From the IMG/VR virus record IMGVR_UViG_3300037423_001636, positions 141,169 to 205,168 of that record: DNA of 64,000 bases. One strand, written 5' to 3'. This document shows positions 1-64,000 of this stretch, piece by piece. Every line of letters starts with the position of its first letter. Within the stretch, counting starts at the first letter, position 1. The notes below the pieces were generated by a model. That model did not search any database and was not told the DNA's origin. It saw only the letters and a program-made list of their open reading frames with translations. Origin of the DNA: a virus. Taxonomy: Duplodnaviria > Heunggongvirae > Uroviricota > Caudoviricetes. Both the position numbers and the translations under genes were made by a program.

Positions 1-2
1 AA

Positions 3-287
3 GGCCACATAGTTTTAGAAGAGTTCCGCATCCCCGGTTCTCTTCTCCGCATCGATCTACTCAACCTAACCCGGCGCATCGCTATTGAGGTCTCTCCGTC
101 TAGCTCTCACAGTTTCAACAAATTTTTCCACAAAGATCGCTTCCGGTTCGGCCGGGCGGTCGGCCGCGACTTACAGAAGCGCCCGTGGTGCGAGCAGAAC
201 GACATCCAGCTCATCGAGATTTTCGACACGGACATTCCACTCCTCTCTCGCAAATGGTTTAAGGACGTTGGTGAGATAGAGCTATAA
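3..287 (+). CDS. Partial CDS, C-terminal end only; DUF559/Vsr-like (PD-(D/E)xK fold) endonuclease domain
   Basis: Open frame 3 from the window start to the TAA at 285-287. The translation ...IAIEVSPSSSHSF...WCEQNDIQLIEIFDTD resembles the AIEVDG...D...GW.V.R pattern of DUF559-type endonuclease domains. There is no start codon in the window. Confidence 0.35.
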   Translation, partial: GHIVLEEFRIPGSLLRIDLLNLTRRIAIEVSPSSSHSFNKFFHKDRFRFGRAVGRDLQKRPWCEQNDIQLIEIFDTDIPLLSRKWFKDVGEIEL

Positions 288-377
288 TGAGGGCTTTTAA
301 TACTCCGGTCGTCCGCCGGTTTGGCCGCACAACTCCGGTCAAGTCCAGTGTAAACTGATACAACCTTTTTCCTGCAT

Positions 378-1778
378 ATGATACACCCAAAGCTGACCGC
401 TGACGTTATATCTCGTCTTAAGCAAATTAACAAATCCAAAGGAATCAAAGACGCTAAAGACTATCTCAGGTCGGCCTTAGGAACCAAGAAGACTCAGACG
501 AACCATTGGTACGCCGAGATATTCGGCAAGAATATCCGGCCGCCGGTTGGAGCGTTTGCCCCAGTCGATGAAAAACCGGAAAGACCACCGCAATCTCATG
601 CCGCCAAAGCCACATTCACCGGAAACATCGGAGTCGCAGAGGTGGCCGGAAAGCAAATCAAGACGCTGGACGATCTAATTGAAGCATGCCAGATCGATCT
701 GGATGTTTGGCGCGTGGACAAATTTGTCGTGAACAAGTGGGAGGTTGCCATGCGTGAACCGGCTACGACGGTCGGCGGCGCAGGCAATTCGGCTTTTATA
801 GTGGAAAACGAGAAAGGCGGCAAGCACACTCTTTGGACCCGTGGCAGCAATATCCCATTGCATGAGCCGTTGTATCAGGTCAAGGCATGGCTGGTGAAGA
901 AAAAGGAAGAGGGTGAGTTAAAAGCTCTGCTTGAAGCCTTCGTGAAAAGCGCCGGTTCTCATGCGCCAAAGTCTTTCAGCTGGAAGCGCAGCGCGCCCAA
1001 GACCGGCCGTCTGCTTGAGGTGTCTGTGATGGATGCTCATTACGCTAAGCTCTGCTGGGCGAAGGAAGTAGCCAAACCATACGATATCAAGATCGCTGTG
1101 GAAGAGCATCGCGCGGCCGTCTACAATCTTGTCAACATGGCGCGAGAGAATGGGATCACAAAGATCTTGATGCCAGTCGGGAACGACCTGTTCAACAGTG
1201 ACAACTTGATGGGAACGACAACCGCTGGTACGCCGCAGGCCACCAGCGAGGATTCCCGCTGGCAGAAGACTTTTACTACGGGTTGTGAATCTCTGTCGGA
1301 CATTATAGAAACGCTTGCATCCGAGTTTGAAGTGGACGTTTTAATCGTGCCCGGCAATCACGATTACGAACGGTGCTACTATCTTGGGGAGTATTTGCGT
1401 GCGTGGTTCCGTAATCATCCGAAGGTAACGGTAGACAATGCCCCAACCCAGAGGAAGTATTACACGTTCGGCAGCAACCTGCTCATGTTTACCCACGGCA
1501 ACGAGGAAAAACATACAGACCTACCGCTTATCATGGCTACAGAGGCCAAAGAATCTTGGGCCAAAACGACGTGTCGCGAAATCCATGTCGGTCACCTTCA
1601 TCAAGAGAAAGTGACGGAAAGCAAGGGTGTTAAGGTTCGGGTGCTGCCATCCTTGGTGCCGTCAGATGCGTGGTCTACGTCCAAGGGATATGTCGGCAAT
1701 ATCCGCGGGGCCGAAGCATTTCTCTATGACCCCACCAAAGGTCTGTTAGCAGTCTATTATCACAACGCTGATGTTTGA
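378..1778 (+). CDS. Metallophosphoesterase-domain protein (Mre11/SbcD-like nuclease or phosphatase)
   Basis: 466 aa. Calcineurin-like phosphoesterase motifs are present: LIVPGNHDYE (GNHD/E), FTHGNEE and HVGHLHQ (GHxH). The first ~230 aa form an N-terminal domain with no recognisable function. Confidence 0.65.
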   Translation: MIHPKLTADVISRLKQINKSKGIKDAKDYLRSALGTKKTQTNHWYAEIFGKNIRPPVGAFAPVDEKPERPPQSHAAKATFTGNIGVAEVAGKQIKTLDDLIEACQIDLDVWRVDKFVVNKWEVAMREPATTVGGAGNSAFIVENEKGGKHTLWTRGSNIPLHEPLYQVKAWLVKKKEEGELKALLEAFVKSAGSHAPKSFSWKRSAPKTGRLLEVSVMDAHYAKLCWAKEVAKPYDIKIAVEEHRAAVYNLVNMARENGITKILMPVGNDLFNSDNLMGTTTAGTPQATSEDSRWQKTFTTGCESLSDIIETLASEFEVDVLIVPGNHDYERCYYLGEYLRAWFRNHPKVTVDNAPTQRKYYTFGSNLLMFTHGNEEKHTDLPLIMATEAKESWAKTTCREIHVGHLHQEKVTESKGVKVRVLPSLVPSDAWSTSKGYVGNIRGAEAFLYDPTKGLLAVYYHNADV

Positions 1779-1854
1779 GTCTTGACCACCTGACCAAGGA
1801 CGCAAGAATCGATAGACTGACCGCTCTGTCCACTCTGGCGGTCCACCACTCTGC

Positions 1855-3363
1855 ATGGCGCAAGCACTCTTTTCTATTGATCACGAGAAGCACTTCCTCT
1901 CGGCGGTCATCAAAAACCCAATCGTCCTAGCCGAATGCCCTCTCATCAACGAGAGAGATTTCAGCGATATCAACCGTCCAGTCTTTCAGACGGTTAAGAT
2001 GATTCTAGCCAGTGGAGCCGATTTCTCCAAGTTTGTGCTAATTGACCGGCTGGCCGCGATGGGATTGAAAATCGGCGGCGTAATCGAGCCAGCTACCTAT
2101 GTCAACGCTCTGGACCTGCTCAACGTCTCTGACAAAGCGGCGGCCAGCATCGCGAAGGAGATTAAGCGAACCACCGTTAGGCGCGAGCTGAACGCAATTG
2201 GCCGCTCCATTCAAAACACAACAGAGGATGACAAAAAGGGTAAGAAAGCATCGGAGCTGGTGGCTGAGGTTACGGCCATCTTCAATCAGCATATTAATCT
2301 GATTGAGGGGAGTAAGGACCATGAGCCAAAGGACCTGTACGGCACTACCGACGACTTCCTAGAGAAGGAAAATGACTTTGATGTCAAGAGCCTGCCGAGT
2401 CCGTTCCCTATCTATAACGACATGTACGGGTACTTTGACCCCGGCAATATCTACTGTTGGATAGCCCGCATGAAGGTTGGAAAGAGCAGCTTCGCCATGT
2501 CCATGTTCCAGCAGATGGCGTTAGCGGACAAAGACGGATCTTTCAGAGCTTTGGTGCTGGATACGGAAATGGGCACTGAAGAAGTCCAGAGTCGCATCAT
2601 CGCGTCTCTCAGCGGAGTGAAAGAATTTTACATTCGCCACAAGCTCTATCGCCAGAACAAGCATATGCGGGATAAGATTGATAAGGCGCGGGAATTGATG
2701 CGCCCGCTATGGGGTAAAATTGACCACGTGTTCATTGGCGGAATGAGTCTGGACGAGCAAATTAGTGTCGCGCGTCGATGGAAGGCCAAGCGTGTCGGGG
2801 CTGGCGAGCGGGGATTAATGGCTCTTGACTATTTCAAGCTTGGTTCTGCGTCCGAGTTCGATAGTCGCAACTCTCGCGATATAGTGATCGGTAAGAAGGT
2901 TGATGCATACAAGAATCTGAGCAAGGAACTGCGCATACCCATCGTGGCATTCGGGCAGGCCAACCGCGAAGGCGAGGATAGCAAGGCAGGTAGCAAGGTG
3001 CAGAACTCCAGCGTAATCGGCGGTTCCGATATGATCGCCCAATTCTGTTCGAACATCTATCTTCTATCCCGACTTTCTCCGGAAGAACGTGTCTGGCTCA
3101 ATCAGGTTGCGCCGGGTTCGGCTACTCACTCCCTCAGGCTCATCGCGCCGCGGCAGTTGGGACCAAACGAATTGGGACAAGACTGTCTAGTGAGGTATAC
3201 TGACGACAGGGGCAAGGAACGGTGGTCAGAGAACTTCCTTCTATTCTCCTTCGAAAATTTCGTGTTCCGTGAGGTTTGTACTTTCAGGGACATCGTTCAG
3301 CGTGGAGAGTTGGTCGCTAATGTCCAGCAGGGGCACGGTGGGCCGGCGGGACCAATGCTCTAA
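1855..3363 (+). CDS. DnaB-like replicative DNA helicase
   Basis: 502 aa. There is a RecA-fold Walker A motif (ARMKVGKSSFAMSM). A DnaB-like C-terminal motif (VAFGQANREGE) corresponds to the DnaB arginine-finger region. The gene lies directly upstream of the primase. Confidence 0.75.
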   Translation: MAQALFSIDHEKHFLSAVIKNPIVLAECPLINERDFSDINRPVFQTVKMILASGADFSKFVLIDRLAAMGLKIGGVIEPATYVNALDLLNVSDKAAASIAKEIKRTTVRRELNAIGRSIQNTTEDDKKGKKASELVAEVTAIFNQHINLIEGSKDHEPKDLYGTTDDFLEKENDFDVKSLPSPFPIYNDMYGYFDPGNIYCWIARMKVGKSSFAMSMFQQMALADKDGSFRALVLDTEMGTEEVQSRIIASLSGVKEFYIRHKLYRQNKHMRDKIDKARELMRPLWGKIDHVFIGGMSLDEQISVARRWKAKRVGAGERGLMALDYFKLGSASEFDSRNSRDIVIGKKVDAYKNLSKELRIPIVAFGQANREGEDSKAGSKVQNSSVIGGSDMIAQFCSNIYLLSRLSPEERVWLNQVAPGSATHSLRLIAPRQLGPNELGQDCLVRYTDDRGKERWSENFLLFSFENFVFREVCTFRDIVQRGELVANVQQGHGGPAGPML

Positions 3364-3368
3364 TTTCC

Positions 3369-4217
3369 ATGCCCCTCGACCGCTCCAAACTTCACAAGGT
3401 TGTCATAACATCCGACGGCTTTCAGGCACAATGTCCAGAGTGTGCGCGCAACGGCCATGATTCAACAGGAAATCACCTCAGAGTCTGGGGCACAGGAAAA
3501 TGGTCATGTGTGCTTTATCCATCCGACGAAAGCCACAATCGCGCCATCTGGGAGCTTGCCGGCGACGAGTCTTCAGAACCCGCATTCGACGCCGTTCAGC
3601 TACCCACCCTAGAGCTAGATCGTGTATGGGATGTCTCTCTATTGGACGGACTGGTTAAGGATTATTCGTATTGGGAGGGGCGTGGCATATCGCGCGAAAC
3701 AATAGAACCATTCCGGGGCGGCGTCGCCACCAAAGGCCAACTAGATGGGCGATGGGTCATACCAATCTTCAACTATCAAAACGATGAACAGATCATCGGA
3801 TTTACTGGCCGCGCTCTGAAACCCGGCATGCTGCCGAAATACAAGCATCTTGGCAAGGTATCCCGCTGGGTCTGGGGCGGACTTGAAGACATCCAGTCCA
3901 GCCGCCGCGCCATTCTCGTGGAATCTCCCGCTGACGTGCTGTTTCTTAGAGAGCATGGAGTCTACGATGTGATCTGCCTATTTGGGGTCAATTTGTCTCA
4001 GAACGTGCTGGGATTTCTAATTGCCGCAGACCCGGAGCAAATCATCGTATCCACGAACAATGACAGCAAGCATAGAGTGGGGCAGATGGCCGCAGAGAAG
4101 ATCAAGAAAAGTCTTGATCTATTTTTCAGTCCCGAGACGATAGAGATTATACTGCCGCCGGCTAAGGACTGGGCGGATAGTCTCCCAGAGAGAATACGAG
4201 ACACATTTCATCAATGA
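3369..4217 (+). CDS. DNA primase (zinc-binding CHC2 finger + TOPRIM domain)
   Basis: The N-terminus reads CPECARNGHDSTGNHLRVWGTGKWSCV, a zinc-ribbon motif. A TOPRIM-like segment ILVESPADVLFLREHGVYDVICLFGV follows. The gene sits next to the helicase. Confidence 0.7.
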   Translation: MPLDRSKLHKVVITSDGFQAQCPECARNGHDSTGNHLRVWGTGKWSCVLYPSDESHNRAIWELAGDESSEPAFDAVQLPTLELDRVWDVSLLDGLVKDYSYWEGRGISRETIEPFRGGVATKGQLDGRWVIPIFNYQNDEQIIGFTGRALKPGMLPKYKHLGKVSRWVWGGLEDIQSSRRAILVESPADVLFLREHGVYDVICLFGVNLSQNVLGFLIAADPEQIIVSTNNDSKHRVGQMAAEKIKKSLDLFFSPETIEIILPPAKDWADSLPERIRDTFHQ

Positions 4218-4561
4218 CAGAATCTACATCTACACCATTTGTTCGGGCGTTCAATGAGGTTGCTAAGGTCGTGAACGCGACCGCGCACGCCAAGGGCTGG
4301 TATGAAAATCCGAGTGAGGATGGAACGCGTATAGCACTTATGCATAGCGAGTTGAGCGAGGCGCTTGAAGGACTTCGACATGGGAATGGCCCAAGTGACC
4401 ATATCCCAGAATTCTCCGCGGTGGAGGAGGAACTTGCTGACGTTATTGTGAGGATTATGGACATGAGCGTAGAGAAGGGATGGAAAGTTGCAGAAGCCTT
4501 GGAGGCGAAGAGACTATTCAACGATGGTCGTGCTCACAAGCACGGTGGAAAGGCATTCTAA
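4214..4561 (+). CDS. MazG-like nucleoside triphosphate pyrophosphohydrolase (all-alpha NTP-PPase)
   Basis: 115 aa. The sequence AHAKGWYENP...ALMHSELSEALEGLRHG...EEELADVIVRIMDM matches the MazG/NTP-PPase EExx(E/D) helical signature. Confidence 0.8.
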   Translation: MTESTSTPFVRAFNEVAKVVNATAHAKGWYENPSEDGTRIALMHSELSEALEGLRHGNGPSDHIPEFSAVEEELADVIVRIMDMSVEKGWKVAEALEAKRLFNDGRAHKHGGKAF

Positions 4562-5055
4562 TGGAACAACAGCTCGAACTAGACCTGAACGATACTCCCA
4601 AAAAGTGGGAACAGAGTAATCATCGCGTTATTCTTGTGGACCTAGATCGTACTCTAGCCCACTTCACCGAGAACCATGGTCCCGACAAGATTGGCGAGCC
4701 TATTGCTCCCATGATAAACCGGGTAAAGCGGTGGTTGGATGAGGGGCATGTCGTGCGTATATTTTCCGCCAGAGTCGGCCCGCATTCTGAGGAGGGTTAT
4801 GCCGAGCGCGCCCGCCCCGCCATCATTGAATGGTGCAAGCAGCATATCGGCCGCGAGTTGGATGTGACCGCCGTCAAGGACTGGAAAGCCTCTCTGATTA
4901 TCGATGATAGGGCCGATGGTTGTGAGGCCAATACTGGCCGGCTCCAGTCGGAGCGAATCTCCGATCTGGAACATAGGATTATAGAACTGGAGACCGCGTT
5001 AGATCTCACTAATAGTATATTAGTCGGGAACGAGCGGGAAATAAACCATCGCTAA
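4561..5055 (+). CDS. HAD-superfamily phosphatase (likely nucleotidase)
   Basis: Motif I reads VILVDLDRTLA (DxDxT). A motif-IV-like LIIDDRAD is also present. The start ATG at 4561 overlaps the MazG stop (TAATG), so the six-frame ORF starting at 4480 was trimmed. Confidence 0.55.
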   Translation: MEQQLELDLNDTPKKWEQSNHRVILVDLDRTLAHFTENHGPDKIGEPIAPMINRVKRWLDEGHVVRIFSARVGPHSEEGYAERARPAIIEWCKQHIGRELDVTAVKDWKASLIIDDRADGCEANTGRLQSERISDLEHRIIELETALDLTNSILVGNEREINHR

Positions 5056-5056
5056 T

Positions 5057-5518
5057 ATGAGCCTCCAAGAATCCCCCAAGACGTACACGCTTGGCATTAT
5101 CGTATCCAAGTCCTTTGACGATCCCTCATGGCTGGAGGAAAAGCTGGGCGACAAACTCGACCGCATCAAACACATTAACACGAACGGTGTGAATCCTCTT
5201 GTCATGGAATTTGCGTTGGAGAACGGTATTCCGTTTTCAGTCTTCCCTCTGAAGGGCGGCAAGTCCGCCCCGTGGAGCAACGCTCGAATCGTGGAACTAT
5301 CTGATGTTGTCTATATAATCGGCACTCCGGGCTCCAAGAATGCGCGTGCCGCTGAGGCTGAATGCGTGAAGGAGGGTCGGCGCTGTCATGTCTTCGAATG
5401 TGACACCATCGCTCACTGGAAGGAAAAGGTGTATAAGGTAGCAGAGATATTGGCAGCGACTACGGTGGAAGACAGGGCGAACAATACGTGGATGCGGGCA
5501 ATCGACAAGGCGATCTGA
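5057..5518 (+). CDS. SLOG / DUF2493 (YspA-like) domain protein
   Basis: 153 aa. The Rossmann-like core GIIVSKSF...NGVNPLVMEFALENGIPFSV...VVYIIGTPGS resembles the paralogue at 40790-41170 and DUF2493 / DprA-like SLOG proteins. Confidence 0.45.
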   Translation: MSLQESPKTYTLGIIVSKSFDDPSWLEEKLGDKLDRIKHINTNGVNPLVMEFALENGIPFSVFPLKGGKSAPWSNARIVELSDVVYIIGTPGSKNARAAEAECVKEGRRCHVFECDTIAHWKEKVYKVAEILAATTVEDRANNTWMRAIDKAI

Positions 5519-6525
5519 TGGCCGAGCCGCCCCAAGTGACCAAACCTCTCTGGCTGTCTGCGTCCAAGATTGACACCTTCCAGAATTGCTCGGCTCTGTA
5601 CAGCGCGAAATATCTTTGGCGTTTGCCAGACCCCAGCAATGATGGCGCTCGTCGCGGCTCCGCAGTCCACGATGTCCTCGAAATCCTCCTGCGTCCGCGT
5701 CACAGACGAATCTACGACGCCGCTATAGAAGCGGGCACCTGTCAGAAAGTCCCGGCTCTATGGAGAGTTGTGGAGCGCAAGGCTCGCAAGTATCAGGTGG
5801 CCGATGACGAGAATATCGAGATGATTGATGCGTTCATCATGGTAGCCCTGAAACACGAGTTTCATGGACCCAAAGGAACCACTGAAATTGTGGGAGAAAA
5901 GCCGTTCGAAATCAGCGTCAACATGGGCGGCAAACGGTACAACGTGCGAGGCAAGATAGACCGGACCGCGACAGTGAAGGACAAGACTGGGGTCGTTATC
6001 TGGGTTAGGGACTATAAATCCTCGAAGGAAAAGTTCAAGGGCGAAAAGCTCACCTACAACATACAATCCCTGATGTACCAGCTTGCTCTGCGCCACCTCT
6101 ATCCACAGATCAAGCGGCGGAACTTCGACTTTCTGTTCGTCAAGTTCCCACGCGAGCCGATTCAAACCCAGCCCAGCTTCACCGATTTGGAGCTTGACGG
6201 ATTCGAGTGGATTCTCACGGAGCTTCAGTCTTCCATGGAGTCATTCACTATGGACAATGCTCTGGACAACGCGGCGGCCGGCGATCCAGAGCGCGGCTGG
6301 CTCTGCGGCAAAGAGGGCAAGAAGAAGAATGGTCAGCCGAATTGGATTTGCGGGATGCGTTTGCCGCGAGATTACTGGGTGTTGCTAGAAGGCGGAGAGA
6401 TTCAGGAGAGCTGGGACAATGAGCCGGCAATCACTCCAAAGCCGGGGCAGACTCTGGAGAAGCGCTATTATTCTGGCTGCCCCGCTCACTTCAACTCGCG
6501 CGGGCAGAGACGGAATTTCTCTTGA
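5518..6525 (+). CDS. PD-(D/E)xK nuclease, Cas4/RecB-like exonuclease family
   Basis: The sequence GKIDRTATVKDKTGVVIWVRDYKSSKE...YNIQSLMYQLA fits the D...(D/E)YK...Q.Y nuclease core. There are cysteines near both termini. The start codon makes an ATGA overlap with the previous stop. Confidence 0.55.
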   Translation: MAEPPQVTKPLWLSASKIDTFQNCSALYSAKYLWRLPDPSNDGARRGSAVHDVLEILLRPRHRRIYDAAIEAGTCQKVPALWRVVERKARKYQVADDENIEMIDAFIMVALKHEFHGPKGTTEIVGEKPFEISVNMGGKRYNVRGKIDRTATVKDKTGVVIWVRDYKSSKEKFKGEKLTYNIQSLMYQLALRHLYPQIKRRNFDFLFVKFPREPIQTQPSFTDLELDGFEWILTELQSSMESFTMDNALDNAAAGDPERGWLCGKEGKKKNGQPNWICGMRLPRDYWVLLEGGEIQESWDNEPAITPKPGQTLEKRYYSGCPAHFNSRGQRRNFS

Positions 6526-6555
6526 CCTGTCCACCAAGGTAGAAAGACTGATAGA

Positions 6556-7419
6556 ATGTCCAGACCGTGGGAGATTCCATCCGGTAGAATTCTAGTCTTC
6601 GGAGATGTCCATCAGAGGCTTAACTGGGCCGACGTTGTGCTGGAGCATGAAAAGGGGAACTACGATCATATTGTATTTGGAGGCGACATAATCGATTCTC
6701 ACGATGCTCCCCCCGCAGTTTCCGGTGCCAGAGAGACAGCTCGCTGGTATGCGCGGCTGATAGAATCTCCGAATACAACGGTGCTGATGGGCAATCACGA
6801 TCTGCCGCAGTTCGAATCTCACTCTCATTCTCGCGCCCATCGTCACAAGCGCCCGCTTTTCAATGCTTGTTCCGGATTCACTCATTCCAAAGCAATTGAG
6901 TTCGCCAAGGAGATGACGCATGATCTTTGGCGCAAGGTCCGACTGTTCTGTGTGGCGAACGGATGGCTGCTCTCTCACGCGGGTATTCAGGAGAATAGCT
7001 GGCAGAACCATTTGGCAGCCGAGACAAATCTAGATCGGCTGTGGAACGAAGCGGACGAGGCACTGGAGGCAGCTCCGTTTAAGCCTCATAGACTTTTCGC
7101 GTGCGGATATAATCGTGGCGGCGACGCCAATTATGGAGGACCGCTGTGGCTCGATTGGGACACAGAATTTGAGGACGTTCTTCCGTATCCACAGATTGTA
7201 GGCCACACCCACAAACTAAACGCTCACCGCCGCATTGGTCGCTCTTGGTGCATAGACTCTGGAACCGGCTATGTCATTATAGCGCCAGACGGAACGGTCG
7301 AACACAAGAGGCTCTGGCGGGCGCGCGATTGGAATAAGGACGATGGTTACGTGTGGATTTCCGGAATACCCACAATCCGCGATGATACGGAACATGCTTT
7401 TCAACGAAAGAGGAATTGA
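6556..7419 (+). CDS. Metallophosphoesterase (lambda-PPase / Ser-Thr phosphatase-like)
   Basis: The motifs ILVFGDVHQ (DxH), HIVFGGDIIDSHD (GDxxDRG-like) and VLMGNHDL (GNHD/E) are present, with downstream GH motifs. Confidence 0.7.
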   Translation: MSRPWEIPSGRILVFGDVHQRLNWADVVLEHEKGNYDHIVFGGDIIDSHDAPPAVSGARETARWYARLIESPNTTVLMGNHDLPQFESHSHSRAHRHKRPLFNACSGFTHSKAIEFAKEMTHDLWRKVRLFCVANGWLLSHAGIQENSWQNHLAAETNLDRLWNEADEALEAAPFKPHRLFACGYNRGGDANYGGPLWLDWDTEFEDVLPYPQIVGHTHKLNAHRRIGRSWCIDSGTGYVIIAPDGTVEHKRLWRARDWNKDDGYVWISGIPTIRDDTEHAFQRKRN

Positions 7420-7923
7420 TTGATTATGTGTTCAGCAACCAATCGTGGGGCAACCCGCAATGATAGAGACTTCTACGCTACGCCGGAATCAGCTTTCAAA
7501 CCGTTGCTTCCTTACCTTCACACACCAGAGAACAGATCAATTTGGGAACCCGCCTGTGGAGATGGTCGATTGGTCCGTTGGATGACCGAAGATGGGCTGA
7601 TCGCCGGTGGCACCGACCTGAGTCTAGGTAACGACTTTCTCAAGGATCTTACTCCGCGGGAATGTATCGTAACCAACCCCCCATTCTCTCTTGCGCAGGA
7701 GTTCTGCGATCATGCTTTCAGCCTCGCTCCAGAAGTTTGGATGCTGTTGCGTCTCAATTTCCTCGGGGCACAGAGACGACGGGACTGGTGGAAAGCTCAC
7801 GAGCCAGCCGCGTTGTTCGTGTTGTCCGCGCGCCCTTCGTTCACACAAGACGGTAAGACGGACGCGACAGACTACGCATGGTTTGCGTGGACCAATCGAT
7901 ATAAGGGGATTTATCACCTATGA
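7420..7923 (+). CDS. Small phage Dam-like DNA N6-adenine methyltransferase
   Basis: 167 aa. Motif I reads EPACGDG and motif IV reads IVTNPPF (the D/NPPF N6-adenine methyltransferase catalytic motif). The size fits the small phage Dam family. Confidence 0.6.
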   Translation: MIMCSATNRGATRNDRDFYATPESAFKPLLPYLHTPENRSIWEPACGDGRLVRWMTEDGLIAGGTDLSLGNDFLKDLTPRECIVTNPPFSLAQEFCDHAFSLAPEVWMLLRLNFLGAQRRRDWWKAHEPAALFVLSARPSFTQDGKTDATDYAWFAWTNRYKGIYHL

Positions 7924-8411
7924 GCCGCCCGCTTGCTCCGCGTGGCGGGAATGACTGTGTGATGACACCTCCTTTCTACGTCAATCTAATCCTCAATCAT
8001 TTCGCCCCACAAGGTCTCTGTTTGGAGCCGTGCCGCGGCACAGGAGGTTTCCAGTTGGATGGCTGGGACTGGTGCGAGATTACAGAGGGCCGGGATTTTC
8101 TCACATGGGATTTTGGCACGAAGCACTATGACTGGATCGTGACAAATCCTCCATGGTCTAAACTGCGGTTGTTCCTCGTACGTTCTATGCGGCTAGCCGA
8201 TAATGTGGTCTTTCTGTGCCTCGTGAATGCCCTTTGGATGAAAGCGCGGCTCCGCGATATAGACTCAGCTGGATTCGGCATCCGAGAGATCTTATTGCTC
8301 GACACGCCGCCCAAGCCGTGGCCCCAAGCTGGATTTGCTCTTGGCGCAATTCACATACAGCGGGGTTATAAGGGCAGTATTGAACTGAGCGACAAGAGGA
8401 CAAAGCAGTGA
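7920..8411 (+). CDS. Second small Dam-like N6-adenine methyltransferase (tandem paralogue)
   Basis: 163 aa. Motif I reads EPCRGTG and motif IV reads IVTNPPW. The start makes an ATGA overlap with the upstream methyltransferase gene. Confidence 0.55.
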   Translation: MSRPLAPRGGNDCVMTPPFYVNLILNHFAPQGLCLEPCRGTGGFQLDGWDWCEITEGRDFLTWDFGTKHYDWIVTNPPWSKLRLFLVRSMRLADNVVFLCLVNALWMKARLRDIDSAGFGIREILLLDTPPKPWPQAGFALGAIHIQRGYKGSIELSDKRTKQ

Positions 8412-9238
8412 GTGACATCATTCCCCTCTTCTCCTCGGCGGCCAGCCTCAAACAGGGCGGCATCTTCACGGTCGATAAAGTCGGTGACGTGGAAGCTCGC
8501 AAAAAGGAAGGTCGTAAGCGCGGCCCGCTGTCCCTGTGCAGTCTAGCCAAGGATGAGGGAATGAAGCGACTCTATATGGTCGAATCGAATTTCGTGAACT
8601 ATATGAGTGCGTGGAAGAACCTGAGGGAAGTTGGCTGCGACCTACACTTTGGACTTAAGCTAGTCATCTGTGAAAACATGGCCGACAAATCCGAAGCGTC
8701 CATGGACACGGAATCCAAGGTGGTGATCTGGCCGGCGTTGGATTCTACGACTGTATATAGCGCGCTCTGCAAGCTGTTCACGAAAGCGGCTAACGACGGT
8801 TTTTACTACGTGCCGCGGCTGGATTGGAAGACTCTATGCGCGATGTGGTCAGACGACCTGTTGCTCAGCCTGCCATTCTACTCGTCGTTCCTTGCCAAGA
8901 ACACGCTCACGTTCTCATCCATCGCGCCGCAACTCCCGGTGGTCCCGCTGCTCCTGCGCGAGATCGATCAGCAGCTTCCTATTGATGGTCTGCTCAACAG
9001 TGCTGTGGACCGCTATGCGGCGGCGAATGGACTCAAGGTTCAGCCGGTCAAGAGTGTATATTACAAACTGCGCGACGATGCTAAACCGTTTCAGGTGTGG
9101 CGGTGCGTGCTTAATCGCTCTGGCAAAAGCACATACGACAAGCCAAATATGGATTTCATGCAAAGCAGAGAATTCTCATTCGAGGCGTGGAAAGAATTGT
9201 CTGCGCAGCAGATAGTGAGTCCAAAGGGCAAACAATGA
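8408..9238 (+). CDS. Hypothetical protein
   Basis: 276-aa ORF on the coding strand, translationally coupled to both neighbours by start/stop overlaps. Confidence 0.45.
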   Translation: MSDIIPLFSSAASLKQGGIFTVDKVGDVEARKKEGRKRGPLSLCSLAKDEGMKRLYMVESNFVNYMSAWKNLREVGCDLHFGLKLVICENMADKSEASMDTESKVVIWPALDSTTVYSALCKLFTKAANDGFYYVPRLDWKTLCAMWSDDLLLSLPFYSSFLAKNTLTFSSIAPQLPVVPLLLREIDQQLPIDGLLNSAVDRYAAANGLKVQPVKSVYYKLRDDAKPFQVWRCVLNRSGKSTYDKPNMDFMQSREFSFEAWKELSAQQIVSPKGKQ

Positions 9239-9882
9239 GCGTTGGTGCCGACTTGCTTAGGTTTTCGGATAGGAAGCTGCTCTTTTGGGATCAGGAATCG
9301 AGCTGTCTGAATATCATGCAGTCGAATCTTCCTTTTCAATGCACGTGGCTAATCGCCGATCGCCACCATATTCACAGTACCCACAACTACTATCTGAAGT
9401 GGCCCAATTTCCGCATGAGCGCAGATGCCGCCACTATCACTCACTTTCAACAGAGCTGGGTGGACAATGGGGATGATCCGGAGTTCGTGCTCGACGTGTT
9501 TGAGGGGTACTTATTTGACCCGCAATACCTGATAATCGGGCATTCGATTCTCGCCTTCGATAGCGCTCTTCATCAGCTCTGGCGGCGGGCGCTTGGCCGC
9601 AAGCCAGACTACTCCTATCTCACTAGAATCATTGACACTCACCTCATCTCTCGGGCCATGAAGAAACGTTGGAAGCCGGATAGGTCTAGTCCGGAAGCAT
9701 TCCTCGCTTGGCAGTATAAAGTGGCTGACGCATGGGAGGCGAACGTGAAAACGAATCTAGGACTGATGGCAGAGGAGCTGGGGGTGACGGTGGACAAGAC
9801 TAAACAACATGACGCTCTGTACGATCTGGCCGGGCTGAACTACGGCGTGTATAAAGGACTGATCCAGAAGGTGGAGATATGA
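9235..9882 (+). CDS. DnaQ-like (DEDDh) 3'-5' proofreading exonuclease
   Basis: Exo I reads LLFWDQES (DxE). Exo II reads GHSILAFDSALH (H-x-x-x-FD). Exo III reads HDALYD (H-x4-D). The gene is translationally coupled to the polymerase by an ATGA overlap. Confidence 0.6.
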   Translation: MSVGADLLRFSDRKLLFWDQESSCLNIMQSNLPFQCTWLIADRHHIHSTHNYYLKWPNFRMSADAATITHFQQSWVDNGDDPEFVLDVFEGYLFDPQYLIIGHSILAFDSALHQLWRRALGRKPDYSYLTRIIDTHLISRAMKKRWKPDRSSPEAFLAWQYKVADAWEANVKTNLGLMAEELGVTVDKTKQHDALYDLAGLNYGVYKGLIQKVEI

Positions 9883-12584
9883 CTCTAGCCGACCTACAAC
9901 CTCTCAGCAAGGTCCCATTCCATGGGGTCATTTTGCCCACGTTCGACGTTAGCCTCGACCAGCGGGCCACCGCAGGAGCAAAGGAGAGCTGTTCCAATCT
10001 AGAATTCCTCACTCAGCTCTGTAGAGAAGGATACAAGCAGAAGGTTCTGAATCGTATTCCAAAGGACCAGCAGCCCACCTATACTGAGCGTGTGAAATTC
10101 GAGCTGGATACAATCAACACCCTTGGCTTCACGGACTACATTCTCATGGTCTGGGATATTTGCAGATTTGCCGACGAGAGGAAAATCCCTCGCGGCCCCG
10201 GTCGCGGTTCGGTGTCATCGTCACTCGTGTGCCATCTCATAGGGCTCACAGAACTGGACCCGATTGAATACGGTCTTTTCTTTACTCGTTTCCTATCCAA
10301 AGCCCGCGCCAAAAGCAAGACAGTCGGTGACGTGGTCTATATGGACGGTGGCCTTGTTCCCGACGTGGACATGGACTTTGACTACTACCGTCGCCACGAA
10401 ATTTTCGATTATCTCAAGGAACGCTATCCCGGCCAGACAGCGCATACACTTACGACTACAACCCTCACGTCCAAGTCTCTTATCATGGAGGTAGTCAAGA
10501 TATTCGAGGGTGGCTCCGAAGAAGATGCGCAGGCGGCCAGCGATCTGGTTGAGAAGGAGAGTGGGGTGCCAGAAGAGATCGAGGACGCCATATCAGACGA
10601 TCCGAAGAAGCAGAACGCTCGCTTCAAGGAATGGGCCAAAGACCATCGGGAAGCGGTGGAAATAGCTATGGACATTTCTGGGCTTAACAAGTCCGAAGGC
10701 CAGCACGCATCCGCTTTACTCATTTGTTCCACAAAAATCGATGAGATCATGCCGCTGCAATCGGCCACAGACGATGATGGCGTTCGTCACACGGTCTCAG
10801 GCTACGACATGTATAGCGCGCAAGAAATCTGCCTCAAGTTCGACATCCTAGGACTGAAGACTTTGTCGGTAATCGATGACGTATGTCGCCGAGTCGGGAT
10901 CAAGCTGCGGGGTATGGATGGAGTGCATGACGAAGCGATCTACAGGACTCTACAAGACTTTAAGCATCGCGTAGGAATCTTTCAGCTAGAAACGTTCGCG
11001 CAGGGTAATGCAGCAGCCAAGGTAAAGCCGCGGGACTTTGAGCAGCTTTCAGCCATCCTTGCTATCGCGCGGCCGGGAGCATTTGCCTATATCGACAACT
11101 ACGTCAAATACGTAAATGAGGGAGTATTTCAATCTGTTCATCCGCTCATCGATCCGATCCTCAAGCCAACCGGCGGTGTATCTGTATATCAGGAACAATA
11201 TTTGATGATGTTGAAGGCTGTGGGTATGCACGAAGACCGTGCTGAAAATGCGCGAAAGGTGCTCGGCAAAAAGCTAAAGGAGAAAGTCCCGGAGGTGAAG
11301 GCAGAGATTCTAGAAGTCTGCAAGCGGGAGGGGCGGCCGGTGGAGATAGTGGACTTGCTCTTGAAGATTGCGGAAGATGCTGGTGGATATGCGTTCGCAA
11401 AAGCACACGCTTTTTCGTACGCGATCATCACCGCCCGGTGCATGTATCTGAAAGCCCATTACCCGACCGAATTCTACTGGGCCGTTCTTAGGATGATCCG
11501 CCACGAGTCCAAGAAATACGAAGAACTGGGCCACGTTGACAGAGAGATGCGGACCACTGGCTTTCAGCTGCTGCCCCCTCAACTCTCCACCGGCATGGAT
11601 TTCGAGATTGAAGGCGACCGTAAGATTCGCTTTGCGTTGGGAATGGTACGCGGTGTGTCAGACAAAAGCCAGCCGCTCCTAGAGACTTTCGTCGGTAGCG
11701 GTGTTGTTAAGGAGGGAATGGATAAGTTCTCTATCTTTCAAGCACTCAAGAATGCTGGGCTCAATGTGGGAATAGGGGCGTCGCTCATTCAGGCTGGGTG
11801 CATGTGTGCTTACGACACTTACAAGGACGAGAATGGCGTGCCCTATCGCTCGCGTTCGCGGCTAGTCTTGGAGCTTCTCACATTTAATCTGCTCAACGAT
11901 ACTACGAAAAAACACCTCATGAACGTCGGCGACAAGCCCGAGGTGAATTGGGACGTGATTGCTGGACTCAAGTATCTTGCCGCCCAGCTTAACGACAAGG
12001 GCAAGCCGCTGATTCCAGAGAAGTCGCTCAACGTGATTCGGCGTGATTATAAGCCATACGCCGACATCTACGAGATGAATCGGCGCAATGAGAGATTGGC
12101 CAACTACTTCTACGAGAAGCGGGTTCTCGGCTACTCCTACTCGGAGACTCTTCGCTCGATCTTCGGCGCGCAGGTAGACGATTTGTCTAGTGTCGCCGAG
12201 GTGCTGGCGGCTCCGGCGGGCGAGCTGGTGCGGATGATTGGCTTCGTGGCTGACCCCTTCAAAGGCAAGACGAGGAAGGGGAACAGAGAATTCAAGTTCA
12301 AGCTGCTGGATGAGACCGGCGAGATTCGAGTCAAGGCATTCAATGAGCGGATAGACCTGATAGAGCAGGAGAACGGCGGGGTGTTGCCGATCAAAGAGGA
12401 CCTCGTTATTTTGAATGGCAAGGTCATGGATGGCGACTGTGTGTTCGTACAAACGGGGATCGATGGCCACTGTCTCGGCATACAAACAAATCGCATTTAC
12501 ACCCGCCTCGGCGATTTGAGCGCAAAGAGCAAGAAGGGCAAGAAGTCCGCGGCGGCGGGTGAACAGAAAACTGCCTCTGCGTAA
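9879..12584 (+). CDS. DnaE-type (Pol III alpha, family C) DNA polymerase lacking an N-terminal PHP domain
   Basis: 901 aa. The Pol III alpha catalytic region reads GFTDYILMVWDICRFADERKIPRGPGRGSVSSSLVCHLIGLTELDPIEYGLFFTRFLS. The catalytic aspartates lie in PDVDMDFD. An OB-fold-like C-terminus is present. The palm motifs begin about 100 aa in, so no PHP domain precedes them. Confidence 0.8.
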   Translation: MTLADLQPLSKVPFHGVILPTFDVSLDQRATAGAKESCSNLEFLTQLCREGYKQKVLNRIPKDQQPTYTERVKFELDTINTLGFTDYILMVWDICRFADERKIPRGPGRGSVSSSLVCHLIGLTELDPIEYGLFFTRFLSKARAKSKTVGDVVYMDGGLVPDVDMDFDYYRRHEIFDYLKERYPGQTAHTLTTTTLTSKSLIMEVVKIFEGGSEEDAQAASDLVEKESGVPEEIEDAISDDPKKQNARFKEWAKDHREAVEIAMDISGLNKSEGQHASALLICSTKIDEIMPLQSATDDDGVRHTVSGYDMYSAQEICLKFDILGLKTLSVIDDVCRRVGIKLRGMDGVHDEAIYRTLQDFKHRVGIFQLETFAQGNAAAKVKPRDFEQLSAILAIARPGAFAYIDNYVKYVNEGVFQSVHPLIDPILKPTGGVSVYQEQYLMMLKAVGMHEDRAENARKVLGKKLKEKVPEVKAEILEVCKREGRPVEIVDLLLKIAEDAGGYAFAKAHAFSYAIITARCMYLKAHYPTEFYWAVLRMIRHESKKYEELGHVDREMRTTGFQLLPPQLSTGMDFEIEGDRKIRFALGMVRGVSDKSQPLLETFVGSGVVKEGMDKFSIFQALKNAGLNVGIGASLIQAGCMCAYDTYKDENGVPYRSRSRLVLELLTFNLLNDTTKKHLMNVGDKPEVNWDVIAGLKYLAAQLNDKGKPLIPEKSLNVIRRDYKPYADIYEMNRRNERLANYFYEKRVLGYSYSETLRSIFGAQVDDLSSVAEVLAAPAGELVRMIGFVADPFKGKTRKGNREFKFKLLDETGEIRVKAFNERIDLIEQENGGVLPIKEDLVILNGKVMDGDCVFVQTGIDGHCLGIQTNRIYTRLGDLSAKSKKGKKSAAAGEQKTASA

Positions 12585-12652
12585 CAGGGCGCGGAATCCA
12601 AGATTCTCATTGACTCCATAATCAGCGCAATTAAACTCAACTCACATACAAC

Positions 12653-12892
12653 ATGAATGACACTCCTCTGAAGACCGAGGTCTTCGTCCGAGGCAGACAA
12701 AAAGCGGAAAACACAGAGTATCGTCCGGACGGTCTCACAATCCGGGAATATTTTGCGGCCCACGCCCTTCAGGGTATCCTTGCCAGCTGCAACTATACAA
12801 GGTTCGTCACACCCTCGACACGAGCGGTACAAATGGCTGACGCTCTAATCGAAGAGCTTTTGAAACCAACTAACGATACGACCACTACATGA
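12653..12892 (+). CDS. Hypothetical small protein
   Basis: 79-aa ORF in the gene-dense plus-strand series. Confidence 0.35.
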   Translation: MNDTPLKTEVFVRGRQKAENTEYRPDGLTIREYFAAHALQGILASCNYTRFVTPSTRAVQMADALIEELLKPTNDTTTT

Positions 12893-13284
12893 TTGACCTA
12901 ATTGGGCTGCCCGACGAAACGAGAGATGAAGTAAAAGCTGCGCTCAACACGATCTCCGAAGCTTTACAGGGGAAGTTTGATTTCACAGTGGAGCAAGTGG
13001 AGCAGGCTAACCCCGACTGCTTCTGGGTGGTGTGTGAAGCGGGGGGATACCAAAACGCTGGATTCGCTGGTTGGGACAAAGAGAAGAACGAGCTGGCATT
13101 CGTCTGTCTCGATCCGTCGCGAGCTAAGCACGATGAAGTGGAGGGGGTTCCCGAGGATGAGTCGAAGTGCTGGTGGCGGGCGACTGACACTGAGATATTT
13201 ATCATGCATCTAAACGGGAGCGTGCGAGAAATTTTGAAGAAGGATCGGGAGAGTGCGGCCCACACCGAGGAAGAAGCGGCATGA
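12889..13284 (+). CDS. Hypothetical protein
   Basis: 131-aa ORF whose start makes an ATGA overlap with the previous gene. Confidence 0.4.
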   Translation: MIDLIGLPDETRDEVKAALNTISEALQGKFDFTVEQVEQANPDCFWVVCEAGGYQNAGFAGWDKEKNELAFVCLDPSRAKHDEVEGVPEDESKCWWRATDTEIFIMHLNGSVREILKKDRESAAHTEEEAA

Positions 13285-13661
13285 TAAATCCTCCATCAGA
13301 ATGGGTTTATGGAGACTGGAAAGATGTGCGGGTTGAGCCGCCACGTCCGCAGGATTGCCCCATCTGGGTTTACAACCCCTGCTGGTCTACGCCAGTTCAG
13401 GCAATCAATCAGCTTCACACCACTCTTAGCGACTTTACCCACTGGAAGTCTGCTTCCAAACCAGCGCCGCCCCACCGGATGGGCATAGATGAGTATGAAG
13501 CAGCCTGCTGTTTGGAGGCGTGGCGACGGCAGAGCGTTGATTTTGCGGAGGACAGAGTAGCTGATTCGACCTTTGCGGCCGGGTGGAAAGCGGCGCTGGG
13601 ATGGGAAAAAGCTTGGAAAAATGAGAAAAGCTTTCCAGAATCTTCACGCCTAACCAATTAA
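13281..13661 (+). CDS. Hypothetical protein
   Basis: 126-aa ORF whose start makes an ATGA overlap with the previous gene. Confidence 0.4.
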   Translation: MINPPSEWVYGDWKDVRVEPPRPQDCPIWVYNPCWSTPVQAINQLHTTLSDFTHWKSASKPAPPHRMGIDEYEAACCLEAWRRQSVDFAEDRVADSTFAAGWKAALGWEKAWKNEKSFPESSRLTN

Positions 13662-14566
13662 CGTAGAAGTGGTTGTGAGTCGCACGCTCAGCGGTAAAAG
13701 ATTTTTCTTGAACAATAACACAATTTGCGGTCCAATCGGCGTAACTTCACACGACATTTCACGTCATTCGTTTTTACATCTTCTCATGAGCCAAACCTCA
13801 ACAGTCCAAGCGAACCAGCCGATTACGGCATGGTCGCCGTATTGTCTGGATAGCGAAAGCCGTCCATTCAATAGCGTGTCCCTTAAAGGGGCTACGATTG
13901 GGGCGCGGAACTAAGGAGAAGCGCAGCAGAAAGTCAAGTTCTCCACCAGTTTCGAGGCTCCAAGGCAACTTGGAGCTTTTTTTGTGTCAGCGACCGAGCC
14001 ATAGGGCACCAGTTCTTTCAGATTCACTCTAGCAACGATTCTTCAGAAACACACTTGACAGATTCAACAGAGTCTAAACAGTGGTAGAGAGTTGAGGCTA
14101 GTAGACACTTTTGGACCCGCGAGTCGGGTCCGACTCGGCGCAAGCCGAGTATTCTTTCTCAGATTCCAAAAGCGGCATTGATTACCTGTTGCCGCGACCA
14201 AACCCAGAGAGCTTGGGATACAGCTCCGAGGGATCATGTGATGAGTTCGTAGCCGGGAATGTTTCCGGTGATGAGAACCAACCCGCATTTAAGAGTTGGT
14301 GACCTTACCCTTTCCAAAGTGAAAGCTGTTTACTCTCCTCGTTCCCGCAGAAGCGGTGGAGCGGGGGGAGTCTCTTTGCTCAGCCCAAGGTGGCCGGCGT
14401 TAGCCCGCTAGAATAAGCTGAGATGATAGCGCCACTATCCCTTGGGACGTGGCACGAAGTAAATGAAAGGAAGACGACATGATTGTCATCTCCCTGATCG
14501 CTGTGCTGGGTATTCTGGTCATTTATGACCAAGACTATCGCCGCGGCGAGTAATCAGAAAACAACC

Positions 14567-14605
14567 GGCTGGAGGGACTGCAAACCTCCAGCCATCTCCC
14601 TTTGT
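14567..14605. terminator. Putative rho-independent terminator hairpin
   Basis: A 9-bp perfect inverted repeat (GGCTGGAGG ... CCTCCAGCC) with a 9-nt loop is followed by the T-rich ATCTCCCTTTGTT. It sits between the converging minus-strand HNH gene and the plus-strand upstream region. Confidence 0.45.
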
Positions 14606-14743
14606 TCCGGCTTCTATGTGCTTACTCATTTCGATGCGTAGGCTTTGTCAGCTCACCAAAGTAGGCAAGACACTCTCTTAGCGGGAGCGCCGAACTTCGC
14701 CGAAAAAGCGCTGAATCGTTCAGGGACAGCGACAATGCCCCCT

Positions 14744-15331
14744 CTAGTGCGGATCGACTATCTCGATCTCCGGGACAACTCCTTCAGTATTATATTGAGC
14801 CTCTTTCAACTCGAAATGAGTTTCCCTATGGCAGTTGGCGCATAGGATGTCGCATTTGTCTAGTTCTTGTTTTACAGCTGTACTGAAGCCGAGGCTTGAA
14901 TCCTTGGAAAGGGCAAAGTCCTTTTCTGAAGGGTCTCTGTGATGGAATTCAAGAGCTGTAATACATCGATTATAGCCGCATTTTATGCATTTGCCGCCTT
15001 TGTATTCGACGCAAAGCTCCTTGAACCGTCTTTGTCTTCGGCGTAGTTGTAGATGAGTGCATTTTTTACAATATCCAGACGCACCCTCTTTACCATTCTT
15101 GTTGTAGAACTCTGAGCGTGGTTTAGCCACTTTGCATTCGGGACATGTTCGAATCGGGGCGTTGATTATTCGTTCTGGTAGTTTCACTCCGTGTTTGTTG
15201 GCCCACCCTTCTAGTTTCGTGGTGCTCACCATTAAGGCGGCGGCTGTAGCCTTGATTGTTTTATGAATGTGGAGCGCATTCTCAATTTCGACTTTGGTCA
15301 TCGGTCTTCTATTCTGTGATGTTCCTCTCAT
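14744..15331 (-). CDS. HNH homing endonuclease
   Basis: 195 aa on the minus strand, opposite to the surrounding genes. HNH motifs: CIKCGYNRCITALEFHHRDPSEKD ... CANCHRETH. Confidence 0.75.
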   Translation of the reverse strand: MRGTSQNRRPMTKVEIENALHIHKTIKATAAALMVSTTKLEGWANKHGVKLPERIINAPIRTCPECKVAKPRSEFYNKNGKEGASGYCKKCTHLQLRRRQRRFKELCVEYKGGKCIKCGYNRCITALEFHHRDPSEKDFALSKDSSLGFSTAVKQELDKCDILCANCHRETHFELKEAQYNTEGVVPEIEIVDPH

Positions 15332-15431
15332 AGTATAGAGATTTACACCAAAGATAGTCGGAGTTTGACTGTCTCTAGATTTATTTCGAATCTACCGCCA
15401 ACACTCAGTGTAGCGGGAACAATTTATTTTC

Positions 15432-15506
15432 GCCTCTGTGATGTAACAGCAAGCATGTGACATTGCCAATGTCAGCGACCGAGGGCAGCACTCGGCAGGG
15501 GCACCA
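15432..15506 (+). tRNA. tRNA-Gly(GCC)
   Basis: Acceptor GCCTCTG/CAGGGGC. Anticodon arm TGACA-TTGCCAA-TGTCA. T arm CCGAG-GGCAGCA-CTCGG. Encoded CCA. Confidence 0.55.
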
Positions 15507-15654
15507 TTTTGAACGTCTCAATGTCGGCTTTCAATGGCTAAGAAAGCCCGCGAGAATGCGGGGAACGAATGGTGGGTGCCGTTGAGAGCCCTTTTCGCCA
15601 TTCTGCATGATGCTGCTGCCTCAACATCCAAGGCATCCGTTCAATTGAATTTTT

Positions 15655-15745
15655 GGGTCGGTGCCTAGAGTAGCGATTAGCTCGGCCTTTTAAGCCGCCG
15701 CGGGTCACACCGCCATCGGGGGTGCGAGTCCCTCCCGACCCACCA
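15655..15745 (+). tRNA. tRNA-Leu(TAA), class II
   Basis: Perfect acceptor GGGTCGG/CCGACCC. Anticodon loop TTTTAAG. Long variable arm. T arm GGGGG-TGCGAGT-CCCTC. Encoded CCA. Confidence 0.6.
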
Positions 15746-15751
15746 ATTTAC

Positions 15752-15826
15752 GGCGTGTTCGTCAAGTAGTAAGACCGGAGCTTGCAAACCTCCTATACGC
15801 TGGTGCAAATCCAGCACGCGCCTCCA
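15752..15826 (+). tRNA. tRNA-Cys(GCA)
   Basis: Acceptor GGCGTGT/ACGCGCC. Anticodon loop TTGCAAA. T arm GCTGG-TGCAAAT-CCAGC. Encoded CCA. Confidence 0.5.
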
Positions 15827-15976
15827 CTCTCCCCTCTGGGCTCTGCGCTTCAGCAGGCGTCTGACCAGTATGCGGGCCGACAAGGCAAACCGCGAAGGAT
15901 GCGAGGAACCATCGTTGTTGGTGAGGCTCTAGAGCCGAACTGACTATAGCCCCGACGTATACTGGGGCAGAATTTC

Positions 15977-16059
15977 GGGGGATGGGAATGCTATAGTGTG
16001 TTCGCCTGTTTCGCAAACAGGATATTAACAGTCCGGGGCAGATCCGGAATCCTCCACCA
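15977..16059 (+). tRNA. tRNA-Ala(CGC)
   Basis: Acceptor GGGGGAT/ATCCTCC with a G3:U70 alanine identity pair. Anticodon arm CCTGT-TTCGCAA-ACAGG. T arm TCCGG-GGCAGAT-CCGGA. Encoded CCA. Confidence 0.6.
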
Positions 16060-16143
16060 TTTTAACACACTGTTCATAAGGCACTTCTGTGATTTGTAGG
16101 TGGGTTGCACACAACCTCCACCATATAGCGTGTAAACCTATGC

Positions 16144-17007
16144 GTGGCAAAAAGACCTACAGTAACATTGGTGTGCGCATATACTGGAGAGACATTCGAG
16201 AAAGATCGTCGAGAATACCATCGTCAGCTTCGTAATGGGGCCACTCACTTTTACAAGGACAGTAAAGCAGCTGCTTTGGCCAGCGCTGAGGCAAGACGAC
16301 TGAAGCCAGTAGATAGGATTTGTCCACATTGCGGAAACACTTTCGAGGTGATACCGAGACGCCGGGCGGCGACATTTTGTTCTTCTCGTTGCGCTGCCCA
16401 CTATGGGCATGATCAGCTTAAAGCGAATCCGGAGCGAATGCTTACATTTCAAGAAAATGCGTCTGCGGCAGGAAAGAAAGCGTGGGCCGCCGGAAAACAC
16501 GATAACGCCATTCATCGAAATGGGCGTCGTCGCGCAAAAATCGAATCGCGTGGTTGCGCGGTGTGTGGTGCTGGGTTCGAATGCAAAGACAACAGCAAGC
16601 GCAAAACCTGCGGCAAGCCAGAATGCAAAAGGGAGGCTACTGCTCGCGGAGTTAGAGCCAACCCCAATTGTGGTGGAGAAAGCAATTATAGACGCTACAG
16701 ATACAAAGACATTTTGTTTGATTCGGCGTGGGAGCTTGAGATCGCTCAGTGGATGGACGGGGTTGGTATGCAATGGATTCGAGACAAAAAGATCTGGTTT
16801 CGCTGGACAGATCAAAATGGCACGATTAGACGTTATCACCCAGACTTCTACTTGCCCAGTTTTAATATTTATCTAGATCCCAAGAACAAGTTTCTACTGG
16901 AACGAGACGCTTTCAAGCTAGAGGCTGTGAAACGTGAGCATGGCATCAATCTCGTTTGGGGGAGTAGGGAAGAGATTTTAGTCTTCCTTCAGAATCTATT
17001 GGGGTAG
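16144..17007 (+). CDS. Putative homing endonuclease (N-terminal zinc ribbons + C-terminal PD-(D/E)xK-like nuclease domain) inserted in the tRNA array
   Basis: 287 aa. There are several CxxC pairs (CPHCG, CAVCG, CGKPEC). The C-terminus reads DSAWELEIAQWMD...YHPDFYLPSFNIYLDPKNK...EHGINLVW, the restriction-endonuclease-like pattern of phage homing endonucleases. It is the only ORF inside the tRNA array. Confidence 0.5.
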   Translation: MAKRPTVTLVCAYTGETFEKDRREYHRQLRNGATHFYKDSKAAALASAEARRLKPVDRICPHCGNTFEVIPRRRAATFCSSRCAAHYGHDQLKANPERMLTFQENASAAGKKAWAAGKHDNAIHRNGRRRAKIESRGCAVCGAGFECKDNSKRKTCGKPECKREATARGVRANPNCGGESNYRRYRYKDILFDSAWELEIAQWMDGVGMQWIRDKKIWFRWTDQNGTIRRYHPDFYLPSFNIYLDPKNKFLLERDAFKLEAVKREHGINLVWGSREEILVFLQNLLG

Positions 17008-17089
17008 TGGCACGACAAGTAAGGCACCGCGTTTGCAATGCGTAAGAGCGTAAGCTCGAATAGGGGCGCGATACCCCTCTACTCCACCA
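17001..17089 (+). tRNA. Class II tRNA-like unit; anticodon unresolved (loop TTTGCAA, possibly TGC)
   Basis: Acceptor GGGGTAG/CTACTCC. T arm AGGGG-CGCGATA-CCCCT. A variable-arm hairpin GAGC-GTAA-GCTC is present. Encoded CCA. The D and anticodon arms are imperfect. Confidence 0.4.
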
Positions 17090-17222
17090 TCTTGGGTATC
17101 CAATCCCGTGGCTAGAGGCCACCGTTTGGGCCGCGATAGCGTCCACCAATTTGGCTAGCGACCTTCGGGTGTCTAGCTCCCGTTTGAGTCGGGCGTTCCG
17201 CGGTGGCGATAAACCCCTTTGT

Positions 17223-17300
17223 GTGAGCGTGGGCCAGATAGCAGGCCGCCATCCTTCCAAGCTGGTTTTTACGCGGATGCGAGTTCCGCCGCTCACTCCA
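17223..17300 (+). tRNA. tRNA-Gly(TCC)
   Basis: Perfect acceptor GTGAGCG/CGCTCAC. D stem GGCC/GGCC. Anticodon loop CTTCCAA. T arm GCGGA-TGCGAGT-TCCGC. Encoded CCA. Confidence 0.5.
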
Positions 17301-17431
17301 CTTTCCCGTCCTGAGAACAAAGGCCCATTGGGACTAGCTAGCATGATTCTGGTGGGGTCAGCAAAGGCTATGGACCCGCGGTCCATATCGGATGGCTCAG
17401 CCGGATTGCAACGGCACGGGAATTCACTTTT

Positions 17432-17518
17432 GGGTTAGTCACATAGCAGCAATTGTAGCGCACTGTAAATGCGCCGAGCTAACGCTCTCCGAAGGTGCGA
17501 GTCCTTCCTAGCCCACCA
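17432..17518 (+). tRNA. tRNA-Tyr(GTA), class II
   Basis: Acceptor GGGTTAG/CTAGCCC. Anticodon arm GCGCA-CTGTAAA-TGCGC. Long variable arm. T arm GAAGG-TGCGAGT-CCTTC. Encoded CCA. Confidence 0.6.
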
Positions 17519-17523
17519 TTTTC

Positions 17524-17598
17524 GGCCCTGTCATCCAACAGTCAGGATGTCCGCTTGATAGGCGGGTCATATCGGTGCGAATCCGTTCGGGGCTACCA
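17524..17598 (+). tRNA. tRNA-Ile(GAT)
   Basis: Acceptor GGCCCTG/CGGGGCT. D stem ATCC/GGAT with loop AACAGTCA. Anticodon arm TCCGC-TTGATAG-GCGGG. T loop TGCGAAT. Encoded CCA. Confidence 0.6.
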
Positions 17599-17602
17599 TT
17601 TT

Positions 17603-17673
17603 AGGTCCGTGATGAAGCATCAACAGAGCCTCCAAAACTCTGGACGAGGGAGCGTTACCTTCCGGATCTGCCA
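17603..17673 (+). tRNA. tRNA-like unit with an apparent 9-nt anticodon loop (CCTCCAAAA)
   Basis: Acceptor AGGTCCG/CGGATCT. T arm GAGGG-AGCGTTA-CCTTC. Encoded CCA. The anticodon arm CAGAG-CCTCCAAAA-CTCTG has a 9-nt loop. Confidence 0.35.
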
Positions 17674-17814
17674 TTTTATTGCTGGGTCAATTAACCGATC
17701 TATTCCAACCTAGGTATCGGTTAGTTCGATACCGAAAGGTGTCTACAGCAGCCAATTCCTCGTCAATAAACCGAGAACGGAAGGTAAGACAGCGCCGGGT
17801 CAAATGCTGCATAC

Positions 17815-17887
17815 GGAGTCAGACCTAGTGGTCAGCGTCGCCTGAAGAGCGAAGCAGAGTGGGATGCGATCTCCCCGGGCTCCACCA
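17815..17887 (+). tRNA. tRNA-Phe(GAA)
   Basis: Acceptor GGAGTCA/GGGCTCC (6 of 7 positions paired). Anticodon loop CTGAAGA. T loop TGCGATC. Encoded CCA. Confidence 0.55.
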
Positions 17888-17993
17888 TTTTCTATTGCAG
17901 CCACAAGCCGTATGACGCTAAAGGTCCTCATAAGTCCTGCTTCGAAAGGAGCTATGCCCGGTGAAACTCCGCGGGGTCTGCAACCATTTTTAT

Positions 17994-18068
17994 ACAGACG
18001 TGGGTCATTAGCTGATCGCTCGGCTTGGGACCGAGATTAAGTGAGTGCGATTCTCACCGTCTGTACCA
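17994..18068 (+). tRNA. tRNA-Pro(TGG)
   Basis: Perfect acceptor ACAGACG/CGTCTGT. D stem GGTC/GATC. Anticodon arm CTCGG-CTTGGGA-CCGAG. T arm GTGAG-TGCGATT-CTCAC. Encoded CCA. Confidence 0.65.
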
Positions 18069-18168
18069 TTTTGATCCAACGCATGGAGGGGTGAAACTCT
18101 GTCGAGCTACTCCCCGGTTGTGCAGATAGCCGTTCGACAGCTGGCTATCATTTGGGTCAATTTATTTT

Positions 18169-18242
18169 GGGCTATTGTTGAATGAGTATCATAGGAATCT
18201 GTCTAATTCCAATAGCGAGTGCGAGTCTCGCATAGCCCGCCA
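18169..18242 (+). tRNA. tRNA-Asp(GTC)
   Basis: Perfect acceptor GGGCTAT/ATAGCCC. Anticodon arm GGAAT-CTGTCTA-ATTCC. T arm GCGAG-TGCGAGT-CTCGC. Encoded CCA. Confidence 0.6.
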
Positions 18243-18527
18243 TTTTAGCCGCACGCATTCTCTAAGATCCTTGGGGTCTTTCGGTCTCATGGGAGACGTG
18301 TTGTTGAACCGTCAGTTCAACTGATGGACTTGACGGTCCATGGCCTCCCTTTCTCTCGTGGCATAGCTGAAGCGGTACCGGTCCGCCCAGCTTCTGGCTT
18401 GCGCTGACGCCGCCCGCTTTGCGGCTTAGGGTGGCAGCCGAATCCGCCGTGCTCCTGTTGTAGGCGGGGATTAGCTCCTGCCGGTCAGGCAACGCGAATC
18501 GCGGTAGTCACGAGAGGATCTTTTTAC

Positions 18528-18603
18528 GGACGCTTGACCCAGCAGCTACGGTACCTGCCCTACACGCAGAGGTTCGGGGGTGCGAGTCCCTCAGCGTCCA
18601 CCA
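18528..18603 (+). tRNA. tRNA-Val(TAC)
   Basis: Perfect acceptor GGACGCT/AGCGTCC. Anticodon loop CCTACAC (position 33 is C). T arm GGGGG-TGCGAGT-CCCTC. Encoded CCA. Confidence 0.55.
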
Positions 18604-18610
18604 TTTTTAT

Positions 18611-18688
18611 TCCCGTCGAGGAGTCTAGCGACACCGGCGCACTGTTAATGCGTGTTCGAGCATGGAGCGTAACCATGGGCGGGAGCCA
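18611..18688 (+). tRNA. tRNA-Asn(GTT)
   Basis: Acceptor TCCCGTC/GGCGGGA. Anticodon arm GCGCA-CTGTTAA-TGCGT. T arm CATGG-AGCGTAA-CCATG. Encoded CCA. Confidence 0.55.
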
Positions 18689-18692
18689 TTTC

Positions 18693-18767
18693 GGATCGTT
18701 CGTCTATCAGTTAGGACAGAAGCCCGACATGCTTCAGAGAACCGTGCAACTCGGTTACGATCCACCA
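18693..18767 (+). tRNA. tRNA-Val(GAC)
   Basis: Perfect acceptor GGATCGT/ACGATCC. Anticodon arm GAAGC-CCGACAT-GCTTC. T arm AACCG-TGCAACT-CGGTT. Encoded CCA. Confidence 0.6.
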
Positions 18768-18771
18768 TTTT

Positions 18772-18846
18772 CGGGATATGGCCTAACAGTAGGGCGCTAG
18801 TCTGGGGGACTAGAGTGCGCCGGGGCAGCACCGGCTATCCCGACCA
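18772..18846 (+). tRNA. tRNA-Pro(GGG)
   Basis: Perfect acceptor CGGGATA/TATCCCG. Anticodon arm CTAGT-CTGGGGG-ACTAG. T arm GCCGG-GGCAGCA-CCGGC. D loop AACAGTA. Encoded CCA. Confidence 0.6.
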
Positions 18847-18852
18847 TTTTAA

Positions 18853-18928
18853 CGGTGTGTATTGTCAAGGGCAGACGGCCTTGTTCGGAACGAGGAGGTT
18901 GGGATATCGTAATTCCCCACGCCGACCA
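18853..18928 (+). tRNA. tRNA-Pro(CGG), with a canonical-type elbow
   Basis: Acceptor CGGTGTG/CACGCCG. Anticodon arm CCTTG-TTCGGAA-CGAGG. T loop ATCGTAA (T55 C56). D loop AAGGGCA (G-rich). Encoded CCA. Confidence 0.6.
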
Positions 18929-18932
18929 TTTT

Positions 18933-19046
18933 GGCTCTAAAGTTCAGCGCAGTCGTCACGAGGTTGATCGCTGGTTGATGCGCGCGAGAAGAACGCCCAC
19001 CCTGATCGAGTGGGAGGCACGGGTGAAATACCCGTTGGAGCCGCCA
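18933..19046 (+). tRNA. Over-long (114-nt) tRNA-like unit; internal arms unresolved
   Basis: Acceptor GGCTCTA/TGGAGCC with an encoded CCA. T arm ACGGG-TGAAATA-CCCGT. The body is ~35 nt longer than a class II tRNA, so it may be an insertion or two fused units. Confidence 0.3.
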
Positions 19047-19052
19047 ATTTAC

Positions 19053-19126
19053 GGACCCATAATGTAGAGTAGCATTCACGGCTTTGAACCGTTGCAGTCT
19101 AGGTGCAAGTCCTAGTGGGTCTGCCA
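19053..19126 (+). tRNA. tRNA-Gln(TTG)
   Basis: Acceptor GGACCCA/TGGGTCT. Anticodon loop CTTTGAA. T arm CTAGG-TGCAAGT-CCTAG. Encoded CCA. Confidence 0.55.
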
Positions 19127-19132
19127 TTTTGT

Positions 19133-19206
19133 TGGCTCCTAGTGTAATAGCAGCACGACACTCTCTGAAAGTGTTTGTGTGGGTGCGACTCCCACGGAGC
19201 CTGCCA
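19133..19206 (+). tRNA. tRNA-Gln(CTG)
   Basis: Acceptor TGGCTCC/GGAGCCT (position 1 is unpaired). Anticodon arm ACACT-CTCTGAA-AGTGT. T arm GTGGG-TGCGACT-CCCAC. Encoded CCA. Confidence 0.5.
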
Positions 19207-19211
19207 ATTTC

Positions 19212-19287
19212 GGGGATGTAGCTCAGCCAGTAGAGCGCCTGCATGGCATGCAGTAGGTCGTGGGAGCGAAGCCCATCATCTCCACCA
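19212..19287 (+). tRNA. tRNA-Ala(GGC)
   Basis: Acceptor GGGGATG/CATCTCC with G3:U70. D arm GCTC-AGCCAGTA-GAGC. Anticodon arm CCTGC-ATGGCAT-GCAGG. T loop AGCGAAG. Encoded CCA. Confidence 0.65.
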
Positions 19288-19317
19288 ATTTCAGTTGCAG
19301 ACGTTCGCTGTTCGTCC

Positions 19318-19430
19318 ATATCCGGACACAATGTCCGGATAAATGTCCGGATAGAGGAAGTTCGCTCGTGCTCCACTCGTAGCGGCAGAGTCTGCCATGT
19401 CTGGATATGTCCGGATTATGGCCGGATTCG
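19318..19430. promoter_or_regulatory. Palindrome/iteron cluster on the core TGTCCGGAT (operator- or origin-like)
   Basis: A perfect palindrome ATCCGGACA-CA-ATGTCCGGAT lies at about 19319-19341. Direct repeats follow: AAATGTCCGGATAG (19343), ATGTCTGGAT (19398), ATGTCCGGATT (19408) and GGCCGGATT (19421). The cluster sits in a ~340-nt gap without tRNAs. Confidence 0.5.
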
Positions 19431-19440
19431 CTAACGACCG

Positions 19441-19620
19441 CCCATCCGCACTAACCCGAATAAGCTGAGAGCGTGAGTGGCTCTTTGAAGCATGGTTGGG
19501 GCAGTCACCGGGTAAAGCCGTGACCATCGTTGCGACCGTCGATCGCCCGGTGAGAGAAATGAACGTCACTTAGGGAGACGATACCTGAGTTACAGAAGGG
19601 CGGCTATCGCGACTGAATAT
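19441..19620 (+). ncRNA. Candidate structured non-coding RNA (not tRNA-shaped) inside the array
   Basis: A 5' CCGCCC pairs with a 3' GGGCGG about 165 nt apart. Internal hairpins include GAGAGC-GTGAGTG-GCTCTT and TCACCGGG...CCCGGTGA. The unit ends ...ACTGAATATTTT with no CCA. Confidence 0.3.
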
Positions 19621-19625
19621 TTTAC

Positions 19626-19704
19626 GGTGCTCAAGCTACAGTAGACGGGCAACTCCCTCTTAAGGAGACCATTCGTGAGGCTGCAACTGCCTCGGGCACC
19701 ACCA
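19626..19704 (+). tRNA. tRNA-Lys(CTT)
   Basis: Acceptor GGTGCTC/GGGCACC. Anticodon loop CTCTTAA. T arm GAGGC-TGCAACT-GCCTC. Encoded CCA. Confidence 0.45.
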
Positions 19705-19709
19705 ATTTT

Positions 19710-19794
19710 GCGGTTCATACAAACCAAAAGGGGCACAGGTCATATGAGTGCTGAATATGGTTGAGTTTGGGTGAAATTCCCGGACGCCGCACCA
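19710..19794 (+). tRNA. tRNA-like unit (85 nt); anticodon unresolved
   Basis: The T arm TTGGG-TGAAATT-CCCGG and the acceptor 3' strand ACGCCGC with CCA are clear. The 5' strand GCGGTTC pairs at only 5 of 7 positions. Confidence 0.3.
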
Positions 19795-20104
19795 ATTTAG
19801 AGTGAGAATCAACGCATCCCAATGGGAGCAGCTAACGAGCTTAGCACTCACTCTATCCATCTTGTGTGACGGAATAACGTTTATCGTTAGGCGTAACGTG
19901 ATCGGTTGCCGAAAAGGTGACTGACGCAGGATAGACTGAACAGGAAAGGCGGATTGTCGTATGAGGTTGGCCAACCTCAGCGGGAATCGCTCTAAGGTAT
20001 TATCTCTGATAACGACCTTGGTTTTGGGGCGACGGCCCCTTCTAGCCTAAGCTCCTATTCGGTTGAAGCCTTGGGAGTAGTCAGGATTCTCCCCACATAT
20101 TTGC

Positions 20105-20192
20105 AGGAGGGTGGCTCGACAAGTAAGGCAACGGTTTCATAAGCCGTGGGGAGAAATCCCTTATACGGGGGCAGTACCCGTTCCTCCTACCA
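20105..20192 (+). tRNA. Class II tRNA with apparent anticodon CAT (loop TTCATAA)
   Basis: Acceptor AGGAGGG/TCCTCCT. The D region TGGCTCGACAAGTAAGGCA is shared with the unit at 17001. Anticodon arm ACGGT-TTCATAA-GCCGT. Variable-arm hairpin GGGA-GAAA-TCCC. T arm ACGGG-GGCAGTA-CCCGT. Encoded CCA. Confidence 0.45.
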
Positions 20193-20198
20193 ATTTAC

Positions 20199-20273
20199 GC
20201 CGCCAACTCATAGAAAGCGATGAACTGACTTGGTAAGTCAGGCAGCAGGGCGCAAGTCCCTGTGGTGGCTCCA
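20199..20273 (+). tRNA. tRNA-Thr(GGT)
   Basis: Acceptor GCCGCCA/TGGTGGC. D stem TCAT/ATGA. Anticodon arm CTGAC-TTGGTAA-GTCAG. T arm CAGGG-CGCAAGT-CCCTG. Encoded CCA. Confidence 0.65.
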
Positions 20274-20346
20274 TTTTGATCCTGTACACAGGATCATACA
20301 GCGGTTGACAGTCCCCGCTGGGAGTGGTTAGAGTCCACAGGACCGA

Positions 20347-20429
20347 GCCGATGTGGTGGAACGTATACACAACAGGTCGAGAGCCTGTCGCCGCAAGGAT
20401 TGGGGGTGCGAGTCCCTCCATCGGCACCA
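20347..20429 (+). tRNA. tRNA-Leu(GAG), class II
   Basis: Perfect acceptor GCCGATG/CATCGGC. Anticodon arm ACAGG-TCGAGAG-CCTGT. 13-nt variable arm. T arm GGGGG-TGCGAGT-CCCTC. Encoded CCA. Confidence 0.6.
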
Positions 20430-20435
20430 ATTTAT

Positions 20436-20520
20436 GGGCAGTTGGCGTAACAAGCAGCCGCGCGAGTCTTAGAAGCTCGTGGAGAAATCCGTATGGGTGC
20501 AATTCCCTTACTGCCTACCA
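20436..20520 (+). tRNA. tRNA-Leu(TAG), class II
   Basis: Acceptor GGGCAGT/ACTGCCT. Anticodon arm CGAGT-CTTAGAA-GCTCG. 13-nt variable arm. T loop TGCAATT. Encoded CCA. Confidence 0.6.
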
Positions 20521-20526
20521 ATTTAT

Positions 20527-20611
20527 GCGCGTATGGTGGAACTACTATACACAGCAGTTTCAGGAACTGCCGACTTCGGTCTTGGGGGTGGAAATCCCTC
20601 TACGCGCACCA
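20527..20611 (+). tRNA. tRNA-Leu(CAG), class II
   Basis: Perfect acceptor GCGCGTA/TACGCGC. Anticodon arm GCAGT-TTCAGGA-ACTGC. 13-nt variable arm. T arm GGGGG-TGGAAAT-CCCTC. Encoded CCA. Confidence 0.65.
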
Positions 20612-20745
20612 ATTTCCCCGTAGCTGAGAGAGATGCAAGCGCCATATCGAAACGTCGCAAGATGGATTCCGCAAGGACGGTATGGGACGATGTGCAAACA
20701 TCAGAACAGAGTGGAACTCACACTCTCGGGGAAAAATCTTTTCAC

Positions 20746-20823
20746 GGCCCGTTAGTATTACGTTCGCTAGATCGCTGCCCTTTCAAGGCAGAGGAGACGG
20801 AGCATCACCGTCACGGGCTGCCA
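20746..20823 (+). tRNA. tRNA-Glu(TTC)
   Basis: Acceptor GGCCCGT/ACGGGCT. Anticodon arm CTGCC-CTTTCAA-GGCAG. T arm GACGG-AGCATCA-CCGTC. Encoded CCA. The D region is oversized. Confidence 0.5.
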
Positions 20824-20828
20824 ATTTT

Positions 20829-20903
20829 CCCCTCGTCTTCTATACAGTAGGAAAACAGATTCTCAATCTGAAAAAGCGGATGCAAGTTCCGCCGAGGGGA
20901 CCA
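20829..20903 (+). tRNA. tRNA-Glu(CTC)
   Basis: Perfect acceptor CCCCTCG/CGAGGGG. D loop TATACAGTAG. Anticodon loop TTCTCAA. T arm GCGGA-TGCAAGT-TCCGC. Encoded CCA. Confidence 0.6.
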
Positions 20904-20907
20904 ATTT

Positions 20908-20961
20908 GACTCCACGAAAACTATCAAGTTAGCGAGGGTGAGAATCCCTTTGGAGTCGCCA
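20908..20961 (+). ncRNA. Mini tRNA-like unit (54 nt): acceptor stem + T arm + CCA, with the D and anticodon arms replaced by a short hairpin
   Basis: Perfect acceptor GACTCCA/TGGAGTC. Discriminator G and an encoded CCA. T arm GAGGG-TGAGAAT-CCCTT. The central 19 nt fold only as AACT-ATCA-AGTT. Confidence 0.4.
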
Positions 20962-20967
20962 ATTTAC

Positions 20968-21057
20968 CGGCTCGTGCTTGGAATGTATACAGCGGGGTCT
21001 TAAAAACCTTGGCTCCTTCAATGGAGATTGTGGGTGCGAGTCCCATCGGGCCGACCA
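20968..21057 (+). tRNA. Class II tRNA, Leu-like (anticodon loop CTTAAAA, TAA)
   Basis: Acceptor CGGCTCG/CGGGCCG. Anticodon stem GGGGT/ACCTT (two G-U pairs). 19-nt variable region. T arm GTGGG-TGCGAGT-CCCAT. Encoded CCA. Confidence 0.4.
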
Positions 21058-21216
21058 ATTTGAGTGTAGTGTAACAGTGAGCACGTTGGTGAGAGCAGGT
21101 TTCCTCAATCGTGACACCGCTGGCTCATAACTGGCAAGGACATGATTTGATAACTGTAAGCCTTGAATACATGCCAAAGGTCCGGTGCAATTCCGGCGCT
21201 CAACCTAAATTTTCAT

Positions 21217-21300
21217 GCCGTTGTGGTGAAATAGTAAACACAGTAGTCTCAAAAACTACCGACGAAAGTCTTGTGGGCGCGACTCCCACCTTCGGCACCA
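21217..21300 (+). tRNA. tRNA-Leu(CAA), class II; acceptor imperfect
   Basis: Anticodon arm GTAGT-CTCAAAA-ACTAC. 13-nt variable arm. T arm GTGGG-CGCGACT-CCCAC. Encoded CCA. Acceptor GCCGTTG/CTTCGGC has two U-U mismatches. Confidence 0.45.
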
Positions 21301-21468
21301 ATTTCACGGTCATTGAGGGCGACGAAATCAACCCATCCGAGGCAAAGTCGAGCGACCTGAGCCGTGAATCCATTATGGTCCCGTGTCGCAGCAGACCCGA
21401 GAGATTTATACCCTCTAGCGCGCCAGATTAGCGCCGTGATCAGGGGCAGCACCTGACGGGACTACCAA

Positions 21469-21570
21469 TTTCTCTGTTCCCGAAGGAGTGCATTCCAAAG
21501 TAGCCCATGCACGGGGCGGTGAGGTTCTATCGCGATCATACAGAGCTTTTGACCCGCGCGAACAGAGATT
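21469..21570 (+). ncRNA. About 100-nt structured RNA closed by a 9-bp terminal helix (first of the Ro60-upstream structured-RNA series)
   Basis: A 5' TCTCTGTTC pairs with a 3' GAACAGAGA about 85 nt away, followed by TTCTTTTT. Internal GTGCAT/ATGCAC and other hairpins are present. There is no CCA end. Confidence 0.35.
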
Positions 21571-21576
21571 CTTTTT

Positions 21577-21653
21577 GGCTCCTACTCCTAGATAGCGAGG
21601 ACCTCGCCTCGTAAGCGAGAGCTGAGGAGACTGCGATGTCTCAGGAGCCTCCA
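21577..21653 (+). tRNA. tRNA-Thr(CGT)
   Basis: Perfect acceptor GGCTCCT/AGGAGCC. D stem TCC/GGA. Anticodon arm CTCGC-CTCGTAA-GCGAG. T stem GAGAC/GTCTC with a 6-nt loop TGCGAT. Encoded CCA. Confidence 0.55.
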
Positions 21654-21656
21654 CTT

Positions 21657-22340
21657 TAGTCAGATAGCGAAACGCATCGGTTACTTCCGCCAACCCGTTG
21701 GGCTCACGCCCGACAAAAAGCCCGTGAACATGGAACCACGGCGACCGTGCAAATTATTCTTCTGACTTTCTACTTTGCTGTGGCGATAGGAAGCACTTAC
21801 TTCTTCGTTATTCAAATGAAACTGCCTCGCAAGGGGCGTCTGTGCATCCGCCTGTTCCCAGCAATCTATTTCCTGATGTCGTTAGAGTAAACGGTTACTT
21901 CATATTGGAATGATCGGTCTGCAAGGACCATACCCGTTCTCGCCTGTTACTCAGGAAAACTATTTTTCATTTTGCCGTAGCGAAGATCGCGGTTACTTCA
22001 TTGCAAACGAAACAACACCGCTATCGTTTATTCTCGGCAATCCACTTTCCTCAGTAGCGCAGATTGGGAGTTCTTCTATTATCACAAAAGGCCCGGTCGT
22101 CTATTCTCTGAGGGATCAATTTGGAGTGGCGTTAGAAAAGGAGTTCTTCGTATCATAAACGAGTAGTGAGAGTTCGAACCTCTCGGGGTCCACTATTACG
22201 GGCCTTTAGTGTAATGGCAGCACACTTTGGGGCGCAAGCCCCGCTCGCCTTTTCGCCTGTTCCCTCCAATCTTTTTCACGGTAGCGTAGAATACGATTTC
22301 TTCGTGAGTGCAACACCCCACCAGCCCCGCCATTACTTTT
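21657..22340 (+). ncRNA. Series of about six ~100-110-nt structured RNA modules immediately upstream of the Ro60 gene (candidate Y RNA / YrlA-like paralogues)
   Basis: Each unit repeats a hairpin of the form GCGxAGAxCGC followed by GTTACTTC or GTTCTTCGT (at about 21665, 21790, 21885, 21975, 22045, 22135 and 22280). Several units are closed by long-range 5'/3' pairing (for example AGTCAGA at 21657 with TCTGACT at 21762). The last unit has a canonical T arm GAGAG-TTCGAAC-CTCTC (22168-22184) and a CAT anticodon-like loop (22147-22163) but does not close into a tRNA acceptor stem. Confidence 0.4.
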
Positions 22341-22431
22341 TATGGGGCTGCTAGCGTATTCGCTAATTCTCCGTGATATTCTCTATACAATTCCCCACGG
22401 GCAATCAAGCTTTGTGGTGGCGCTAATAAAC

Positions 22432-23850
22432 ATGAAGACCAATAAAAAGTCAGTATCGACATTCAAGACCGCCCCGGCCGCCAAGCGTGTTGCCGGTGGT
22501 TCCGGCGCTGTCGCCGACACGATTACTGCGGAGCAAACTCTCCGTCGTTGCGTGCTAACCAATCTCCTGTGGGAAGATTGTGCGTATGAATCCGGAGTGG
22601 AGATCGCACAAAAAATCCGCGAGACCATTCCGCAGGTTCCCGCCGATCGCGTCGCAGCAATCGCCATCGAAGCGCGCGGCCAGCAAAAGCTCCGCCACGT
22701 TCCGCTGCTCCTCGTTCGCGAGATGGCGCGGTTGGATACACACCGCCATGTCGTGGCTGACACTCTTCCCCAGATCATTCAGCGGGCCGATGAGCTTGCT
22801 GAGTTTTGCGCAATCTGGCAGAAGGACGACAAAAAGCCGTTGTCCAAGACCCTATCAGCGCAAGCCAAGAAGGGTCTGGCCCGCGCCTTCGTCAAGTTCG
22901 ACGAATATGCTCTTGCGAAGTACAATCGCGACAACGCGGTCAAGCTGCGCGATGTGCTGTTCCTTTGCCACGCCAAGCCGGAAAACAAGGCTCAAGAGAA
23001 GCTGTTCAAGCGGCTGATCAACGATGAGCTGAAGACCCCGGACACGTGGGAAGTTGAGCTGTCGGCCTCCACCGACAAGAAGGCTTCATGGACTCGTCTC
23101 CTCGAAGAGGCCAAGCTTGGCGCTCTAGCCTTCATCCGCAACCTGCGCAATCTGACTCAGGCTGGCGTCGAGAAGAATCTCATCCGAGACTACTTCAAGA
23201 CGGTCAACCCGGAACGCGTTCTTCCGTTCAACTTCTTGTCCGCAGTTCGTGAGGCTCCAGAATACACCGCTCAGCTTGAGACCCTCATGCTGAAGTGTCT
23301 GGCAACCTTCCCGAAGCTGAAGGGCAAGACGGTGTTTATTGTTGACGTGTCGGGCTCGATGACCAGTGGGTTAGCCGGCAAGTCGTCCATGAACCGACTC
23401 GACGCAGCAGCGGCACTGACTGCGCTGATGCGGGAAGTCTGCGAAGAGCCAGTTATCTACGCTACGGCTGGATGTGACGGTTCTCGCAAACACGAGACGA
23501 AGGAAGTCCCAGCGGCCCGCGGTTTCGCGCTGATGGAAGAGATTCGCAAGATGCAGCACTCCCTCGGGGGTGGTGGTATCTTCCTCTGCCAGAGCACGAA
23601 GTTCGTTAAGGAGCTGGAGAAGACGGCTGATCGGCTTATTGTCCTGAACGACAGCCAAGATTGTGACTATGTGAAGGACCCGAATCAGGCGGCAGCGTTT
23701 GGTCGGTTCAACTATCTCATGGACGTTTCTTGCCACACGAAGGGTGTAGCCTACAAAGCTTTCACTCACATCGACGGCTGGAGCGAAAGTGTGATTAACT
23801 TCGTATATGAGACGGAGCGCATGGCGCTTCAATCGCGGCAGAAGAAGTAG
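22432..23850 (+). CDS. rsr: Ro60 / Rsr orthologue (TROVE domain + C-terminal vWA domain)
   Basis: The N-terminal TROVE-like region reads ...RRCVLTNLLWEDCAYESG...HVPLLLVREMAR.... The C-terminal vWA/MIDAS reads KTVFIVDVSGSMTSG. The architecture matches Ro60. The start was moved from the six-frame ORF (22342) to the ATG at 22432 because the extension overlaps an RNA hairpin. Confidence 0.75.
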   Translation: MKTNKKSVSTFKTAPAAKRVAGGSGAVADTITAEQTLRRCVLTNLLWEDCAYESGVEIAQKIRETIPQVPADRVAAIAIEARGQQKLRHVPLLLVREMARLDTHRHVVADTLPQIIQRADELAEFCAIWQKDDKKPLSKTLSAQAKKGLARAFVKFDEYALAKYNRDNAVKLRDVLFLCHAKPENKAQEKLFKRLINDELKTPDTWEVELSASTDKKASWTRLLEEAKLGALAFIRNLRNLTQAGVEKNLIRDYFKTVNPERVLPFNFLSAVREAPEYTAQLETLMLKCLATFPKLKGKTVFIVDVSGSMTSGLAGKSSMNRLDAAAALTALMREVCEEPVIYATAGCDGSRKHETKEVPAARGFALMEEIRKMQHSLGGGGIFLCQSTKFVKELEKTADRLIVLNDSQDCDYVKDPNQAAAFGRFNYLMDVSCHTKGVAYKAFTHIDGWSESVINFVYETERMALQSRQKK

Positions 23851-24700
23851 CCTTCTGTATAGCAGCATACGCTTCCTCCTCGCTCGGAAAGTAGCCCACA
23901 AAAGCTCTTCCTAGCCGGGTTGGAAGCTGTGCTTTCCATGGGTCCCGAGTGCGCGCCTTCACTCGGGAAACCCCTTCAAATCTAGAGCTGAGCTTTAGCG
24001 CTTTGTCTCGAATCGTCATATAGGCGGCTTGCTTGCGAGGCAGAGCGAGATCGGTTCCAGAGCCCCAAATGTAGTCTCCCAGAGCATATACGGGCCGACG
24101 CCCGTTGACTCGGAAGACACTCCCTTTCCCTCGTTCGTTCGTTGTGATGTCGATTCGATATTCGACGCTGAGTCGTTTACAGAGATCGCTCAGAAAGGAC
24201 CAATCCTGATCGGCTGGTCCCGCAATCTGGATCTCATGAGTGCCAAATCGCGGGTCAACACATACGCATCCATCTCCATCAATCAATCCCAGATACCAGT
24301 AGCACTGTAGATGTGACGGGATGGTGTCTAGTATCGCCCGTGGAGAACTCGACTTAGAACAGTAGCCAAGAGCGCTCAGATGTTCGACGAGATAGTGGTT
24401 GGTTGTCGTAATCACCCACGCATTTTTCCACCCCTCATTTCGAGAGGGTTTAGAGTAGCATCCCCACCGCCCGGTGCGCAGCATAATGGGTCTGAAGTGT
24501 TCAACGTCTGGCGATGTCGTGGATAGGACTACGCTTTGTGTTCTATGTGTGTTTCGGATGTGCCCATCGGCCCAAAGCAGGCCGAGGATATAGGCGTGAA
24601 CAGGCTCTGTCACGTGAATGAATGGCTGTGGATTCACAGCGTATTGGTCGAACGGCTTGAGCCGGCGTTTGACTGGTCTGGGGATGGTATTGGTCTGCAT
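23795..24700 (-). CDS. LAGLIDADG homing endonuclease (two LAGLIDADG motifs, AP2-like C-terminus)
   Basis: Minus strand. The motifs are YILGLLWADGHI and YWYLGLIDGDGCV. An AP2-like DNA-binding tail GYFPSEEEAYAA follows. The gene is free-standing between the Ro60 gene and further tRNAs. Confidence 0.8.
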   Translation of the reverse strand: MQTNTIPRPVKRRLKPFDQYAVNPQPFIHVTEPVHAYILGLLWADGHIRNTHRTQSVVLSTTSPDVEHFRPIMLRTGRWGCYSKPSRNEGWKNAWVITTTNHYLVEHLSALGYCSKSSSPRAILDTIPSHLQCYWYLGLIDGDGCVCVDPRFGTHEIQIAGPADQDWSFLSDLCKRLSVEYRIDITTNERGKGSVFRVNGRRPVYALGDYIWGSGTDLALPRKQAAYMTIRDKALKLSSRFEGVSRVKARTRDPWKAQLPTRLGRAFVGYFPSEEEAYAAIQKATSSAAIEAPCAPSHIRS

Positions 24701-24753
24701 ACAGGATTGCGACTGGATTTACACGCATTCCGAGCAGAGTTTTATTGATTTTC

Positions 24754-24825
24754 GCCGATTGCTTCAGCAAGCCCGCGAGTTTTGTAAACTTGAGGAAGAG
24801 AGGGCAGCACTCTCAGTCGGCTCCA
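24754..24825 (+). tRNA. tRNA-Thr(TGT)
   Basis: Acceptor GCCGATT/AGTCGGC. Anticodon arm CGAGT-TTTGTAA-ACTTG. T arm GAGAG-GGCAGCA-CTCTC. Encoded CCA. The D region is short. Confidence 0.45.
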
Positions 24826-24831
24826 TTCTAT

Positions 24832-24920
24832 GGTGGTAGAGGCAGAAGTAACTCAAAGCACCGCCCTGTGAAGGCGGGTCCGCAAGGACATAGCGAGTGT
24901 GAGACTCGTCTACCACCCCA
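24832..24920 (+). tRNA. tRNA-His-like (GTG) with G-1 and a C73 discriminator, atypical body (long variable hairpin, weak D arm)
   Basis: Acceptor GTGGTAG/CTACCAC with an extra 5' G at position -1 and a C discriminator (the His identity set). Anticodon arm CCGCC-CTGTGAA-GGCGG. Variable hairpin GTCC-GCAA-GGAC. T arm GCGAG-TGTGAGA-CTCGT. Encoded CCA. Confidence 0.4.
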
Positions 24921-24926
24921 ATTTAT

Positions 24927-25001
24927 GGGCCTATAGTTCAATAGACAGAACCTCAGTTTGCGGAACTGACGATCCCAGTGCGAGTCTGGGTGGGCCTACC
25001 A
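24927..25001 (+). tRNA. tRNA-Arg(GCG)
   Basis: Acceptor GGGCCTA/TGGGCCT. Anticodon arm TCAGT-TTGCGGA-ACTGA. T arm CCCAG-TGCGAGT-CTGGG. Encoded CCA. Confidence 0.5.
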
Positions 25002-25029
25002 TTCTACGCTTGACTCCGGCCGCTAGGCT

Positions 25030-33680: not shown

Positions 33681-33894
33681 CATCGGCCCAAGAATCACGT
33701 CTCCGTTACCTCCTGTCTAAGATGGAGGAACGAGCTGCTCCCGTAGGCCCAATGCACGCATGGTGGGATGATATCTTCGACATTCGTCTGCTTTTAGCTG
33801 GACAGCCAGAGAAAATGTGGTTCAAGTGGAGTGCAGAGCAGTGGATCGAAGAGTCTGAGAAGAATCTGAGGTCCGCTGGCATCGAAATACCTTC

Positions 33895-34980
33895 ATGACT
33901 CCTCCCGTCTCCATTCCTACAGCGCTTGAACTTCTTCGCACCATGACGCGGCCAGAAGAGATCTTCGGCGCGAACCCCGCCGACCTAGAGGACGTGTGGA
34001 AACTCTGGGCAAAGCGCGTTCATCCCGACATGGCTCCGACTGCGAAGCTAAAGGAGTTAGCCGACGAAGCGTTCAAACTGCTTACGGCCCTCAGAACGCA
34101 GGCCGAAGACAGAATCAGCCGCGGAGTTTACGGTTCCAAAACCCCCACTGTACTCGCAACTCTACGCACCAAGACCGCGGCCTATTCTCTCCACGTTCAA
34201 TCTGGCTCCGACGACATCTCAGACTATTTTGAAGGAGAGTCAGACAAGGCGGCGCAATGTGTCGTGCGGGCTGGCCGGGACCCGCGGAACAACGATCTTA
34301 TGAAGACCGAGGCTGATGTGCTGGCTGCACTCCCCGCCAAGCTGGAGCCCAAGCATGCGGCCTATTTCCCCGTTTTACTCGACTCATTCGAGGTTCAGGA
34401 GGGTAGCACGAAACGACGAGCGAATGTGTTCGTTCCTTCCGTCGGGGCCGTGACTCTGGAAGCGGTGCGAGCTGCATATCCCAAAGGGCTTGATGTGAAA
34501 GATGCGGCGTGGATGTGGAACCGAATGTTGGAGGCGCTGCATCTGCTTCACGGTCAGGGCTTCGTCCATGGGAACGTTACCCCAGACAGATTCACCATCA
34601 TTCCAGATACTCACGTTGGGACTCTGCGAGACTTTGCCTACGCGGTGAAGGCCGGCGGAAAGGCTAAGGCCATCAGCCCCAAGTGGCGTACATTCTATCC
34701 ACCAGAACTGACGGAGAAGAAAGAGCTTGACTTTAGCGCCGATCTGTTTTCTGCTGCCCACTGCATGAATTTCCTCCTCGGCGCAGACCTCGGCTCGACT
34801 CGCATCCCCGCTGGTATTCCAGTGGCGGTTGCGGGGCTCTTGCGGGCCTGCTGGTTGGGAAAGGCTCATCGGGTGAAATCTGCTCAGGAATTGCACGCGG
34901 ACTTCAAGGAGGTTCGCAAGGGTCTTGGCTGGAAGAGTGAGTTTAGAGCGTTCAGTGTCCCAACCGCAGTTTCAGTCTAA
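33895..34980 (+). CDS. J-domain (DnaJ-like, HPD motif) fused to a protein-kinase-like domain
   Basis: The N-terminus ...DLEDVWKLWAKRVHPDMAPTAKLKELADEAFKLLTAL matches J-domain helices II-III with the HPD motif. The C-terminus has a kinase-like catalytic loop LHGQGFVHGNVTPDRF (HGD/N-x4-N type) and a DF(G)-like LRDFAY. Confidence 0.5.
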   Translation: MTPPVSIPTALELLRTMTRPEEIFGANPADLEDVWKLWAKRVHPDMAPTAKLKELADEAFKLLTALRTQAEDRISRGVYGSKTPTVLATLRTKTAAYSLHVQSGSDDISDYFEGESDKAAQCVVRAGRDPRNNDLMKTEADVLAALPAKLEPKHAAYFPVLLDSFEVQEGSTKRRANVFVPSVGAVTLEAVRAAYPKGLDVKDAAWMWNRMLEALHLLHGQGFVHGNVTPDRFTIIPDTHVGTLRDFAYAVKAGGKAKAISPKWRTFYPPELTEKKELDFSADLFSAAHCMNFLLGADLGSTRIPAGIPVAVAGLLRACWLGKAHRVKSAQELHADFKEVRKGLGWKSEFRAFSVPTAVSV

Positions 34981-35481
34981 TCACAACTCGTTACATGGAT
35001 TCGCTAGCAAAACTCCTTTTCTCCAGCGTAATCGCCGCTCCTATCTCAGAGCGTCGGGTAGCCCTCAACGAAATCGATGGCTTCAGCATCAGCACGGCAT
35101 ACACAGACGATCAAGGCTATGAGACCGCCGTGTCTGGAACCGATGGTCACTGGCACCCCGTAGAGCGCTACGGGTCCAAGGAGATGGCCGCCGCTGGTCA
35201 CTTCAAGTGGGTCCAGTTAATCAAGGACGGTAAGCGTGACATCACAGTACTGGGGTACGACGACATCATAGACCCTCAAAACATCACTCTCAGTTAAGAT
35301 CAACCATTAATCCACTAAATCCTATGGGCGCTCCCTCAACCTATGACGAGCCCGCTGAAAAGCCGGCCACACCCGCGGCACCCGCGGCACCCGCCGCTCC
35401 AGCTGCTACAGAGCCAACTGTGTCTGCCACTCCCGTCAGCACAACCACCACAACGCCTACCGGCGAATAATCACTACTCAA

Positions 35482-36501
35482 ATGGGCTCCAGTTCATATT
35501 CACACGATGTATTCAGCGCCCGCATGGCATCGCACGATGCCGCCGGCACTTCAGCCTTCACCCACGACACTGATGTCAAGACTGGCAAAGCTGCACGCGC
35601 AGTTCATGCCACCCTCGATCCAAAATTGGTCGCCGGCCCCAAGTCTCCTTACGCTGGCAAGGTCATGCGGGAATCCCGCGACTCTGATGCGCATCCAAAC
35701 AGCGTCGCCATCGGCGTCCTTTTCGACGTGACTGGCAGCGTCGGCAACGGCCCACGTACATTCATCAAAAAGCTTGGTCCCCTGATGAGCCTCATCGTTA
35801 AGAAGGGCTATCTTGCCGACCCACAACTCCTCTATGGAGCCATTGGGGACGAAACCTCGGACGATGTGCCCCTCCAGATTGGTCAGTTCGAGGCGGGAAA
35901 CGAGCAAGAAGAATCTCTCTCGAAAATCTTCATCGAAGGAAATGGCGGCGGCCAGCATTACGAGAGCTACGAACTCGCCATGTACTTCATGTCCCGCCAT
36001 ACCTCAGCTGACTGCTGGGAGAAGCGCGGTAAGAAGGGCTATCTGTTCATTGTCGGCGACGAGCTGCCGCGCGAGAAGATTGATCGCAAGGCCGTCGAGC
36101 GGCTGATCGGTGACAAGCTGGACGAGAATCTGTCCACCGCCGAAGTCCTTGAGGAGCTGCGTGAGCACTATGAGGTCTATTGGATCTTCCCAAACTGCTC
36201 GTCCTACTACACGATGACGCTCACCAGCGAGCCGCTCATCCAGATGTTCGGCCAGAATTTCATCCGTCTGGAGAACATCGAAGAAATCGCGGAGGTTGTC
36301 GCGGCCACGATCGGTATCTCCGAGGGATTTAATCCAAAGGACATCGTGGACGACCTGATTGATGCCGGCCTCTCCAAGGCTGGGGCCAAACGCGCGACCA
36401 CTGCTCTTGCCACTATCGCTTCGACTTCCGTTACGAAGAAGTCTGCGACCGTGGAAGGCAAGTTGCCCAAGCGTGGCAAGGATTCGGCTGAACGGCTGTA
36501 G
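35482..36501 (+). CDS. Hypothetical protein with a vWA-like (MIDAS DxTGS) segment
   Basis: The sequence IGVLFDVTGSVGNGPRTF resembles a MIDAS motif. It continues with a C-terminal acidic/AKR-rich tail. Confidence 0.4.
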   Translation: MGSSSYSHDVFSARMASHDAAGTSAFTHDTDVKTGKAARAVHATLDPKLVAGPKSPYAGKVMRESRDSDAHPNSVAIGVLFDVTGSVGNGPRTFIKKLGPLMSLIVKKGYLADPQLLYGAIGDETSDDVPLQIGQFEAGNEQEESLSKIFIEGNGGGQHYESYELAMYFMSRHTSADCWEKRGKKGYLFIVGDELPREKIDRKAVERLIGDKLDENLSTAEVLEELREHYEVYWIFPNCSSYYTMTLTSEPLIQMFGQNFIRLENIEEIAEVVAATIGISEGFNPKDIVDDLIDAGLSKAGAKRATTALATIASTSVTKKSATVEGKLPKRGKDSAERL

Positions 36502-36781
36502 TCTTATGGCCGACAAGAAATCAGCTTACACAGTCAATGACCGGCGGGGCAAGGACCCGAAAACCCTTCCCTGCCGAGTCTGCGGCTGTCCCACCGTAGA
36601 GCACTCCAAGAATTACAATAGCCCTACTATGGAGTGCGTACAGTATCTACGTGGCAAGCTAGGCGCGTTGCAGGATGATGTGCGGGCTGCTTTGAATGAT
36701 TCTACCAAGTATCCACAGCTAAAAATGCACAAGATGCAGGAAGAGCGGTTGGAACGCGCACTCAAGAATCTGTGAATAACG

Positions 36782-38110
36782 ATGCCACGCGCATGGACAG
36801 TAACTGACCTACTTTTTGGTGACAGCGGAAAAGGAACGCTCACCGAAGCGTTGGTCCGTAGGTATAAGGTCCCGCTTGTGGTTAGGTATTCTGGCGGCCC
36901 GCAGTGCGGCCATAACGTGGTGCTGGAAAACGGTACTCACCACGTCTTCAGCCAATTCGGCGCTGGAACCCTAGCGGGCGCTCGCACTCTACTCACCAAA
37001 CACGTCCTCATCGATCCGGTTCGCCTGATCAATGAGGGCGATGTGTTGGAGAAGAAGGGTGTGTCAGATCCGTTCGGCCGTGTGATGATAGACACTCAGT
37101 GTCTCGTCATCACGCCTTTCCACCGAGCTGTAAACCGACTGAAAGAGCTGTCTCGTGGTGCCGCCCGGCACGGGAGCTGTGGAGTGGGCGTGGGGGAGAC
37201 CGCGGCTTATGCTCTCAAACATCCTGACACGGCGCTGCGAGTGGAAGATCTCTTGTTTCATAGAAAGACTAGAGAGAAGCTTGAGCAGATTTCCAAGGAC
37301 TGTGGGGAGGAGATTGTCCAGTTTTGCGGGGGAGCGATGCCTCCCGAAGGCGCGGCCGAATGGGGGGTTTTTACCAGCCCCGACACCATCGACGCGTATC
37401 TCAATCGCTACCGCACGTTCTGCGAATCTGGAGTTATATTCGTGTCTACTAAGACCGCGCTAAACCGCATTCGCACTCAGGACACTGTGTGGGAAGGCGC
37501 GCAAGGTGTGCTGCTAGATGAGTGGGTAGGATTCCACCCGTTCACAACTTGGTCCACAGTCACTTTACAACACGCCATCGAACACCTCGCGCTAGCCGGC
37601 GTTTCGCGTGACGATATCACGAATATCGGCGTCCTGCGCTGCTATGGCCACCGCCACGGTGCCGGCCCATTCCCCACGGAAAACGAGAGCCTCCGTCCTA
37701 TTCTCGACGACAAATACAATCCAGAGAATTTGTGGCAGGGACAGTTTAGAGTTGGCTGGTTTGACGCGGTGATGGCGGACTACGGGAAACGAGTAGCCGG
37801 GCCGATAGACCAGCTTGCGCTCACCCACATAGATAGATTGGCTAGCCGGGACAAGTGGCTATTGGCTACAGGATATCCCGGCGGCGAGATCCTACCGCCA
37901 CATCCAGAGGACTTCACAGCACGAGAACATCTGACAAACGATCTAATGAAGCTGCGTTCAGACGACTTGACCGTGGAGAACGTGGTCAGCTCGCGGGTGC
38001 CAGCAATTATCTCAGACTATCTTGATCTCCCGGTAACTGTCACGTCCAGTGGGCCGACATATGCCGACAAGCAGTTCTCGCAGACTCTTGTAGAATCAAT
38101 ATCTGCATAG
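36782..38110 (+). CDS. Adenylosuccinate synthetase homologue (PurA family; candidate PurZ of the 2-aminoadenine pathway)
   Basis: 442 aa. P-loop LLFGDSGKGT (PurA GDEGKGK). GGPQCGHN (PurA GGHNAGH). VWEGAQGVLLDEW (PurA FEGAQGTLLDID). An identical GAGPFPTE. VGWFD (PurA TGWLD). Confidence 0.75.
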   Translation: MPRAWTVTDLLFGDSGKGTLTEALVRRYKVPLVVRYSGGPQCGHNVVLENGTHHVFSQFGAGTLAGARTLLTKHVLIDPVRLINEGDVLEKKGVSDPFGRVMIDTQCLVITPFHRAVNRLKELSRGAARHGSCGVGVGETAAYALKHPDTALRVEDLLFHRKTREKLEQISKDCGEEIVQFCGGAMPPEGAAEWGVFTSPDTIDAYLNRYRTFCESGVIFVSTKTALNRIRTQDTVWEGAQGVLLDEWVGFHPFTTWSTVTLQHAIEHLALAGVSRDDITNIGVLRCYGHRHGAGPFPTENESLRPILDDKYNPENLWQGQFRVGWFDAVMADYGKRVAGPIDQLALTHIDRLASRDKWLLATGYPGGEILPPHPEDFTAREHLTNDLMKLRSDDLTVENVVSSRVPAIISDYLDLPVTVTSSGPTYADKQFSQTLVESISA

Positions 38111-38742
38111 CAGATTGTCAAAGCTGTGCTTTGGCGCTTGACAGATAGTGCAGAGTGTAGATGATGGTTCTCATGCCGAACCTACTGCGTGAAGGTATTT
38201 CCGCAATTCGACTCTCCTACGTAAAGCGGTTTGCTTCATTCGTACTGAGCTTGTCCGGCTATTCAGTTTTATTCTGGGCGGACTGGAGAGTCGCGCTTGG
38301 AGTCTGGCTCCTGCAATGGGGCGGCAATGTTTATCGTTCAATCGGCAGCTAATCTCAACCCTTTCATTCATTCTCATGGAAATCCGGCATGTAGACGGTT
38401 CCGTATCGGATACCGACAAACTCCCTGACACCACGGCCTTAGTTATGGAGAAAGTCAAGGAACTCCTTGACCTCTGTGAGGCGCATAAAATCCCGCTTCT
38501 GCTTAGGTTCAGTACCCATGATGGCAAGCACTCCGGCGCGCACTGCGCTCTTCATCCCACGAAGGAGGCCGGGCAAGTGATTATTGAGTTGGTGAGCGAT
38601 TGGTGCGATTTGATTGAGAGGTTCTGGCCGGGTTGTCGGGTCATGATCGTGCATGGAGAGCCGCCGGATGACTTGGACGACACAATGCGGAGATTGGACG
38701 AGCCGCCGCCGCCCACAATCTAAGCCTAGACTTAATCTCGTC

Positions 38743-40239
38743 ATGATTCTTCCCGAGCTTTCCCTGTCTAGCTGGGCGGGTATCACCGCGGCATTTGCGC
38801 TTCTCGCCGGGTTTTGGCGAAACGCGGTAGGTGTGGCACGCTGGTTTTCCAGCCTCATCATCTGCCGAACGATCATCAAGGACGAGGCGGCCCGTGCCGT
38901 CATGACACATTGTTGGAAGCATGGCCGACGTTCGCCTTTCGGCGTCCGGGCGTTTGGAGGTTTGCAGCACTACGTGTTTCCTCACAAGCGGGTTGAAGTG
39001 GTTGCGTTCGAAGGGGTCACTTCCGATCCTACACTTTTTTTCTTCGGCCGCGTACCAGCGTTGGTGTGCAATGGGCTTACCGGGAAGCAGCACGAATCCA
39101 TCAACATCGGAAGGCAGTGTGGAGACATTAACCCAGTGATCATCTGGTCTATTCGAGGCACACTGGATTTGGATGGCCTAATCGAACAGGCTGTCACCGA
39201 GTTCAATCAGCTGCGTCAGCAGCGGGTGGCCGGCAAGATGAAGGAGAAACGGTTCAACGTGTTTCGAATGGACGGAGATGGAGGCTACGCCCCGACGAAC
39301 GCAGGTTCTAAAAGCGATGAAGTTCCAACGGCCCGTAGCAATATGGAAGAGATGGTGTCCAGTATCCAGCACGGAGAATTACGGCTGATTAGCTGGAAGT
39401 TCGAAGACCTGATTGAACGGAACAGCGATATGCCACCGTTCAGCCTATATCCGACAGATCCGGAAGTCCTCGCCCAGTTCGACGAAATCGATACATGGCT
39501 AAAGAAAGAAGAATGGTTCCGGGCGAAAGGGGTGCCGTGGCGGCGGGGCTATCTTCTCTATGGACCGCCCGGCGCTGGTCGTTCGACTTTGGTAAAGAAT
39601 CTGGCAATCAAGCATGATCTACCTATCTACTCATTCGATCTTTCCACGTTCTCCAATCGATCATTCGTAAACGCGTGGAAAAATGCGCAGCAGAATGCGC
39701 CAGCCATTGTACTGCTTGAAGATATAGATAGCGTGTTCCTCGGCCGCACGAATTGCCTACAGGCCCAAGCCACCACGAAACAGTTACTCACTTTCGACTG
39801 TCTTCTGAATACCATTAGTGGGGTCGGCTCTTGTGATGGCATATTACTCTTTGTAACCACAAACAAGGTTGAGACTCTCGATTCTGCGTTGGGCACGCCT
39901 AATGACGGAAACCATTCCAACTGCTCTAGCTCACGTCCGGGGCGCTTGGATCGCTGTATCTATCTGGGAGAAATGAAGGAGCCACAGCGGCGCAAACTGG
40001 CAAATCTGATTCTTGGAGAGTGGCCTGATGTCGTGGATGGAGTGGTGGCGGCTGGTGATGGAGAAATGGCGGCGCAGTTTCAGGAGAGATGTGTGCGTGA
40101 AGCGACTAAGCTATTTTGGACGCGCGGTGGGGTGGAGTGTGATCCACCTAAAAATAGAGGGGCGGCGACAATATCAGTAGCTACCACTGTTGATCGGTTA
40201 AAGGAGCTATTCGATGAAAAAGATCGTATTATGTCATGA
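38743..40239 (+). CDS. Membrane-anchored AAA+ ATPase (BCS1-like)
   Basis: N-terminal transmembrane segment LPELSLSSWAGITAAFALLAGFW. Walker A YLLYGPPGAGRST. Walker B VLLEDIDS. Second region of homology PGRLDRCIY. Confidence 0.65.
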   Translation: MILPELSLSSWAGITAAFALLAGFWRNAVGVARWFSSLIICRTIIKDEAARAVMTHCWKHGRRSPFGVRAFGGLQHYVFPHKRVEVVAFEGVTSDPTLFFFGRVPALVCNGLTGKQHESINIGRQCGDINPVIIWSIRGTLDLDGLIEQAVTEFNQLRQQRVAGKMKEKRFNVFRMDGDGGYAPTNAGSKSDEVPTARSNMEEMVSSIQHGELRLISWKFEDLIERNSDMPPFSLYPTDPEVLAQFDEIDTWLKKEEWFRAKGVPWRRGYLLYGPPGAGRSTLVKNLAIKHDLPIYSFDLSTFSNRSFVNAWKNAQQNAPAIVLLEDIDSVFLGRTNCLQAQATTKQLLTFDCLLNTISGVGSCDGILLFVTTNKVETLDSALGTPNDGNHSNCSSSRPGRLDRCIYLGEMKEPQRRKLANLILGEWPDVVDGVVAAGDGEMAAQFQERCVREATKLFWTRGGVECDPPKNRGAATISVATTVDRLKELFDEKDRIMS

Positions 40240-40789
40240 TCTACTTCCCCCAACGTTCCCTTACAGACTGCTTGCTCACTGGGCTTGAATGTCTGCTGCA
40301 AAAGCCCCGTGAATCGATGAATCAAAGCGCTCTCGATTTCTATGAGGGTGGCTATCTGTCCTACCGTTCAGTCGGCAGGATTCTCTCCATAGAATGCAAG
40401 CGCTATGGTGTCATGCAAGCGGACATCGTGCCCCACCTCTGGAGAGAATCCATTCCCATGCTCATCGGTGCCCGCATGCCGCGACACAAGCTGAGTGAAC
40501 ATGGGCGCGCACTCCATTGCGTGTTTTGGGATGGTCGCGGCTGGCTGTGGGAACCACATGAACAGAGATTCATGGATGAGGATTTGAGAGAGCTGAGGGT
40601 GGCGTATGCGATAGTTTCTGAGGACAGTAAGATGAATAGAAAATGTGGCGATCTCTCTTGGTTCGATGCGTGGGACAAGAATTGCCGGCGGTTTCATGCG
40701 TTACCTCCGGGCGAAAGACAAGCGTTGACGAAGCAGGCGAACGAGATTGAGATGAGCGGAGACCGTTCGTGTTGGTTGGAGGTGGTGGG

Positions 40790-41170
40790 ATGAAGCTCGC
40801 CATAATCGGCTCGCGGTCCTTTCAGGACTACGATTTACTCTGTCAGACCATGGACAAATGGTTTTACGAGCCTCGTGGCGGAACATCGTGTCCGATGTGG
40901 CTCTACAACGTTCGTGAGATTGTATCAGGCGGCGCGGCTGGAGCAGATAGCCTTGGTGCCCGCTGGGCCAGAGAGCAGGGGATCAAGCTGACCGAATTCA
41001 AACCGGATTGGGAGAAACATGGGAGGCGAGCTGGTTTTATCCGGAACGAGGATATAGTGGCCGCTTCAGACGTGGTGCTTTCATTTTGGGATGGGGTAAG
41101 CCGGGGCACTGCAAACAGTTTATCGATTGCCAAGAGACTCAAGAAGCCGACGATCATCATCTATTTCTGA
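40790..41170 (+). CDS. SLOG / DUF2493 (YspA-like) protein, second paralogue
   Basis: The sequence MKLAIIGSRSF...VSGGAAGADSLGARWAREQGIKLTEF...VVLSFWDG matches the SLOG Rossmann signature (GSR...GGA.G.D). Confidence 0.55.
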   Translation: MKLAIIGSRSFQDYDLLCQTMDKWFYEPRGGTSCPMWLYNVREIVSGGAAGADSLGARWAREQGIKLTEFKPDWEKHGRRAGFIRNEDIVAASDVVLSFWDGVSRGTANSLSIAKRLKKPTIIIYF

Positions 41171-41172
41171 CC

Positions 41173-42822
41173 ATGCCAGACAACATCCTCGAAGCCTCTT
41201 TAGTCTCTTTAGAAGAAGCCGAACGTCTCGACAAGTGGGCCGCGCTTCATGAGAAAGCCCAATCCCGCGCATTCGTCCGGCTAGAGCTGGCGCATGAGGA
41301 CCCGGTGAAAGGTGGGCGCATCTATAATGTGCGCTATCGTCGGTTTTGCTACAAGGATTATAAGCATGCTCGCTGCCAGATTTACGAAAGCCCTCATTCC
41401 CTATCGTTCTCCTATCAGACGCAGAGCAATGGGCGAATGAGTGAGAGTTGGCGCTACGTCTGCTCGTTTAGATCTGGACGGTTGCGGCTGTTCAAGGTGA
41501 GTCCTCCACGTGACGCCGCTGATGTTGGCAAAAAGGTCATTCGTAGTGGGTTCCCAGAGCGCTTTGACCTCATGGCGGCCATCAAAGAGCCTTATCCGGC
41601 CGCGAAAAAGCGGTTTGCTCGTCGGTTCATAAAAATGTTGAGGGCCAAAGCGCGGACTAATGGCGCGACCCTACCAAAAGGGGATTTCGACGATCTCACC
41701 GAGTTTCTCATTCAAGCACTCTGGCCGGCGGCGAAGTCTGTGCGGGAGCAGTTTAAGGCGATTCGCGGGACCGAACTCAATATTGATCACAATCTCCGCT
41801 GGATTCTTCGGCGGCTCCGTGGAGCGCCAGACTCCATCGTAAAGAGCATGACAGGATATGACTCTCGTGTAGTGACTCGGCTATTCTGGGAGGCGATAAA
41901 ATGCCAACCTCGTGATTCAAAGCGTCCCTATGTCCCTAATCTTAACGAGGATAACTGGGAATCCAAATGGAGCTGGCTGGCCCTCCTGAGGACCTATCTA
42001 CCCGTGGACTATACTCAGCAAATCCTCAAATCCGAGAAGATTGCTGAATGGTGCATTCGGTTCAGCGAAGACCCCTCCGCGCTTCGCCGCTTCCTGAAGC
42101 AGTGGGACGCGAAGAAGGTGACGAGAATGTTGACCGATACCTGCGCGGATGGATTCACGATTCGCGACACAATGCAGATGCTGGATCAATGGCCGAATCA
42201 ACACAACGGCGAACAGCTCACGCGACGATTTAAGGACATTCCTGAGATGCACGAATGGTTGTCAGCTGAACGTAATCGCGCCGTCGTAGAACGACAGGCG
42301 GCATGGGTACGCCGCATGCAGAACCTACAGAACCAGATGACGCCAGAACAACGGGCGGAGGAAGAGGCCCGGGAAGCCGCGTGGAAGAAGAAGCAGGAAG
42401 AACCTCTCTCCCGGATGGAATGGGCCAAGGAAATTGATGGCGACATGGTCATGACTCCAGACGGTAAAGTCTACATGATAGTCGCGCCGAAGACGGGGCT
42501 TGACCTCGTCGCGTGGGGAGAGTCCATGAGGAATTGCATCGGGTCTTACCGCGCGCAGATTGAGACAGGATATTCACGAATCCTTGGGGTCATAGAAGGC
42601 AGTGAGATAAAATGGGGTATAGAAATTGATCCTAAAACCCGGCGCGTTATTCAGTTTAGAGGAGTCTGCAACAAGGAGGCTCCACTAGAAGTGAGGAATG
42701 CGGTAGAGAGTGAACTGGTCAAGCATAGGCTGATCGACTTTGCGTATCACCAGAAAGTAACACTTGAACCGGGCGCTTACGCTGCGATAGCCGCCCTAGA
42801 CCCTGCTGAAACGATTTTCTAA
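41173..42822 (+). CDS. Hypothetical large protein
   Basis: 549-aa ORF from the ATG at 41173. The six-frame ORF starting at 41008 overlaps the SLOG gene in another frame and was trimmed. Confidence 0.45.
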   Translation: MPDNILEASLVSLEEAERLDKWAALHEKAQSRAFVRLELAHEDPVKGGRIYNVRYRRFCYKDYKHARCQIYESPHSLSFSYQTQSNGRMSESWRYVCSFRSGRLRLFKVSPPRDAADVGKKVIRSGFPERFDLMAAIKEPYPAAKKRFARRFIKMLRAKARTNGATLPKGDFDDLTEFLIQALWPAAKSVREQFKAIRGTELNIDHNLRWILRRLRGAPDSIVKSMTGYDSRVVTRLFWEAIKCQPRDSKRPYVPNLNEDNWESKWSWLALLRTYLPVDYTQQILKSEKIAEWCIRFSEDPSALRRFLKQWDAKKVTRMLTDTCADGFTIRDTMQMLDQWPNQHNGEQLTRRFKDIPEMHEWLSAERNRAVVERQAAWVRRMQNLQNQMTPEQRAEEEAREAAWKKKQEEPLSRMEWAKEIDGDMVMTPDGKVYMIVAPKTGLDLVAWGESMRNCIGSYRAQIETGYSRILGVIEGSEIKWGIEIDPKTRRVIQFRGVCNKEAPLEVRNAVESELVKHRLIDFAYHQKVTLEPGAYAAIAALDPAETIF

Positions 42823-43959
42823 TGGTTCCATCCACACCATACCTCTTCGTTGAGATCTGGGTCCCGAAACGCGCACCCTACAATCACCCAGACCACGGCT
42901 GGCCCTCTATCGTGGGGGACTTTGTTAGGCCATTGGCGGAGGCTCATCCGGGACTGCTGATCTGGTTTCTTCGCGAGGGACCATGGTTCCAACTCTGTTT
43001 TGCGGCTCCGCCACAGTCTTTTCTAAGCGGGTTGGGTTACACTCTCACCGACGTGCAGAATAGTATGCGGAATATTGCTAGAGCCCGTGGATTCCACATT
43101 AAGCGATATATTCGCGGCAGCACTCTCGGCGGCGCGCTGGGCGGTTCCCGCTGGAATGCAGTGTCTGAACAAGGGCGGCCTAATGAGGGGGTGCGCTCTC
43201 TATTGCTTGCGCAAGCTTGTCACGCGGTCTGCGCTGTTTACATGAACACTCTCGTGCGGGAAGGCCGTGGCAAATCTCGACATTGGGAGGTGGGCCGCCC
43301 CGAATGCACGAAACAGAATCCTCATGGCAATCTGTTCGAATCATTTATGCATCTTGTAGCCAATATCACCGACGCTCAGTTCGACGTGCAGATTCAAGCT
43401 CGGACCCGATGGATGCATGATGGCTGGCAGAAGACGAGTGTGACGTGTCATCTTTGATCTCCATATGAACGAACCCGACTCACCCGATCTTCCCGCGATT
43501 CCAGAGACTCTGGAAGAAGCCGTGGACCAAATTGTGAGTGTAATGGACGAAACGACCAAGGTTCAGTGGCGGGCGGCCAAGAGCCCAGAGTTCACTTCAA
43601 ACTTTCATTTCGGCGGCGGCATGTCGATGAGAAACGGCTGGGGACTCTGGCATCACAAAACCCCACTTTCACGCTGGCTCTTAGAGCGCAGGATATTCCA
43701 CGGCGATGACGCTTCGCAAGTTATCTTCAACGCTGTGTGGCGGCGACTAAAAGGTCTGTCTATTGATGACGCTTGGTTGGCAGAGCGCGCGGCATTCTAC
43801 GAGGACTATTGGGCACGAACTGCTGGACTGACTTGGGACCAAAAGCCTATCCCGGGCTGGAAGGCTCCAAAAAATGGGTGGAAGTATCGTAGGAACCGGG
43901 CTACGGGAGAATGGGAGATGGAACGAGATGATGGGGATGAGGCAGAATCTCCTTGACGA

Positions 43960-44643
43960 GTGGCCAGTAGTCTGCCAGTCTACACTTTCATGCTTAGGAC
44001 TCTCAAAATCAATCATTCTGAGGACGACATTTTCTTCTATAGCGATCTTCACATTCATCACGACCGAGACTTCATTTGCAAGCCCCGCGGCTTTACATCT
44101 GTGGTCGAGCACGATAAAACTCTGATTGAGCGATGGAATGATACGGTCAAGGATACGAGTGTAGTCTTCCATTTGGGCGACATCATCTTCAAGTCTGATG
44201 AAAACGGCTTCTGGCAACTGATGGCTAAGCTGCGGTTCGGGCACCTGTATCTGATGCTCGGGAATCATGTGTCAGGTCAGAAACAAGCCTATCAGATTGC
44301 TTGCGCTGGACTTCCACTTCAGCCGGGGCAGGAGGTCTACCCTCTTACCGCTCTGACTTGGGACGATCGTCCTTATACCTATCTGCCCGAATATATTGAG
44401 ATTGAAGTGAACAAGCAGAGCATGACGCTTTGCCACTACCCCATTGCTTCGTGGCATCACGTTGGTCATGGCAATATACATCTTCACGGTCATTGCCACG
44501 GTTCTCTCAAGGAGAAGCTCCCTCGTCGTCTCGATGTTGGAGTGGAGAGTGTGAAGCGTCCGATCTCGCTCAAAGAGATTAATGTGATGATGCGTGGGAT
44601 GGAGCCGGCGCTGGTGGATCATCATGGGAAAGATACGACATGA
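43960..44643 (+). CDS. Metallophosphoesterase (YfcE-like)
   Basis: The motifs DLHIHHD, HLGDIIFK (GD), LMLGNHV (GNH) and HLHGHCHGS (GHxH) are present. Confidence 0.55.
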   Translation: MASSLPVYTFMLRTLKINHSEDDIFFYSDLHIHHDRDFICKPRGFTSVVEHDKTLIERWNDTVKDTSVVFHLGDIIFKSDENGFWQLMAKLRFGHLYLMLGNHVSGQKQAYQIACAGLPLQPGQEVYPLTALTWDDRPYTYLPEYIEIEVNKQSMTLCHYPIASWHHVGHGNIHLHGHCHGSLKEKLPRRLDVGVESVKRPISLKEINVMMRGMEPALVDHHGKDTT

Positions 44644-45095
44644 ATGACGATATCCCCACGCCACTCACCGATGCTGTGAGGGCCAAGTTTCCCCTTGAAG
44701 GCTCAGAAGCGATTGAATTGGTCGAGAGACTTGAGCGCGAGAACATTCAGCTACGGACCGCCCTTGCGGATTCCGCTCGTCGCGAGCAAGCTGAGCTGGA
44801 CTGTCGGGTCGCTAATCAAGATGTGGTGAGAAAACTGGAGAACCAGCTCCACGAACTAAGTCTCGCCAAGAGCGCTCAAGCCATCCTTGATCCATGGGTG
44901 AAGTCTGGTGCCGGGCGTAGTGACCCATCGCTGGGAGATTTGCAGACTCGTATTGCCGCGGCGCTGGCGGCGAAGGACGATCTCATCCTTCGTCTCGCCG
45001 TTCGGCTGGAAGATGCTGTTATTGAGAATGGTCCAGTCATCGGCGACGAACAGAAATTGATCGCCGAGGCAAAGGCTGCGCAAACAGTGAAGTGA
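44640..45095 (+). CDS. Hypothetical coiled-coil protein
   Basis: 151 aa rich in heptad-like Leu/Ala/Glu/Arg. The start overlaps the previous stop. Confidence 0.35.
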   Translation: MNDDIPTPLTDAVRAKFPLEGSEAIELVERLERENIQLRTALADSARREQAELDCRVANQDVVRKLENQLHELSLAKSAQAILDPWVKSGAGRSDPSLGDLQTRIAAALAAKDDLILRLAVRLEDAVIENGPVIGDEQKLIAEAKAAQTVK

Positions 45096-45619
45096 TAGAC
45101 TTCGCCACAATCGACTTGACACTCTCTCCAGACTCTGATTCACCATCATCCTCATGAACTCTCCCACACCCACTCTCTCTGTTTCTCCGGCTGCCCCCAG
45201 CAAAACCGTCACTCCCTCCATCCCTACGGAAGCGCTGGCACCAGTCCGCACAGTTTCTGTTCGCTACGACAAGAACTCTTCCAATTGGGCCATCATTGAT
45301 CCTAAGAATCCGGAAAAAGTGCTTGAGACTATTACCGCGTATCCAGCCTATCTCACAAACGTCCGTTTCAGTTCTCAGGAGAAGCGCAGCAGCGGCGGTG
45401 GATTTTGCGGCGCTCCCGTCGTCCATGACGTGCAAATTGTCGGTATCGCCACTGGCAACCTGACCTTCAATCGACCCAAGGAGACTCAGGATTCTGTTCC
45501 TTGCAATCTGTCATTCAAAGACGGTCAGTTCCGTTCGTGCGCTACGGCCATCACGAAGGCCCGTGCCGTTCGCCTGTCGGCGGACCGTTTTGCGACAATC
45601 TGGATCTGAGCCTGAGCCA

Positions 45620-46381
45620 ATGCCTCGTAATCCTAACGATCCTTGGTGGGACATATGGGGCGAGCCAACATCCACGAGATACCGAGACCGATATGGTCAG
45701 TTGATAGACCTTACAAAGGCCATTCCGATTGTCCCGTCCACCCACCACACACTTTACACCGAACAATCCAAACAGCCGAAAAGATCCATGAAACTCGTTG
45801 AGCCACTCCGCACCGCTCTGATTGAAACCCTAAAACGCCAGACCGCCGAAATGGTGAAGCTGGGGTACTCGACAGATAACGAAACTGTCTATTCCGATAT
45901 CGACGAATATGGCACGACGGAGAAGCAGCGCGAAATGATTTCATACTTTGTACAGCATTCGGTGCTGCAAGCCATGCTGGCGGCGCTCGCGGTCAATCCC
46001 AATCTTCTCTCGCTTGGAACAGAAGGATTGTCAGCCTATGTGAAAAGGCTGCTTGAGAATCGCGGCAAGCAGAACTTCGCCAAACTCCTTCCACTCGCCG
46101 CTCTCTACATGATTCGGATTTCTGGCGGCGGTGGTAGTGATTTCCCGCTGATTGTCACCCATCAAGATAAGGGCACTTGGCTTCAGTCTAATGGTGCGGC
46201 AGAGAATGGCCAGATTACGGTCAAAGACTCTTTCCGGCTTTGCAAGGACGAAGAAATCGTTGCCATGGTGGATTCTTTGACCGAACAGCAAATTGCCACG
46301 ATCATCAACCACCGCTATTTCGAGTCGGTTCGCTTGGACGCGTTGATGGTGGAAGATGCAGCAGCGGAGACCGCCTCATAA
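45620..46381 (+). CDS. Hypothetical protein
   Basis: 253-aa ORF from the ATG at 45620. Confidence 0.4.
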   Translation: MPRNPNDPWWDIWGEPTSTRYRDRYGQLIDLTKAIPIVPSTHHTLYTEQSKQPKRSMKLVEPLRTALIETLKRQTAEMVKLGYSTDNETVYSDIDEYGTTEKQREMISYFVQHSVLQAMLAALAVNPNLLSLGTEGLSAYVKRLLENRGKQNFAKLLPLAALYMIRISGGGGSDFPLIVTHQDKGTWLQSNGAAENGQITVKDSFRLCKDEEIVAMVDSLTEQQIATIINHRYFESVRLDALMVEDAAAETAS

Positions 46382-46423
46382 TCCGCTTGACAGATTCCCC
46401 GCACTCTGTTCGCCTAGCCGGCC

Positions 46424-46921
46424 ATGAAGCTCGAAGGATCAGACCTCGTTTGCAAGGCGCTCGATATTGCGCTCATCGCGCATAAGGACCAGTTCCGGAT
46501 GGGCGGGGCACCATATCTGGACCACCCACTGGACGTTGCAAGGCGCTATAAGGATCTCATTAATAGCGCTCTTCCACCTGAGCCACCACGCAGCCCGTGG
46601 AGAGCACGGGGAGAGGCGTTGGCACTGCTGCACGATAGCCTCGAAAAAGATGCTAGCCGTCCCTACACTCAGTTGGAACTGGCCGAACTGGGCTTCCCAG
46701 ATGAGGTTGTTATTCCTCTTGGGCTCGTAACCAAACTGCCCGGCGAGACGTATTTGGCATACCTGCTGCGATTAAAGGCTTCTCACAACAGATTAGCGCT
46801 CGATGTCAAGGGCTGCGACCTTGACTCGAACGAGGCCAGCGCTTGGGACATACCAAACGAGAAGATTAGAAAAAGTCTCGTTACCAAGTGGCAGATGGCC
46901 CGGCACATTCTATTCGGCTGA
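46424..46921 (+). CDS. HD-domain small alarmone hydrolase ((p)ppGpp hydrolase, RelA/SpoT-HD / Mesh1-like)
   Basis: The sequence IAHKDQFRMGGAPYLDHPLDVA ... ALLHDSLEKDA matches the RSH hydrolase H...HD...D signature. The 165-aa size is typical of small alarmone hydrolases. Confidence 0.6.
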   Translation: MKLEGSDLVCKALDIALIAHKDQFRMGGAPYLDHPLDVARRYKDLINSALPPEPPRSPWRARGEALALLHDSLEKDASRPYTQLELAELGFPDEVVIPLGLVTKLPGETYLAYLLRLKASHNRLALDVKGCDLDSNEASAWDIPNEKIRKSLVTKWQMARHILFG

Positions 46922-47428
46922 GACCGCCCACCCCCGACAATCCTAATCTCCCATGTCTCGCTATCCATTTACCAAACCCGCTCCGGGCACCGAGCGGCTG
47001 GAACGTCTGAAGCGCTGGCCGGGGCTGAAGCGCAAGTGGGCAAGCCGATCCGTTCTAATCTGGTCTGGTGAGCATAGGGCTTACTGGCGGAAGGACGGGT
47101 GCGGTTATACCACTGATTCCGCTGAAGCTGGTGTTTACGACTTCGAGGACGCCTTGACTTACACCTATCACTGCGATCCATCCAAACAAATCTGTTACGA
47201 ACTCATTCCCATGAAGAACCAAAGCACTCTCCGCGATCTAGAGCGCATTAACACTATCACCAGACTCTCCCACGATCTGGCCGATGCCAAGTGCCGGCAG
47301 GCTGATTTCAACATCGGCACTCGGGAATATAAAGCGTTTGCCGAGCAGATTGCGACGCTCAACAAGCTTCTAGCTGAGCTGCAAGTCGGCACCAGCACTG
47401 AACCCTGAAGAATATATCACAATTTCTC

Positions 47429-47457
47429 TTGACGGGCGGCTGGCGTTCTGCTAGAGT
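47429..47457 (+). promoter_or_regulatory. Sigma70-like promoter candidate (TTGACG-N17-TAGAGT) upstream of the AAA+ gene
   Basis: The -35 TTGACG at 47429-47434, a 17-nt spacer and the -10 TAGAGT at 47452-47457 lie about 90 nt upstream of the ATG at 47548. Confidence 0.45.
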
Positions 47458-47547
47458 CTGCCAATCGTCAGGAAATAGTCCTGAATCAACCATCACGTCA
47501 GTAAAACCAACAGTCAAACGTCTAGTCTAACAGACACTCCTATCGTT

Positions 47548-49092
47548 ATGAGTCTGCACAAATCGAATCCGGGTAAAACCGCTGCCAAAACCGAGGGCGA
47601 AAAGATGAAAGCCGCCCTCTTGTCCACCCTGCAAGAAATCACCCGCGGCCCCGGCGTGGCCACCTCCGACGTGAATATCGTCCATCGCGGCACGAAGATC
47701 GTTCTGCCGGGCGAGCCGCACCCCATGGAGCCGCGTGAGGCTATCGAGCATCTGGAACGGCTTGATGAAGCGATGAACACGGAAGTTTCTGTCCGTGAAG
47801 AGATTCGCGCGTTCCCTCTCGACGGTGCCGTCGCGCTAATGAAGGCCATGCAGGAGAAATTCGGCTGGGCCACGCCGCGCCCGACGATGGGCTTCTTTGG
47901 TCCCAATCCCCCGCAGATGGTGACTGTGGAGACCTCCACCAACCCGGCCGACTCCATTCAAGTCCTCTGGGGCAAGTTCGAGCTGCCCGGCATTGAGGGA
48001 GACCTCCAGTGCGGCGCGGATATGACCGCGGACAAGGAGTTCATCTTCGTCATCCACGGCACTGTCCTCAAGCGTGAGGCCGGGCTCATCCGTGAGCTGG
48101 CCGAGCTGACTCGCCAGTTCGTCGTGGCAGAGTCCATTTACAAGGGCAAGGCTATTCGTGTTCGCACGGATGGCAACGGTGTCCTCACTGCCGACGCGCC
48201 ATCCTTCATCCACACGACTCGGAAAGATCCGCTGATTCTGCCGAAGCTCACGGAAGCTGCGTTACAAGCGAACGTCTTCGCCCCTGTCGAGCGCGCCTCC
48301 GAATGCCGGAAAGCCGGTATTCCGCTCAAGCGCGGCGTCATTCTCGCCGGCCCTCCGGGCACAGGCAAGACTCTCGCCAGCCAAGAGCTGGCAGACAAGG
48401 CAATCAAGAGCGGCTGGACCTTCATCCTGCTCCCAGATACCCGCGGTCTGGCCTCGGTCATTCACTTCGCCCGTCGCTACGCCCCGTGCGTGGTGTTCTG
48501 CGAAGACATTGATTGCGGCCCGGCGTCTGAACAGCGCGGCTTCAAGCTGAACGATCTCCTCAACACCATCGACGGCATTCAGACCAAGGACGCCGAGGTC
48601 ATGCTCTGCTTCACAACGAATGACGTGAAGAAGATTGATCGGACTCTGGTTCGTCCCGGCCGCATCGATGCCATCATCGAGTTCCCGAAGCCGCAGGACA
48701 CCGAGACCATCGAACGGTTCCTCCGGCACTACGGTAATGGTCGTATCGCCATCAACACGTCTCTCACCAAGAGCTGCCAGCTCCTCGAAGGTCAGTTGCC
48801 AGCCATCATCCGGGAGGCCGTGGAGCGTTCAAAGCTCTATGCGCTCGCCCGCGGTGTCAACGCCGACGACATCAATCTCGTGGACGACGACATCGAAGCG
48901 GCCATCGTGACCATGAAGGCGCACATGGACTTCTTCCACTCGAAGAAGGAGATTCAGCCGAGCCCTGAGGAACAAGTCGGCATCGCCATGCGCAATCTGC
49001 TTGAAACGTCCGCCAGCAATATGATCACGAGCGGCAAGCTGGACAAGCGACTCACGATCATGATGGACGCAATGCGTGTGCCGCAGGGCTGA
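47548..49092 (+). CDS. AAA+ ATPase (classical AAA clade) with an N-terminal ~230-aa domain
   Basis: Walker A VILAGPPGTGKT. Walker B CVVFCEDID. Second region of homology TNDVKKIDRTLVRPGRIDAIIEF. Confidence 0.7.
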   Translation: MSLHKSNPGKTAAKTEGEKMKAALLSTLQEITRGPGVATSDVNIVHRGTKIVLPGEPHPMEPREAIEHLERLDEAMNTEVSVREEIRAFPLDGAVALMKAMQEKFGWATPRPTMGFFGPNPPQMVTVETSTNPADSIQVLWGKFELPGIEGDLQCGADMTADKEFIFVIHGTVLKREAGLIRELAELTRQFVVAESIYKGKAIRVRTDGNGVLTADAPSFIHTTRKDPLILPKLTEAALQANVFAPVERASECRKAGIPLKRGVILAGPPGTGKTLASQELADKAIKSGWTFILLPDTRGLASVIHFARRYAPCVVFCEDIDCGPASEQRGFKLNDLLNTIDGIQTKDAEVMLCFTTNDVKKIDRTLVRPGRIDAIIEFPKPQDTETIERFLRHYGNGRIAINTSLTKSCQLLEGQLPAIIREAVERSKLYALARGVNADDINLVDDDIEAAIVTMKAHMDFFHSKKEIQPSPEEQVGIAMRNLLETSASNMITSGKLDKRLTIMMDAMRVPQG

Positions 49093-52026
49093 GTCTAGGC
49101 GAACACTGTCTGTTAGGTCCGAACTAGGCATAACGAAGACAGGGGAGGGCGGCTTAGGAGTAGGCCGCTCTCCCCACATTTTTCAGTATCATGACGCTAT
49201 CACCAGAACAGCTTGACATTCTAGTTCACACCAGCCGCACCGGCCGCTACGTCTCTGACGAATGCGCCCCACTGGTCGAGTTGGTAAACGGCGGACTTCT
49301 TTTCGATTACGGCCCACAGAAGCTGGCGGGTGGTATGCATTATTTCACTCTAACTACGGCTGGGTCGGAAGCTCTGGCGGCGCATCGTGCGACTCTACCT
49401 AAGCCGAAGCCTCTTACCCGCGCCCAGCGCCGCTATAGAGAGTTCCTCTCCAGTGGTGGCATCCATGGAAGATTCGGCGACTGGTTGAAACACCGGATGT
49501 ATTCCGCTTGACCCCATGACCGCTTTAGCTATCATTATCAATATCGTCATTCTCGGCGTCCTCGCTCTTTCATGGCTCATTGTCCAAGACTTCAATGGCG
49601 GCAATGACGGCGACGATGATGCTTGGGGCGACTGACTCAACCACCATTAGCATTCACTCTCTATGGACTCTTCATCCTCTTCCTCACCTCTCGCCAGCCC
49701 CGTTCTCTCCCAGATTCCCAAAGCGCAGGACGCTTTCATGCGGACCATCGCTAACTATGCTAACGTGGACACGAATGATCTGCTAGCGAAATCAGCGACG
49801 CTCATCAATGGTGCTATTGACGCTGGCCGGCTAGCCGCAACTCTCATGCCCATTGAAGATCCGATGGTCGCGGAGAAGCTCTCCCTTCAACTGAAAGAAT
49901 TGGGCTATGCTACTGGCGTCGTGCAGGTCGGCAGCCAAGGGAGGCCAGATGGTTCCACGGTTCCAGTGCTGGGCGTGCAGATAAATTGGCTCTGGTCATC
50001 AATGCCGTATCGTGACGCCTATTCCGTTTGACGCGGTGCCCATGAGCGCCAACACCGATCGTCGCTTTCCCATCATCTCCACTGCCGACAAACTCGACGA
50101 TGAGGTGAAGAGAATCCTTTCTACCGTCGGCATCAAACGGCCCAACCTGCGTTTCTCCATTTTCAATGATCTCGGCTGGACGCCCAAGCGTTGGAAGATT
50201 TCGCATCCCGATTTGACGAGTGTGTTCCATCACGGCAAAGCCCGGTTTTTCTGCCACGGCTGGTGGCAGGGTGAGGATTCCTATGGCAGTTCAGTCTACG
50301 AGAATCCCCTCTGGTCTGATGTGGTGATTGAAGCAGAGCGCGCCATTCGGTTTGCGGGTGGCGGAGACCACGTGTTTCTGGAGTCCGTTAATCCGGCCCG
50401 CATTCAGGCTCACGATGTGCAGTGGTTCGACCTGATATTCGGCTCATAAATCCTTTACCCTCACTTATATGAAAGCTGCATTCGAAAAGCTCGACGGAAC
50501 CGTGTCCGTCCAGAATGTCCCGAGCGTGAAAGAAGGTTCCGACATCATCCTCACCCCAGCGCGAGCTGGCATCGGCGGCGAGGTCATTGGCTACTTCCGA
50601 TACGATCTCACGAAAGAGCGTTGCGATGATCTGCCTCTCTACCGACAATCTCGGCAGCCACTTGACGGCTTTCCCTATCCACTGCTTACGACCCCGCCGG
50701 CTGTTTCTATAAACTCAGCCAATCCCACTTCATGAATCTTCCGCAACCGCACTCCAATCCAGATCGCAATCACGACAACATTCGCATGGGCGTCTGGTGC
50801 CACGTTTGGGTGAATGTCGCGCGCTCTGATAATTGCGACGACCCCAAAATTGCGACCAATTGGGCAGATCGTGCTCTCGAAGACTTCGACGCTCGGTTCC
50901 TATCGCCAGCTGAGCTGGTGGAGCAGGAAGCGGCAGAGCGTGAAAAAGAGAAGACAGCAAAGTCCAAGAAGGGAAAGTAGCCGAATCGTCTTGACTCTAC
51001 AGCTAATCTAGCGACGGTAATTGATTCATGTTCCGCTGGCTTCGCTCACTCTTCTCGTCTAATCCAGTCCCTCCTACAGAGACCGCCGATGGTCCATATC
51101 GATTCGACAAGCCAGCCACGAAATCTCAGCCACCCAAACAGTCTACGCTCTTTGCCCCGCCAGCGCCATTGCCAAAAACTCAGAGGGTGGAGGTCGTTCG
51201 ACCACCCATTGAGTCAGACTCCTATCAGTGGATCGATTATGGAGAGCCGACGGTTATTCAGCCCACTAAGCCGGCTGAACCGCCCGAAAAACCAGTCTTT
51301 AAGAACGAGCAGGCCGAGCTAGAATCAGAGGGGTCTCGACTGGGCCGCTTGGCTTCTGGCATATGTAGCACGGGTGCAAATTGGTTTATCACAGGAATCT
51401 GCATGATGTCAGGTTCGTATCGCTGGGACGAACCAGCGCCAAAGCCCGCTCCCGTCTATCGTCGCAATGGAGAGCCATTCAACGAGGACGTTCCCAAGGT
51501 AGAAAAAAAACAGACTTCTAATGGACGCAACTACTGGACAATCTCGGGTTAAGTCTCTTACGGTCCGCAGGACCATGCGGCTTCGTCATTTTGTCGGCCA
51601 CAGTCTCGTTACAGTAGCTCATTTCGACCGCACGTTGTTTCGTCCCGTTGAAGACTATGGCTTTGTCAAGCCCAGTGGCGGCCTGTGGACCTCTCCTATT
51701 GACTGCGAGAATGGTTGGGAGACGGAGGGCGCAGAGATGTTTGGTCCTGAGGCGGTCGCCCATTGGTTTGATATCGAATTTACGGGAAACTGTCTGACTA
51801 TTGACTCTCTAGCTGATCTGGATAAGCTGGACTATCGTCATTTTGCAGATGGATTGCACAGTCGGTTTCCTATATTCGAGCCGCTACTAGCCGCAGGAGT
51901 GGACGCAATACACTTGACGTGGCGCGGGCAGTGTGAGACACGTTTATCGTTTCCCCGCAATCTGTATGGCTGGGACTGCGAATCTGTCTTCATCATGAAT
52001 CCTGATACTATCACACCCATCACTCT

Positions 52027-52596
52027 ATGAACACACTCCTCCAATCCGGCCAGTTCATCACCTTTCTGACTATCCTCTGCGTGGGATTTGTCTACATTGT
52101 AGGAGCATGGCTCTTTGGTTCGCTCTCTGGCGGAGCTGACTCTCATGACGGCGATGTTCATGACGGTGACTCAAGCAACAGTCATACGGACACCATTTCC
52201 ATCTTCAGCCCCAAAATCGTTGCTATATTCCTCGTGGGCTTTGGCGCGGCCGGCTGTGTAGGAACTCATTATGACGCCAGCGTCATCGTGTCTACTGTCC
52301 TTGGGCTTGCGGCGGGCGCAGCGTTCGGGGCTCTCGCATTTGGGTTCATGCGACTTCTCTACTCTCAGCAGTCGTGTTCCAATGTCCCAACGTCAGCTGC
52401 TGCTGGCCAACGCGCTATTGTCACCACAGATATCACGCTTGGACGACAGGGCGAAGTCAGTCTTTATCTCAACGGTCAATACATGACCTACCCAGCGTCC
52501 ATCTGCACGAAATCCGCTCCTTCCGTAGTGTGGCTACCTCGGGGGCGCGAGGTCAAGGTCATTTCGGCCACCGGCCCCGTGTTGCTCGTTGCCTGA
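52027..52596 (+). CDS. NfeD-like membrane protein (C-terminal OB-fold)
   Basis: N-terminal transmembrane helices FITFLTILCVGFVYIVGAWLFG. The C-terminus GRQGEVSLYLNGQYMTYPASICTK...GREVKVISATGPVLLV resembles the NfeD beta-barrel. It lies directly upstream of the flotillin-like gene. Confidence 0.45.
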   Translation: MNTLLQSGQFITFLTILCVGFVYIVGAWLFGSLSGGADSHDGDVHDGDSSNSHTDTISIFSPKIVAIFLVGFGAAGCVGTHYDASVIVSTVLGLAAGAAFGALAFGFMRLLYSQQSCSNVPTSAAAGQRAIVTTDITLGRQGEVSLYLNGQYMTYPASICTKSAPSVVWLPRGREVKVISATGPVLLVA

Positions 52597-52623
52597 TTCC
52601 ATTTTCATTCAATCCATCAAAAC

Positions 52624-54402
52624 ATGATCTCATCACTCCTCTCTCTCGCTGTTATCGGCGGCTTCTTGATTCCCGGCATCATCATCGCTGCGGTTATCGC
52701 GCTTCTCGTTCTAGGCATGGTTGTCGCTTCACGCTACAAGACTGTTCCGCCTAATGCCATAGCCGTATTCTTCGGTCGCAAATACAAAGTCAGGGGTGCT
52801 GATGGCTCGCTCATCACTCGTGGATTCGACATCATGACTGGCGGCGGTCGTATCCTTCTGCCCATCGTGGAACAATATCAAGTTATGAGCACAGCTGCCT
52901 TTCAAGTTGTTATTGAAGAAGAGTCTGTGCCCACATTGCGCAATGTTCCTGTCCGAGTGAAGGCTGTGGCCACGTGTCGTATTTCCCCCAATCCAGACGA
53001 ACAGTCCAATGCGGTCCAAGCGTTTCTAGGCAAACCAGAGTCCTCTATGGCGTCCACAGTGAATGAGATTCTGCGGGGCCACGTTCGCTCCATCATCGCC
53101 AGCTTGGCTGTCGAGCAGATTCTCCGAGATCGCGCTGAATTCAATCAAAAGGTCCTTCAGGAGTCTGCTGAGGAGTTCCGCAAGCTTGGAATTCAGATCG
53201 TAACCCTCGTCGTGCAGGACGTGACCGATGAAGTCGGCTACATCGCTGCCCTTGGCAAGCAGGAGACCGCGGCCAAGATTCGGGACGCAGCTATTGCTAC
53301 GGCCCAAGCAGAGAAAGAGACGAAGGTCAAGGTGTCTGATGCGCAGCGTGAGGCCGCTGAAGTAGCCGCTCAGAACGCTGTAAAGGTTGCCGACGCCGAG
53401 AAGATCCGCGATGTTCAGGTTGCCCAGTTCAGAGTCGAGACAGAGGGAAAGCGGGCTGAGGCCGATATGGCGAATCAGATCGCTAAAACGACACAAGAAA
53501 CCAATCTCCGTGTTTTGGAGGCAAAGCGCGACGCCCAAGCCGCTGAAGCTGGTATCGTGGTGCAGGAAAAGCGAGCGGCATTAAAACAGAAAGAGCTGCA
53601 AGCCACGATCATCGTGGAGGCCGAAGCCAAACGGCAAGCTCAGATCATCGCCTCCGAAGCGGCTCAAGAAGTAGCTCAACGCACCGCTAAACAGCTCGCC
53701 ATCGAAGCCGACGGTAAGGCTAACGCAGCCATCCGTGAGTCCGAGGGTATCGCTCGCAAGACTCAGACTATCGCGGCGGCTGACGCTGACGCCACTCGTG
53801 TTCGCATGGCAGCCAACGCCGAGGGCACCCGCGCCACTGGTCTGGCCGAAGCTGATTCAAACAGGGCTCAGCTGCTGAGCGCGGCGGAGGGTAATCGCAT
53901 GGCGCTCTTGGCGGCGGCCGAAGGTGAGGAGAAACGTCTACTCGCAATCGCGAACGGCAAGAAGGCTGCTTTGCTTGGTGAGGCAGCTGGAACACGCGAA
54001 CTGGCGGAGGCTCTGAAACAACTCTCTGAACAGGGTCGCCTCATTATGATTCTAGACAGGCTCCCGACCCTACTCGAAAAGGGTGGCGACGCTGGGGCCA
54101 AGATTGTCAGCGCGGCATTTGAGCCCCTCGGCAAGTCGCTTGGAGCTATCAAGAACGTGTCTATCGTGGACATGGGCGGCTCAGAGAAGGGTGGTGGAGT
54201 CGCGAAGTTCGCCGGCTCTATCCCACAAGCTGTGGCGGCCATGGTGGCGAATGCCGAGGCTATCGGTATCGATGTTAAGCCGCTGCTAAAGCTGGCCAAA
54301 ATCGATGCGAGCAAGCTGCAATCCATGATCGGGCTCATCGATACAGCCATTCCCGCAGAGACGCAGCCAGCCAACGATACGTCCGCTCCATCGCGCAACT
54401 GA
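52624..54402 (+). CDS. Flotillin-like SPFH/band-7 protein (YqiK-like)
   Basis: N-terminal transmembrane segment. The SPFH core reads PIVEQYQVMSTAAF...ILRGHVRSIIASLAVEQILRDRAEFNQKV...LGIQIVTLVVQDV. A long Ala/Glu/Gln-rich coiled coil typical of flotillin follows. Confidence 0.75.
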   Translation: MISSLLSLAVIGGFLIPGIIIAAVIALLVLGMVVASRYKTVPPNAIAVFFGRKYKVRGADGSLITRGFDIMTGGGRILLPIVEQYQVMSTAAFQVVIEEESVPTLRNVPVRVKAVATCRISPNPDEQSNAVQAFLGKPESSMASTVNEILRGHVRSIIASLAVEQILRDRAEFNQKVLQESAEEFRKLGIQIVTLVVQDVTDEVGYIAALGKQETAAKIRDAAIATAQAEKETKVKVSDAQREAAEVAAQNAVKVADAEKIRDVQVAQFRVETEGKRAEADMANQIAKTTQETNLRVLEAKRDAQAAEAGIVVQEKRAALKQKELQATIIVEAEAKRQAQIIASEAAQEVAQRTAKQLAIEADGKANAAIRESEGIARKTQTIAAADADATRVRMAANAEGTRATGLAEADSNRAQLLSAAEGNRMALLAAAEGEEKRLLAIANGKKAALLGEAAGTRELAEALKQLSEQGRLIMILDRLPTLLEKGGDAGAKIVSAAFEPLGKSLGAIKNVSIVDMGGSEKGGGVAKFAGSIPQAVAAMVANAEAIGIDVKPLLKLAKIDASKLQSMIGLIDTAIPAETQPANDTSAPSRN

Positions 54403-54635
54403 TTTGTCCGTGAGCAAACCTCGCTACGAATACAAGGTTGTTTTCGGTGGTTATGATTACTTCCCGGAGATCACGCTCAACGAGTTGGCTCAGCTGGGAT
54501 GGGAGTTAGTCACGGTATCCGCTGCGACTCCCCATGGCGGGGGTTCACACATCTACGGATACTTCCGGCGAGAAGTCCAGCCTACCGTGGCCACAGCTAC
54601 TTCTGTACAATAGACTTCATTTCCACCTTGACAGT

Positions 54636-54648
54636 GGACGCAAGAATC
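54636..54648 (+). promoter_or_regulatory. Conserved 13-mer GGACGCAAGAATC downstream of a CTTGACA motif (second copy at 1798-1810)
   Basis: The exact 13-mer follows CTTGAC at two distant intergenic sites (1782-1810 and 54628-54648). Each precedes a gene start (1855 and 54695). Confidence 0.4.
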
Positions 54649-56369
54649 TACAAGAGTCCCCATCTTAAACATCAATCTACAACCACATATATTCATGAGC
54701 AATCAATCTAAAAAACGTCTGAATCTAGCCGAGAAAAACCCCATCAATCTCGCCCTTGCCCGCAAGGTCGCCGATATTGTGAGCAAGGGGCTCACCTCGG
54801 GAATGGACGACGGCACGACGGACGAAGCTGGTAATCCTGTTCCCGGCCACATGTGCGTGGAAGCCGCGGTCTCGTTTGCCTGTGGAGAAGACCATGACGA
54901 CCATCCGAAGTGCGTGGCTAGATTCGTCGCCGACTACAAGATTGGGTTGAATGATGAAGGCACATATAAGAGCAAAAAGGATCGCGGCGAGTGCCTGCGC
55001 CGTATTGCGGTAGCCCAGTTGGGCTCGAAACAAATCAGCCATAGTGATTGGGAGGAGGCTCTCGGAGCCGCGGTGGAAGCCCACATACCGACGCTGGCCG
55101 TTCGTCTGAAACAGTGGGGCAAAAACTATGGTAATGAGAAACTGGCCGGGGTGCTTATCTCGGCGCTTAACGCCGTCGGCGAGAAACGAATGATGGAGGC
55201 TTTGGACGAATTGAATTCCAATGGAGTTGATGGAATGTACTATATCTGCCCCCTTGATTGTCAATCAGTCGAGGCAATCATTAATCTCTGGGGTGATGAT
55301 CGCAAGGGCACCCTCGCCGCCATCGAAATCGGCATTGACGCGCTGCGCCGCTGCAAGTCGCCGGGAATCAAGTTGATGGACAAGCTGATCGCGGAAGGAG
55401 TTATCTAACACCTGTCGGTGCTGGTTAGTGTCTTCGACACGAATTTCTATTTCAATGGCTAGCAAGCCTTACAGAGAAGTTCATAATCCTATCGACTGGA
55501 GCTGTCAGGGCGTAGAATCCGAGTTTATCCCCCCATCAGACTTCGCTTGGGAACTGATGGAGCATATGAGAACTCATAAGCTGGAGTGGTTGCATATGCA
55601 CTATCCTGAGCTTACATTCCAGCGTATAAATTCGGTCAAAACGCCCCGCCGACCAGATGGGACGCGGTTCGACTACTATACAAGAATCCGCGGCGGGGTT
55701 TGGATTGTGGCCGAATGGCAGAAAGCGCCACAAACCTCATGAGCGGAATCTTTCACGAAGACTCTAATCTCGGGGGCATCACTCGCTATCGAAGGGTTCC
55801 CGCCCCTTTCAGCATCGGCAATCCGGGACACTCAGTCATTCAAGCCGTGTATCTAGCGCCCGACGAAGACGTGATTTGGAACTGGGCTCATACACCGGAT
55901 GGGTCGTATGTCTGTGGCTACTCGATTCATAAACGCGACGAAACATCTCAATGAACACAGATTCCCCAGTATCACCAAAGCCCAAACGCACTTTCAACGA
56001 TCCCCTTTCCAAGATTCAGTCGCTCATTGACAAGCTACGGGCCAAGGGATGGATTTGCAAGGAGGGATCGGCTTATGGTGACGACTGGTGGTCAATTCGT
56101 TCGCCCCGCCTAACCAGCTCCGCCAGCTTCGACATTTATTGGGTTGGCGATCCCGAGCCGACGATGGATGAAGTGATTCGGCTAGAGTGCCAGTACTATG
56201 CTCGGCAGGAGCATGGAAAGCATATTGACGCGTCGCTTGAACTGATCAAGAACGATATTCTGAATAATCTGTCTATGGCGTATTATGCATCAGCATCAGC
56301 GGGGAAGGACTTTCCGATACCAGATGAGCTGGTAGTGAAGGATGTGACCGTGAAACTAAAAGGTGACAA

Positions 56370-56882
56370 GTGAGCGTAGAACATCTGTCTGGTGACTTCC
56401 TGTCATTTCCTCATGGTGTCAATGTCATAGCGCACATAGCGAATTGTCAGAACACCATGGGCGCAGGAATCGCCGCTCAGATCAAGGCCCGTTACCCTGA
56501 AGCGTTTAATGCCGACACGGTAGCCTACCAGACCGGTATGGCTCAGCTAGGGCTCTTCTCCCACGCCAGAGTCGGCGAGAATCGGGACAAGCGAATCGTC
56601 AATTTGTACGCTCAGTTCAGATTCGGGCGCGAGCGCCGCCATCTGGACTACGAGGCTCTCTACCAATGCCTGTCTGAGCTGAATGCTCTGCTGCGAGCCA
56701 AGAAGGACGAGGAAGGGTTGGACTTTGCGCTGGGGCTGCCATACAACATGGGGTGTGTCAATGCTGGAGGAAGCTGGATCGTTGTCGAAGCGATGATCCG
56801 CGACATTTTCGTTGACTCTCCAATCAGAGTTGTGATAGTAGAAAAAACTGAAACTCCACTAGACACCACTTCCACTCCATGA
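56370..56882 (+). CDS. Macro-domain protein (ADP-ribose binding/hydrolase)
   Basis: The sequence VNVIAHIANCQNTMGAGIAAQIKARYPEAF fits the macrodomain N-terminal glycine-rich ADP-ribose-binding motif. 170 aa. Confidence 0.6.
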   Translation: MSVEHLSGDFLSFPHGVNVIAHIANCQNTMGAGIAAQIKARYPEAFNADTVAYQTGMAQLGLFSHARVGENRDKRIVNLYAQFRFGRERRHLDYEALYQCLSELNALLRAKKDEEGLDFALGLPYNMGCVNAGGSWIVVEAMIRDIFVDSPIRVVIVEKTETPLDTTSTP

Positions 56883-58823
56883 CCAAACCGTCTAACCGAT
56901 TCGTGGCAGTCATCAACGACAACTGGGATGAGATTGAGAAGGACTGTTTTGAGGATACTGCTGAAGCCGCGCTGAAGTTCGTCGCGGAGAATCAGGACAT
57001 CACTCTACCCGGCGACAAGGTAGTCGTCTATCAGGTCACGCCCGTGCTCGCCGCCGAAATTGAGCGGGAGATTGTGACGCATACCAACGTTCAACGATTC
57101 TGATCTATATCCATGCGCAAACAAACTGCCCTTCGTCTTAAACAGTGCTGTCTCATGACCTCATCTGACATCCAGACCGCCCGCCGACGATATCGGCGGC
57201 TAAAGAAGGATTGGAACAAAACTCCGTCGAACGCCCGGCACCAGCTCATGCAGACGCTAGAGAAAGCTGCGTATGCCATGGCCGCCAGCAGCTTGCAACG
57301 GGCCGCGGCGTAGAATCTCTTTTTTTTCTCGACAATCTGACTGTCAGATCCATTCTAGCTCAATTCTGCCCATGATCTACCGCATCCACTGGGAAACCCG
57401 CTGCGTAGCAGCCAATCCAAAGCTCAACGCGCCCAGCCGGCCAGAGTCCCGCGAACTCACTTGGTGCGCTGGCTTCACTCCGATTGAAGCAGAGAGCCGA
57501 GAACAAGCGGTGAGACTATACCGTTCGACGTTTCCCGATGATTGGATTCTAGATGTGACCACTTGACCGCATACCCCCCTATTTCATTCCACTCTATTTA
57601 CCATGAACACATCCGACCTCGTTTCTACTGTCATCGCCAGTTTACGGGCTGAGAATATCGACGCCGATACCATCAAACGTGTTGTTGAACAGTTGCGGGC
57701 CAAGGCTGCTCGTGAGAAGGCTCACAAAGACCCAACCCCCAAGCAGAAAAACCAGTATACCGTCCTTCTACTCGATGAAGACGGCAAGCTTCCTGAGGGG
57801 CTAACTGGTTGGATCTGCCAGTTGCCAGAGAATGAAAACCCGCTAGAAGCGATTGACCGAATCCGAGATGGAGTCATCGCCTTTAACAACAGCCGTGCCG
57901 GCCGCCACGCGCCCATCTATCGCATTCAGGATGCCTTGGAGAACTTGCCAGCACGATTCTTGAAGCGTGAGGCAGACGGTACAAAAATGAGCGTGAAGAC
58001 CAAAACGCCTTGCCAGCTCGTCCCACTTTCCACGGCCAAGGTTCCCTGATGCCGACCACCCGTCACACTCTCTTTCAGTCCCGCGATCACCGGGCAGTCT
58101 ATGCCGAGCTTACCCGGCTCGACGAATTGTACCGCTCTCTTTTTCGCCGCAATCTGACTGTCCGACTGTTCTTCTGCTCTGAGGGGCCAGAGCGCTCAAG
58201 CATCTACTCTATCACTGTTTACGTTGATTCTGTTGAACAGGAATCTGAGTTGAAGTGGCTCGCCGAACAAAGCCTGCAACCAGTCGTTCCCCTTCTCTCC
58301 TCTTTCCTCGAATCATCCCCCACACATCTATGACCAGCCGCGCTTTACGTTTCGTCGTCATCAATCCCTATCAGGATATTCCCACCTCCTATCACTGTGG
58401 GCTCGGCAACAACAACGCTGAGTCATGGGCGCTCTACAACGGTAGAATGAATCATGGCCGGGTTCTCGTCGAAATGTCTGATGGATCAGTCGAGGTTCAT
58501 GCGGATTTCAGCCGACGTGCGACACGCGACACGCAACCACAGCCAGAATCCGTGTAAATCATGATGAAATGGGCGAAAATTCTCAGCCCCCGAAGCCCGA
58601 AACCGCCGACCCTTACACGGTCAAGCGGACTTTGCTCTTCCTCGCGCGAGAACTCCGCACCCAACAGTTTATATTACGGGCTCAGGTCCAAAAGCAGGCC
58701 AAGCTCAGGCGACAGGAAAAGGAGACCCGTCGGCATATTCGCGAGATTGTCGCTCGCATTCAGCGAGAGATGGATTCTCACCCTGACATTTTCCGCAATT
58801 TAGGAGATTAGCACAACACATTT

Positions 58824-59198
58824 ATGTCTTCTCTCTACATTTTGATCCCCGCCGCGCTAGTCGGCATTCTCATCATTATCCGACGGCTTTGGATTCTGGC
58901 GAATATCGAGACATACACTTTGACCGCCAGCTGGTATTGCTGGCGCACCAAACAGCCAAATTATGTGACGAAGGAAATGGGTGAGCTGTGGCCCACATCC
59001 TATATGTTTTGGGAATTTTGGCACTGGGATTTTCGACGCTATATCGTTCACCAAGAGCATCATGATGCCATGGTAGAGCAGATTGTGGAAGATCTATCCA
59101 AGACTGACTTGGGGTGGGAGATTTTTCAGGACAAAACAACGCCACCAGCCCCGCCAGTGAACAACAACGATTCTAACTCGACTCACGGCTCAAACTGA
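58824..59198 (+). CDS. Hypothetical small membrane protein
   Basis: 124 aa. The N-terminal hydrophobic helix reads LYILIPAALVGILIIIRRLWILANI. Confidence 0.35.
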   Translation: MSSLYILIPAALVGILIIIRRLWILANIETYTLTASWYCWRTKQPNYVTKEMGELWPTSYMFWEFWHWDFRRYIVHQEHHDAMVEQIVEDLSKTDLGWEIFQDKTTPPAPPVNNNDSNSTHGSN

Positions 59199-61135
59199 TG
59201 CTCAAATCAACCATCATTCAGCTCAAGCACGCCGAATACATTATCAAATGGGAGCACCTCGCCTGTCTTGCCGAGGAGTTCTTCGGTCATGTGGTCGAGA
59301 ATGTGCCGCCCGACAGTTCTGTCTTCACGATCGAGTTTAGCGGTGACGATTCCACATCTCATTCCAAAGCTTTCAAACTCACTCTAGATTCGGGGTTCAC
59401 GCCGCGAAGCTAGCGACCCCACACTCCAACATTCAAACACACCACACTTATGATCCGTCTCAACGAAGAGATCGGCCAATTTCTGCTCTCTTGGTACGGC
59501 AACGGTTACGCCCTTGGCTTTGCTGGCGATGAAGACTTCATCGAACGTTGTTTCAATTGGACACATAATACGGGAGTCATCTCCCTCAATCAGCGGCTTG
59601 AATGGTTCTATGGAAAAGGCGGCCGATTCGCTTATGTGTGCCCACAGACCACAGAAGACATTCTGATTGGACTCACGGCTCAGTTCAGAGTGGAGATTAT
59701 TCAAGATAAAGAAGTTCCGCTATTGAAGGACGAGTGGGACGATGAGAATGAGTGTCCTATTTTGGAATATGATGAAAAGGCAATCAATCGACTTGCTCAT
59801 GAGCGTGCCAAAGCGTTCTTCGAGGACCGAATCGTTCTAGAAAATTTTATGTGCCGACAACCAGTCTTTTTGGCTCCAATCTACGAGATGGGCGTGGCGG
59901 GACGGGCGGATGTTGCGGCAGAGGCATGACTTGGCGCATAGGCAGAACGAATCCACTTCCAGTGATTGCCCCACCCGCGTGGAGTAGCGAATGACTAGGC
60001 AAGCTCGGTGGCAGGCAGATCATCGCAGACGAGGTTTATGCCTACTCTGCTCTGCCCCGGCGTTCCGGGATTCTCCATATTGTGAGCCCCATCTTGTAAA
60101 GCGTCGTTTGCGCACTCGCCAAGCCCAAGAGAGTAGAGAATGGCAGCCGGGTCGAGCTGGCAGACCTCCGAAAAACGAAAAATAGGTTTGGCGACTTCGG
60201 TTCCGCATTAAGGCTTGACACGGAGATATCTTTCCGCACCCTCATAGCCCTATGTTCGGATGAAAAATCCCTTTGCCTACCGCTCCTCTCTTTACGTTGG
60301 CACTGTCCACGGTTATATGCCTATCGGCTACATGATGAATTGTGGATTTCCGGTTCTTTATGGACTGTTTTGGCAGATTCTACATTTGGACCCATCACTA
60401 CCGCGGCAGAAACATGAGTCCTATCCAGTCATATGAAGACAACAAAAAAACAATCCCACGAACCGCTCCGCATTTTCGGTCTCGACAAAGACCAGTTGAT
60501 CAAGCTGAATGAATGGATCAAAACCCACGATAAGACGTGTCCATATGCTAATCCGTTAAAACAGGGCGCAATCGGCGGCCGGCTGTCCTATGAATTCACT
60601 CCATCCAGTCTCGGCACGTTCGCTGTGGTGAAATGTGCGTGTAAGGCAGAGTGCAATGTGACTGATTATGACGCTTTTTAAGCATGACTACCGACGAAGC
60701 TCTCAATCTCGCTGATAGCGGAGACTATCATTCTGATGATCCTCTTGTGGTTCTCGCGGAGGAGGTGAAGCATTTGCGCAGTGTTCTTAAACCCCTCTGC
60801 AAACTGGACGAGCCACCCACACGGGAGGAACGTATGCGAGCACGGGCAGTTCTCTATCTGTGATCCAGATTGTTATCGTCGTCAGCAGAGTTCGGAATCC
60901 GCTTATGAATCTGCGCGTCTACACTCCAATCAAGATGCCTTTTCGCTTTCTCGGCTCCTTTCTCTTTTGGCGGCGCTGGTCTCGTGAGAACAAGGCGCGA
61001 CTGACTTTAAACCTGTCATCATGACGCTAATTCCCAAGCCGGCGGGGGAAAGTCTCCAAGAATCGTTCTTGACATTCTATCACACTTCTGCACATCATCG
61101 CTTATTCACCGATTCACTCATCGCTTCATTCTACC

Positions 61136-61918
61136 ATGTCGTCACTACCTCTCACTCCTGAACAACGCGCCCAGAAATGGGGCACAGTCGCAAAATGCGC
61201 CGCCATTCTTGGGATTGGATGGCTGGTAGCTCCAATAGTCTTCACTGCGATCACTGGACTCTTTGGCCTTCTAGCTGCCGGAGTCATCATGCTTGCTACA
61301 TGGGTAGCCCTCCCCGCCATTGGAGACGTGGCCAAGAATCTTCGGTTGAAACTTATCAAGGCCGAAGCAGCGCGGAATCCAATTGAAACCCTTGAGGGAG
61401 AGTATCTGCGCCGGTCCCAACTGCTTAACGAGCGCAAAAATAAGATTGAGACTCTTGCTGCCAAAACAAATGGTTTCGGGTCCAAGCTGGCCACGTTCAA
61501 GCGTGACTACCCCGGCGAAGCTCAGACATTCCAAGACATCTACGATAAGATGGTACTCCTATTGAAACGGTCCCGTGAACAGTGGGTCCTAGCCGAGAAG
61601 CAGCTCGACGCATTTGAGGGCGAAATAACGAAAGCTAAGGCAAAGTGGGCGATGGCGCTGGCCGCCGCTGACCTCCGTCAGGATGCTGGCCGGGTTGAAC
61701 AGGAATTCCTCGCGAAGCTCAAAGTCGAATGCTCTTTCGACACGATTGAGATGGGCATGAACTCAGCATTCGCGCAACTGGACACTCTTCTCATGGAGAG
61801 TGAGTCCGTTGAGATTAACGTGACGCCCGCGTCAACTCCGGCCGCCCTTCCCGCCCCTTCGTCCACGGCTATCGACGCCGAGGTCCTCAACGCCAGCAAG
61901 ACCCCGATCCGTCGATGA
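61136..61918 (+). CDS. Hypothetical membrane-anchored coiled-coil protein
   Basis: 260 aa. Two transmembrane helices (ILGIGWLVAPIVFTAITGLFGLLAAGVIMLATWVAL) are followed by an extended coiled coil rich in Lys, Glu and Ala. Confidence 0.45.
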   Translation: MSSLPLTPEQRAQKWGTVAKCAAILGIGWLVAPIVFTAITGLFGLLAAGVIMLATWVALPAIGDVAKNLRLKLIKAEAARNPIETLEGEYLRRSQLLNERKNKIETLAAKTNGFGSKLATFKRDYPGEAQTFQDIYDKMVLLLKRSREQWVLAEKQLDAFEGEITKAKAKWAMALAAADLRQDAGRVEQEFLAKLKVECSFDTIEMGMNSAFAQLDTLLMESESVEINVTPASTPAALPAPSSTAIDAEVLNASKTPIRR

Positions 61919-64000
61919 AAACTACCGGCCCAATCCTCACAATGGCCGGGGTCGCAGTAGTCCTTGGCTGTTTCGCCCTTTGTCTCCCAGCTAAAGAGCG
62001 GCTTCACGATGGCCCCATTGTGATTGAGCGTAACGGCTTTGGGGACGATTCAGCCCGAATCCGGACTTTTACCTTCGAAGGCTGCCAATATATCGTTGTC
62101 ACGGGTGGCCGTGGTAACGATATATCAGTGGCCATCACCCATCACGCCGGCTGCCAGAACCCGATCCATTCCAAACCATGATCCTTGCAACCTCCATGAC
62201 GTGGCCCGAGGCTTTCGCTTCCGTTATCGGCGTGATCTGTATCTACCTTTTCCTGTGCGTCCTAGTCACGGACAAGTGGCCGTGGGGCCGCAAGTAATCC
62301 TCCTCTCCATGAAATCCCGCATTCTCCAAGCCTTCGCGTTGATTACACTCTTCCTTATTGGGGTCGTCCTGTTCCGTGGGTGCAGTGACTCTGGTTTTCC
62401 CGAGTCCACGAGCGCCAGTGAGTATGTGCCGCCATCACCATGAGTGAAAGCGAGCCTGTGAAAACCGAAACCTACCTCAACTCCCCGGTTAAGAGTTGCG
62501 ACAACTGCGCCTATCAGCGGGGAACCGGCGAATACGCGAAGTGTGCTCGCGAGGGTTACTACTGTTTTGTTGTTCGTCAAGGCGCGCATGCTTCACATCG
62601 CCAATGTGACGCAGAGTTTAGCGGGTGGAAGTTGCGGCTACCATCACCGCCGCGCAGGAGTCTGCGCCGATGGCTTGCCGATCTCCTTTGGAACTAAACC
62701 TCAAGCAAATGAGCATTAAACAACGCATCGAGCAGTGGTTTTGTCGGCAGCTATTCGCGCGTGGCTACGTCGTCATTCCGATCGCTAGAATCGAGCGATT
62801 GGAGTGGTCGGCGCTCGCCAATCACGCGGCCCAGAAAAAGCACCGGCAGGACTCGTGGGATCATGGCTACTTTAACGGACTCGCGGACATGGCGAGCAAG
62901 ACAGCCTACGAGCTGAGACAATTTTATCCCGCAGGTTGCAAGGATGAAGGGCCGCGGGCTCGTCGTCTGTCAGGACTCTCGAAACCACTCACAACACTTT
63001 AAGCCATGAATCCTAAGACATTAAAATCCATGCCGATTGAGCAGCGGTTTAGACTGTTCGTGCAGTGGTTAGGCAACCAGCCAGCTGACGGTAGGTATTG
63101 TTTCGCGGATACGCGCAACTGCGCCTTAGCCCAGTTTGCAAAGTCGCTAGATGGTGTTGCCGACTGCATCTATATCGGGGCGGGGGCCGATGCCCTTTCT
63201 TTCGTGTTTAAAGATGGGAGCCACATTAGCGTCCGTATGCTACCAGACAGTGGTTTCTTCGGCGGACTTACTCTACAAACAAATGGGTTTGGGCGCGCAT
63301 ACAACGGATTCGCAGCTCGGGCCGGACTACCGCGCCGGTCATGGGTTAGAGGTGTTTTGGCGCGACTGCTTGCGCATTGCGTAAAGCACCATCACCCACT
63401 CGCCGCCTAATCCCTCTGGAACGAAAAAGAATTCCCAATGAGCATCACTGAGCTAATCACGAAAGCAGGCGAGGCGAACGTGCGTGTTCAAAACATCGCG
63501 TCGGATCTCGTTGAAATGAAGCGCGGTAAACGTGGCGCGACCATCAAGGTTGCGACCTCGGACGAGATGGCGTCTGCGGTTTCTCGTGAAGCCGCAGGCA
63601 TCCCCGGAACCTACTTCGGATTGATCGTGTGGATTCCGCGCGATGCGACGCCAAACCCGGAAGGGGTGAAGCCCGCCGAGGGGGCAGAGCTTCAACGTCC
63701 ATACGGTGCACCCAACCACGATCTGCTCGACGGTCGCGATTGAATGAATCTATGGCCAAACTATCTGGTTTCCTGATTGGTTCTGCATGCGGCTGGGCTT
63801 TGTGCGGCGCGTGGATCACGACGCTTAGTGTTCGCGAACTCGCAACCTGCGTAGTGATTATTGCGGCTGGATTTATTCTTCGCGAGCTGCACCGTTGAAC
63901 GAATGAGCATCGACGACAAAGTTTCTCAGGCCGCTCGGAATCTCTTTCGGCTGGAAAATCCCGACCGTAAGATGACGGGGAAGCGCAGGCGACGGGCGAG

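Follow-up and report, generated by a model that had tools for sequence, protein, structure and literature searches.

The hexamer CTTGAC is best explained as the -35 element of about 20 promoters of the sigma-70 family in an uncultured phage of about 205 kb, most likely read by the housekeeping sigma factor of the host (probability of about 0.7). These promoters would drive operons for replication, nucleotide metabolism, tRNAs and small genes. The polymerase would be recruited by a near-perfect -35, aided by a TG-type element, and the -10 hexamer would retain only -11A and -7T, the two bases flipped out and specifically recognized by sigma-70 region 2. Transcription would start about 34-36 nt past the first T of TTGAC, and at half of the sites this start would be the A of an ATG or lie 1-3 nt before it, placing the first gene of the operon on a leaderless mRNA.

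The window is the whole stretch of DNA analysed, 64 kb in length, and was extended to 83 kb of the phage genome. Two gene sets were used: an unbiased six-frame calling, and the independent calls made by the source collection. Counting both strands of the window, CTTGAC is present in 56 copies, compared with 35.6 +/- 6.4 in dinucleotide shuffles, and none of 100 shuffles reaches 56; the comparison with shuffled controls, named in the preliminary description as one that could refute the motif, comes out in its favour. Non-coding DNA, which makes up 11.8% of the window in the six-frame calling, holds 14 of the 30 plus-strand copies (p=2e-6), and only four of the 26 minus-strand copies touch it. 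For enrichment in non-coding DNA, read along the coding strand, CTTGAC ranks first among all 4096 hexamers. In the extended 83 kb sequence, 19 of 39 copies fall in non-coding DNA (5.5 expected, p=3e-7). According to the independent calls, CTTGAC lies 30-75 nt upstream of 12 gene starts (2.07 expected, p=2e-6), whereas its reverse complement does so for two (1.91 expected). Motif discovery had been suggested as a check; our own Gibbs sampler did not recover CTTGAC and settled on a composition-driven GAWTC/pyrimidine pattern, so that the de novo support consists of the k-mer enrichment and not of a MEME-type model.

The sites are collected in Table 1. All fourteen listed in the preliminary description are present; its coordinates were accurate to within 0-1 nt at twelve of them, and two had been misplaced, 28545 by 5 nt and 57553 by 9 nt. 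An extended motif (A)ATTTCTCTTGAC had been described for several sites and is found at three, 6521, 26525 (as TTTTCTCTTGAC) and 47428. The exact 13-mer reported at 1798-1810 and 54636-54648 is also there, at offset +16 from the -35 in the first case and +8 in the second; chance should produce about 30 exact 13-mer pairs in 64 kb, but only about 0.02 in which both copies fall in promoter windows.

Table 1. Predicted promoters and one terminator. Distances in brackets run from the first T of TTGAC to the A of the ATG; the last column marks sites of the preliminary description.
Feature	Position	Strand	-35 element	Spacer (bp)	-10 hexamer	Context	Listed before
promoter	1781..1809	+	CTTGACC	16	AAGAAT	intergenic gap 1779-1854; DnaB-like helicase ATG 1855 (+73), predicted leader about 39 nt	yes
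promoter	6521..6549	+	(GAATTTCT)CTTGACC	16	AAGACT	metallophosphatase ATG 6556 (+34), predicted leaderless	yes
promoter	12609..12637	+	aTTGACT	16	TAAACT	ATG 12653 (+43), first gene after DnaE-type polymerase	no
promoter	14054..14082	+	CTTGACA	16	AACAGT	TCTA at +18; faces small-ORF and tRNA zone	yes
promoter	20304..20334	+	gTTGACA	18	TAGAGT	42 nt before tRNA-Leu at 20347	no
weak candidate	20905..20935	+	tTTGACT	18	TAGCGA (no A-N3-T)	62 nt before tRNA-Leu at 20968	
promoter	25009..25038	+	CTTGACT	17	CACGAT	RNA ligase in-frame ATG 25045 (+35), predicted leaderless	
promoter	26525..26553	+	(TTTTCT)CTTGACG	16	CATCGT	in-frame ATG 26563 (+37)	yes
promoter	28550..28578	+	CTTGACT		weak TTTTGT	TCTG at +18; in-frame ATG 28586 (+35), counted directly from the sequence	yes
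promoter	38137..38165	+	CTTGACA	16	GATGAT	in-frame ATG 38173 (+35)	yes
promoter	43952..43981	+	CTTGACG	17	CAGTCT	TCTGc in extended -10 register; ATG 43990 (+37)	
promoter	45115..45146	+	CTTGACA	19	CACCAT	TCTG at +18; ATG 45154 (+38)	yes
promoter	46386..46414	+	CTTGACA		TCGCCT (only -7T kept)	TCTG at +18; ATG 46424 (+37)	yes
best-consensus promoter	47428..47457	+	(CAATTTCT)CTTGACG	17	TCTGcTAGAGT	AAA ATPase ATG 47548 (+119)	yes
intrinsic terminator	49142..49185	+				15-pair stem, then T run	
promoter	49507..49535	+	CTTGACC	16	TATCAT	end of gene 49191-49511; next called gene 49738	
promoter	50990..51018	+	CTTGACT	16 (or 19)	GACGGT (or GGTAAT)	ATG 51028 (+37)	yes
promoter	54627..54657	+	CTTGACA	18	AAGAGT	bears 13-mer GGACGCAAGAATC; ATG 54695 (+67)	yes
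promoter-like	57562..57590	+	CTTGACC		none clear at 16-19 bp spacer	ATG 57603 (+40)	yes
promoter	60214..60242	+	CTTGACA	16	CACCCT	ATG 60260 (+45)	yes
promoter	61068..61098	+	(GAATCGTT)CTTGACA	18	CATCAT	TCTG at +18; ATG 61136 (+67)	yes

Within the -35 region, TTGAC is invariant by construction; a C precedes it (position -36) in 18 of 21 sites, and the sixth base of the hexamer TTGACn is A in nine of 21. With the first T of TTGAC set to 0, the stretch from -7 to -5 is A/T, position -1 is C, and an A often follows TTGAC. The A/T bases would occupy the place of the proximal UP-element subsite.

The second element is a minimal -10 of the form nAnnnT, mostly after a 16 bp spacer and with TAGAGT as its best version. 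A-N3-T (-11A and -7T) occurs at a spacer of 16-18 bp in 17 of the 21 sites but in 11 of 68 control TTGAC copies (p=9e-8), and exceeds the non-coding baseline of 17.5% (p=4e-10); it is absent from the four sites 20906, 28550, 46386 and 57562. The best -10 hexamer score is 1.85 at the sites against -0.80 at the control copies (p=1e-4). The normally conserved T at -12 is kept in only four of the 17 sites with the hexamer. A generic TTGACA/TATAAT scan returned 12 sites against 11.6 in shuffles, showing no enrichment, and only three motif sites pass an E. coli-type match of 9 of 12 positions. The view that most sites lack a canonical -10 therefore holds by E. coli standards, but a degenerate -10, A-N3-T, is present. 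The site at 47428 had been singled out as the only one with a good -10; such a hexamer is also found at 49507, 12610 and 20305, the last two of which had not been listed.

Further conservation lies inside the spacer. TCT(G/A), previously described downstream of many sites, begins 13 nt after CTTGAC, at +18 from the first T, in seven of 21 sites compared with one of 68 control TTGAC copies (p=1e-4), and is TCTG itself in six of 21; C and A are conserved at +13 and +14. When the spacer is 17 bp, the tetranucleotide would correspond to positions -17 to -14 of an extended -10 (the "-16 region"). The 17 bp sites 43952 and 47428 carry TCTG in this register, as do 68383 and 70466 in the 83 kb sequence, two sites that lack TTGAC. 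With the commonest spacer, 16 bp, TCTG falls out of register, its position being fixed relative to the -35 and not to the -10. Conserved C/A and TCTG within the spacer are unusual for plain sigma-70 promoters and could point to a co-factor or to a shared origin of the sites.

The distance to the start codon is also constrained. Eleven of the 22 sites are followed, at +34 to +40 after the first T, by the ATG of an ORF of 59-344 aa, and the independent gene calls give seven such cases (0.72 expected, p=1e-5). Counted by hand, with the individual spacer of each site as the guide, the predicted transcription start precedes the ATG by 0-3 nt at seven of the eleven; this count took in 28550, although its TTTTGT lacks -11A and hence the A-N3-T. 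At 38137 the predicted start falls 1 nt short, and 46386 and 57562 are without an A-N3-T hexamer. Because the ATG sits at the predicted transcription start, the mRNA of the first genes of about half of the promoters probably begins at the start codon and is leaderless, as judged from promoter geometry. Every start predicted to be leaderless is an ATG, and a Shine-Dalgarno sequence precedes none of them. Leaderless first genes fit a genome without a Shine-Dalgarno signal: GGAG, GAGG or AGGA precedes 16 of 116 genes, about 1.0 times the level in the genome. The ATG at 28586 also shows that the 28550 site is intergenic and not coding. The terminator in Table 1 would close the AAA ATPase transcription unit that begins at the 47428 promoter.

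The same architecture recurs in four related phages of ~200 kb (L004, L084, L086 and L088; DnaE identity 54-60%), which carry TTGAC(A/T)-16-TAnnnT-6..9-ATG. In L088 such a promoter precedes the orthologous metallophosphatase gene, matching the position of the 6521 site. The earlier reading of the motif as a promoter class gains support from its strand and placement, from its fixed distance to start codons and from this recurrence.

It is highly improbable that the motif is no promoter and is instead the operator of a DNA-binding regulator, or arose through base composition or codon usage. Such an origin would agree with the 16 of 30 plus-strand copies inside genes, roughly the chance frequency, and with a minus strand that also exceeds shuffle expectation (26 vs roughly 18 per strand), but the coupling to gene starts is orientation-specific, a second element A-N3-T stands at sigma-70 spacing, ATG codons cluster 34-40 nt downstream, and relatives share the architecture. 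Recognition by an alternative host sigma, either an RpoH-type heat-shock factor (CTTGAA-N16/17-CnTATnT) or an ECF factor, is very unlikely. The RpoH -35 (cTTGaa) does resemble CTTGAC, rhizobial RpoH and RpoD predictions overlap (PMC4167512, PMC3616915), and the -10 hexamers of the phage frequently start with C (CATCGT, CACGAT, CACCAT). Neither CTTGAA (4/26 vs 3.7 expected) nor the ECF-type GGAAC (14/86 vs 12.2 expected) is, however, enriched in non-coding DNA; the base that separates CTTGAC from CTTGAA is C at every site coupled to start codons, and the best sites follow the housekeeping-type pattern TTGACn-17-TAGAGT or TATCAT.

Of the two alternatives offered in the preliminary description, a host sigma with a relaxed -10 unlike that of E. 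coli fits best; CTTGAC-N17-CTATAT is the published sigma-70 consensus of S. meliloti and other rhizobia (PMC2873474, PMC3384568). For a phage-directed factor no positive evidence emerged. We regard it as unlikely that the promoters depend on a sigma-70-family factor of the phage, or on a phage or host co-activator of the host polymerase, which would offset the poor -10 and contact the CA at +13/+14 and the TCTG at +18. The weakness of the -10 by E. coli rules and the conserved spacer positions at a fixed distance from the -35 speak for such a factor, as does GANTC, which is about 2.5-fold enriched in promoter windows (25 vs 9.9 expected) at variable positions, with four of the 25 copies contributed by TTGACTC itself. 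TTGAC is, however, what region 4.2 of housekeeping sigmas canonically recognizes; relatives whose GC contents differ pair it with a more canonical TAnnnT, and non-coding DNA shows no enrichment of the palindrome AGANTCT. The 83 kb examined of the about 205 kb genome, the portion to which the absence of a factor gene applies, contain no sigma, RNA polymerase or known appropriator domain. The methylation-dependent GcrA/CcrM promoters of Caulobacter combine a GANTC site with a GcrA-like cofactor or a CcrM-like methylase; the 83 kb hold no methylase domain and no GcrA homologue, including of the faint GcrA-like protein of L088 and L084; relatives carry N6/N4 methylases. By eye, this GcrA-like protein seems to resemble a helix-turn-helix plus endonuclease protein. 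Quite unlikely, too, is a separate phage class of promoters, with a perfect -35 and the spacer signature CA-N3-TCTG standing in for most of the -10, with open complex formation that needs a phage or host sigma cofactor, and with a coupling to a Shine-Dalgarno-less, leaderless-rich strategy across a whole family of ~200 kb phages that are uncultured and have a DnaE-type polymerase.

Two other candidates were rejected. The sigma-A of Bacteroidota (TAnnTTTG at -7, TTTG at -33) was considered because the genome lacks Shine-Dalgarno sites; only five plus-strand TAnnTTTG occur in the 83 kb. A diaminopurine (Z) genome was considered as a cause of a -10 that is not A/T-rich, and the set of PurZ, DatZ and MazZ was not found. 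The PurA-family protein encoded at 36782-38110 matches cellular PurA at 1e-27 and the PurZ of S-2L (7odx) only at 1e-4, and scores 42.5 bits with the NCBIfam PurZ model (cut-off 300); HD and MazG domains are absent from the domain records of the genes called in the 83 kb.

Host-polymerase promoters are familiar from the early genes of T4, from T5 and from A1-A3 of T7, where they have near-consensus -10 boxes and lead to genes with Shine-Dalgarno sequences. As in the early and middle regions of those phages, many co-oriented host-type promoters stand here before short operons of replication genes and of small genes of unknown function, with no phage RNA polymerase gene nearby; by contrast, these promoters have a minimal -10, and leaderless mRNAs are predicted for half of their first genes. 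Compared with E. coli sigma-70 promoters, the phage sites share TTGAC(A), a 16-18 bp spacer and the conserved -11A and -7T, but have G/C-rich -10 hexamers (TAGAGT, CACGAT, CATCGT). The sites with a 17 bp spacer have the T-n-T-G of an extended -10 (TGn) at -17 to -14, as in TCTGcTAGAGT at 47446-47457, unlike the phage TCTG in general, which is anchored to the -35. Voskuil and Chambliss reportedly described the corresponding "-16 region" of Gram-positive promoters as TRTG in 1998. The cI gene of lambda, when transcribed from PRM, is a leaderless unit. Leaderless genes are also known in Caulobacter, S. meliloti and Mycobacterium (PMC4117421, PMC3616915, PMC4633059); the phage genes resemble these units in having no Shine-Dalgarno sequence and an ATG that coincides with the predicted transcription start or lies no more than 3 nt from it, and differ in that they are predicted from promoter geometry and not from mapped 5' ends, and in their high fraction, about half of the promoters.

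The closest likeness is to alphaproteobacterial RpoD. The R. etli consensus is cTTGAc-N16-cnATAA (PMC4167512), and that of Caulobacter TTGaCgS / GCtANAWC, where a new -35 alone creates start sites (PMC8144410); in Caulobacter, 75.4% of genes have no Shine-Dalgarno sites and 375 mRNAs are leaderless (PMC4117421). The phage has the same -35 including the leading C and would share a recognition dominated by the -35 with a relaxed -10; its lack of a Shine-Dalgarno signal and its predicted leaderless mRNAs suit what is known on the host side (PMC2873474, PMC3384568, PMC4167512, PMC8144410, PMC4117421), and its best -10, tGC-TAGAGT, has the G-C-T-A start of the Caulobacter element. It differs in its modal spacer of 16 and not 17 bp, the loss of most -12 T and the TCTG and CA conserved in the spacer. 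The C-TA of the rhizobial CTTGAC-N17-CTATAT appears only in the best phage sites, and its match to the consensus of the host is presumptive. From these likenesses an alphaproteobacterial host may tentatively be proposed.

The element itself is of an ordinary textbook kind; what is new is the phage that carries it and the leaderless geometry at half of the sites, and the result is of use for annotation and for inferring the host rather than as new biology. With the sites as a promoter model for an uncultured phage family of ~200 kb genomes, operons can be defined and start codons corrected: the long-ORF starts at 25030, 26545, 28517 and 38161 are probably off by 12-69 nt. The combination of a -35-dominated CTTGAC, no Shine-Dalgarno signal and leaderless first genes narrows the choice of likely hosts to a lineage with Shine-Dalgarno-independent translation initiation, of which Caulobacter-like Alphaproteobacteria are the best documented.

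The window is part of a contig of ~205 kb, the longest one carrying the phage polymerase P0001, and it was extended to 83,033 nt (hereafter 83 kb) with an identical 121 kb Logan contig (run SRR35148478), whose overlaps with the window contain no mismatches. The GC content is 53%, and the plus strand holds nearly all genes. These include a DnaE-type Pol III alpha polymerase, an exonuclease, a DnaB-like helicase, a primase-like Toprim protein, a PD-(D/E)XK nuclease, a metallophosphatase, a PurA-family enzyme, AAA ATPases and an SPFH protein, together with a zone of at least 20 tRNAs that also encodes a TROVE/Ro-like protein and an RNA ligase. No similarity at the DNA level to any GenBank phage was found. 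The nearest relatives are metagenomic contigs, many of ~190–210 kb, with DnaE identities of 54–63%, and six loci of related phages (L004 and L084–L088) were examined; protein matches elsewhere are only distant, to phages from many hosts. In the search for a host, a profile search of genome contigs with the DnaE alignment gave no matches, and the sole match in an epimerase search of genome contigs was a 2.6 kb contig (JBAYJB010000035.1) binned in a Candidatus Paceibacterota groundwater MAG, with a 74%-identical GDP-mannose-dehydratase-like epimerase. This contig probably comes from the genome of a related phage and was binned wrongly; it hints at a groundwater habitat for the phage family.

The CTTGAC motif is a real feature of this DNA. 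The 14 sites listed in the preliminary description were all recovered, with displacements of 0–9 nt. Both strands together carry 56 copies, compared with 35.6 ± 6.4 in dinucleotide shuffles, and CTTGAC is the hexamer most enriched in plus-strand non-coding DNA as defined by unbiased six-frame ORF calling (14 of 30 copies in 11.8% of the sequence, p=2e-6). On the minus strand, 4 of 26 copies are non-coding. Across the 83 kb, 19 of 39 copies are non-coding against 5.5 expected (p=3e-7). The motif lies 30–75 nt upstream of 12 gene starts against 2.07 expected (p=2e-6) when starts are taken from the Logan contig's own gene calls, made independently of the present analysis; its reverse complement gives 2 against 1.91 in the same test. 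Frequency and position relative to starts, on which the motif had been made to depend, thus both exceed the controls. De novo support comes from k-mer enrichment and the targeted tests, and a Gibbs sampler run on 47 non-coding segments returned a composition-like (G/C)AWTC-pyrimidine pattern rather than a bipartite promoter. The exact 13-mer GGACGCAAGAATC is not a fixed promoter element, because the distance to the -35 differs between its two copies; chance alone should yield about 30 exact pairs of this length in the window.

We aligned 21 promoter-like TTGAC sites, namely those of the preliminary description except 28550, which was recognised as a promoter site later, plus 12610, 20305, 20906, 25010, 43953, 49508 and two flank sites. 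With the first T of TTGAC as position 0, the alignment shows A or T at -7 to -5, C at -1 in 18 sites, C at +13 in 14, T at +18 in 15, A at +23 in 13 and T at +27 in 11. A generic TTGACA/TATAAT scan of 44–64 kb found 12 sites, against 11.6 in shuffles, and among the motif sites only 47429, 49508 and 61069 pass it. The earlier observation that a canonical -10 is mostly absent therefore stands by E. coli rules, but a minimal nAnnnT box is present, as follows from the hexamers found and from the enrichment of A-N3-T (-11A and -7T) behind a spacer of 16, 17 or 18 bp: 17 of 21 sites carry it, compared with 11 of 68 other TTGAC copies (p=9e-8) and a baseline of 17.5% in non-coding DNA (p=4e-10). The commonest spacer is 16 bp, and the T at -12 is mostly lost. 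The TCTG/TCTA element noted previously is likewise borne out: 7 of 21 sites, compared with 1 of 68 controls, have TCTR at precisely +18 (p=1e-4). When the spacer is 17 bp, the element falls at -17 to -14, as an extended -10 does; TCTGcTAGAGT at site 47429 is its fullest version. The sequence CTGCTAGAGTC occurs three times; close variants (C/T)CTGCTAGAGTC that lack TTGAC are found in the right flank, each 8 nt upstream of an ATG (68397 and 70478), and one of them has TTGCAT at 18 bp. These two flank copies resemble promoters with an extended -10, and they too would be leaderless.

At 11 of 22 sites (28550 included), the ATG of a long ORF follows the first T of TTGAC by 34–40 nt. The independent gene calls alone give 7 such ATGs against 0.72 expected (p=1e-5). 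Sigma-70-type transcription starts lie ~7 nt downstream of the -7T, which puts them at +34 to +37 when the spacer measures 16–19 bp. At seven sites, the start predicted from the site's own hexamer falls 0–3 nt before the ATG, and for this reason the first genes behind these promoters are predicted to be leaderless. Sites 46386 and 57562 have no A-N3-T hexamer for such a prediction, the hexamer of 38137 overlaps in-frame ATGs that come earlier, and for 28550 the start was counted from TTTTGT, which has the -7T only and is not an A-N3-T. Four of the ATGs (25045, 26563, 28586 and 38173) are in-frame codons downstream of the longest-ORF starts 25030, 26545, 28517 and 38161; the latter are probably wrong, as promoter geometry favours the former. 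The predicted leaderless starts fit with the absence of a Shine-Dalgarno signal in the window and its 83 kb extension, where 16 of 116 genes have GGAG, GAGG or AGGA between -16 and -6, as expected at random, with ratios of 0.95–1.08 between the frequency before genes and that in the whole genome. Leaders are poor in G (0.19 vs 0.27) and rich in C, A and T; ATG accounts for 97% of starts, and an A follows it in 63% of genes. Relatives L084–L088 are likewise poor in Shine-Dalgarno-like sites (14–38%).

L004, L084, L086 and L088 share the promoter arrangement of the window, and their -10 is more canonical. In L088, one such promoter precedes the metallophosphatase orthologue, as at 6521 in the window, and none is present at this position in L086 and L087, so that the family trait is the architecture while individual sites turn over. 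Two intergenic regions of L087 are full of GGATCGGAC-type repeats in place of TTGAC promoters, and 14 of 31 GATCGG copies in this locus are non-coding (p=4e-5); these repeats may represent a different regulatory motif.

Coordinates and sequence arrangements of the features (flank positions in window-equivalent coordinates; offsets from the first T of TTGAC; numbers within promoter strings in bp)
Feature	Position	Details
ATG at offset +34	6556; -3677 (left flank)	
ATG at offset +35	25045; 28586; 38173	
ATG at offset +37	26563; 43990; 46424; 51028	
ATG at offset +38	45154	
ATG at offset +40	57603	
-10 hexamers		AAGAAT, AAGACT, TAAACT, AACAGT, TAGAGT (twice), CACGAT, CATCGT, GATGAT, CAGTCT, CACCAT, TATCAT, GACGGT, AAGAGT, CACCCT, CATCAT, CACACT, GACACT
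CTGCTAGAGTC	47446–47457; 68372–68388 and 70458–70471 (right flank)	TCTGcTAGAGT at 47446–47457
Promoter of L004		TTGACT-16-TACAGT-9-ATG
First promoter of L084		TTGACA-16-TACCCT-9-ATG
Second promoter of L084		TTGACA-18-TAGAGT-6-ATG, TCTGa before TAGAGT
Promoter of L086		TTGACA-16-TATGAT-6-ATG
Promoters of L088		three sites
GGATCGGAC-type repeats	3730–3800; 4857–4920 (L087)	
PurA-family enzyme	36782–38110	divergent, P-loop GDSGKGT
tRNA zone	15480–26420	18 ARAGORN genes
tRNAs added by Rfam	18772–18843; 19212–19284	
T-arm-like units	16033–16066; 17063–17093; 17861–17891; 18573–18611; 19016–19054; 19678–19708; 19764–19802; 20164–20200; 20878–20909 (examples)	
TROVE/Ro60-like protein	22342–23850	
RNA ligase	25030–26079	
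GTGTAAATCTCT(A/C)T motif	15335–15348 (minus strand); 348–354; 16130–16136; 58552–58558; -6975 and -4260 (left flank)	

The tRNA zone contains further structure. Repeat families D1, D2, D5, D7 and D14 contribute ~10 more T-arm-like units. In the called tRNAs, (A/T)TTT follows an end that is mostly an encoded CCA, in a few cases TCA or CCC; the extra units have similar ends, and the CTTGAC at 18533 lies inside one of these units. The TROVE/Ro60-like protein and the RNA ligase are encoded within this zone, and relative L085 encodes RtcB. The arrangement suggests an RNA repair or Y-RNA-like module, the RNA partner of which could be among the uncalled tRNA-like units. The second non-coding motif, GTGTAAATCTCT(A/C)T, may constitute a further promoter or operator class. 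All 5 plus-strand copies of GTGTAAA are non-coding (p=6e-5), and exact 14-mers precede the gene for the ribonucleotide reductase small subunit and, on the minus strand, gene 14744–15301.

Several other readings of the CTTGAC sites were considered. Boxes of the RpoH type (CTTGAA), the ECF type (GGAAC) and the Bacteroidota type (TAnnTTTG) show no enrichment. An archaeal BRE/TATA reading of the leaderless genes was discarded on inspection by eye, because G/C-rich DNA occupies the positions 24–31 nt upstream of the ATGs and the replication genes are bacterial in type. Diaminopurine in the genome would cancel the melting advantage that an A/T-rich -10 offers; the idea is unsupported, because the PurA-family protein resembles cellular PurA much more closely than PurZ. 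The protein scores below the curated cut-offs of both (152 vs 402 bits for the PurA models, 42.5 vs 300 bits for the PurZ model), and its PDB matches favour cellular PurA, although the matching PHROG family carries a PurZ-type name.

A GcrA/CcrM mechanism was considered because the promoter windows hold 2.5 times as many GANTC sites as expected (25 vs 9.9, 4 of the 25 arising from TTGACTC itself) and because a relative gave a faint GcrA match. Against it, the GANTC positions vary, and the protein of L088 and L084 with the faint GcrA domain, which by eye looks like a helix-turn-helix endonuclease, has no homologue in the 83 kb. In non-coding DNA as a whole, GANTC is not enriched (6.6 vs 6.1 per kb); the 83 kb carry 514 copies against 450 ± 22 in shuffles, a mild over-representation. 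A palindromic operator in the spacer (CAGAnTCTG/AGANTCT) was rejected, with 10 of 59 copies non-coding against 8.4 expected. AGANTCT, with 59 copies in the 83 kb, lies mostly inside genes, at ~3 times the mononucleotide expectation; codon usage or a methylation motif may be the cause. There is a modest probability that the promoters form a cofactor-dependent class, for which the CA and TCTG conserved in the spacer, the lost -12 T and the GANTC enrichment speak.

The feature is best explained as ~20 sigma-70-type promoters that are dominated by the -35 and have a minimal -10, about half of which are predicted from their spacing to give leaderless mRNAs. Housekeeping sigmas classically recognise TTGAC(A) through their region 4.2, and the promoters are most likely read by the housekeeping sigma of the host. 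The preliminary description had proposed either a host sigma with a -10 unlike that of E. coli or a phage-directed factor; the former is favoured, and in the 83 kb of the ~205 kb contig no gene was found to encode a domain of a sigma, RNA polymerase or appropriator. For S. meliloti and other rhizobia, the published sigma-70 consensus is CTTGAC-N17-CTATAT (PMC2873474, PMC3384568), for R. etli it is cTTGAc-N16-cnATAA (PMC4167512), and for Caulobacter RpoD it is TTGaCgS/GCtANAWC, with chance creation of a -35 box alone sufficient for new start sites (PMC8144410). In Caulobacter, 75.4% of genes have no Shine-Dalgarno site and 375 mRNAs are leaderless (PMC4117421), and S. meliloti has 171 leaderless mRNAs (PMC3616915). 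CTTGAC, the missing Shine-Dalgarno signal and the predicted leaderless starts together match this known type of host, and we infer, indirectly, an alphaproteobacterial one. Such promoters are a familiar kind of element, found here in an uncultured phage that is new, and the lack of a Shine-Dalgarno signal is a strong clue to the host of this phage.

Follow-up and report, generated by a model that had tools for sequence, protein, structure and literature searches.

We consider it likely that an uncultivated jumbo phage encodes its family-C (DnaE-type) replicative polymerase in three consecutive, translationally coupled cistrons, as a Pol III-like core whose PHP domain, structural in role, is supplied in trans. 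The window, i.e. the whole 64,000-nucleotide stretch of phage DNA that we analyzed, carries genes for a PHP-domain subunit, a DEDDh exonuclease and a DnaE-type polymerase, one directly after the other (Table 1). The initial annotation had described this replicase as compact and PHP-less. The polymerase polypeptide does lack a PHP domain, but the description does not fit the replicase as a whole, whose PHP domain is encoded directly upstream of the exonuclease, two genes upstream of the polymerase. The replicase is split three ways, not reduced.

Table 1. Replication features of the window, with positions counted from its first nucleotide
Feature	Position	Strand	Details
DnaB-like replicative helicase	1855..3363	+	Pfam DnaB_C, E 1.3e-17
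Toprim/DnaG-like primase	3369..4217	+	Pfam Toprim_2, Toprim_3, Toprim_4, DNAG_N, all weak
Standalone PHP-domain subunit	8408..9238	+	276 aa, GTG start
ATGA overlap, PHP stop/exonuclease start	9235..9238	+	
DEDDh (DnaQ-like, PolC-type) 3'-5' exonuclease subunit	9235..9882	+	215 aa
ATGA overlap, exonuclease stop/polymerase start	9879..9882	+	preceded by Shine-Dalgarno-like AAGGTGGAG
DnaE-type Pol III alpha core	9879..12584	+	901 aa, ATG ORF
Palm/thumb	10005..10853	+	Pfam DNA_pol3_alpha, residues 43-325, E 4.8e-56
Fingers domain	10860..11330	+	Pfam DNA_pol3_finger, residues 328-484, E 4.3e-26
C-terminal OB-fold region	12069..12356	+	residues 731-826; DnaE-type, not PolC-type position

The polymerase and exonuclease genes

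The polymerase ORF encodes palm, thumb, fingers, an HhH region and a C-terminal OB fold, and lacks both the PHP domain and the tau-binding tail by Pfam and DnaE alignments. Pfam, phmmer and DnaE-model alignments agree on a DnaE-type polypeptide without PHP, and confirm its domain boundaries; the other two possibilities raised at the outset, a PHP domain within the first 100 residues or membership of another polymerase family, both proved negative. The ORF aligns with residues 287-860 of E. coli alpha and 384-947 of Taq (Thermus aquaticus) alpha and spans positions 282-1032 of the 1146 in the NCBIfam DnaE model; its start corresponds to the PHP/palm boundary, because this is where the alignments begin in known DnaE enzymes. 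The OB fold was recognized from a second phmmer stretch (Taq alpha 997-1087), and PF01336 is precomputed in several of the polymerase homologues. The GRGS and PDVDMDFD motifs, already noticed in the initial annotation, occupy residues 108-111 and 161-168, and the catalytic residues D162 and D164 (10362-10370) and D322 (10842-10844) are invariant in 82 aligned homologues. The core is of the DnaE type (E 1e-74, vs. 2e-9 for PolC). No beta-clamp or clamp loader was found in the window ± 10 kb (of a genome of ~205 kb), nor was a conserved QxxLF-type clamp motif in the polymerase alignment or the window ± 10 kb.

A separate upstream exonuclease, translationally coupled to the polymerase by an ATGA overlap, had been proposed as the proofreader, and both its existence and its likely role are borne out. 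Its ATG agrees with the N-termini of its homologues, and all DEDDh residues are kept (D19, E21, D109, H192 and D197, invariant in 37 sequences). Its family comprises 94 proteins, for many of which a PF00929 match is precomputed; the window exonuclease, like the window PHP protein, falls below the Pfam gathering threshold, membership being assigned from family profiles and structure. Its best PDB sequence match is the PolC exonuclease domain of Thermotoga maritima (2p1j, E 3e-10; E. coli epsilon, E 2e-3), the top structural match of its AlphaFold (AF2) model (pLDDT 95.5) is PolC 9qrn (rmsd 2.9 Å), and it also matches phrog_192, 'DNA polymerase exonuclease subunit' (E 7.7e-6). The protein ends only 18 residues past the last catalytic Asp, and its alignment lacks two elements of E. 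coli epsilon, the C-terminal alpha-binding tail and the clamp-binding motif.

The absence of this polymerase- and clamp-binding segment, together with the many roles of DEDDh nucleases and one locus (L005) where the exonuclease lies 3.2 kb upstream of a fused polymerase, would fit a different function for the exonuclease, such as recombination, degradation of host DNA or the processing of primers or Okazaki fragments, with fidelity coming from elsewhere. We think this unlikely. In 13 of the 14 split loci that we tabulated, the exonuclease stop lies across or next to the polymerase start (gap of -4 to +16 nt), and the closest solved relatives, by sequence and by structure, are the proofreading domains of PolC. 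Moreover, the PHP site, which is the alternative proofreader in family C, appears dead here, and a separate, dedicated DEDDh proofreader is known to accompany the loss of metal ligands from PHP (Barros et al. 2013, PMC3666897).

The separately encoded PHP domain

The PHP ORF begins with a GTG that overlaps the stop codon of the gene upstream (GTGA). Its product is the DnaE polymerase's own N-terminal domain, detached and with a degenerate metal site. The window protein alone matches Pfam PHP with an E-value of 1.5e-4, while the profile of its family matches the PHP domain of Taq DnaE (residues 98-252) at 3e-11, compared to 0.05 for PolC. The PHP and polymerase ORFs correspond to positions 68-292 and 325-1048, respectively, of the same 1190-position profile, phrog_405. 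We collected 129 homologues of about 260 aa each, the majority with a precomputed PF02811 match. The top 23 PDB matches of the AF2 model (pLDDT 92) are all PHP domains of Pol III alpha or PolC.

Fused relatives locate the break. When joined, the PHP and polymerase ORFs give one BLASTP alignment (1-1156 vs. 1-1119; 33.6% identity, E 0) with a naturally fused polymerase of 1149 aa, P0118, and P0356 and P0390 are similarly collinear; the PHP part of P0118 matches the standalone-PHP profile at 3e-75. The split point coincides with the PHP-palm linker, and no part is missing. The fused relatives in the clade (P0118, P0356, P0390, P0396, P0459, P0478 and P0479) have the same PHP subtype, with its degenerate motifs, and the same core as the window, and their exonuclease, which belongs to the family of the window exonuclease, is again a separate protein, but PHP and core are in a single ORF of ~1125-1250 aa and the exonuclease gene is elsewhere.

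It is quite unlikely, in our opinion, that the polymerase is a truly PHP-less, compact DnaE working with the DnaQ-like exonuclease only, the upstream PHP-like ORF being irrelevant to it. The polypeptide itself indeed has no PHP, and conservation is tighter at the exonuclease-polymerase junction than at the PHP-exonuclease junction. However, all split loci examined have a PHP gene upstream, at polymerase identities as low as 33%, and this PHP is homologous to DnaE's own and fused to the same polymerase in the relatives just described. It is also conserved as strongly as the polymerase and the exonuclease, despite being catalytically dead: identity to the window protein in matched contigs is 56-62% for PHP, 53-58% for the polymerase and 51-54% for the exonuclease.

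The phage PHP is almost certainly inactive, to judge from its residues, because six or more of its nine canonical metal-ligand positions carry other residues. The losses convert HxH to PLF, DH to SN, GxE to GLK and DxH to S.Y, and not one His, Asp or Glu position is invariant across the family. This makes it very improbable that the ORF encodes an independent phosphoesterase or nuclease that merely accompanies the replication module, even though PHP-superfamily proteins are often stand-alone phosphoesterases and unrelated genes can separate PHP from the exonuclease. Polymerase PHP domains are also the sole structural neighbours of the model (E>0.09 for other PHP or amidohydrolase enzymes), and PHP-polymerase fusions occur among the relatives.

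Conservation of the split arrangement

The order PHP, optional insert, exonuclease, polymerase is found in all 14 tabulated split loci, whose polymerases are 33-100% identical to that of the window. Four further loci have the same order, of which L004 and L014 are duplicates of L003 and L009, L021 is truncated (PHP and exonuclease only) and L024 is the same phage in a second assembly. PHP adjoins the exonuclease in 7/14 loci; in the other 7/14 they are 280-2814 nt apart, separated by LAGLIDADG homing endonucleases, an AAA ATPase or a 932-aa GSDH-like gene. The presence of these whole genes indicates that PHP and exonuclease are truly separate cistrons. Linkage of the three genes is strong but not absolute, given the exceptions of L023, which has a PHP-exonuclease fusion gene and no polymerase within the next 2.7 kb, and of L005.

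The colinear module with a DnaB-like helicase and primase, part of the original description, was recovered as well: both genes are co-directional with and upstream of the split replicase. The same order occurs in L003, L023 and L024, and L003/L004 have DNAG_N at the position orthologous to the window primase.

At E<=1e-30 the PHP profile retrieves 289 representatives of 50% identity clusters, and among the best 150 of these, 141 are standalone, 8 are PHP-polymerase fusions and 1 is a PHP-exonuclease fusion. The standalone family has hundreds of members, every one from metagenomes or MAG assemblies; neither the standalone PHP nor the exonuclease had a homologue by tblastn in 50,697 deposited phage records. 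The clade with the split arrangement is large; its members are contigs of uncultivated phages, mostly 120-210 kb long.

It is scarcely credible that the three ORFs reflect sequencing frameshifts in one PolC-like gene, or a single polyprotein made by programmed -1 frameshifting or trans-splicing: each downstream frame is indeed -1 relative to the preceding one, with 4-nt overlaps, the domain order is PolC-like and one PHP-exonuclease fusion ORF exists (P0458), but the three-ORF layout recurs in well over 100 independent assemblies of varied sources, the overlap type varies by locus (-11, -4, -1, +1, +2 or +16 nt), whole genes intervene between PHP and exonuclease in half of the loci, every ORF begins at a start codon of its own that agrees with homologue N-termini, purine-rich Shine-Dalgarno-like sequences lie 5' of starts in the window, both junctions lack a slippery heptamer, and the PHP ORF runs only ~11 residues past its domain while the polymerase N-terminus is not intein-like, leaving no room for split-intein halves.

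Comparison with known replicases and a proposed three-subunit core

The three-cistron replicase resembles the E. coli Pol III core (alpha DnaE, epsilon DnaQ and theta) in its DnaE-type polymerase with a C-terminal OB fold, its separate DEDDh protein for proofreading and its PHP that has lost metal ligands, which in E. coli is structural and the docking site of epsilon. It differs in that the E. coli PHP is covalently part of alpha and the genes are unlinked; epsilon, moreover, has the C-terminal elements missing from the phage exonuclease, and alpha has clamp- and tau-binding elements not found in the phage polymerase. With PolC of Firmicutes (Geobacillus kaustophilus 3f2b; 9qrn) it shares the N-to-C order PHP, DEDDh exonuclease, polymerase, as well as the exonuclease type. 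PolC, however, is a single polypeptide whose PHP fold contains the exonuclease and whose OB fold is N-terminal. In the phage, the PHP has no such insertion, each of the three parts is a protein of its own, and DnaE gives far better scores than PolC for core and PHP alike.

Catalogued phage DnaE enzymes (PB1-like Pseudomonas phages, SSU5, the actinophage 'DnaE-like DNA polymerase III') are likewise family-C polymerases, usually beside a DnaB-type helicase, but have a fused PHP (DL52, 1035 aa; SSU5, 1172 aa) and are at most 30% identical to the window polymerase. Cyanobacterial DnaE is also made in more than one piece, but is split at another point, after residue ~774, and carries trans-splicing intein halves. 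Palm-split phage DnaE breaks just before the catalytic PDxDxDF (L015; PHROG fragment families 13169/7513 and 12219; BFVD entries such as the 466-aa protein of Pseudomonas phage PA5). In neither split does an exonuclease gene separate the pieces, nor does PHP stand alone as a protein.

We propose that the PHP, exonuclease and polymerase proteins would assemble non-covalently into a complex like the Pol III core, the overlapping stop and start codons perhaps providing the subunits in matched amounts. The dead PHP subunit may occupy the place on the polymerase that the covalent PHP has in DnaE, and could stabilize or activate it, consistent with the structural, stabilizing role of the E. coli PHP (Barros et al. 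2013, PMC3666897). It would probably also provide the surface on which the exonuclease docks, just as epsilon binds the PHP of E. coli alpha (PMC3664792), and the exonuclease would then carry out 3'-5' proofreading. A PHP domain encoded separately offers a natural system for probing the purpose of this domain.

A family-C polymerase with its PHP domain encoded in trans

In this phage a family-C replicase is encoded by three separate genes, with the PHP domain supplied in trans. The split is conserved, widespread and undescribed; the enzyme itself is not of a new type. The polymerase gene is the ATG-start ORF of 901 aa described in the initial annotation, and its product indeed lacks a PHP domain, giving no match to the Pfam PHP family. 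It does match DNA_pol3_alpha (residues 43-325, E 4.8e-56, 190.7 bits, gathering cutoff 23.9) and DNA_pol3_finger (residues 328-484, E 4.3e-26, 91.6 bits, gathering cutoff 22). Residues 39-611 align with residues 287-860 of E. coli alpha, and residues 69-645 with residues 384-947 of Taq alpha. A second, weak stretch of similarity (conditional E 9e-6) pairs residues 731-826 with the Taq OB fold (997-1087), placing an OB fold C-terminal to the fingers/HhH region, in the DnaE rather than the N-terminal PolC topology; PF01336 (OB) is a precomputed match in homologues of the polymerase.

The polymerase core scores 1e-74 to DnaE vs. 2e-9 to PolC. The ORF spans positions 282-1032 of the 1146-position NCBIfam DnaE model, and its 372.5 bits against the DnaE equivalog NF004226 fall well under the orthologue cutoff of 1002. 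Judged by its sequence, it belongs to a divergent viral lineage of DnaE. The hallmarks of family-C DnaE enzymes are a Pol-beta-like palm bearing three catalytic aspartates (D401, D403 and D555 in E. coli) and a GRGS phosphate-binding loop. Residues D162, D164, D322, G106, R109, G110 and S111 are invariant among 82 aligned polymerase sequences and align with the PDIDTDF and LKMDFLGL motifs of Taq. The gene lies, as initially proposed, in a replication module, with a DnaB_C helicase and a Toprim/DnaG-like primase upstream on the same strand; relatives of the polymerase and helicase in phage records are at most 30% identical.

The part of the initial annotation that does not stand is its view of the whole replicase as PHP-less, since the ORF immediately upstream of the exonuclease, which had been overlooked, encodes this domain. 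It starts with GTG, is 276 aa long and ends in a TGA overlapping the exonuclease ATG. Its own match to PF02811 falls just short of the gathering cutoff (E 1.5e-4, 22.5 vs. 26.4 bits); several relatives pass it, e.g. the metagenomic homologue P0337 at 50.1 bits. On phrog_405, a phage DnaE profile of 1190 positions, the PHP ORF covers positions 68-292 and the polymerase ORF 325-1048. The 129 homologues found in a 90%-clustered protein collection are nearly all 250-295 aa long, most with a precomputed PF02811 match, and their contigs match in size those bearing polymerase and exonuclease homologues. A profile built from 42 of these PHP sequences aligns in register with the PHP domain of Taq DnaE (residues 98-252, E 3e-11). 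An AlphaFold2 model (mean pLDDT 92.1) predicts a distorted (beta/alpha)7-barrel nearest to polymerase PHP domains: the best 23 Foldseek matches in the PDB are all PHP domains of Pol III alpha or PolC, with E values between 7.7e-13 and 1e-3; beyond these the next match is at E 0.095.

Natural fusions indicate that this is the PHP domain of this very polymerase. The metagenomic homologue P0118 (1149 aa) carries a fused PHP, and its N-terminal 262 residues match the standalone-PHP profile at 3e-75. When the PHP and polymerase ORFs of the window were joined end to end, BLASTP aligned them to P0118 as a single uninterrupted segment (1-1156 vs. 1-1119, 33.6% identity), and the same outcome was obtained with two further fusions, P0356 and P0390. 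The break therefore falls in the inter-domain linker, with no residues missing.

In the PHP family other residues stand at the canonical metal-ligand motifs: P-L-F for HxH, (E)SN for (T)DH, G-L-K for GxE and (K)SxY for (N)DxH. Across 42 sequences of the family there is no invariant His, Asp or Glu. The nine-residue signature HHDHEH[C/H]DH is needed for PHP exonuclease activity, any deviation marking an inactive domain (PMC12926913), and by this criterion the window PHP is predicted to be inactive. On matched contigs, PHP homologues are 56-62% identical to the window protein, compared with 53-58% for the polymerase and 51-54% for the exonuclease, suggesting that the apparently dead PHP is constrained at least as much as the enzymes it accompanies. 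An N-terminal PHP in the same polypeptide is described as strictly conserved in bacterial replicases (PMC3666897).

The initial annotation of the middle gene as a DEDDh exonuclease was borne out. The 215-aa product, read from the ATG at 9235, has 94 homologues, and the full catalytic set (ExoI DxE, ExoII D and ExoIII Hx4D; D19, E21, D109, H192 and D197) is invariant in 37 sequences. The top match of the family profile is the exonuclease domain of Thermotoga PolC (E 3e-10), compared with 2e-3 for E. coli epsilon. The AlphaFold2 model (pLDDT 95.5) has an RNase H-like DEDD fold with 184 Foldseek matches at E<=1e-3, headed by PolC (9qrn, rmsd 2.9 A over 205 columns), with other DEDDh nucleases next. 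The protein ends 18 residues past D197, and neither an epsilon-type C-terminal segment for binding the PHP of alpha nor a clamp-binding motif was found in it. The pairing of a degenerate PHP with an intact DEDDh exonuclease is the co-occurrence documented in bacterial replicases, where a degenerate PHP goes with a dedicated DEDDh nuclease (PMC3666897).

Gene order, variants and distribution

We compared the window with six loci found by exact-protein look-up and with loci from IMG/VR and GTDB. PHP, exonuclease and polymerase genes follow in this order on one strand in all 14 tabulated split loci, whose polymerases are 33-100% identical to that of the window. Four further loci fit this order. 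Two, L004 and L014, duplicate L003 and L009; L021 is truncated, with only the PHP and exonuclease genes; and L024 comes from a second assembly of the window's phage. In the window both junctions are the ATGA stop/start overlaps already noted in the initial annotation, caaacaATGAgc at 9235 and ggtggagatATGActc at 9879. The exonuclease and polymerase genes are spaced by -4, -1, +1, +2 or +16 nt in 13 of the 14 split loci, the exception holding a 90-aa ORF. The PHP-exonuclease junction is tight (-11 to +2 nt) in seven loci and 280-2814 nt long in the other seven; inserts include LAGLIDADG homing endonuclease genes (L001 4524-5366, L002 4117-5097), an AAA ATPase gene (L019) and a gene for a 932-aa GSDH-like protein (L022).

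These inserts, together with the varied overlaps and the individual start codons, exclude a single frameshifted gene and programmed frameshifting of a polyprotein. Trans-splicing by a split intein is likewise excluded by the diversity of the junctions and the intervening genes, and there is no room for intein halves. Several polymerase homologues of about 1300 aa (P0006, P0045, P0046, P0076) have intein/LAGLIDADG Pfam matches, and about 370 nt (12598-12969) are inserted in the L019 polymerase gene near query residue 505; both point to inteins within the polymerase core in this family.

When 1.84 billion cluster representatives were searched exhaustively with the PHP profile, 289 family members were recovered at E<=1e-30. 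Among the best 150 of these, 141 are standalone, eight are PHP-polymerase fusions and one, P0458, is a PHP-exonuclease fusion. A few standalone members carry an additional N-terminal DUF4326 (P0345, P0377, P0420) or a C-terminal PD-(D/E)XK-like domain. At one locus (L005), DUF4326 is a separate gene directly upstream of a fused polymerase. The PHP proteins of about 450 aa (P0336-P0343, P0369, P0385) were considered as possible PHP-exonuclease fusions and rejected (hhalign probability 0.2 against the exonuclease profile); their tails span about 150-220 aa, contain D...E-x-K-like motifs and resemble nuclease domains of the PD-(D/E)XK type. This leaves P0458 as the only such fusion, a 470-aa ORF (L023 5001-6413) in a RecA-DnaB-primase-PD-(D/E)XK module with no polymerase gene within 2.7 kb downstream. 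Seen on one contig only, it may reflect a single-base assembly error.

The family appears to be absent from catalogued phages, since tblastn of the PHP and exonuclease proteins found no homologue in 50,697 phage records. A search of deposited phages for DNA nearly identical to the three-gene region returned no match, no standalone 260-aa PHP of the polymerase type was found in BFVD, and the literature searched holds no description of a PHP, exonuclease and polymerase three-gene arrangement. Scans with the PHP profile recovered only three IMG/VR and two GTDB loci, a low number explained by the narrowness of the back-translated pattern. Two homologue-bearing MAGs are labelled Gemmatimonadaceae and Proteobacteria, on short contigs whose binning is doubtful.

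Genomic setting

The window belongs to a contig of about 205 kb. The contigs of relatives reach about 210 kb, and several measure 164-210 kb. The same phage was recovered in a second, independent sequencing run (L024 and L025; Logan SRR35148478, 121-kb contig), where the window proteins looked up are reproduced exactly and gene lengths match throughout the replication module. The sequence upstream of the window in this assembly encodes RecA, class I ribonucleotide reductase subunits and sugar-modifying enzymes. This is an uncultivated jumbo-phage lineage without a close catalogued relative.

Features of the window, with the matches on which their assignments rest
Feature	Position	Strand	Details
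DnaB_C helicase	1855-3363	+	
Toprim/DnaG-like primase	3369-4217	+	
Two tandem paralogous ORFs, ~165 aa, directly upstream of the PHP gene	7420-7923, 7920-8411		phrog_799 'DNA methyltransferase', E 8e-53, 5e-23
PHP ORF	8408-9238	+	
Exonuclease ORF	9235-9882	+	
Polymerase ORF	9879-12584	+	
tRNA array, 18 genes	15655-26413	+	5 Leu, 3 Arg, 2 Gln, others; Rfam confirms 12
Free-standing homing-endonuclease-like genes	16144-17007 (+), 23795-24700 (-), 27820-28497 (+)		One LAGLIDADG, two HNH
TROVE/Ro60-like protein with vWA domain	22342-23850		Pfam TROVE, E 1.1e-17
RNA ligase	25030-26079		PF09414, E 4.6e-33
DUF4419 protein	30195-31295		E 3.6e-34
Protein-kinase-like	33895-34980		Weak
Divergent adenylosuccinate synthetase homologue	36782-38110		PF00709, E 4.6e-58
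AAA+ proteins	38653-40239, 47548-49092		FtsH/CDC48-type (NCBIfam)
PcfJ-like	41008-42822		E 3e-13
Band_7/SPFH	52624-54402		Precomputed match in L025

Arrays of tRNA genes are typical of large phages. The TROVE/Ro60-like gene sits within the array, adjoining the RNA ligase gene, and the two may form an RNA repair or quality-control module; no Y-RNA-like Rfam match reached the gathering score. Related TROVE-like genes (DUF2828/DUF7788) occur near the polymerase in L002. The adenylosuccinate synthetase homologue scores higher against PurA (152 bits, cutoff 402) than against PurZ (42 bits, cutoff 300), and this comparison gives no evidence of a diaminopurine genome. The two tandem ORFs preceding the PHP gene match the same part of phrog_799; a single Dam-family gene occupies the orthologous position in L001.

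Assembly of the split replicase and its significance

The PHP, exonuclease and core most likely form a complex resembling the Pol III core. We propose that the PHP subunit would bind the core non-covalently, at the position that the covalent domain occupies in DnaE, and would stabilize and activate it, as the PHP does in E. coli (PMC3666897). The exonuclease probably docks on this subunit too, by analogy with epsilon, which binds the PHP of alpha (PMC3664792). The overlapping stop and start codons would match synthesis of the subunits.

As to processivity, no clamp or clamp loader was found in the window or its 10-kb flanks, which together make up about 84 kb of the 205-kb contig, and no conserved QxxLF-like clamp-binding motif was seen in the polymerase family alignment. 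The protein ends about 50 residues past the OB fold, where the tau-binding domain would follow in Pol III alpha. The two AAA+ proteins were considered as clamp loaders and rejected, being classical FtsH/CDC48-type proteins by NCBIfam; the weak clamp-loader similarity of the window's AAA+ ATPases (E 8e-5) is probably generic P-loop similarity. The pair are paralogues and match phrog_7485 and phrog_10440.

The gene order recalls the domain order of PolC, and the exonuclease is PolC-like. PolC, however, is a single polypeptide whose PHP is interrupted by the exonuclease and whose OB fold is N-terminal, whereas the window has three ORFs. A disassembled PolC can be rejected on the grounds that nothing interrupts the PHP here, the OB fold lies C-terminally, and PHP and core alike resemble DnaE. 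Cyanobacterial DnaE is split by an intein. Other phages cut DnaE inside the palm rather than at the PHP-palm linker: in L015 (5104-8168 of a 255-kb IMG/VR contig) the first ORF encodes the PHP and the start of the palm, and the second starts immediately ahead of the catalytic PDxDxDF motif. This split matches BFVD entries, e.g. that of Pseudomonas phage PA5 (466 aa), and the PHROG fragment families 13169/7513 and 12219.

Catalogued phage DnaE proteins have a fused PHP (DL52, 1035 aa; SSU5, 1172 aa), in contrast to the window clade. In a survey of viral replicases, the C-family polymerases were found to conserve the N-terminal PHP through the fingers, with mostly no similarity to E. coli alpha past the fingers and one phage reaching the OB domain (PMC3201878). 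The window clade is the opposite on both counts, and the generalization that viral family-C polymerases bear an N-terminal PHP is thus corrected.

In a neighbour-joining tree of the polymerase core the fused P0118 is nested within the split clade. In the PHP tree fused forms occur at scattered positions, P0478 and P0479 being basal beside fused outgroups. These patterns suggest, without establishing it, that fission or fusion happened more than once; neither tree is well resolved or has support values, and so neither gives a firm polarity. A further reading, which we consider improbable, is that the detached, dead PHP is not permanently bound and can dissociate. It would then act as an exchangeable adaptor between a PolC-like proofreader and a DnaE core, and its presence or absence would tune polymerase stability, fidelity or partner choice during infection. 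If this were true, the clade, with its scattered fused and split forms and its PHP-exonuclease junction as a hotspot for mobile genes, would be a natural experiment in how family-C replicases are assembled from modules, possibly echoing how the PHP-exonuclease-polymerase order of PolC arose.

For annotation, the data mean that metagenomic proteins called 'DNA polymerase III alpha', with lengths of about 260 and 870 aa and numbering in the hundreds, are the two halves of one enzyme, not fragments. The PHP-palm boundary appears to tolerate a non-covalent interface, a property useful for engineering split Pol III enzymes, and the split PHP offers a ready-made system in which its function could be tested by adding or withholding the subunit in reconstitution. 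Every bacterial Pol III alpha has a PHP domain; in enzymes like that of E. coli it is catalytically dead, and its role is debated between structural stabilizer, epsilon dock and pyrophosphatase. Here, a large phage clade keeps an apparently inactive PHP as a separate, strongly conserved protein beside a dedicated proofreader, and this retention provides independent evolutionary evidence for an essential non-catalytic function of the PHP domain.

Follow-up and report, generated by a model that had tools for sequence, protein, structure and literature searches.

A recurrent 35-bp three-repeat element in a phage tRNA island as a candidate docking site for a winged-helix protein of host restriction-modification loci

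The window, meaning the full 64-kb stretch of DNA analysed here, comes from a large uncultured phage in which nearly all genes lie on the plus strand. Its replication genes include an exonuclease, a DnaB-like helicase and a DnaE-like polymerase, and a tRNA island, delineated with ARAGORN and Rfam, occupies 15.6-26.5 kb. HNH-type and LAGLIDADG-type homing-endonuclease-like genes are dispersed in the island (16144-17007, 23795-24700 on the minus strand, and 27820-28497), the LAGLIDADG gene being among the few minus-strand genes of the window. The island also contains a TROVE/Ro60-like protein (PF05731, 1e-17) and an RNA ligase (22342-23850 and 25030-26079), a pairing that suggests an RNA-repair or quality-control module; a Y RNA (YrlA) near the TROVE/Ro60-like gene was not found by Rfam. 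Further along, at 36782-38110, the window encodes a homologue of PurZ-type adenylosuccinate synthetase (phrog_1211, 2e-68), and the phage may therefore swap adenine for 2-aminoadenine. Such a replacement, if true, would also alter how a protein reads the A:T pairs in the repeat spacers described below. No close relative of the window is present among GenBank phages, and a synteny search based on the TROVE protein returned only relatives that are 28-53% identical (L036-L038), all of them lacking the motif.

In the tRNA and tRNA-like units of the island (15743-26251, plus strand), the terminal CCA is encoded and ATTT comes directly after it. The combined word CCAATTT occurs 24 times in the window against 8.4 expected, with 19 occurrences inside the island, and at several positions (e.g. 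17146, 19044, 19792, 20821, 20959, 21465, 24918 and 26245) it trails stretches called by neither ARAGORN nor Rfam. The island probably holds further divergent tRNA-like genes and a common 3' processing signal.

The repeat cluster under study lies in a gap between two such units. On the left, the gap is bounded by an Ala-like tRNA at 19212-19284 (plus strand), which is detected by Rfam only, with 52.3 bits, matches phage tRNA-Ala genes by BLAST, and is directly followed by CCAATTT at 19285-19291. On the right stands a degenerate tRNA-Lys(CUU)-like unit at 19626-19704 (plus strand), with a weak D-arm, a 4-bp anticodon stem and a CCA end followed by ATTT (CCAATTT at 19702-19708). ARAGORN calls this unit only at a lowered threshold (-ps85), and Rfam gives no match to 19626-19704 even at E<=10. 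Because of this unit the gap is shorter than it appears, with a true extent of about 19288-19625. An earlier note on this DNA had described it as the only long tRNA-free gap of the array, a description that does not hold, as other stretches are also free of called tRNAs, e.g. about 17600-17990 and 18243-18527. Small open reading frames that overlap the cluster (plus strand 19243-19434; minus strand 19291-19569 and 18849-19376) match no PHROG family, one of them runs antisense to three tRNAs, and all were treated as spurious. Just downstream of the gap, 19839-20103 weakly resembles the manA RNA motif (RF01745), scoring 24.7 bits (E = 0.005) where the gathering score is 55.2.

Within the gap, six TGTCCGGAT-type sites occupy 19320-19427. 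The first, ATCCGGACA at 19320-19328, is an exact copy of TGTCCGGAT on the minus strand and hence the inverted copy, whereas two exact plus-strand copies of TGTCCGGAT follow at 19332-19340 and 19344-19352. The remaining three are TGTCTGGAT at 19398-19406 (one mismatch), an exact TGTCCGGAT at 19408-19416, and TGGCCGGAT at 19419-19427 (one mismatch). The first three sites form a canonical three-repeat unit of 35 bp at 19319-19353, with the layout TATCCGGACA-caa-TGTCCGGAT-aaa-TGTCCGGATA, in which one inverted and two direct copies are held in a 12-bp register. A featureless spacer of 43 bp (19354-19396) follows, with no similarity to any fetched locus by BLAST and no promoter-like or terminator-like match. 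Beyond it lies a second, degenerate unit at 19397-19427, ATGTCTGGAT-ATGTCCGGAT-t-ATGGCCGGAT, in which one exact copy and two copies with one mismatch are packed at 10-11 bp and the inverted copy is absent. The second unit departs from the canonical layout in having direct copies only, at 10-11 bp spacing.

The repeat sites that the earlier note reported at 19318-19430 are present where it placed them. Its perfect 23-bp palindrome, on the other hand, is really an inverted repeat whose 9-bp arms flank an asymmetric spacer of 3 nt, CAA; counting the flanking T/A, the arms are 10 bp and the whole is 23 bp. Exact copies of TGTCCGGAT number four in the 64 kb against 0.60 expected, a count reached in only 1 of 100 shuffles, and all four lie within 97 bp, with zero exact copies in the remaining 63.9 kb. 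When up to one mismatch is allowed, the whole-window count of 19 is at chance level (16.2 expected). The signal is therefore one of local clustering, not of genome-wide frequency. The earlier note had named a random genome-wide frequency of the motif as evidence against its reading; since the signal consists of local clustering and recurrence across genomes, the genome-wide frequency is not decisive. The cluster in the phage tRNA array is real and non-random. No sign was found of the degraded homing-endonuclease target remnant that had been offered as an alternative.

The location of the cluster within a transcribed tRNA operon raises the possibility that the element acts as RNA, its hairpin and alternative pairings in the pre-tRNA transcript serving as a signal for processing, stability or termination. 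A 10-bp hairpin is the predicted fold of the unit (plus strand z = -2.5, minus strand z = -3.2), and z reaches -3.95 for the gap as a whole. This folding signal is, however, explained by the repeats pairing with each other, and the rest of the gap is unstructured (19481-19630, z = +0.84). The third, direct copy of the unit is conserved without a pairing partner, the hairpin is followed by AAAUGUCCGG instead of a U-tract, and Rfam finds nothing in the gap. Together with the variable orientation of the element described further below, these observations make a role at the RNA level quite improbable. Several specific RNA identities were also tried and rejected. A tmRNA was considered from 'GATTC GCT AAC GAC' at 19425-19438, which resembles the E. 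coli resume region, and from the CCA end at 19702; ARAGORN finds none at default or lowered thresholds and only noise at -ps70, Rfam is negative at E<=10, and the CCA end belongs to the separate tRNA-Lys-like unit. A Y RNA that might partner the nearby Ro60/TROVE protein and a group I intron were likewise considered for the gap, and Rfam detects neither at E<=10. A single large structured RNA over the gap was set aside on the z-scores given above, and an intrinsic terminator on the missing U-tract and an empty terminator scan of the gap. No sigma-70 promoter was found in the gap either.

Replication-origin iterons for a phage initiator, which the earlier note had also proposed, are a further reading of the array. 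Direct repeats together with an inverted copy of one word recall the arrangement of Rep iterons and operators, and replication genes lie 7-19 kb upstream, with the DnaB-like and DnaE-like genes at 1.8-12.6 kb; no initiator was recognised within the 64 kb. Against an origin, the gap has a GC content of 53.6% and no AT-rich stretch, the lowest nearby 40-nt window (at 19739) still having 37.5% GC. The cumulative GC skew climbs smoothly through 19 kb with no turn at 19.3 kb, and bacterial copies of the element lie between genes of chromosomal restriction-modification loci. We consider an origin very improbable.

The element is not confined to this phage. A first scan of IMG/VR with the palindrome returned seven unrelated contigs, most of which carry a third copy of the word 12 bp away. 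A simple direct-repeat scan for TGTCCGGAT-N3-TGTCCGGAT gave a mixed yield of coding tandem repeats, an integrase-adjacent pair in locus L026 and true elements, and was replaced by a three-copy family pattern, TCCGGACA-N3-TGTCCGGA-N4-TGTCC. This pattern matches 7 viral, 110 metagenome and 29 GTDB-genome stretches, and 111 independent segments with the same layout remain after dereplication at 80%. Their consensus reads tA-TCCGGACA-caA-TGTCCGGAT-t..-TGTCCGGATA, and window 19319-19353 agrees with it at every conserved position. The positions of the third copy that the pattern leaves free are nevertheless conserved (G.91, G.81, A.78, T.88, A.62), while the flanks of the 111 segments are random. 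The GTDB matches are metagenome-assembled genomes of Acidobacteriota, Planctomycetota, Verrucomicrobiota, Proteobacteria, Clostridia, Desulfobacterota, Actinomycetota and others, so that the element is found in viral contigs, metagenomes and metagenome-assembled genomes of more than 10 phyla. One of the seven contigs from the palindrome scan, L004, is at 6654-6688 identical to window 19319-19353 at 34 of 35 positions within unrelated flanks. BLAST similarity between the window gap and every fetched locus is confined to 19319-19355, which marks the element as a discrete unit.

Each unit of the family repeats one 8-10-bp word in a 12-bp register, with two direct copies, one inverted copy and AT-rich spacers between them. 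Direct copies range in number from 1 to 3 per element, as in iteron-like sites, and the words found in units include TCCGGACA, TCCCGCCA, TCCTGCCA, TCGCGACA, TCCCGACA and TCGCGCCA. No full-length match to the 35-mer exists in GenBank phages or PLSDB plasmids. A literature search by sequence and by domain names, in which subscription journals may be missed, found nothing on the element, its one pertinent result being the Schlafen paper PMC13056530 discussed below, and the 35-bp three-repeat family is apparently undescribed so far.

Larger arrangements of units were observed in several loci. In L079 (6790-7120), L057 (1800-2100) and L148 (2840-3090), four to six units with different words stand in a row, 45-90 bp apart, within one intergenic region; such multi-word arrays could reflect cross-talk between paralogous binders or something else. 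In L072 (1911-2035), L101, L087, L117 and L140, whole units together with spacers of ~27 bp are tandemly duplicated with an exact 62-bp period, and L072 holds three unit copies with identical spacers. Separately, a direct pair of TGTCCGGAT and a distant inverted copy are present in L026 (11855-11960), where a tyrosine integrase gene has its 3' end about 400 bp away; these repeats may represent arm-type attP sites, or else a further copy of the element.

A compact unit with unrelated flanks at every locus could also be a functionless passenger, either recombined from host defence-locus DNA or a tiny mobile, REP-like repeat. tRNA islands are hot spots of mobile DNA, LAGLIDADG and HNH genes lie nearby, and the arrays with different words look like BIME clusters. 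The window nevertheless holds a single cluster in 64 kb with no multi-copy spread, the flank profile shows no evident target-site duplication, and no transposase was found nearby. At least 15 independent viral lineages, spanning three word classes, have retained the three-copy unit intact, and the same word occurs across more than 10 phyla, unlike species-specific REPs. A passenger is improbable on this evidence, and an identity as REP/BIME or MITE repeats was rejected on the single cluster in 64 kb, the spread of the word over more than 10 phyla and the missing transposase.

In bacteria the element has a recurrent neighbour. Directly upstream of it, in 55 of 147 loci, lies a gene designated gene A, and among the gene A reading frames scored, 52 of 57 are in the orientation of the element and 5 are antisense. 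The ~500-aa product of gene A combines a RibD-like cytidine-deaminase domain with a GHKL HATPase_c_4 domain, and its C-terminal winged helix ends in ...DDRTARRHLNRFVELGLVRKTGSGPSTEYEVI. In an AlphaFold model this winged helix is predicted confidently (pLDDT about 90), and Foldseek also matches the protein to 3LMM, the structural-genomics protein DIP2311, which has no assigned function. Upstream, gene A loci carry hsdM/hsdS, and the gene downstream of the element is radC, hsdR, or type III res or mod. One to six units in a single orientation take up the space between the two genes and stop 10-60 nt short of the following start codon, the first beginning 20-100 nt past the gene A stop codon. Two units at a 62-bp period are common, and the usual layout downstream of gene A consists of two tandem units of which the gene-A-proximal one is often degenerate. 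In the window the unit starts are 78 bp apart, versus the ~62-bp period of bacterial tandems, and the second unit is degenerate and all direct.

Homologues of gene A number more than 3,100 at E<=1e-10. As an independent test, the genomic contexts of eleven homologues picked blind to the DNA motif were inspected, and 10 of the 11 lie in restriction-modification loci, the exception being L179; L183 adjoins primase genes. All five homologues in this blind sample that carry an ARR helix have TCCGGACA-type units that start 20-100 nt after their stop codon, in restriction-modification loci, while the non-ARR homologues have other words nearest to them.

The word in the element and the predicted recognition helix of gene A vary together. 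The 8-mer shifts with two residues (positions 4-5) of the helix; in the AlphaFold model the varying residues, 471-472, lie early in the third helix (467-479). ARR helices occur with TCCGGACA in 41 of 42 loci, and other helices with other words in 15 of 16. By class, the nearest word is CCGGACA for helix xxARRxL (41/42 loci), TCGCGACA for RKAQR[HQ] (6/6), TCCCGACA for RKAQR[IVM]LKKL (3/3), words of the form ..GCCA for RTALNHL (3/3), and TCCTGCCA for RTAMNHL (2/2), whereas the single RTAQRHL locus (1/1) has TCCGGACA. The code is thus not one-to-one, since RTAQRHL also occurs with TCCGGACA. Fisher's test on a provisional table of 41/1 versus 1/11, which predates the resolution of four more non-ARR helices, gives p = 1.5e-9 for loci that are not phylogenetically independent. 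All three copies in both tandem units change together. Although the presence of TCCGGACA had been the selection criterion for most of the non-ARR loci, the nearest unit in them has another word. Physical linkage alone could yield part of the covariation, and shared descent may inflate it. The up to six different words in one intergenic region of L079 are hard to explain by a single adjacent binder. As the word tracks helix residues 4-5 and gene A adjoins the element, we infer that the units are the cognate DNA sites of the gene A winged helix. The earlier note's view of the cluster as an operator-type array for an oligomeric DNA-binding protein is strengthened by the 35-bp layout in 111 independent loci with random flanks and by the covariation of word and recognition helix in bacteria.

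Known systems share parts of this arrangement. C-boxes, such as those of C.PvuII and C.AhdI, are repeated operators in restriction-modification loci that stand just upstream of the restriction gene, are read by a helix-turn-helix protein encoded in the locus, and fall into several specificity classes. The 35-bp element shares with them the short repeated sites in restriction-modification loci, the position just upstream of a restriction gene, a putative helix-turn-helix reader from the same locus, and several specificity classes. C-boxes, however, consist of two adjacent palindromes upstream of the C gene itself and are bound by a small Xre-type protein, whereas the 35-bp element has two direct and one inverted copy, lies downstream of a 500-aa deaminase-GHKL-winged-helix gene in type I, type III and ISP loci, and has copies in phages as well. 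An identity as a C-box operator was rejected because the repeat architecture differs and no small Xre-type C gene is adjacent in the window or the bacterial loci.

Iteron plasmids offer a second parallel. In pPS10, RepA reads one word present as direct and inverted repeats through a winged helix, and the number of direct copies is variable in such plasmids; the 35-bp element is like Rep sites in using the same word in direct and inverted orientation with a variable direct-copy number. Iterons are about 20 bp long and stand at the origin beside an AT-rich region and the rep gene, while the 35-bp element has no AT-rich region, no rep gene recognised alongside it within the 64 kb, and no skew switch. 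The FRT site of the yeast 2-micron Flp system, in which a single element occurs twice in direct and once in inverted orientation, is identical in outline. FRT has 13-bp elements, an 8-bp crossover spacer and a need for a tyrosine recombinase; the 35-bp element, in contrast, has a 3-nt spacer and no linked recombinase, except for the integrase-adjacent pair in L026, which lacks the canonical inverted copy.

In phages, the element is found repeatedly in or at the edge of tRNA arrays, namely in that of the window and in at least four others, those of L004, L040, L131/L139 and L201. L004, L040 and L131/L139 carry the TCCGGACA element, and L201 carries an element of the TCGCGACA class. The L004 element sits inside an array of 20 tRNAs of its own. 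Across viral contigs other word classes are present as well, TCGCGACA in 12 stretches and TCCCGCCA in 2. The orientation of the element relative to the tRNAs varies between phages and is inverted in L040 and L131/L139, which fits binding at the DNA level and argues against an RNA or directional role. A comparison of L040 and L131 for presence and absence of the element involves tRNAs too divergent for inferring an insertion. Neither gene A nor a relative of its winged helix was found in the 64-kb window by hmmsearch, in the phage-like loci, or in IMG/VR by pattern and tblastn searches. The phage copies are orphan sites without an adjacent gene A, and the phage-like loci share no gene family beside the element.

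These phage copies could instead form an operator for a regulator encoded elsewhere in the phage's own genome, which would switch part of the tRNA operon. The anatomy of the element is operator-like, it recurs in five phage tRNA arrays, and the 64 kb that could be searched belong to a probably larger genome. In L004, moreover, the array abuts a promoter-like site, TTGACT-N17-19-TATTAT at 6620-6655 on the minus strand, which stands directly after the array and points at tRNA-Arg(ACG). L004 is, however, the only locus with a promoter-like site beside the element, and the array in the window has none nearby. The orientation relative to the tRNAs is not constant, the phage-like loci share no neighbouring gene family, and the cognate winged-helix relative is missing from the window, the phage-like loci and IMG/VR alike; unrelated phages would each need a regulator of the same 8-bp specificity. 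An operator for the phage's own regulator is on balance unlikely, although gating of tRNA-operon transcription by the array, as the earlier note suggested, is possible.

We favour, with moderate confidence and from sequence comparison, a reading in which the cluster is a protein-binding DNA array, neither an RNA gene nor an origin, and the phage copy is most likely a docking site for a host gene-A-type protein. The binder is probably supplied by the host, since the window encodes no such protein and searches of IMG/VR found none either. On this model, a gene A-class dimer would sit on the inverted pair, with further subunits on the direct copies. The window array would represent an orphan ARR-class site with the TCCGGACA word, composed of a canonical unit and a degenerate second unit, on which an ARR-class winged-helix protein, probably from a host restriction-modification locus, would dock on phage DNA in the tRNA island. 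Three candidate outcomes are conceivable: the array may act as a decoy that sequesters a defence effector, as a roadblock or operator within the tRNA operon, or as a handle by which the defence finds phage DNA.

Phage tRNA arrays are thought to counter tRNA-targeting immunity. In PMC13056530, a C-terminal GHKL (HATPase_c_4) and HTH module is described as the commonest fusion partner of bacterial Schlafen tRNases, and the Schlafen-HisKinase-HTH proteins as tRNA-cleaving defence effectors whose C-terminal modules sense phage cues. Gene A resembles the Schlafen-HisKinase-HTH proteins in having the same C-terminal GHKL (HATPase_c_4) and HTH module, and differs in carrying a RibD-like deaminase in place of the Schlafen nuclease. 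In light of this kinship the position within tRNA arrays is suggestive, but no more than that. Tentatively, then, phages may plant double-stranded DNA copies of a defence-protein operator in their tRNA arrays, as a decoy or docking pad that would sequester or redirect the effector while replacement tRNAs are made; in the mirror image, the defence would home on tRNA islands through the motif. We hold this broader proposal to be speculative and rather unlikely as it stands.

Solitary CRISPR-repeat RNA anti-CRISPRs provide an experimentally shown case of phage-borne RNA decoys of host immunity. The phage element compares with them, as an analogy only, in being a candidate phage-borne nucleic-acid ligand of a host defence protein; it differs in that double-stranded DNA would take the place of the RNA, in a decoy role that is hypothetical.

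If the favoured reading is right, a family of more than 3,100 deaminase-GHKL-winged-helix proteins, distributed across phyla in type I, type III and ISP restriction-modification loci, gains a predicted DNA ligand, along with a simple recognition code in which two helix residues are set against two to three bases. Since the sites occupy the promoter or 5' region of the genes hsdR, radC and mod, restriction genes may be subject to an additional layer of regulation. If a defence protein does have a decoy or target at the DNA level within a phage tRNA array, this would be a new kind of phage-host interface; in either version of the proposal, a defence family and the tRNA counter-defence of phages would meet on DNA through a sequence code. 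Should the phage copies prove neutral, the three-repeat family and the protein linked to it would still provide a useful rule for the annotation of metagenomes.

Follow-up and report, generated by a model that had tools for sequence, protein, structure and literature searches.

The tRNA cluster of phage T4 gives rise to two stable RNAs that are not tRNAs, species 1 and species 2, which measure about 120-140 nt and are co-transcribed and co-processed with the tRNAs. Both lack an assigned function and are shared, with conservation, by T4-like phages. Phage tRNA genes are cut by homing endonucleases, which makes the loci expand and collapse (PMC13096335; PMC8421152), and pseudogenes occur in long tRNA arrays (3 of 26 in Anabaena; PMC8421152). 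Synthetic minihelices consisting of acceptor stem and TΨC arm serve as model substrates of RNase P, CCA-adding enzyme and aminoacyl-tRNA synthetases (PMC9976931; PMC4919913). Natural tRNA mimics include the YrlA-type Y RNAs encoded near Ro60; in Mycobacterium smegmatis, YrlA carries an acceptor-like stem of 7 bp, and it is both cleaved by RNase P and given a CCA end (PMC4201824). The non-decoding, CCA-ended mascRNA and menRNA (~58-61 nt) are released from long noncoding RNAs by tRNA-processing enzymes (PMC11693755; PMC8457004). Extreme shrinkage of tRNAs themselves is known from the armless mitochondrial tRNAs of nematodes and from D-armless tRNA-Ser (PMC4394434).

The window (the whole stretch of DNA that was analysed, 64,000 nt from a large phage) holds a tRNA array at 15432-27780, with 40 units having full acceptor and T stems, plus imperfect units, fragments and non-tRNA RNAs (~50 tRNA-like genes in total). 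The array lies on the plus strand, and so do, among the features described below, the 54-nt unit with its parts, spacers and neighbours, the promoter match, the other three irregular units, the Ro60 gene and the YrlA-like RNA. Inside the array, a 54-nt minihelix-like unit was found at 20908-20961 (hereafter the mini unit). The locus resembles the tRNA pseudogenes and fragments of the Anabaena trn operon (PMC8421152) and of the SegB-reshaped T4/T6 clusters (PMC13096335) in being a densely packed array of divergent genes whose CCA is encoded and whose spacers are very short, in the interspersed homing-endonuclease genes, and in that the mini unit is non-decoding and confined to one lineage. It differs from tRNA pseudogenes in that the loss is clean, comprising exactly the D and anticodon arms, while acceptor and T-arm pairs, discriminator and CCA are all intact. 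The surroundings in the array are more unusual than the mini unit. Its tRNA-like genes have a systematically altered elbow (G55; D loop without GG), long extra arms occur on tRNAs that normally lack them, and a Ro60 gene is immediately preceded by a row of Y RNAs.

The mini unit is laid out as GACTCCA / CGAAAACTATCAAGTTAGC / GAGGG TGAGAAT CCCTT / TGGAGTC / G / CCA. The 5′ strand of the acceptor stem (20908-20914) is paired 7/7 with 20951-20957, all pairs being Watson-Crick, and the 3′ strand, the discriminator G73 and the encoded CCA together occupy 20951-20961. The T arm (20934-20950) has five of five stem pairs, one of which is G.U, and a 7-nt loop with UGAGAAU at positions 54-60, non-canonical at G55 and A56. 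Between the acceptor and T stems lie only 19 nt (20915-20933), standing in place of D arm, anticodon arm and variable region; within this linker, AACT (20919-20922) and AGTT (20927-20930) enclose ATCA. The unconstrained minimum-energy fold (z = -2.6) consists of the acceptor stem, the AACU-AUCA-AGUU hairpin and the T hairpin, and is the same when both neighbours are folded along with the unit. The original prediction of a perfect 7-bp acceptor stem, T arm, discriminator and CCA was right to the base, and its statement that D and anticodon arms are missing, the central 19 nt forming only a small hairpin, is borne out by the unconstrained fold.

Rfam gave no match to the mini unit at E ≤ 1, and ARAGORN reported nothing, also at lowered thresholds. 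In its mitochondrial mode, ARAGORN proposed two folds that exclude one another and leave the true acceptor stem unused; these were disregarded. Across all aberrant units of the array, no Rfam family except tRNA was matched. Identity as a tmRNA was rejected, the body being just 19 nt and neither ARAGORN nor Rfam placing a tmRNA in the window. A phage attachment site copying the 3′ end of a host tRNA was likewise rejected: both acceptor strands are there, and family searches of the array and flanking open reading frames (ORFs) gave no integrase. The idea that A56 of the T loop signals a missing D-loop partner was given up, since C56 is also lacking from tRNAs of the array that are ordinary in other respects.

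Like the synthetic minihelices, the mini unit stacks a 7-bp on a 5-bp stem and carries a T loop, discriminator and CCA; the 12-bp stack ends in NCCA at its 3′ end, with a continuous 3′ strand (positions 61-72). Sharing this stack, T loop, discriminator and CCA, it would by analogy have what the enzymes acting on minihelices need. If a synthetase does charge it, G73 would point to Ser, Glu, Asp, Gln or Trp. In contrast to them, it is natural and genome-encoded, and its T loop is UGAGAAU, with G55/A56 replacing U55/C56. Its 5′ strand is moreover broken by the 19-nt hairpin linker, so that a three-way junction is formed rather than one continuous hairpin.

No D arm is found in the mini unit, only 19 nt separating the acceptor stem from the T stem. 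An anticodon arm with a 7-nt loop is also absent; the sole internal hairpin closes on a loop of 4 nt, or of 6 nt with the closing pair open. The unit therefore has no anticodon and cannot decode. This bears on whether it might be an extremely reduced but working tRNA, comparable to the armless nematode mitochondrial tRNAs, with which it shares extreme shrinkage. Other short units do occur in such arrays (tRNA-Trp of 66-71 nt; 65-nt D-armless units in two other loci, L097 and L112). However, a hairpin loop of 4 (6) nt cannot present an anticodon, armless and D-armless tRNAs retain the anticodon arm and decode (PMC4394434), and all 20 amino acids have anticodons in the array without the mini unit (Phe at about 17815-17887). 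A reduced tRNA is thus effectively refuted by anatomy and keeps next to no probability. With mascRNA and menRNA the mini unit has in common that they are non-decoding, CCA-ended tRNA mimics; they are, however, eukaryotic, cloverleaf-like and conserved across species, and their CCA is added post-transcriptionally (PMC11693755; PMC8457004).

The mini unit lies on the array strand, in register between two complete tRNA genes: tRNA-Glu(CUC) upstream (20829-20903; 45.2 bits with the Rfam tRNA model, and by its fold) and tRNA-Leu(UAA) downstream (20968-21057; detected by ARAGORN). Since both neighbours are complete without it, no fold hands its sequence to them, and no better fold assigning it to either was found, the joint fold being unchanged. 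An ATTT spacer (20904-20907) follows the CCA of tRNA-Glu(CUC), and a matching ATTTAC spacer (20962-20967) follows that of the mini unit. The motif CCA[AT]TTT occurs 41 times on the plus strand of the window, nearly always inside the array, and 7 times on the minus strand; such CCA-ATTT spacers may be RNase E-type processing sites. The region's best sigma-70-like promoter match (TTGACA-18-TAGAGT, 20305-20334) is located in a leader conserved with the related locus L004. No terminator-like site was found on the plus strand from this match to 21468, and the mini unit is therefore probably co-transcribed with the Leu/Glu genes.

Given this placement, the mini unit could act in cis as a processing module, offering an extra entry for RNase P and RNase E that releases or balances tRNA-Glu and tRNA-Leu. 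It is in register, its CCA-AUUU spacers are those of every other unit, and RNase P measures the acceptor/T-arm stack (PMC4919913). On the other hand, adjacent units at 17 other junctions of the array are joined directly by 4-7 nt spacers with no such module, and the relatives manage without a mini unit, leaving a role in cis highly unlikely.

A chance match or an assembly artefact can be rejected, its probability being virtually nil. First-order Markov simulations put the number of equally strict hits at 0.23 per 64 kb for the two strands together and at ~0.02 for the array strand, the latter figure leaving out the in-register placement. The style of the T loop and the spacers of the mini unit are the array's own. 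An independent Logan assembly was 100% identical across 21.5 kb, so the unit is not an assembly artefact; the contig that encodes the identical Ro60 protein represents the same phage (100% identity), which confirms the assembly but offers no variation.

The Ro60 (TROVE) gene itself is situated inside the array (22342-23850; Pfam TROVE E = 1e-17), together with an RNA ligase gene, and the Y RNAs of bacteria mimic tRNA, one of them being cut by RNase P and receiving CCA (PMC4201824). Both facts would suit a mini unit that is a Y RNA-like ligand or substrate of the phage Ro60/RNA ligase module. Y RNAs of Ro60 were, however, identified elsewhere, at 21.8-22.3 kb, as a YrlA-like RNA (22121-22271) and further Y-like repeats directly upstream of Ro60, and the relatives share this layout. 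By comparison with the published YrlA (PMC4201824), the RNA at 22121-22271 joins its 5′ and 3′ ends in a Ro-binding helix and has a permuted tRNA-like module in the order T arm (22168-22184), acceptor-like hairpin (22185-22206) and D arm (22208-22225). The mini unit has neither feature: it lacks the end-formed helix, its parts stand in tRNA order and there is no D arm. None of the six GNCGAA(N)G matches of the array region falls inside it. The predicted Ro partner is the YrlA-like RNA and not the mini unit, for which a function in the Ro60 module is extremely unlikely.

Orthologues were sought via Ro60-linked loci in viral contigs, metagenomes and a protein-cluster index. The closest relatives showed 66-73% Ro60 identity and none carries the mini unit; in the databases searched, no relative exceeded 73%. 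A search for closer relatives with the gene that borders the array at its 5′ end reached no more than 54% identity, and this gene proved to be a further mobile one of HNH type. The position matching the mini unit is taken by a minus-strand ORF in L004, by tRNA-Leu(CAA) in a second relative (L006) and by two tRNA-like units of ordinary length in a third (L008). Short-word BLAST detected no homologue of the mini unit in 155 loci, and exact and degenerate pattern scans for its 3′ module gave nothing in viral and genome collections. It thereby differs from species 1 and 2 of T4, which are conserved whereas the mini unit is an orphan; no relation in sequence or structure to them has been demonstrated.

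A strict structural scan combined with a covariance model (R1) was applied to ~1.2-1.4 Mb of phage tRNA arrays containing ~980 distinct tRNA-like units. Only one further mini unit was recovered, at 4620-4667 of L006, making two among the ~980. The R1 scores were 66 bits for the unit of the window and 57 bits for that of L006, the next-best being at most 26 bits. Eight R1 hits were examined and all proved to be 3′ parts of longer tRNA-like units. Similarly, of eight extra candidates from 97 viral loci, seven were 3′ parts of full tRNAs and one had no tRNA context. When the structural scan was relaxed to 6/7 acceptor pairs or 4/5 pairs in the T stem, the two strands gave 40 against 45 hits; being equal on both, these are just noise.

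The acceptor stem, A73 and T loop of the L006 unit are identical to those of tRNA-Leu(CAG) in two further phages (L131 and L094). Its linker retains TTCCGT where this tRNA has ATCCGT, in the 3′ strand of the variable arm, and it adjoins an inserted HNH gene and a tRNA-Leu whose acceptor stem has two mismatches. Judged by these matches, the L006 unit is clearly a tRNA-Leu that lacks its D and anticodon arms, lying beside a homing-endonuclease insertion. With the mini unit of the window it has only generic T-arm bases in common, and the two are found at different locations.

The nearest relative of the mini unit is a 114-nt tRNA-like unit of the same array (18933-19046). The acceptor, T arm and CCA described for it earlier were confirmed: it has a 7-bp acceptor stem (one pair U.G), a T arm ACGGG TGAAATA CCCGT, G73 and CCA, and it also presents a 9-nt loop, CCUGAUCGA. 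ARAGORN detected no tRNA here, even with introns allowed, and no acceptable anticodon stem was drawable; an intron-containing tRNA and tRNA-Ser(CGA) were both rejected. The two units agree at 7 of 8 acceptor-plus-discriminator positions and 11 of 17 T-arm positions, with 84% identity over 32 nt. The 114-nt unit is an orphan tRNA-like RNA. By these similarities, it appears to be a paralogue of the mini unit whose body is enlarged, and the mini unit, whose 3′ module is closest to it, would belong to a gene family already present in the genome of the window.

Two other irregular units had been reported. The one at 17603-17673 does have the 9-nt loop CCUCCAAAA, but aberrant function did not hold up: with 71 nt, a reduced D arm and T loop AGCGTTA, it is the only tRNA-Trp(CCA) of the array, and a 66-nt unit of another phage (L062, 11269-11334) shares both the 9-mer and the T loop. 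It is presumably a conserved, working tRNA-Trp. The interval 16060-16125 proved not to be tRNA-like, having neither acceptor stem nor T arm; it is the leader of an HNH-like gene (16144-17007) and contains only a hairpin (z = -0.5) ending in CCACCA. A single class of four irregular units therefore found no support, since it would combine the mini unit with a presumably working tRNA-Trp, a paralogue of the mini unit and a sequence that is not tRNA-like.

Among the origins put forward in the original prediction, a degenerate copy is best supported, the mini unit being an orphan in relatives, the L006 unit a deletion derivative of tRNA-Leu, and the array full of homing-endonuclease genes and tRNA fragments. 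We accordingly regard the mini unit, at about even confidence, as the remnant of an internally deleted tRNA-like gene that is probably co-transcribed even now and matured into a minihelix ending in CCA. The deletion would have taken the D and anticodon arms and left acceptor stem, T arm, discriminator and encoded CCA. The gene so reduced was probably a tRNA or a tRNA-like unit whose variable arm was long, a member of the small family to which the 114-nt unit belongs, and the linker hairpin may be what remains of that arm. Because the mini unit is in register inside a co-transcribed Leu/Glu block, excision like that of its neighbours is expected: RNase P would cut at G20908, and the 3′ end would come from a cut within the AUUU spacer and subsequent trimming to CCA. 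The predicted product is a stable, 54-nt, CCA-ended three-way junction that reads no codon. Wear is visible elsewhere in the array, where the last 11 nt of a fragment (17090-17148) are the 3′ end of tRNA-Val(UAC), and five endonuclease-like genes are situated inside or next to the array. The mini unit is most likely a by-product of fast array turnover via homing endonucleases and recombination, and a role of its own is most likely unnecessary as an explanation.

Several observations count against a remnant. A full-length parent with the acceptor stem of the mini unit was not found. All 12 stem pairs are intact, whereas an old neutral remnant should carry mismatches, and partly decayed mini units are absent, R1 scores dropping directly from 57 to 26 bits. 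Useless DNA, furthermore, tends to be purged from phage genomes. The six stem differences between the mini unit and the 114-nt unit all preserve pairing (double compensatory at 2:71 and 50:64, one-sided at 6:67 and 49:65), so helix integrity was selected during at least part of their divergence.

These pairing-preserving changes, together with the perfect helices, discriminator, CCA and register, and the presence of one perfect and no decayed mini unit in each of two related phages, would fit a selected, non-decoding small RNA. Such a tRNA "top half", made in tRNA-like amounts, would titrate a reader of acceptor stem, T arm or CCA end, the candidates being a host toxin by which the 3′ ends of tRNAs are modified or cut, an aminoacyl-tRNA synthetase, and a host enzyme of tRNA processing or CCA repair. 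Phages are known to use tRNAs in counter-defence (PMC11555353; PMC13096335), and several synthetases recognise acceptor-T minihelices (PMC9976931). Against selection, the mini unit is not conserved in the nearest relatives; it and the L006 unit are unlike in sequence beyond generic T-arm bases and occupy different places; the L006 unit looks accidentally damaged; just 2 such units exist per ~980 distinct tRNA-like units; and the sequence points to no target. The suggestion of a decoy or regulatory small RNA drew no support from the tests run, and we consider a selected small RNA rather unlikely. It is improbable, too, that phages of this clade deliberately make CCA-ended, anticodon-less top halves via host tRNA-processing enzymes, as decoys or competitive inhibitors of acceptor-end readers (CCA-modifying toxins, a synthetase), with the units of the window and of L006 as independent inventions.

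If the mini unit is a remnant, it provides a clean snapshot of the turnover of a phage tRNA array, in which entire functional halves of a tRNA gene can vanish while the processing signals persist, and annotators should expect CCA-ended units that are not tRNAs in phage tRNA arrays. Should it prove functional, it would be the first minihelix RNA of natural origin in viral use and a new type of RNA counter-defence. In either case, the mini unit would be a natural substrate for bacterial RNase P, for 3′-end trimming and for synthetases acting on a tRNA without a body.

The window is phage DNA with densely packed genes on the plus strand, including those for a DnaE-type polymerase, a DnaB-type helicase and an exonuclease, and derives from a contig of ~205 kb. 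No sequence of the GenBank phage collection was close at the DNA level. On the plus strand, ~15.4-27.8 kb (15432-27780) is taken up by a very large tRNA array. ARAGORN called 18 tRNAs in the array, 17 reached the threshold of the Rfam tRNA model (region searched with permissive filters), and a purpose-written scan, requiring all 7 bp of the acceptor stem, a T stem of 4-5 bp and then NCCA, returned 40 units. Almost all units end in CCA followed by (A/T)TTT, a motif occurring 41 times on the plus strand versus 7 times on the minus strand; adjacent units are spaced by 4-7 nt and, in constrained folds, anticodons for all 20 amino acids are present. The array also carries a Ro60/TROVE gene (22342-23850, plus strand). 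Four endonuclease-like genes of HNH or LAGLIDADG type were located in or beside it: 14744-15331 (minus strand; family with HNH-bearing members), 16144-17007 (plus; HNH-like), 23795-24700 (minus; LAGLIDADG) and 27820-28497 (plus; HNH). An RNA ligase gene (25030-26079, plus) with HNH-family matches in its N-terminal 120 residues comes in addition.

The 54-nt CCA-ended unit at 20908-20961, hereafter the mini unit, lacks D and anticodon arms. It consists of the 5′ acceptor strand GACTCCA (20908-20914), a 19-nt linker with the hairpin AACT-ATCA-AGTT (20915-20933), the T arm GAGGG TGAGAAT CCCTT (20934-20950), the 3′ acceptor strand TGGAGTC (20951-20957), the discriminator G (20958) and CCA (20959-20961). 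Following re-reading of the sequence and a structural scan, the original prediction proved exact in every part of this anatomy. The unconstrained minimum-energy fold recovered all three helices (-17.2 kcal/mol, z = -2.6), and folding together with both neighbours left it unchanged in the minimum-energy and centroid structures. The refuting condition set by the original prediction, a better fold reassigning the sequence to the neighbours, fails, since tRNA-Glu(CUC) (20829-20903) and tRNA-Leu(UAA) (20968-21057) are both complete on their own. A chance match was given little weight: in simulated sequences with the dinucleotide statistics of the window, an equally strict match was expected 0.23 times per 64 kb on both strands and ~0.02 times on the array strand, figures that leave out the register of the mini unit, with spacers of 4 nt to the preceding CCA and 6 nt to the following tRNA. 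Run SRR35148478, assembled independently, gave identical sequence across 21.5 kb.

The best sigma-70-like promoter match of the region (TTGACA-18-TAGAGT, 20305-20334) lies in the leader of tRNA-Leu(GAG) (20294-20346), which is 78% identical to positions 381-433 of L004, one of the viral loci with tRNA arrays fetched for comparison (L numbers). This conserved leader suggests a putative internal promoter for the Leu/Glu block. Because no terminator-like site was found on the plus strand between the promoter match and 21468, the mini unit should share a transcript with the Leu and Glu tRNAs. RNase E prefers A/U-rich sequence just 3′ of the tRNA CCA, and the AUUU spacers would fit cutting by this enzyme. 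RNase P measures the acceptor/T stack (PMC4919913), and the CCA-adding enzyme and several synthetases accept this stack in model minihelices (PMC9976931). The mini unit has an unbroken 12-bp acceptor/T stack with NCCA. Its predicted product would be a stable 54-nt CCA-ended RNA incapable of decoding; a decoding tRNA was given a small weight, as was a role in processing in cis.

Among all CCA-ended T-arm modules collected, the closest 3′ module was that of a 114-nt unit of the same array (18933-19046). Both share 7 of 8 positions of acceptor and discriminator and 11 of 17 of the T arm, and across 32 nt, spacer included, they are 84% identical; by our estimate the chance of such likeness among ~45 units is roughly 0.02. 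Six stem positions differ and no pair is broken: from the 114-nt unit to the mini unit, G2-C71 becomes A2-U71, C50-G64 becomes A50-U64, U6.G67 becomes C6-G67 and A49-U65 becomes G49.U65. G73 and a UGA-type T loop are common to both. T loops like theirs are also found in units with long arms, namely Ser(UGA) (26420-26503) and two with a CAU anticodon (17892-17986 and 19709-19794). The linker hairpin of the mini unit lies 3 nt 5′ of the T stem, the place of a long variable arm. In the simplest history, a tRNA-like gene of the 114-nt-unit family would have lost its D and anticodon arms. Homing endonucleases that cut inside tRNA genes of phages and make tRNA loci expand and collapse are documented in the case of SegB of T4 and T6 (PMC13096335; PMC8421152). 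A tRNA fragment at 17090-17148 ends in 11 nt (AGCGTCCACCA) identical to the 3′ end of tRNA-Val(UAC) (18528-18603). The same fragment, just downstream of the HNH-like gene, also repeats CGCGATA, the T loop of the unit before it.

To look for further mini units, 97 additional viral stretches with the T-arm and spacer signature of the array were collected and ~1.4 Mb in all was scanned (38-68 nt, perfect stems, CCA), 3′ parts of full tRNAs being removed afterwards. Two remained, that of the window and one of 48 nt in L006 (4620-4667; CGGCATG / CGTGTTCCGTAAG / AGGGG TGCGATT CCCCT / CATGCCG / A / CCA), or ~2 out of 980 distinct tRNA-like units. Both were used to build a covariance model, which scored them at 66 (window) and 57 bits (L006) and found nothing else above 26 bits over 1.19 Mb; all eight of the next matches inspected were parts of longer tRNA-like units. 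The two belong to one phage clade, occupy different places and have no specific sequence in common. Acceptor stem, discriminator and T loop of the L006 unit are identical to those of tRNA-Leu(CAG) of L131 and L094, and its linker keeps TTCCGT, corresponding to their ATCCGT, the 3′ strand of the variable arm. Judged by this comparison, it is a tRNA-Leu minus roughly positions 10-45. Its neighbourhood is visibly damaged: it lies directly 3′ of a tRNA-Leu(UAG) with two acceptor-stem mismatches, which abuts an inserted HNH gene, and a methyltransferase gene follows farther downstream, past a conserved non-tRNA element.

This element (window 21301-21376; L008 ~9122-9230; L006 ~4668-4830) has the ends CAYTGAGGG ... 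AGCGACCTGAG and a variable middle, and lies 3′ of a Leu-type unit in each phage; it had no Rfam match and folded no better than shuffled sequence.

The closest relatives found by searching 5.8 billion protein clusters (L004, L006 and L008) have a Ro60 identity of just 66-73%. Their arrays are partially collinear with that of the window, in the Leu/Glu block, and lack the mini unit. The interval from tRNA-Glu(CUC) to tRNA-Leu(UAA) holds 420 nt with a minus-strand ORF in L004 and tRNA-Leu(CAA) in L006; in L008, two tRNA-like units of ordinary length separate tRNA-Leu(UAG) from tRNA-Leu(UAA). Further loci from Ro60-based metagenome and viral scans were all more distant. Exact and degenerate scans for the 3′ module of the mini unit gave no match. 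The mini unit, the 114-nt unit and two more odd units were also compared with 155 loci by short-word BLAST, without a hit.

A role as Ro60 ligand also received a small weight. Y RNA-like units are arranged in tandem at 21780-22340, directly upstream of Ro60, with a 5′ motif in four copies (GTRGCG..AGA and then a box of TTACTTC/TTCTTC type) and a 3′ motif in five (CGCCTGTTCCC-like, AATC coming next in most). Several shorter Y-like repeats precede a YrlA-like RNA (22121-22271). Its ends form a helix between TTGGAGTGGCG (5′ strand) and CGCC...CTCCAA (3′ strand), and alone among these units it holds, inside this helix, a tRNA-like module in permuted order (T arm GAGAG TTCGAAC CTCTC, acceptor-like hairpin, D arm with GG), in agreement with YrlA as published (PMC4201824). 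This module differs from the phage's own tRNAs in its T loop, the canonical TTCGAAC, and in having GG in the D loop. The layout recurs upstream of Ro60 in L004 and L008, with variants in L019 and L025; in L006, L010, L011 and L034 the module of the Y-like units is absent or incomplete. As in the window, L008 and L010 each contain more than one Y-like unit. The predicted Ro60 partner RNAs are thereby located elsewhere than the mini unit.

The original prediction, which named three further irregular units, holds up and is accurate for two of the four. Acceptor stem, T arm, G73 and CCA of the 114-nt unit are indeed regular, and its body exceeds the normal length by ~35-40 nt; in a constrained fold the extra sequence forms a long hairpin at the place of the D loop, and the loop at the anticodon position has 9 nt (CCUGAUCGA). 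ARAGORN did not call it as a tRNA, with or without introns allowed. At 17603-17673 the 9-nt loop CCUCCAAAA, closed by a 5-bp stem, was confirmed; in function the unit seems regular and reads as tRNA-Trp. The loop holds the tRNA-Trp anticodon loop CUCCAAA with a flanking C.A mismatch, and no other unit of the array has a CCA anticodon. The same 9-mer, the unusual T loop AGCGTTA and G73 occur in L062 (11269-11334, 66 nt), an unrelated viral contig, and the unit is presumably a working tRNA-Trp of reduced phage type. The remaining interval (16060-16125), thought to be tRNA-like, has neither acceptor stem nor T arm and is a hairpin with CCACCA at its end, upstream of the HNH-like gene.

The array is a more remarkable object than the mini unit. 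Position 55 of the T loop is G instead of U in nearly all array tRNAs (15432-27780); the T loop begins with TGC in 14 units, with GGC in 6, AGC in 5 and CGC in 3, and with the universal TTC in just 1. Among 982 distinct units from phage arrays, those of L059-L155 included, G55 accompanies loss of the D-loop GG, present in 383 of 401 units with TTC loops versus 63 of 258 with TGC loops, and T-loop positions 54 and 58 are apparently swapped (T..A to A..T). The pattern suggests that uncultured phages widely share a coherent alternative form of the tRNA elbow, of which no report was found in the literature. Long extra arms or enlarged bodies occur on tRNAs normally short in the variable region: Lys(UUU) (15655-15745, 91 nt; its region 79% identical to L008 6410-6506), Ala(CGC) (15977-16059, 83 nt), Ala(UGC) (17001-17089, 89 nt), a CAU-anticodon tRNA (20105-20192, 88 nt) and His(GUG) (24833-24920, 88 nt), whereas the His tRNA of L004 is of normal length. 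A 77-nt CCA-ended non-tRNA unit (17678-17754; 6-bp terminal stem around two hairpins) folds with unusual stability (z = -3.6), and a search of 155 loci returned no homologue of it. At 19839-20103 the manA RNA motif, which occurs in phages and marine metagenomes, was matched weakly (24.7 bits versus a gathering score of 55.2; E = 0.006, 13-kb search). Stretches at 18243-18527, 19288-19625, 20612-20745 (z = -2.2), 21058-21216 and 26163-26247 are without assignment. Elsewhere, a 65-nt CCA-ended tRNA-like unit without D arm (L097 2465-2529; L112 7668-7732 on the minus strand, with L123 carrying an identical copy) is flanked by tRNA-Gly(UCC) and tRNA-Met in both L097 and L112. With a common central hairpin TTGGGGTCCACCCA and compensatory changes in acceptor and T stems, it gives the impression of a reduced tRNA-like RNA that is being maintained.

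Of the options originally offered for the mini unit, a degenerate copy is best supported: the unit is an orphan, such units are rare, and L006 offers the precedent of a visible deletion product. In addition, the array is worn and mobile, and decoding needs no mini unit. Against a remnant stand the 12 of 12 intact pairs, the lack of half-decayed mini units among those found, the preserved pairing at every change relative to the 114-nt paralogue and the tendency of phages to shed junk. A selected decoy or sponge fared less well and is rather improbable. As a recent deletion accounts equally for the points against a remnant, and no close relative dates the event, we put the chance that the mini unit is a by-product, still processed, at about even. 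Remnants of tRNA genes in mobile phage tRNA arrays are of a known kind, of which the mini unit would be a new example with unusually clean minihelix anatomy.
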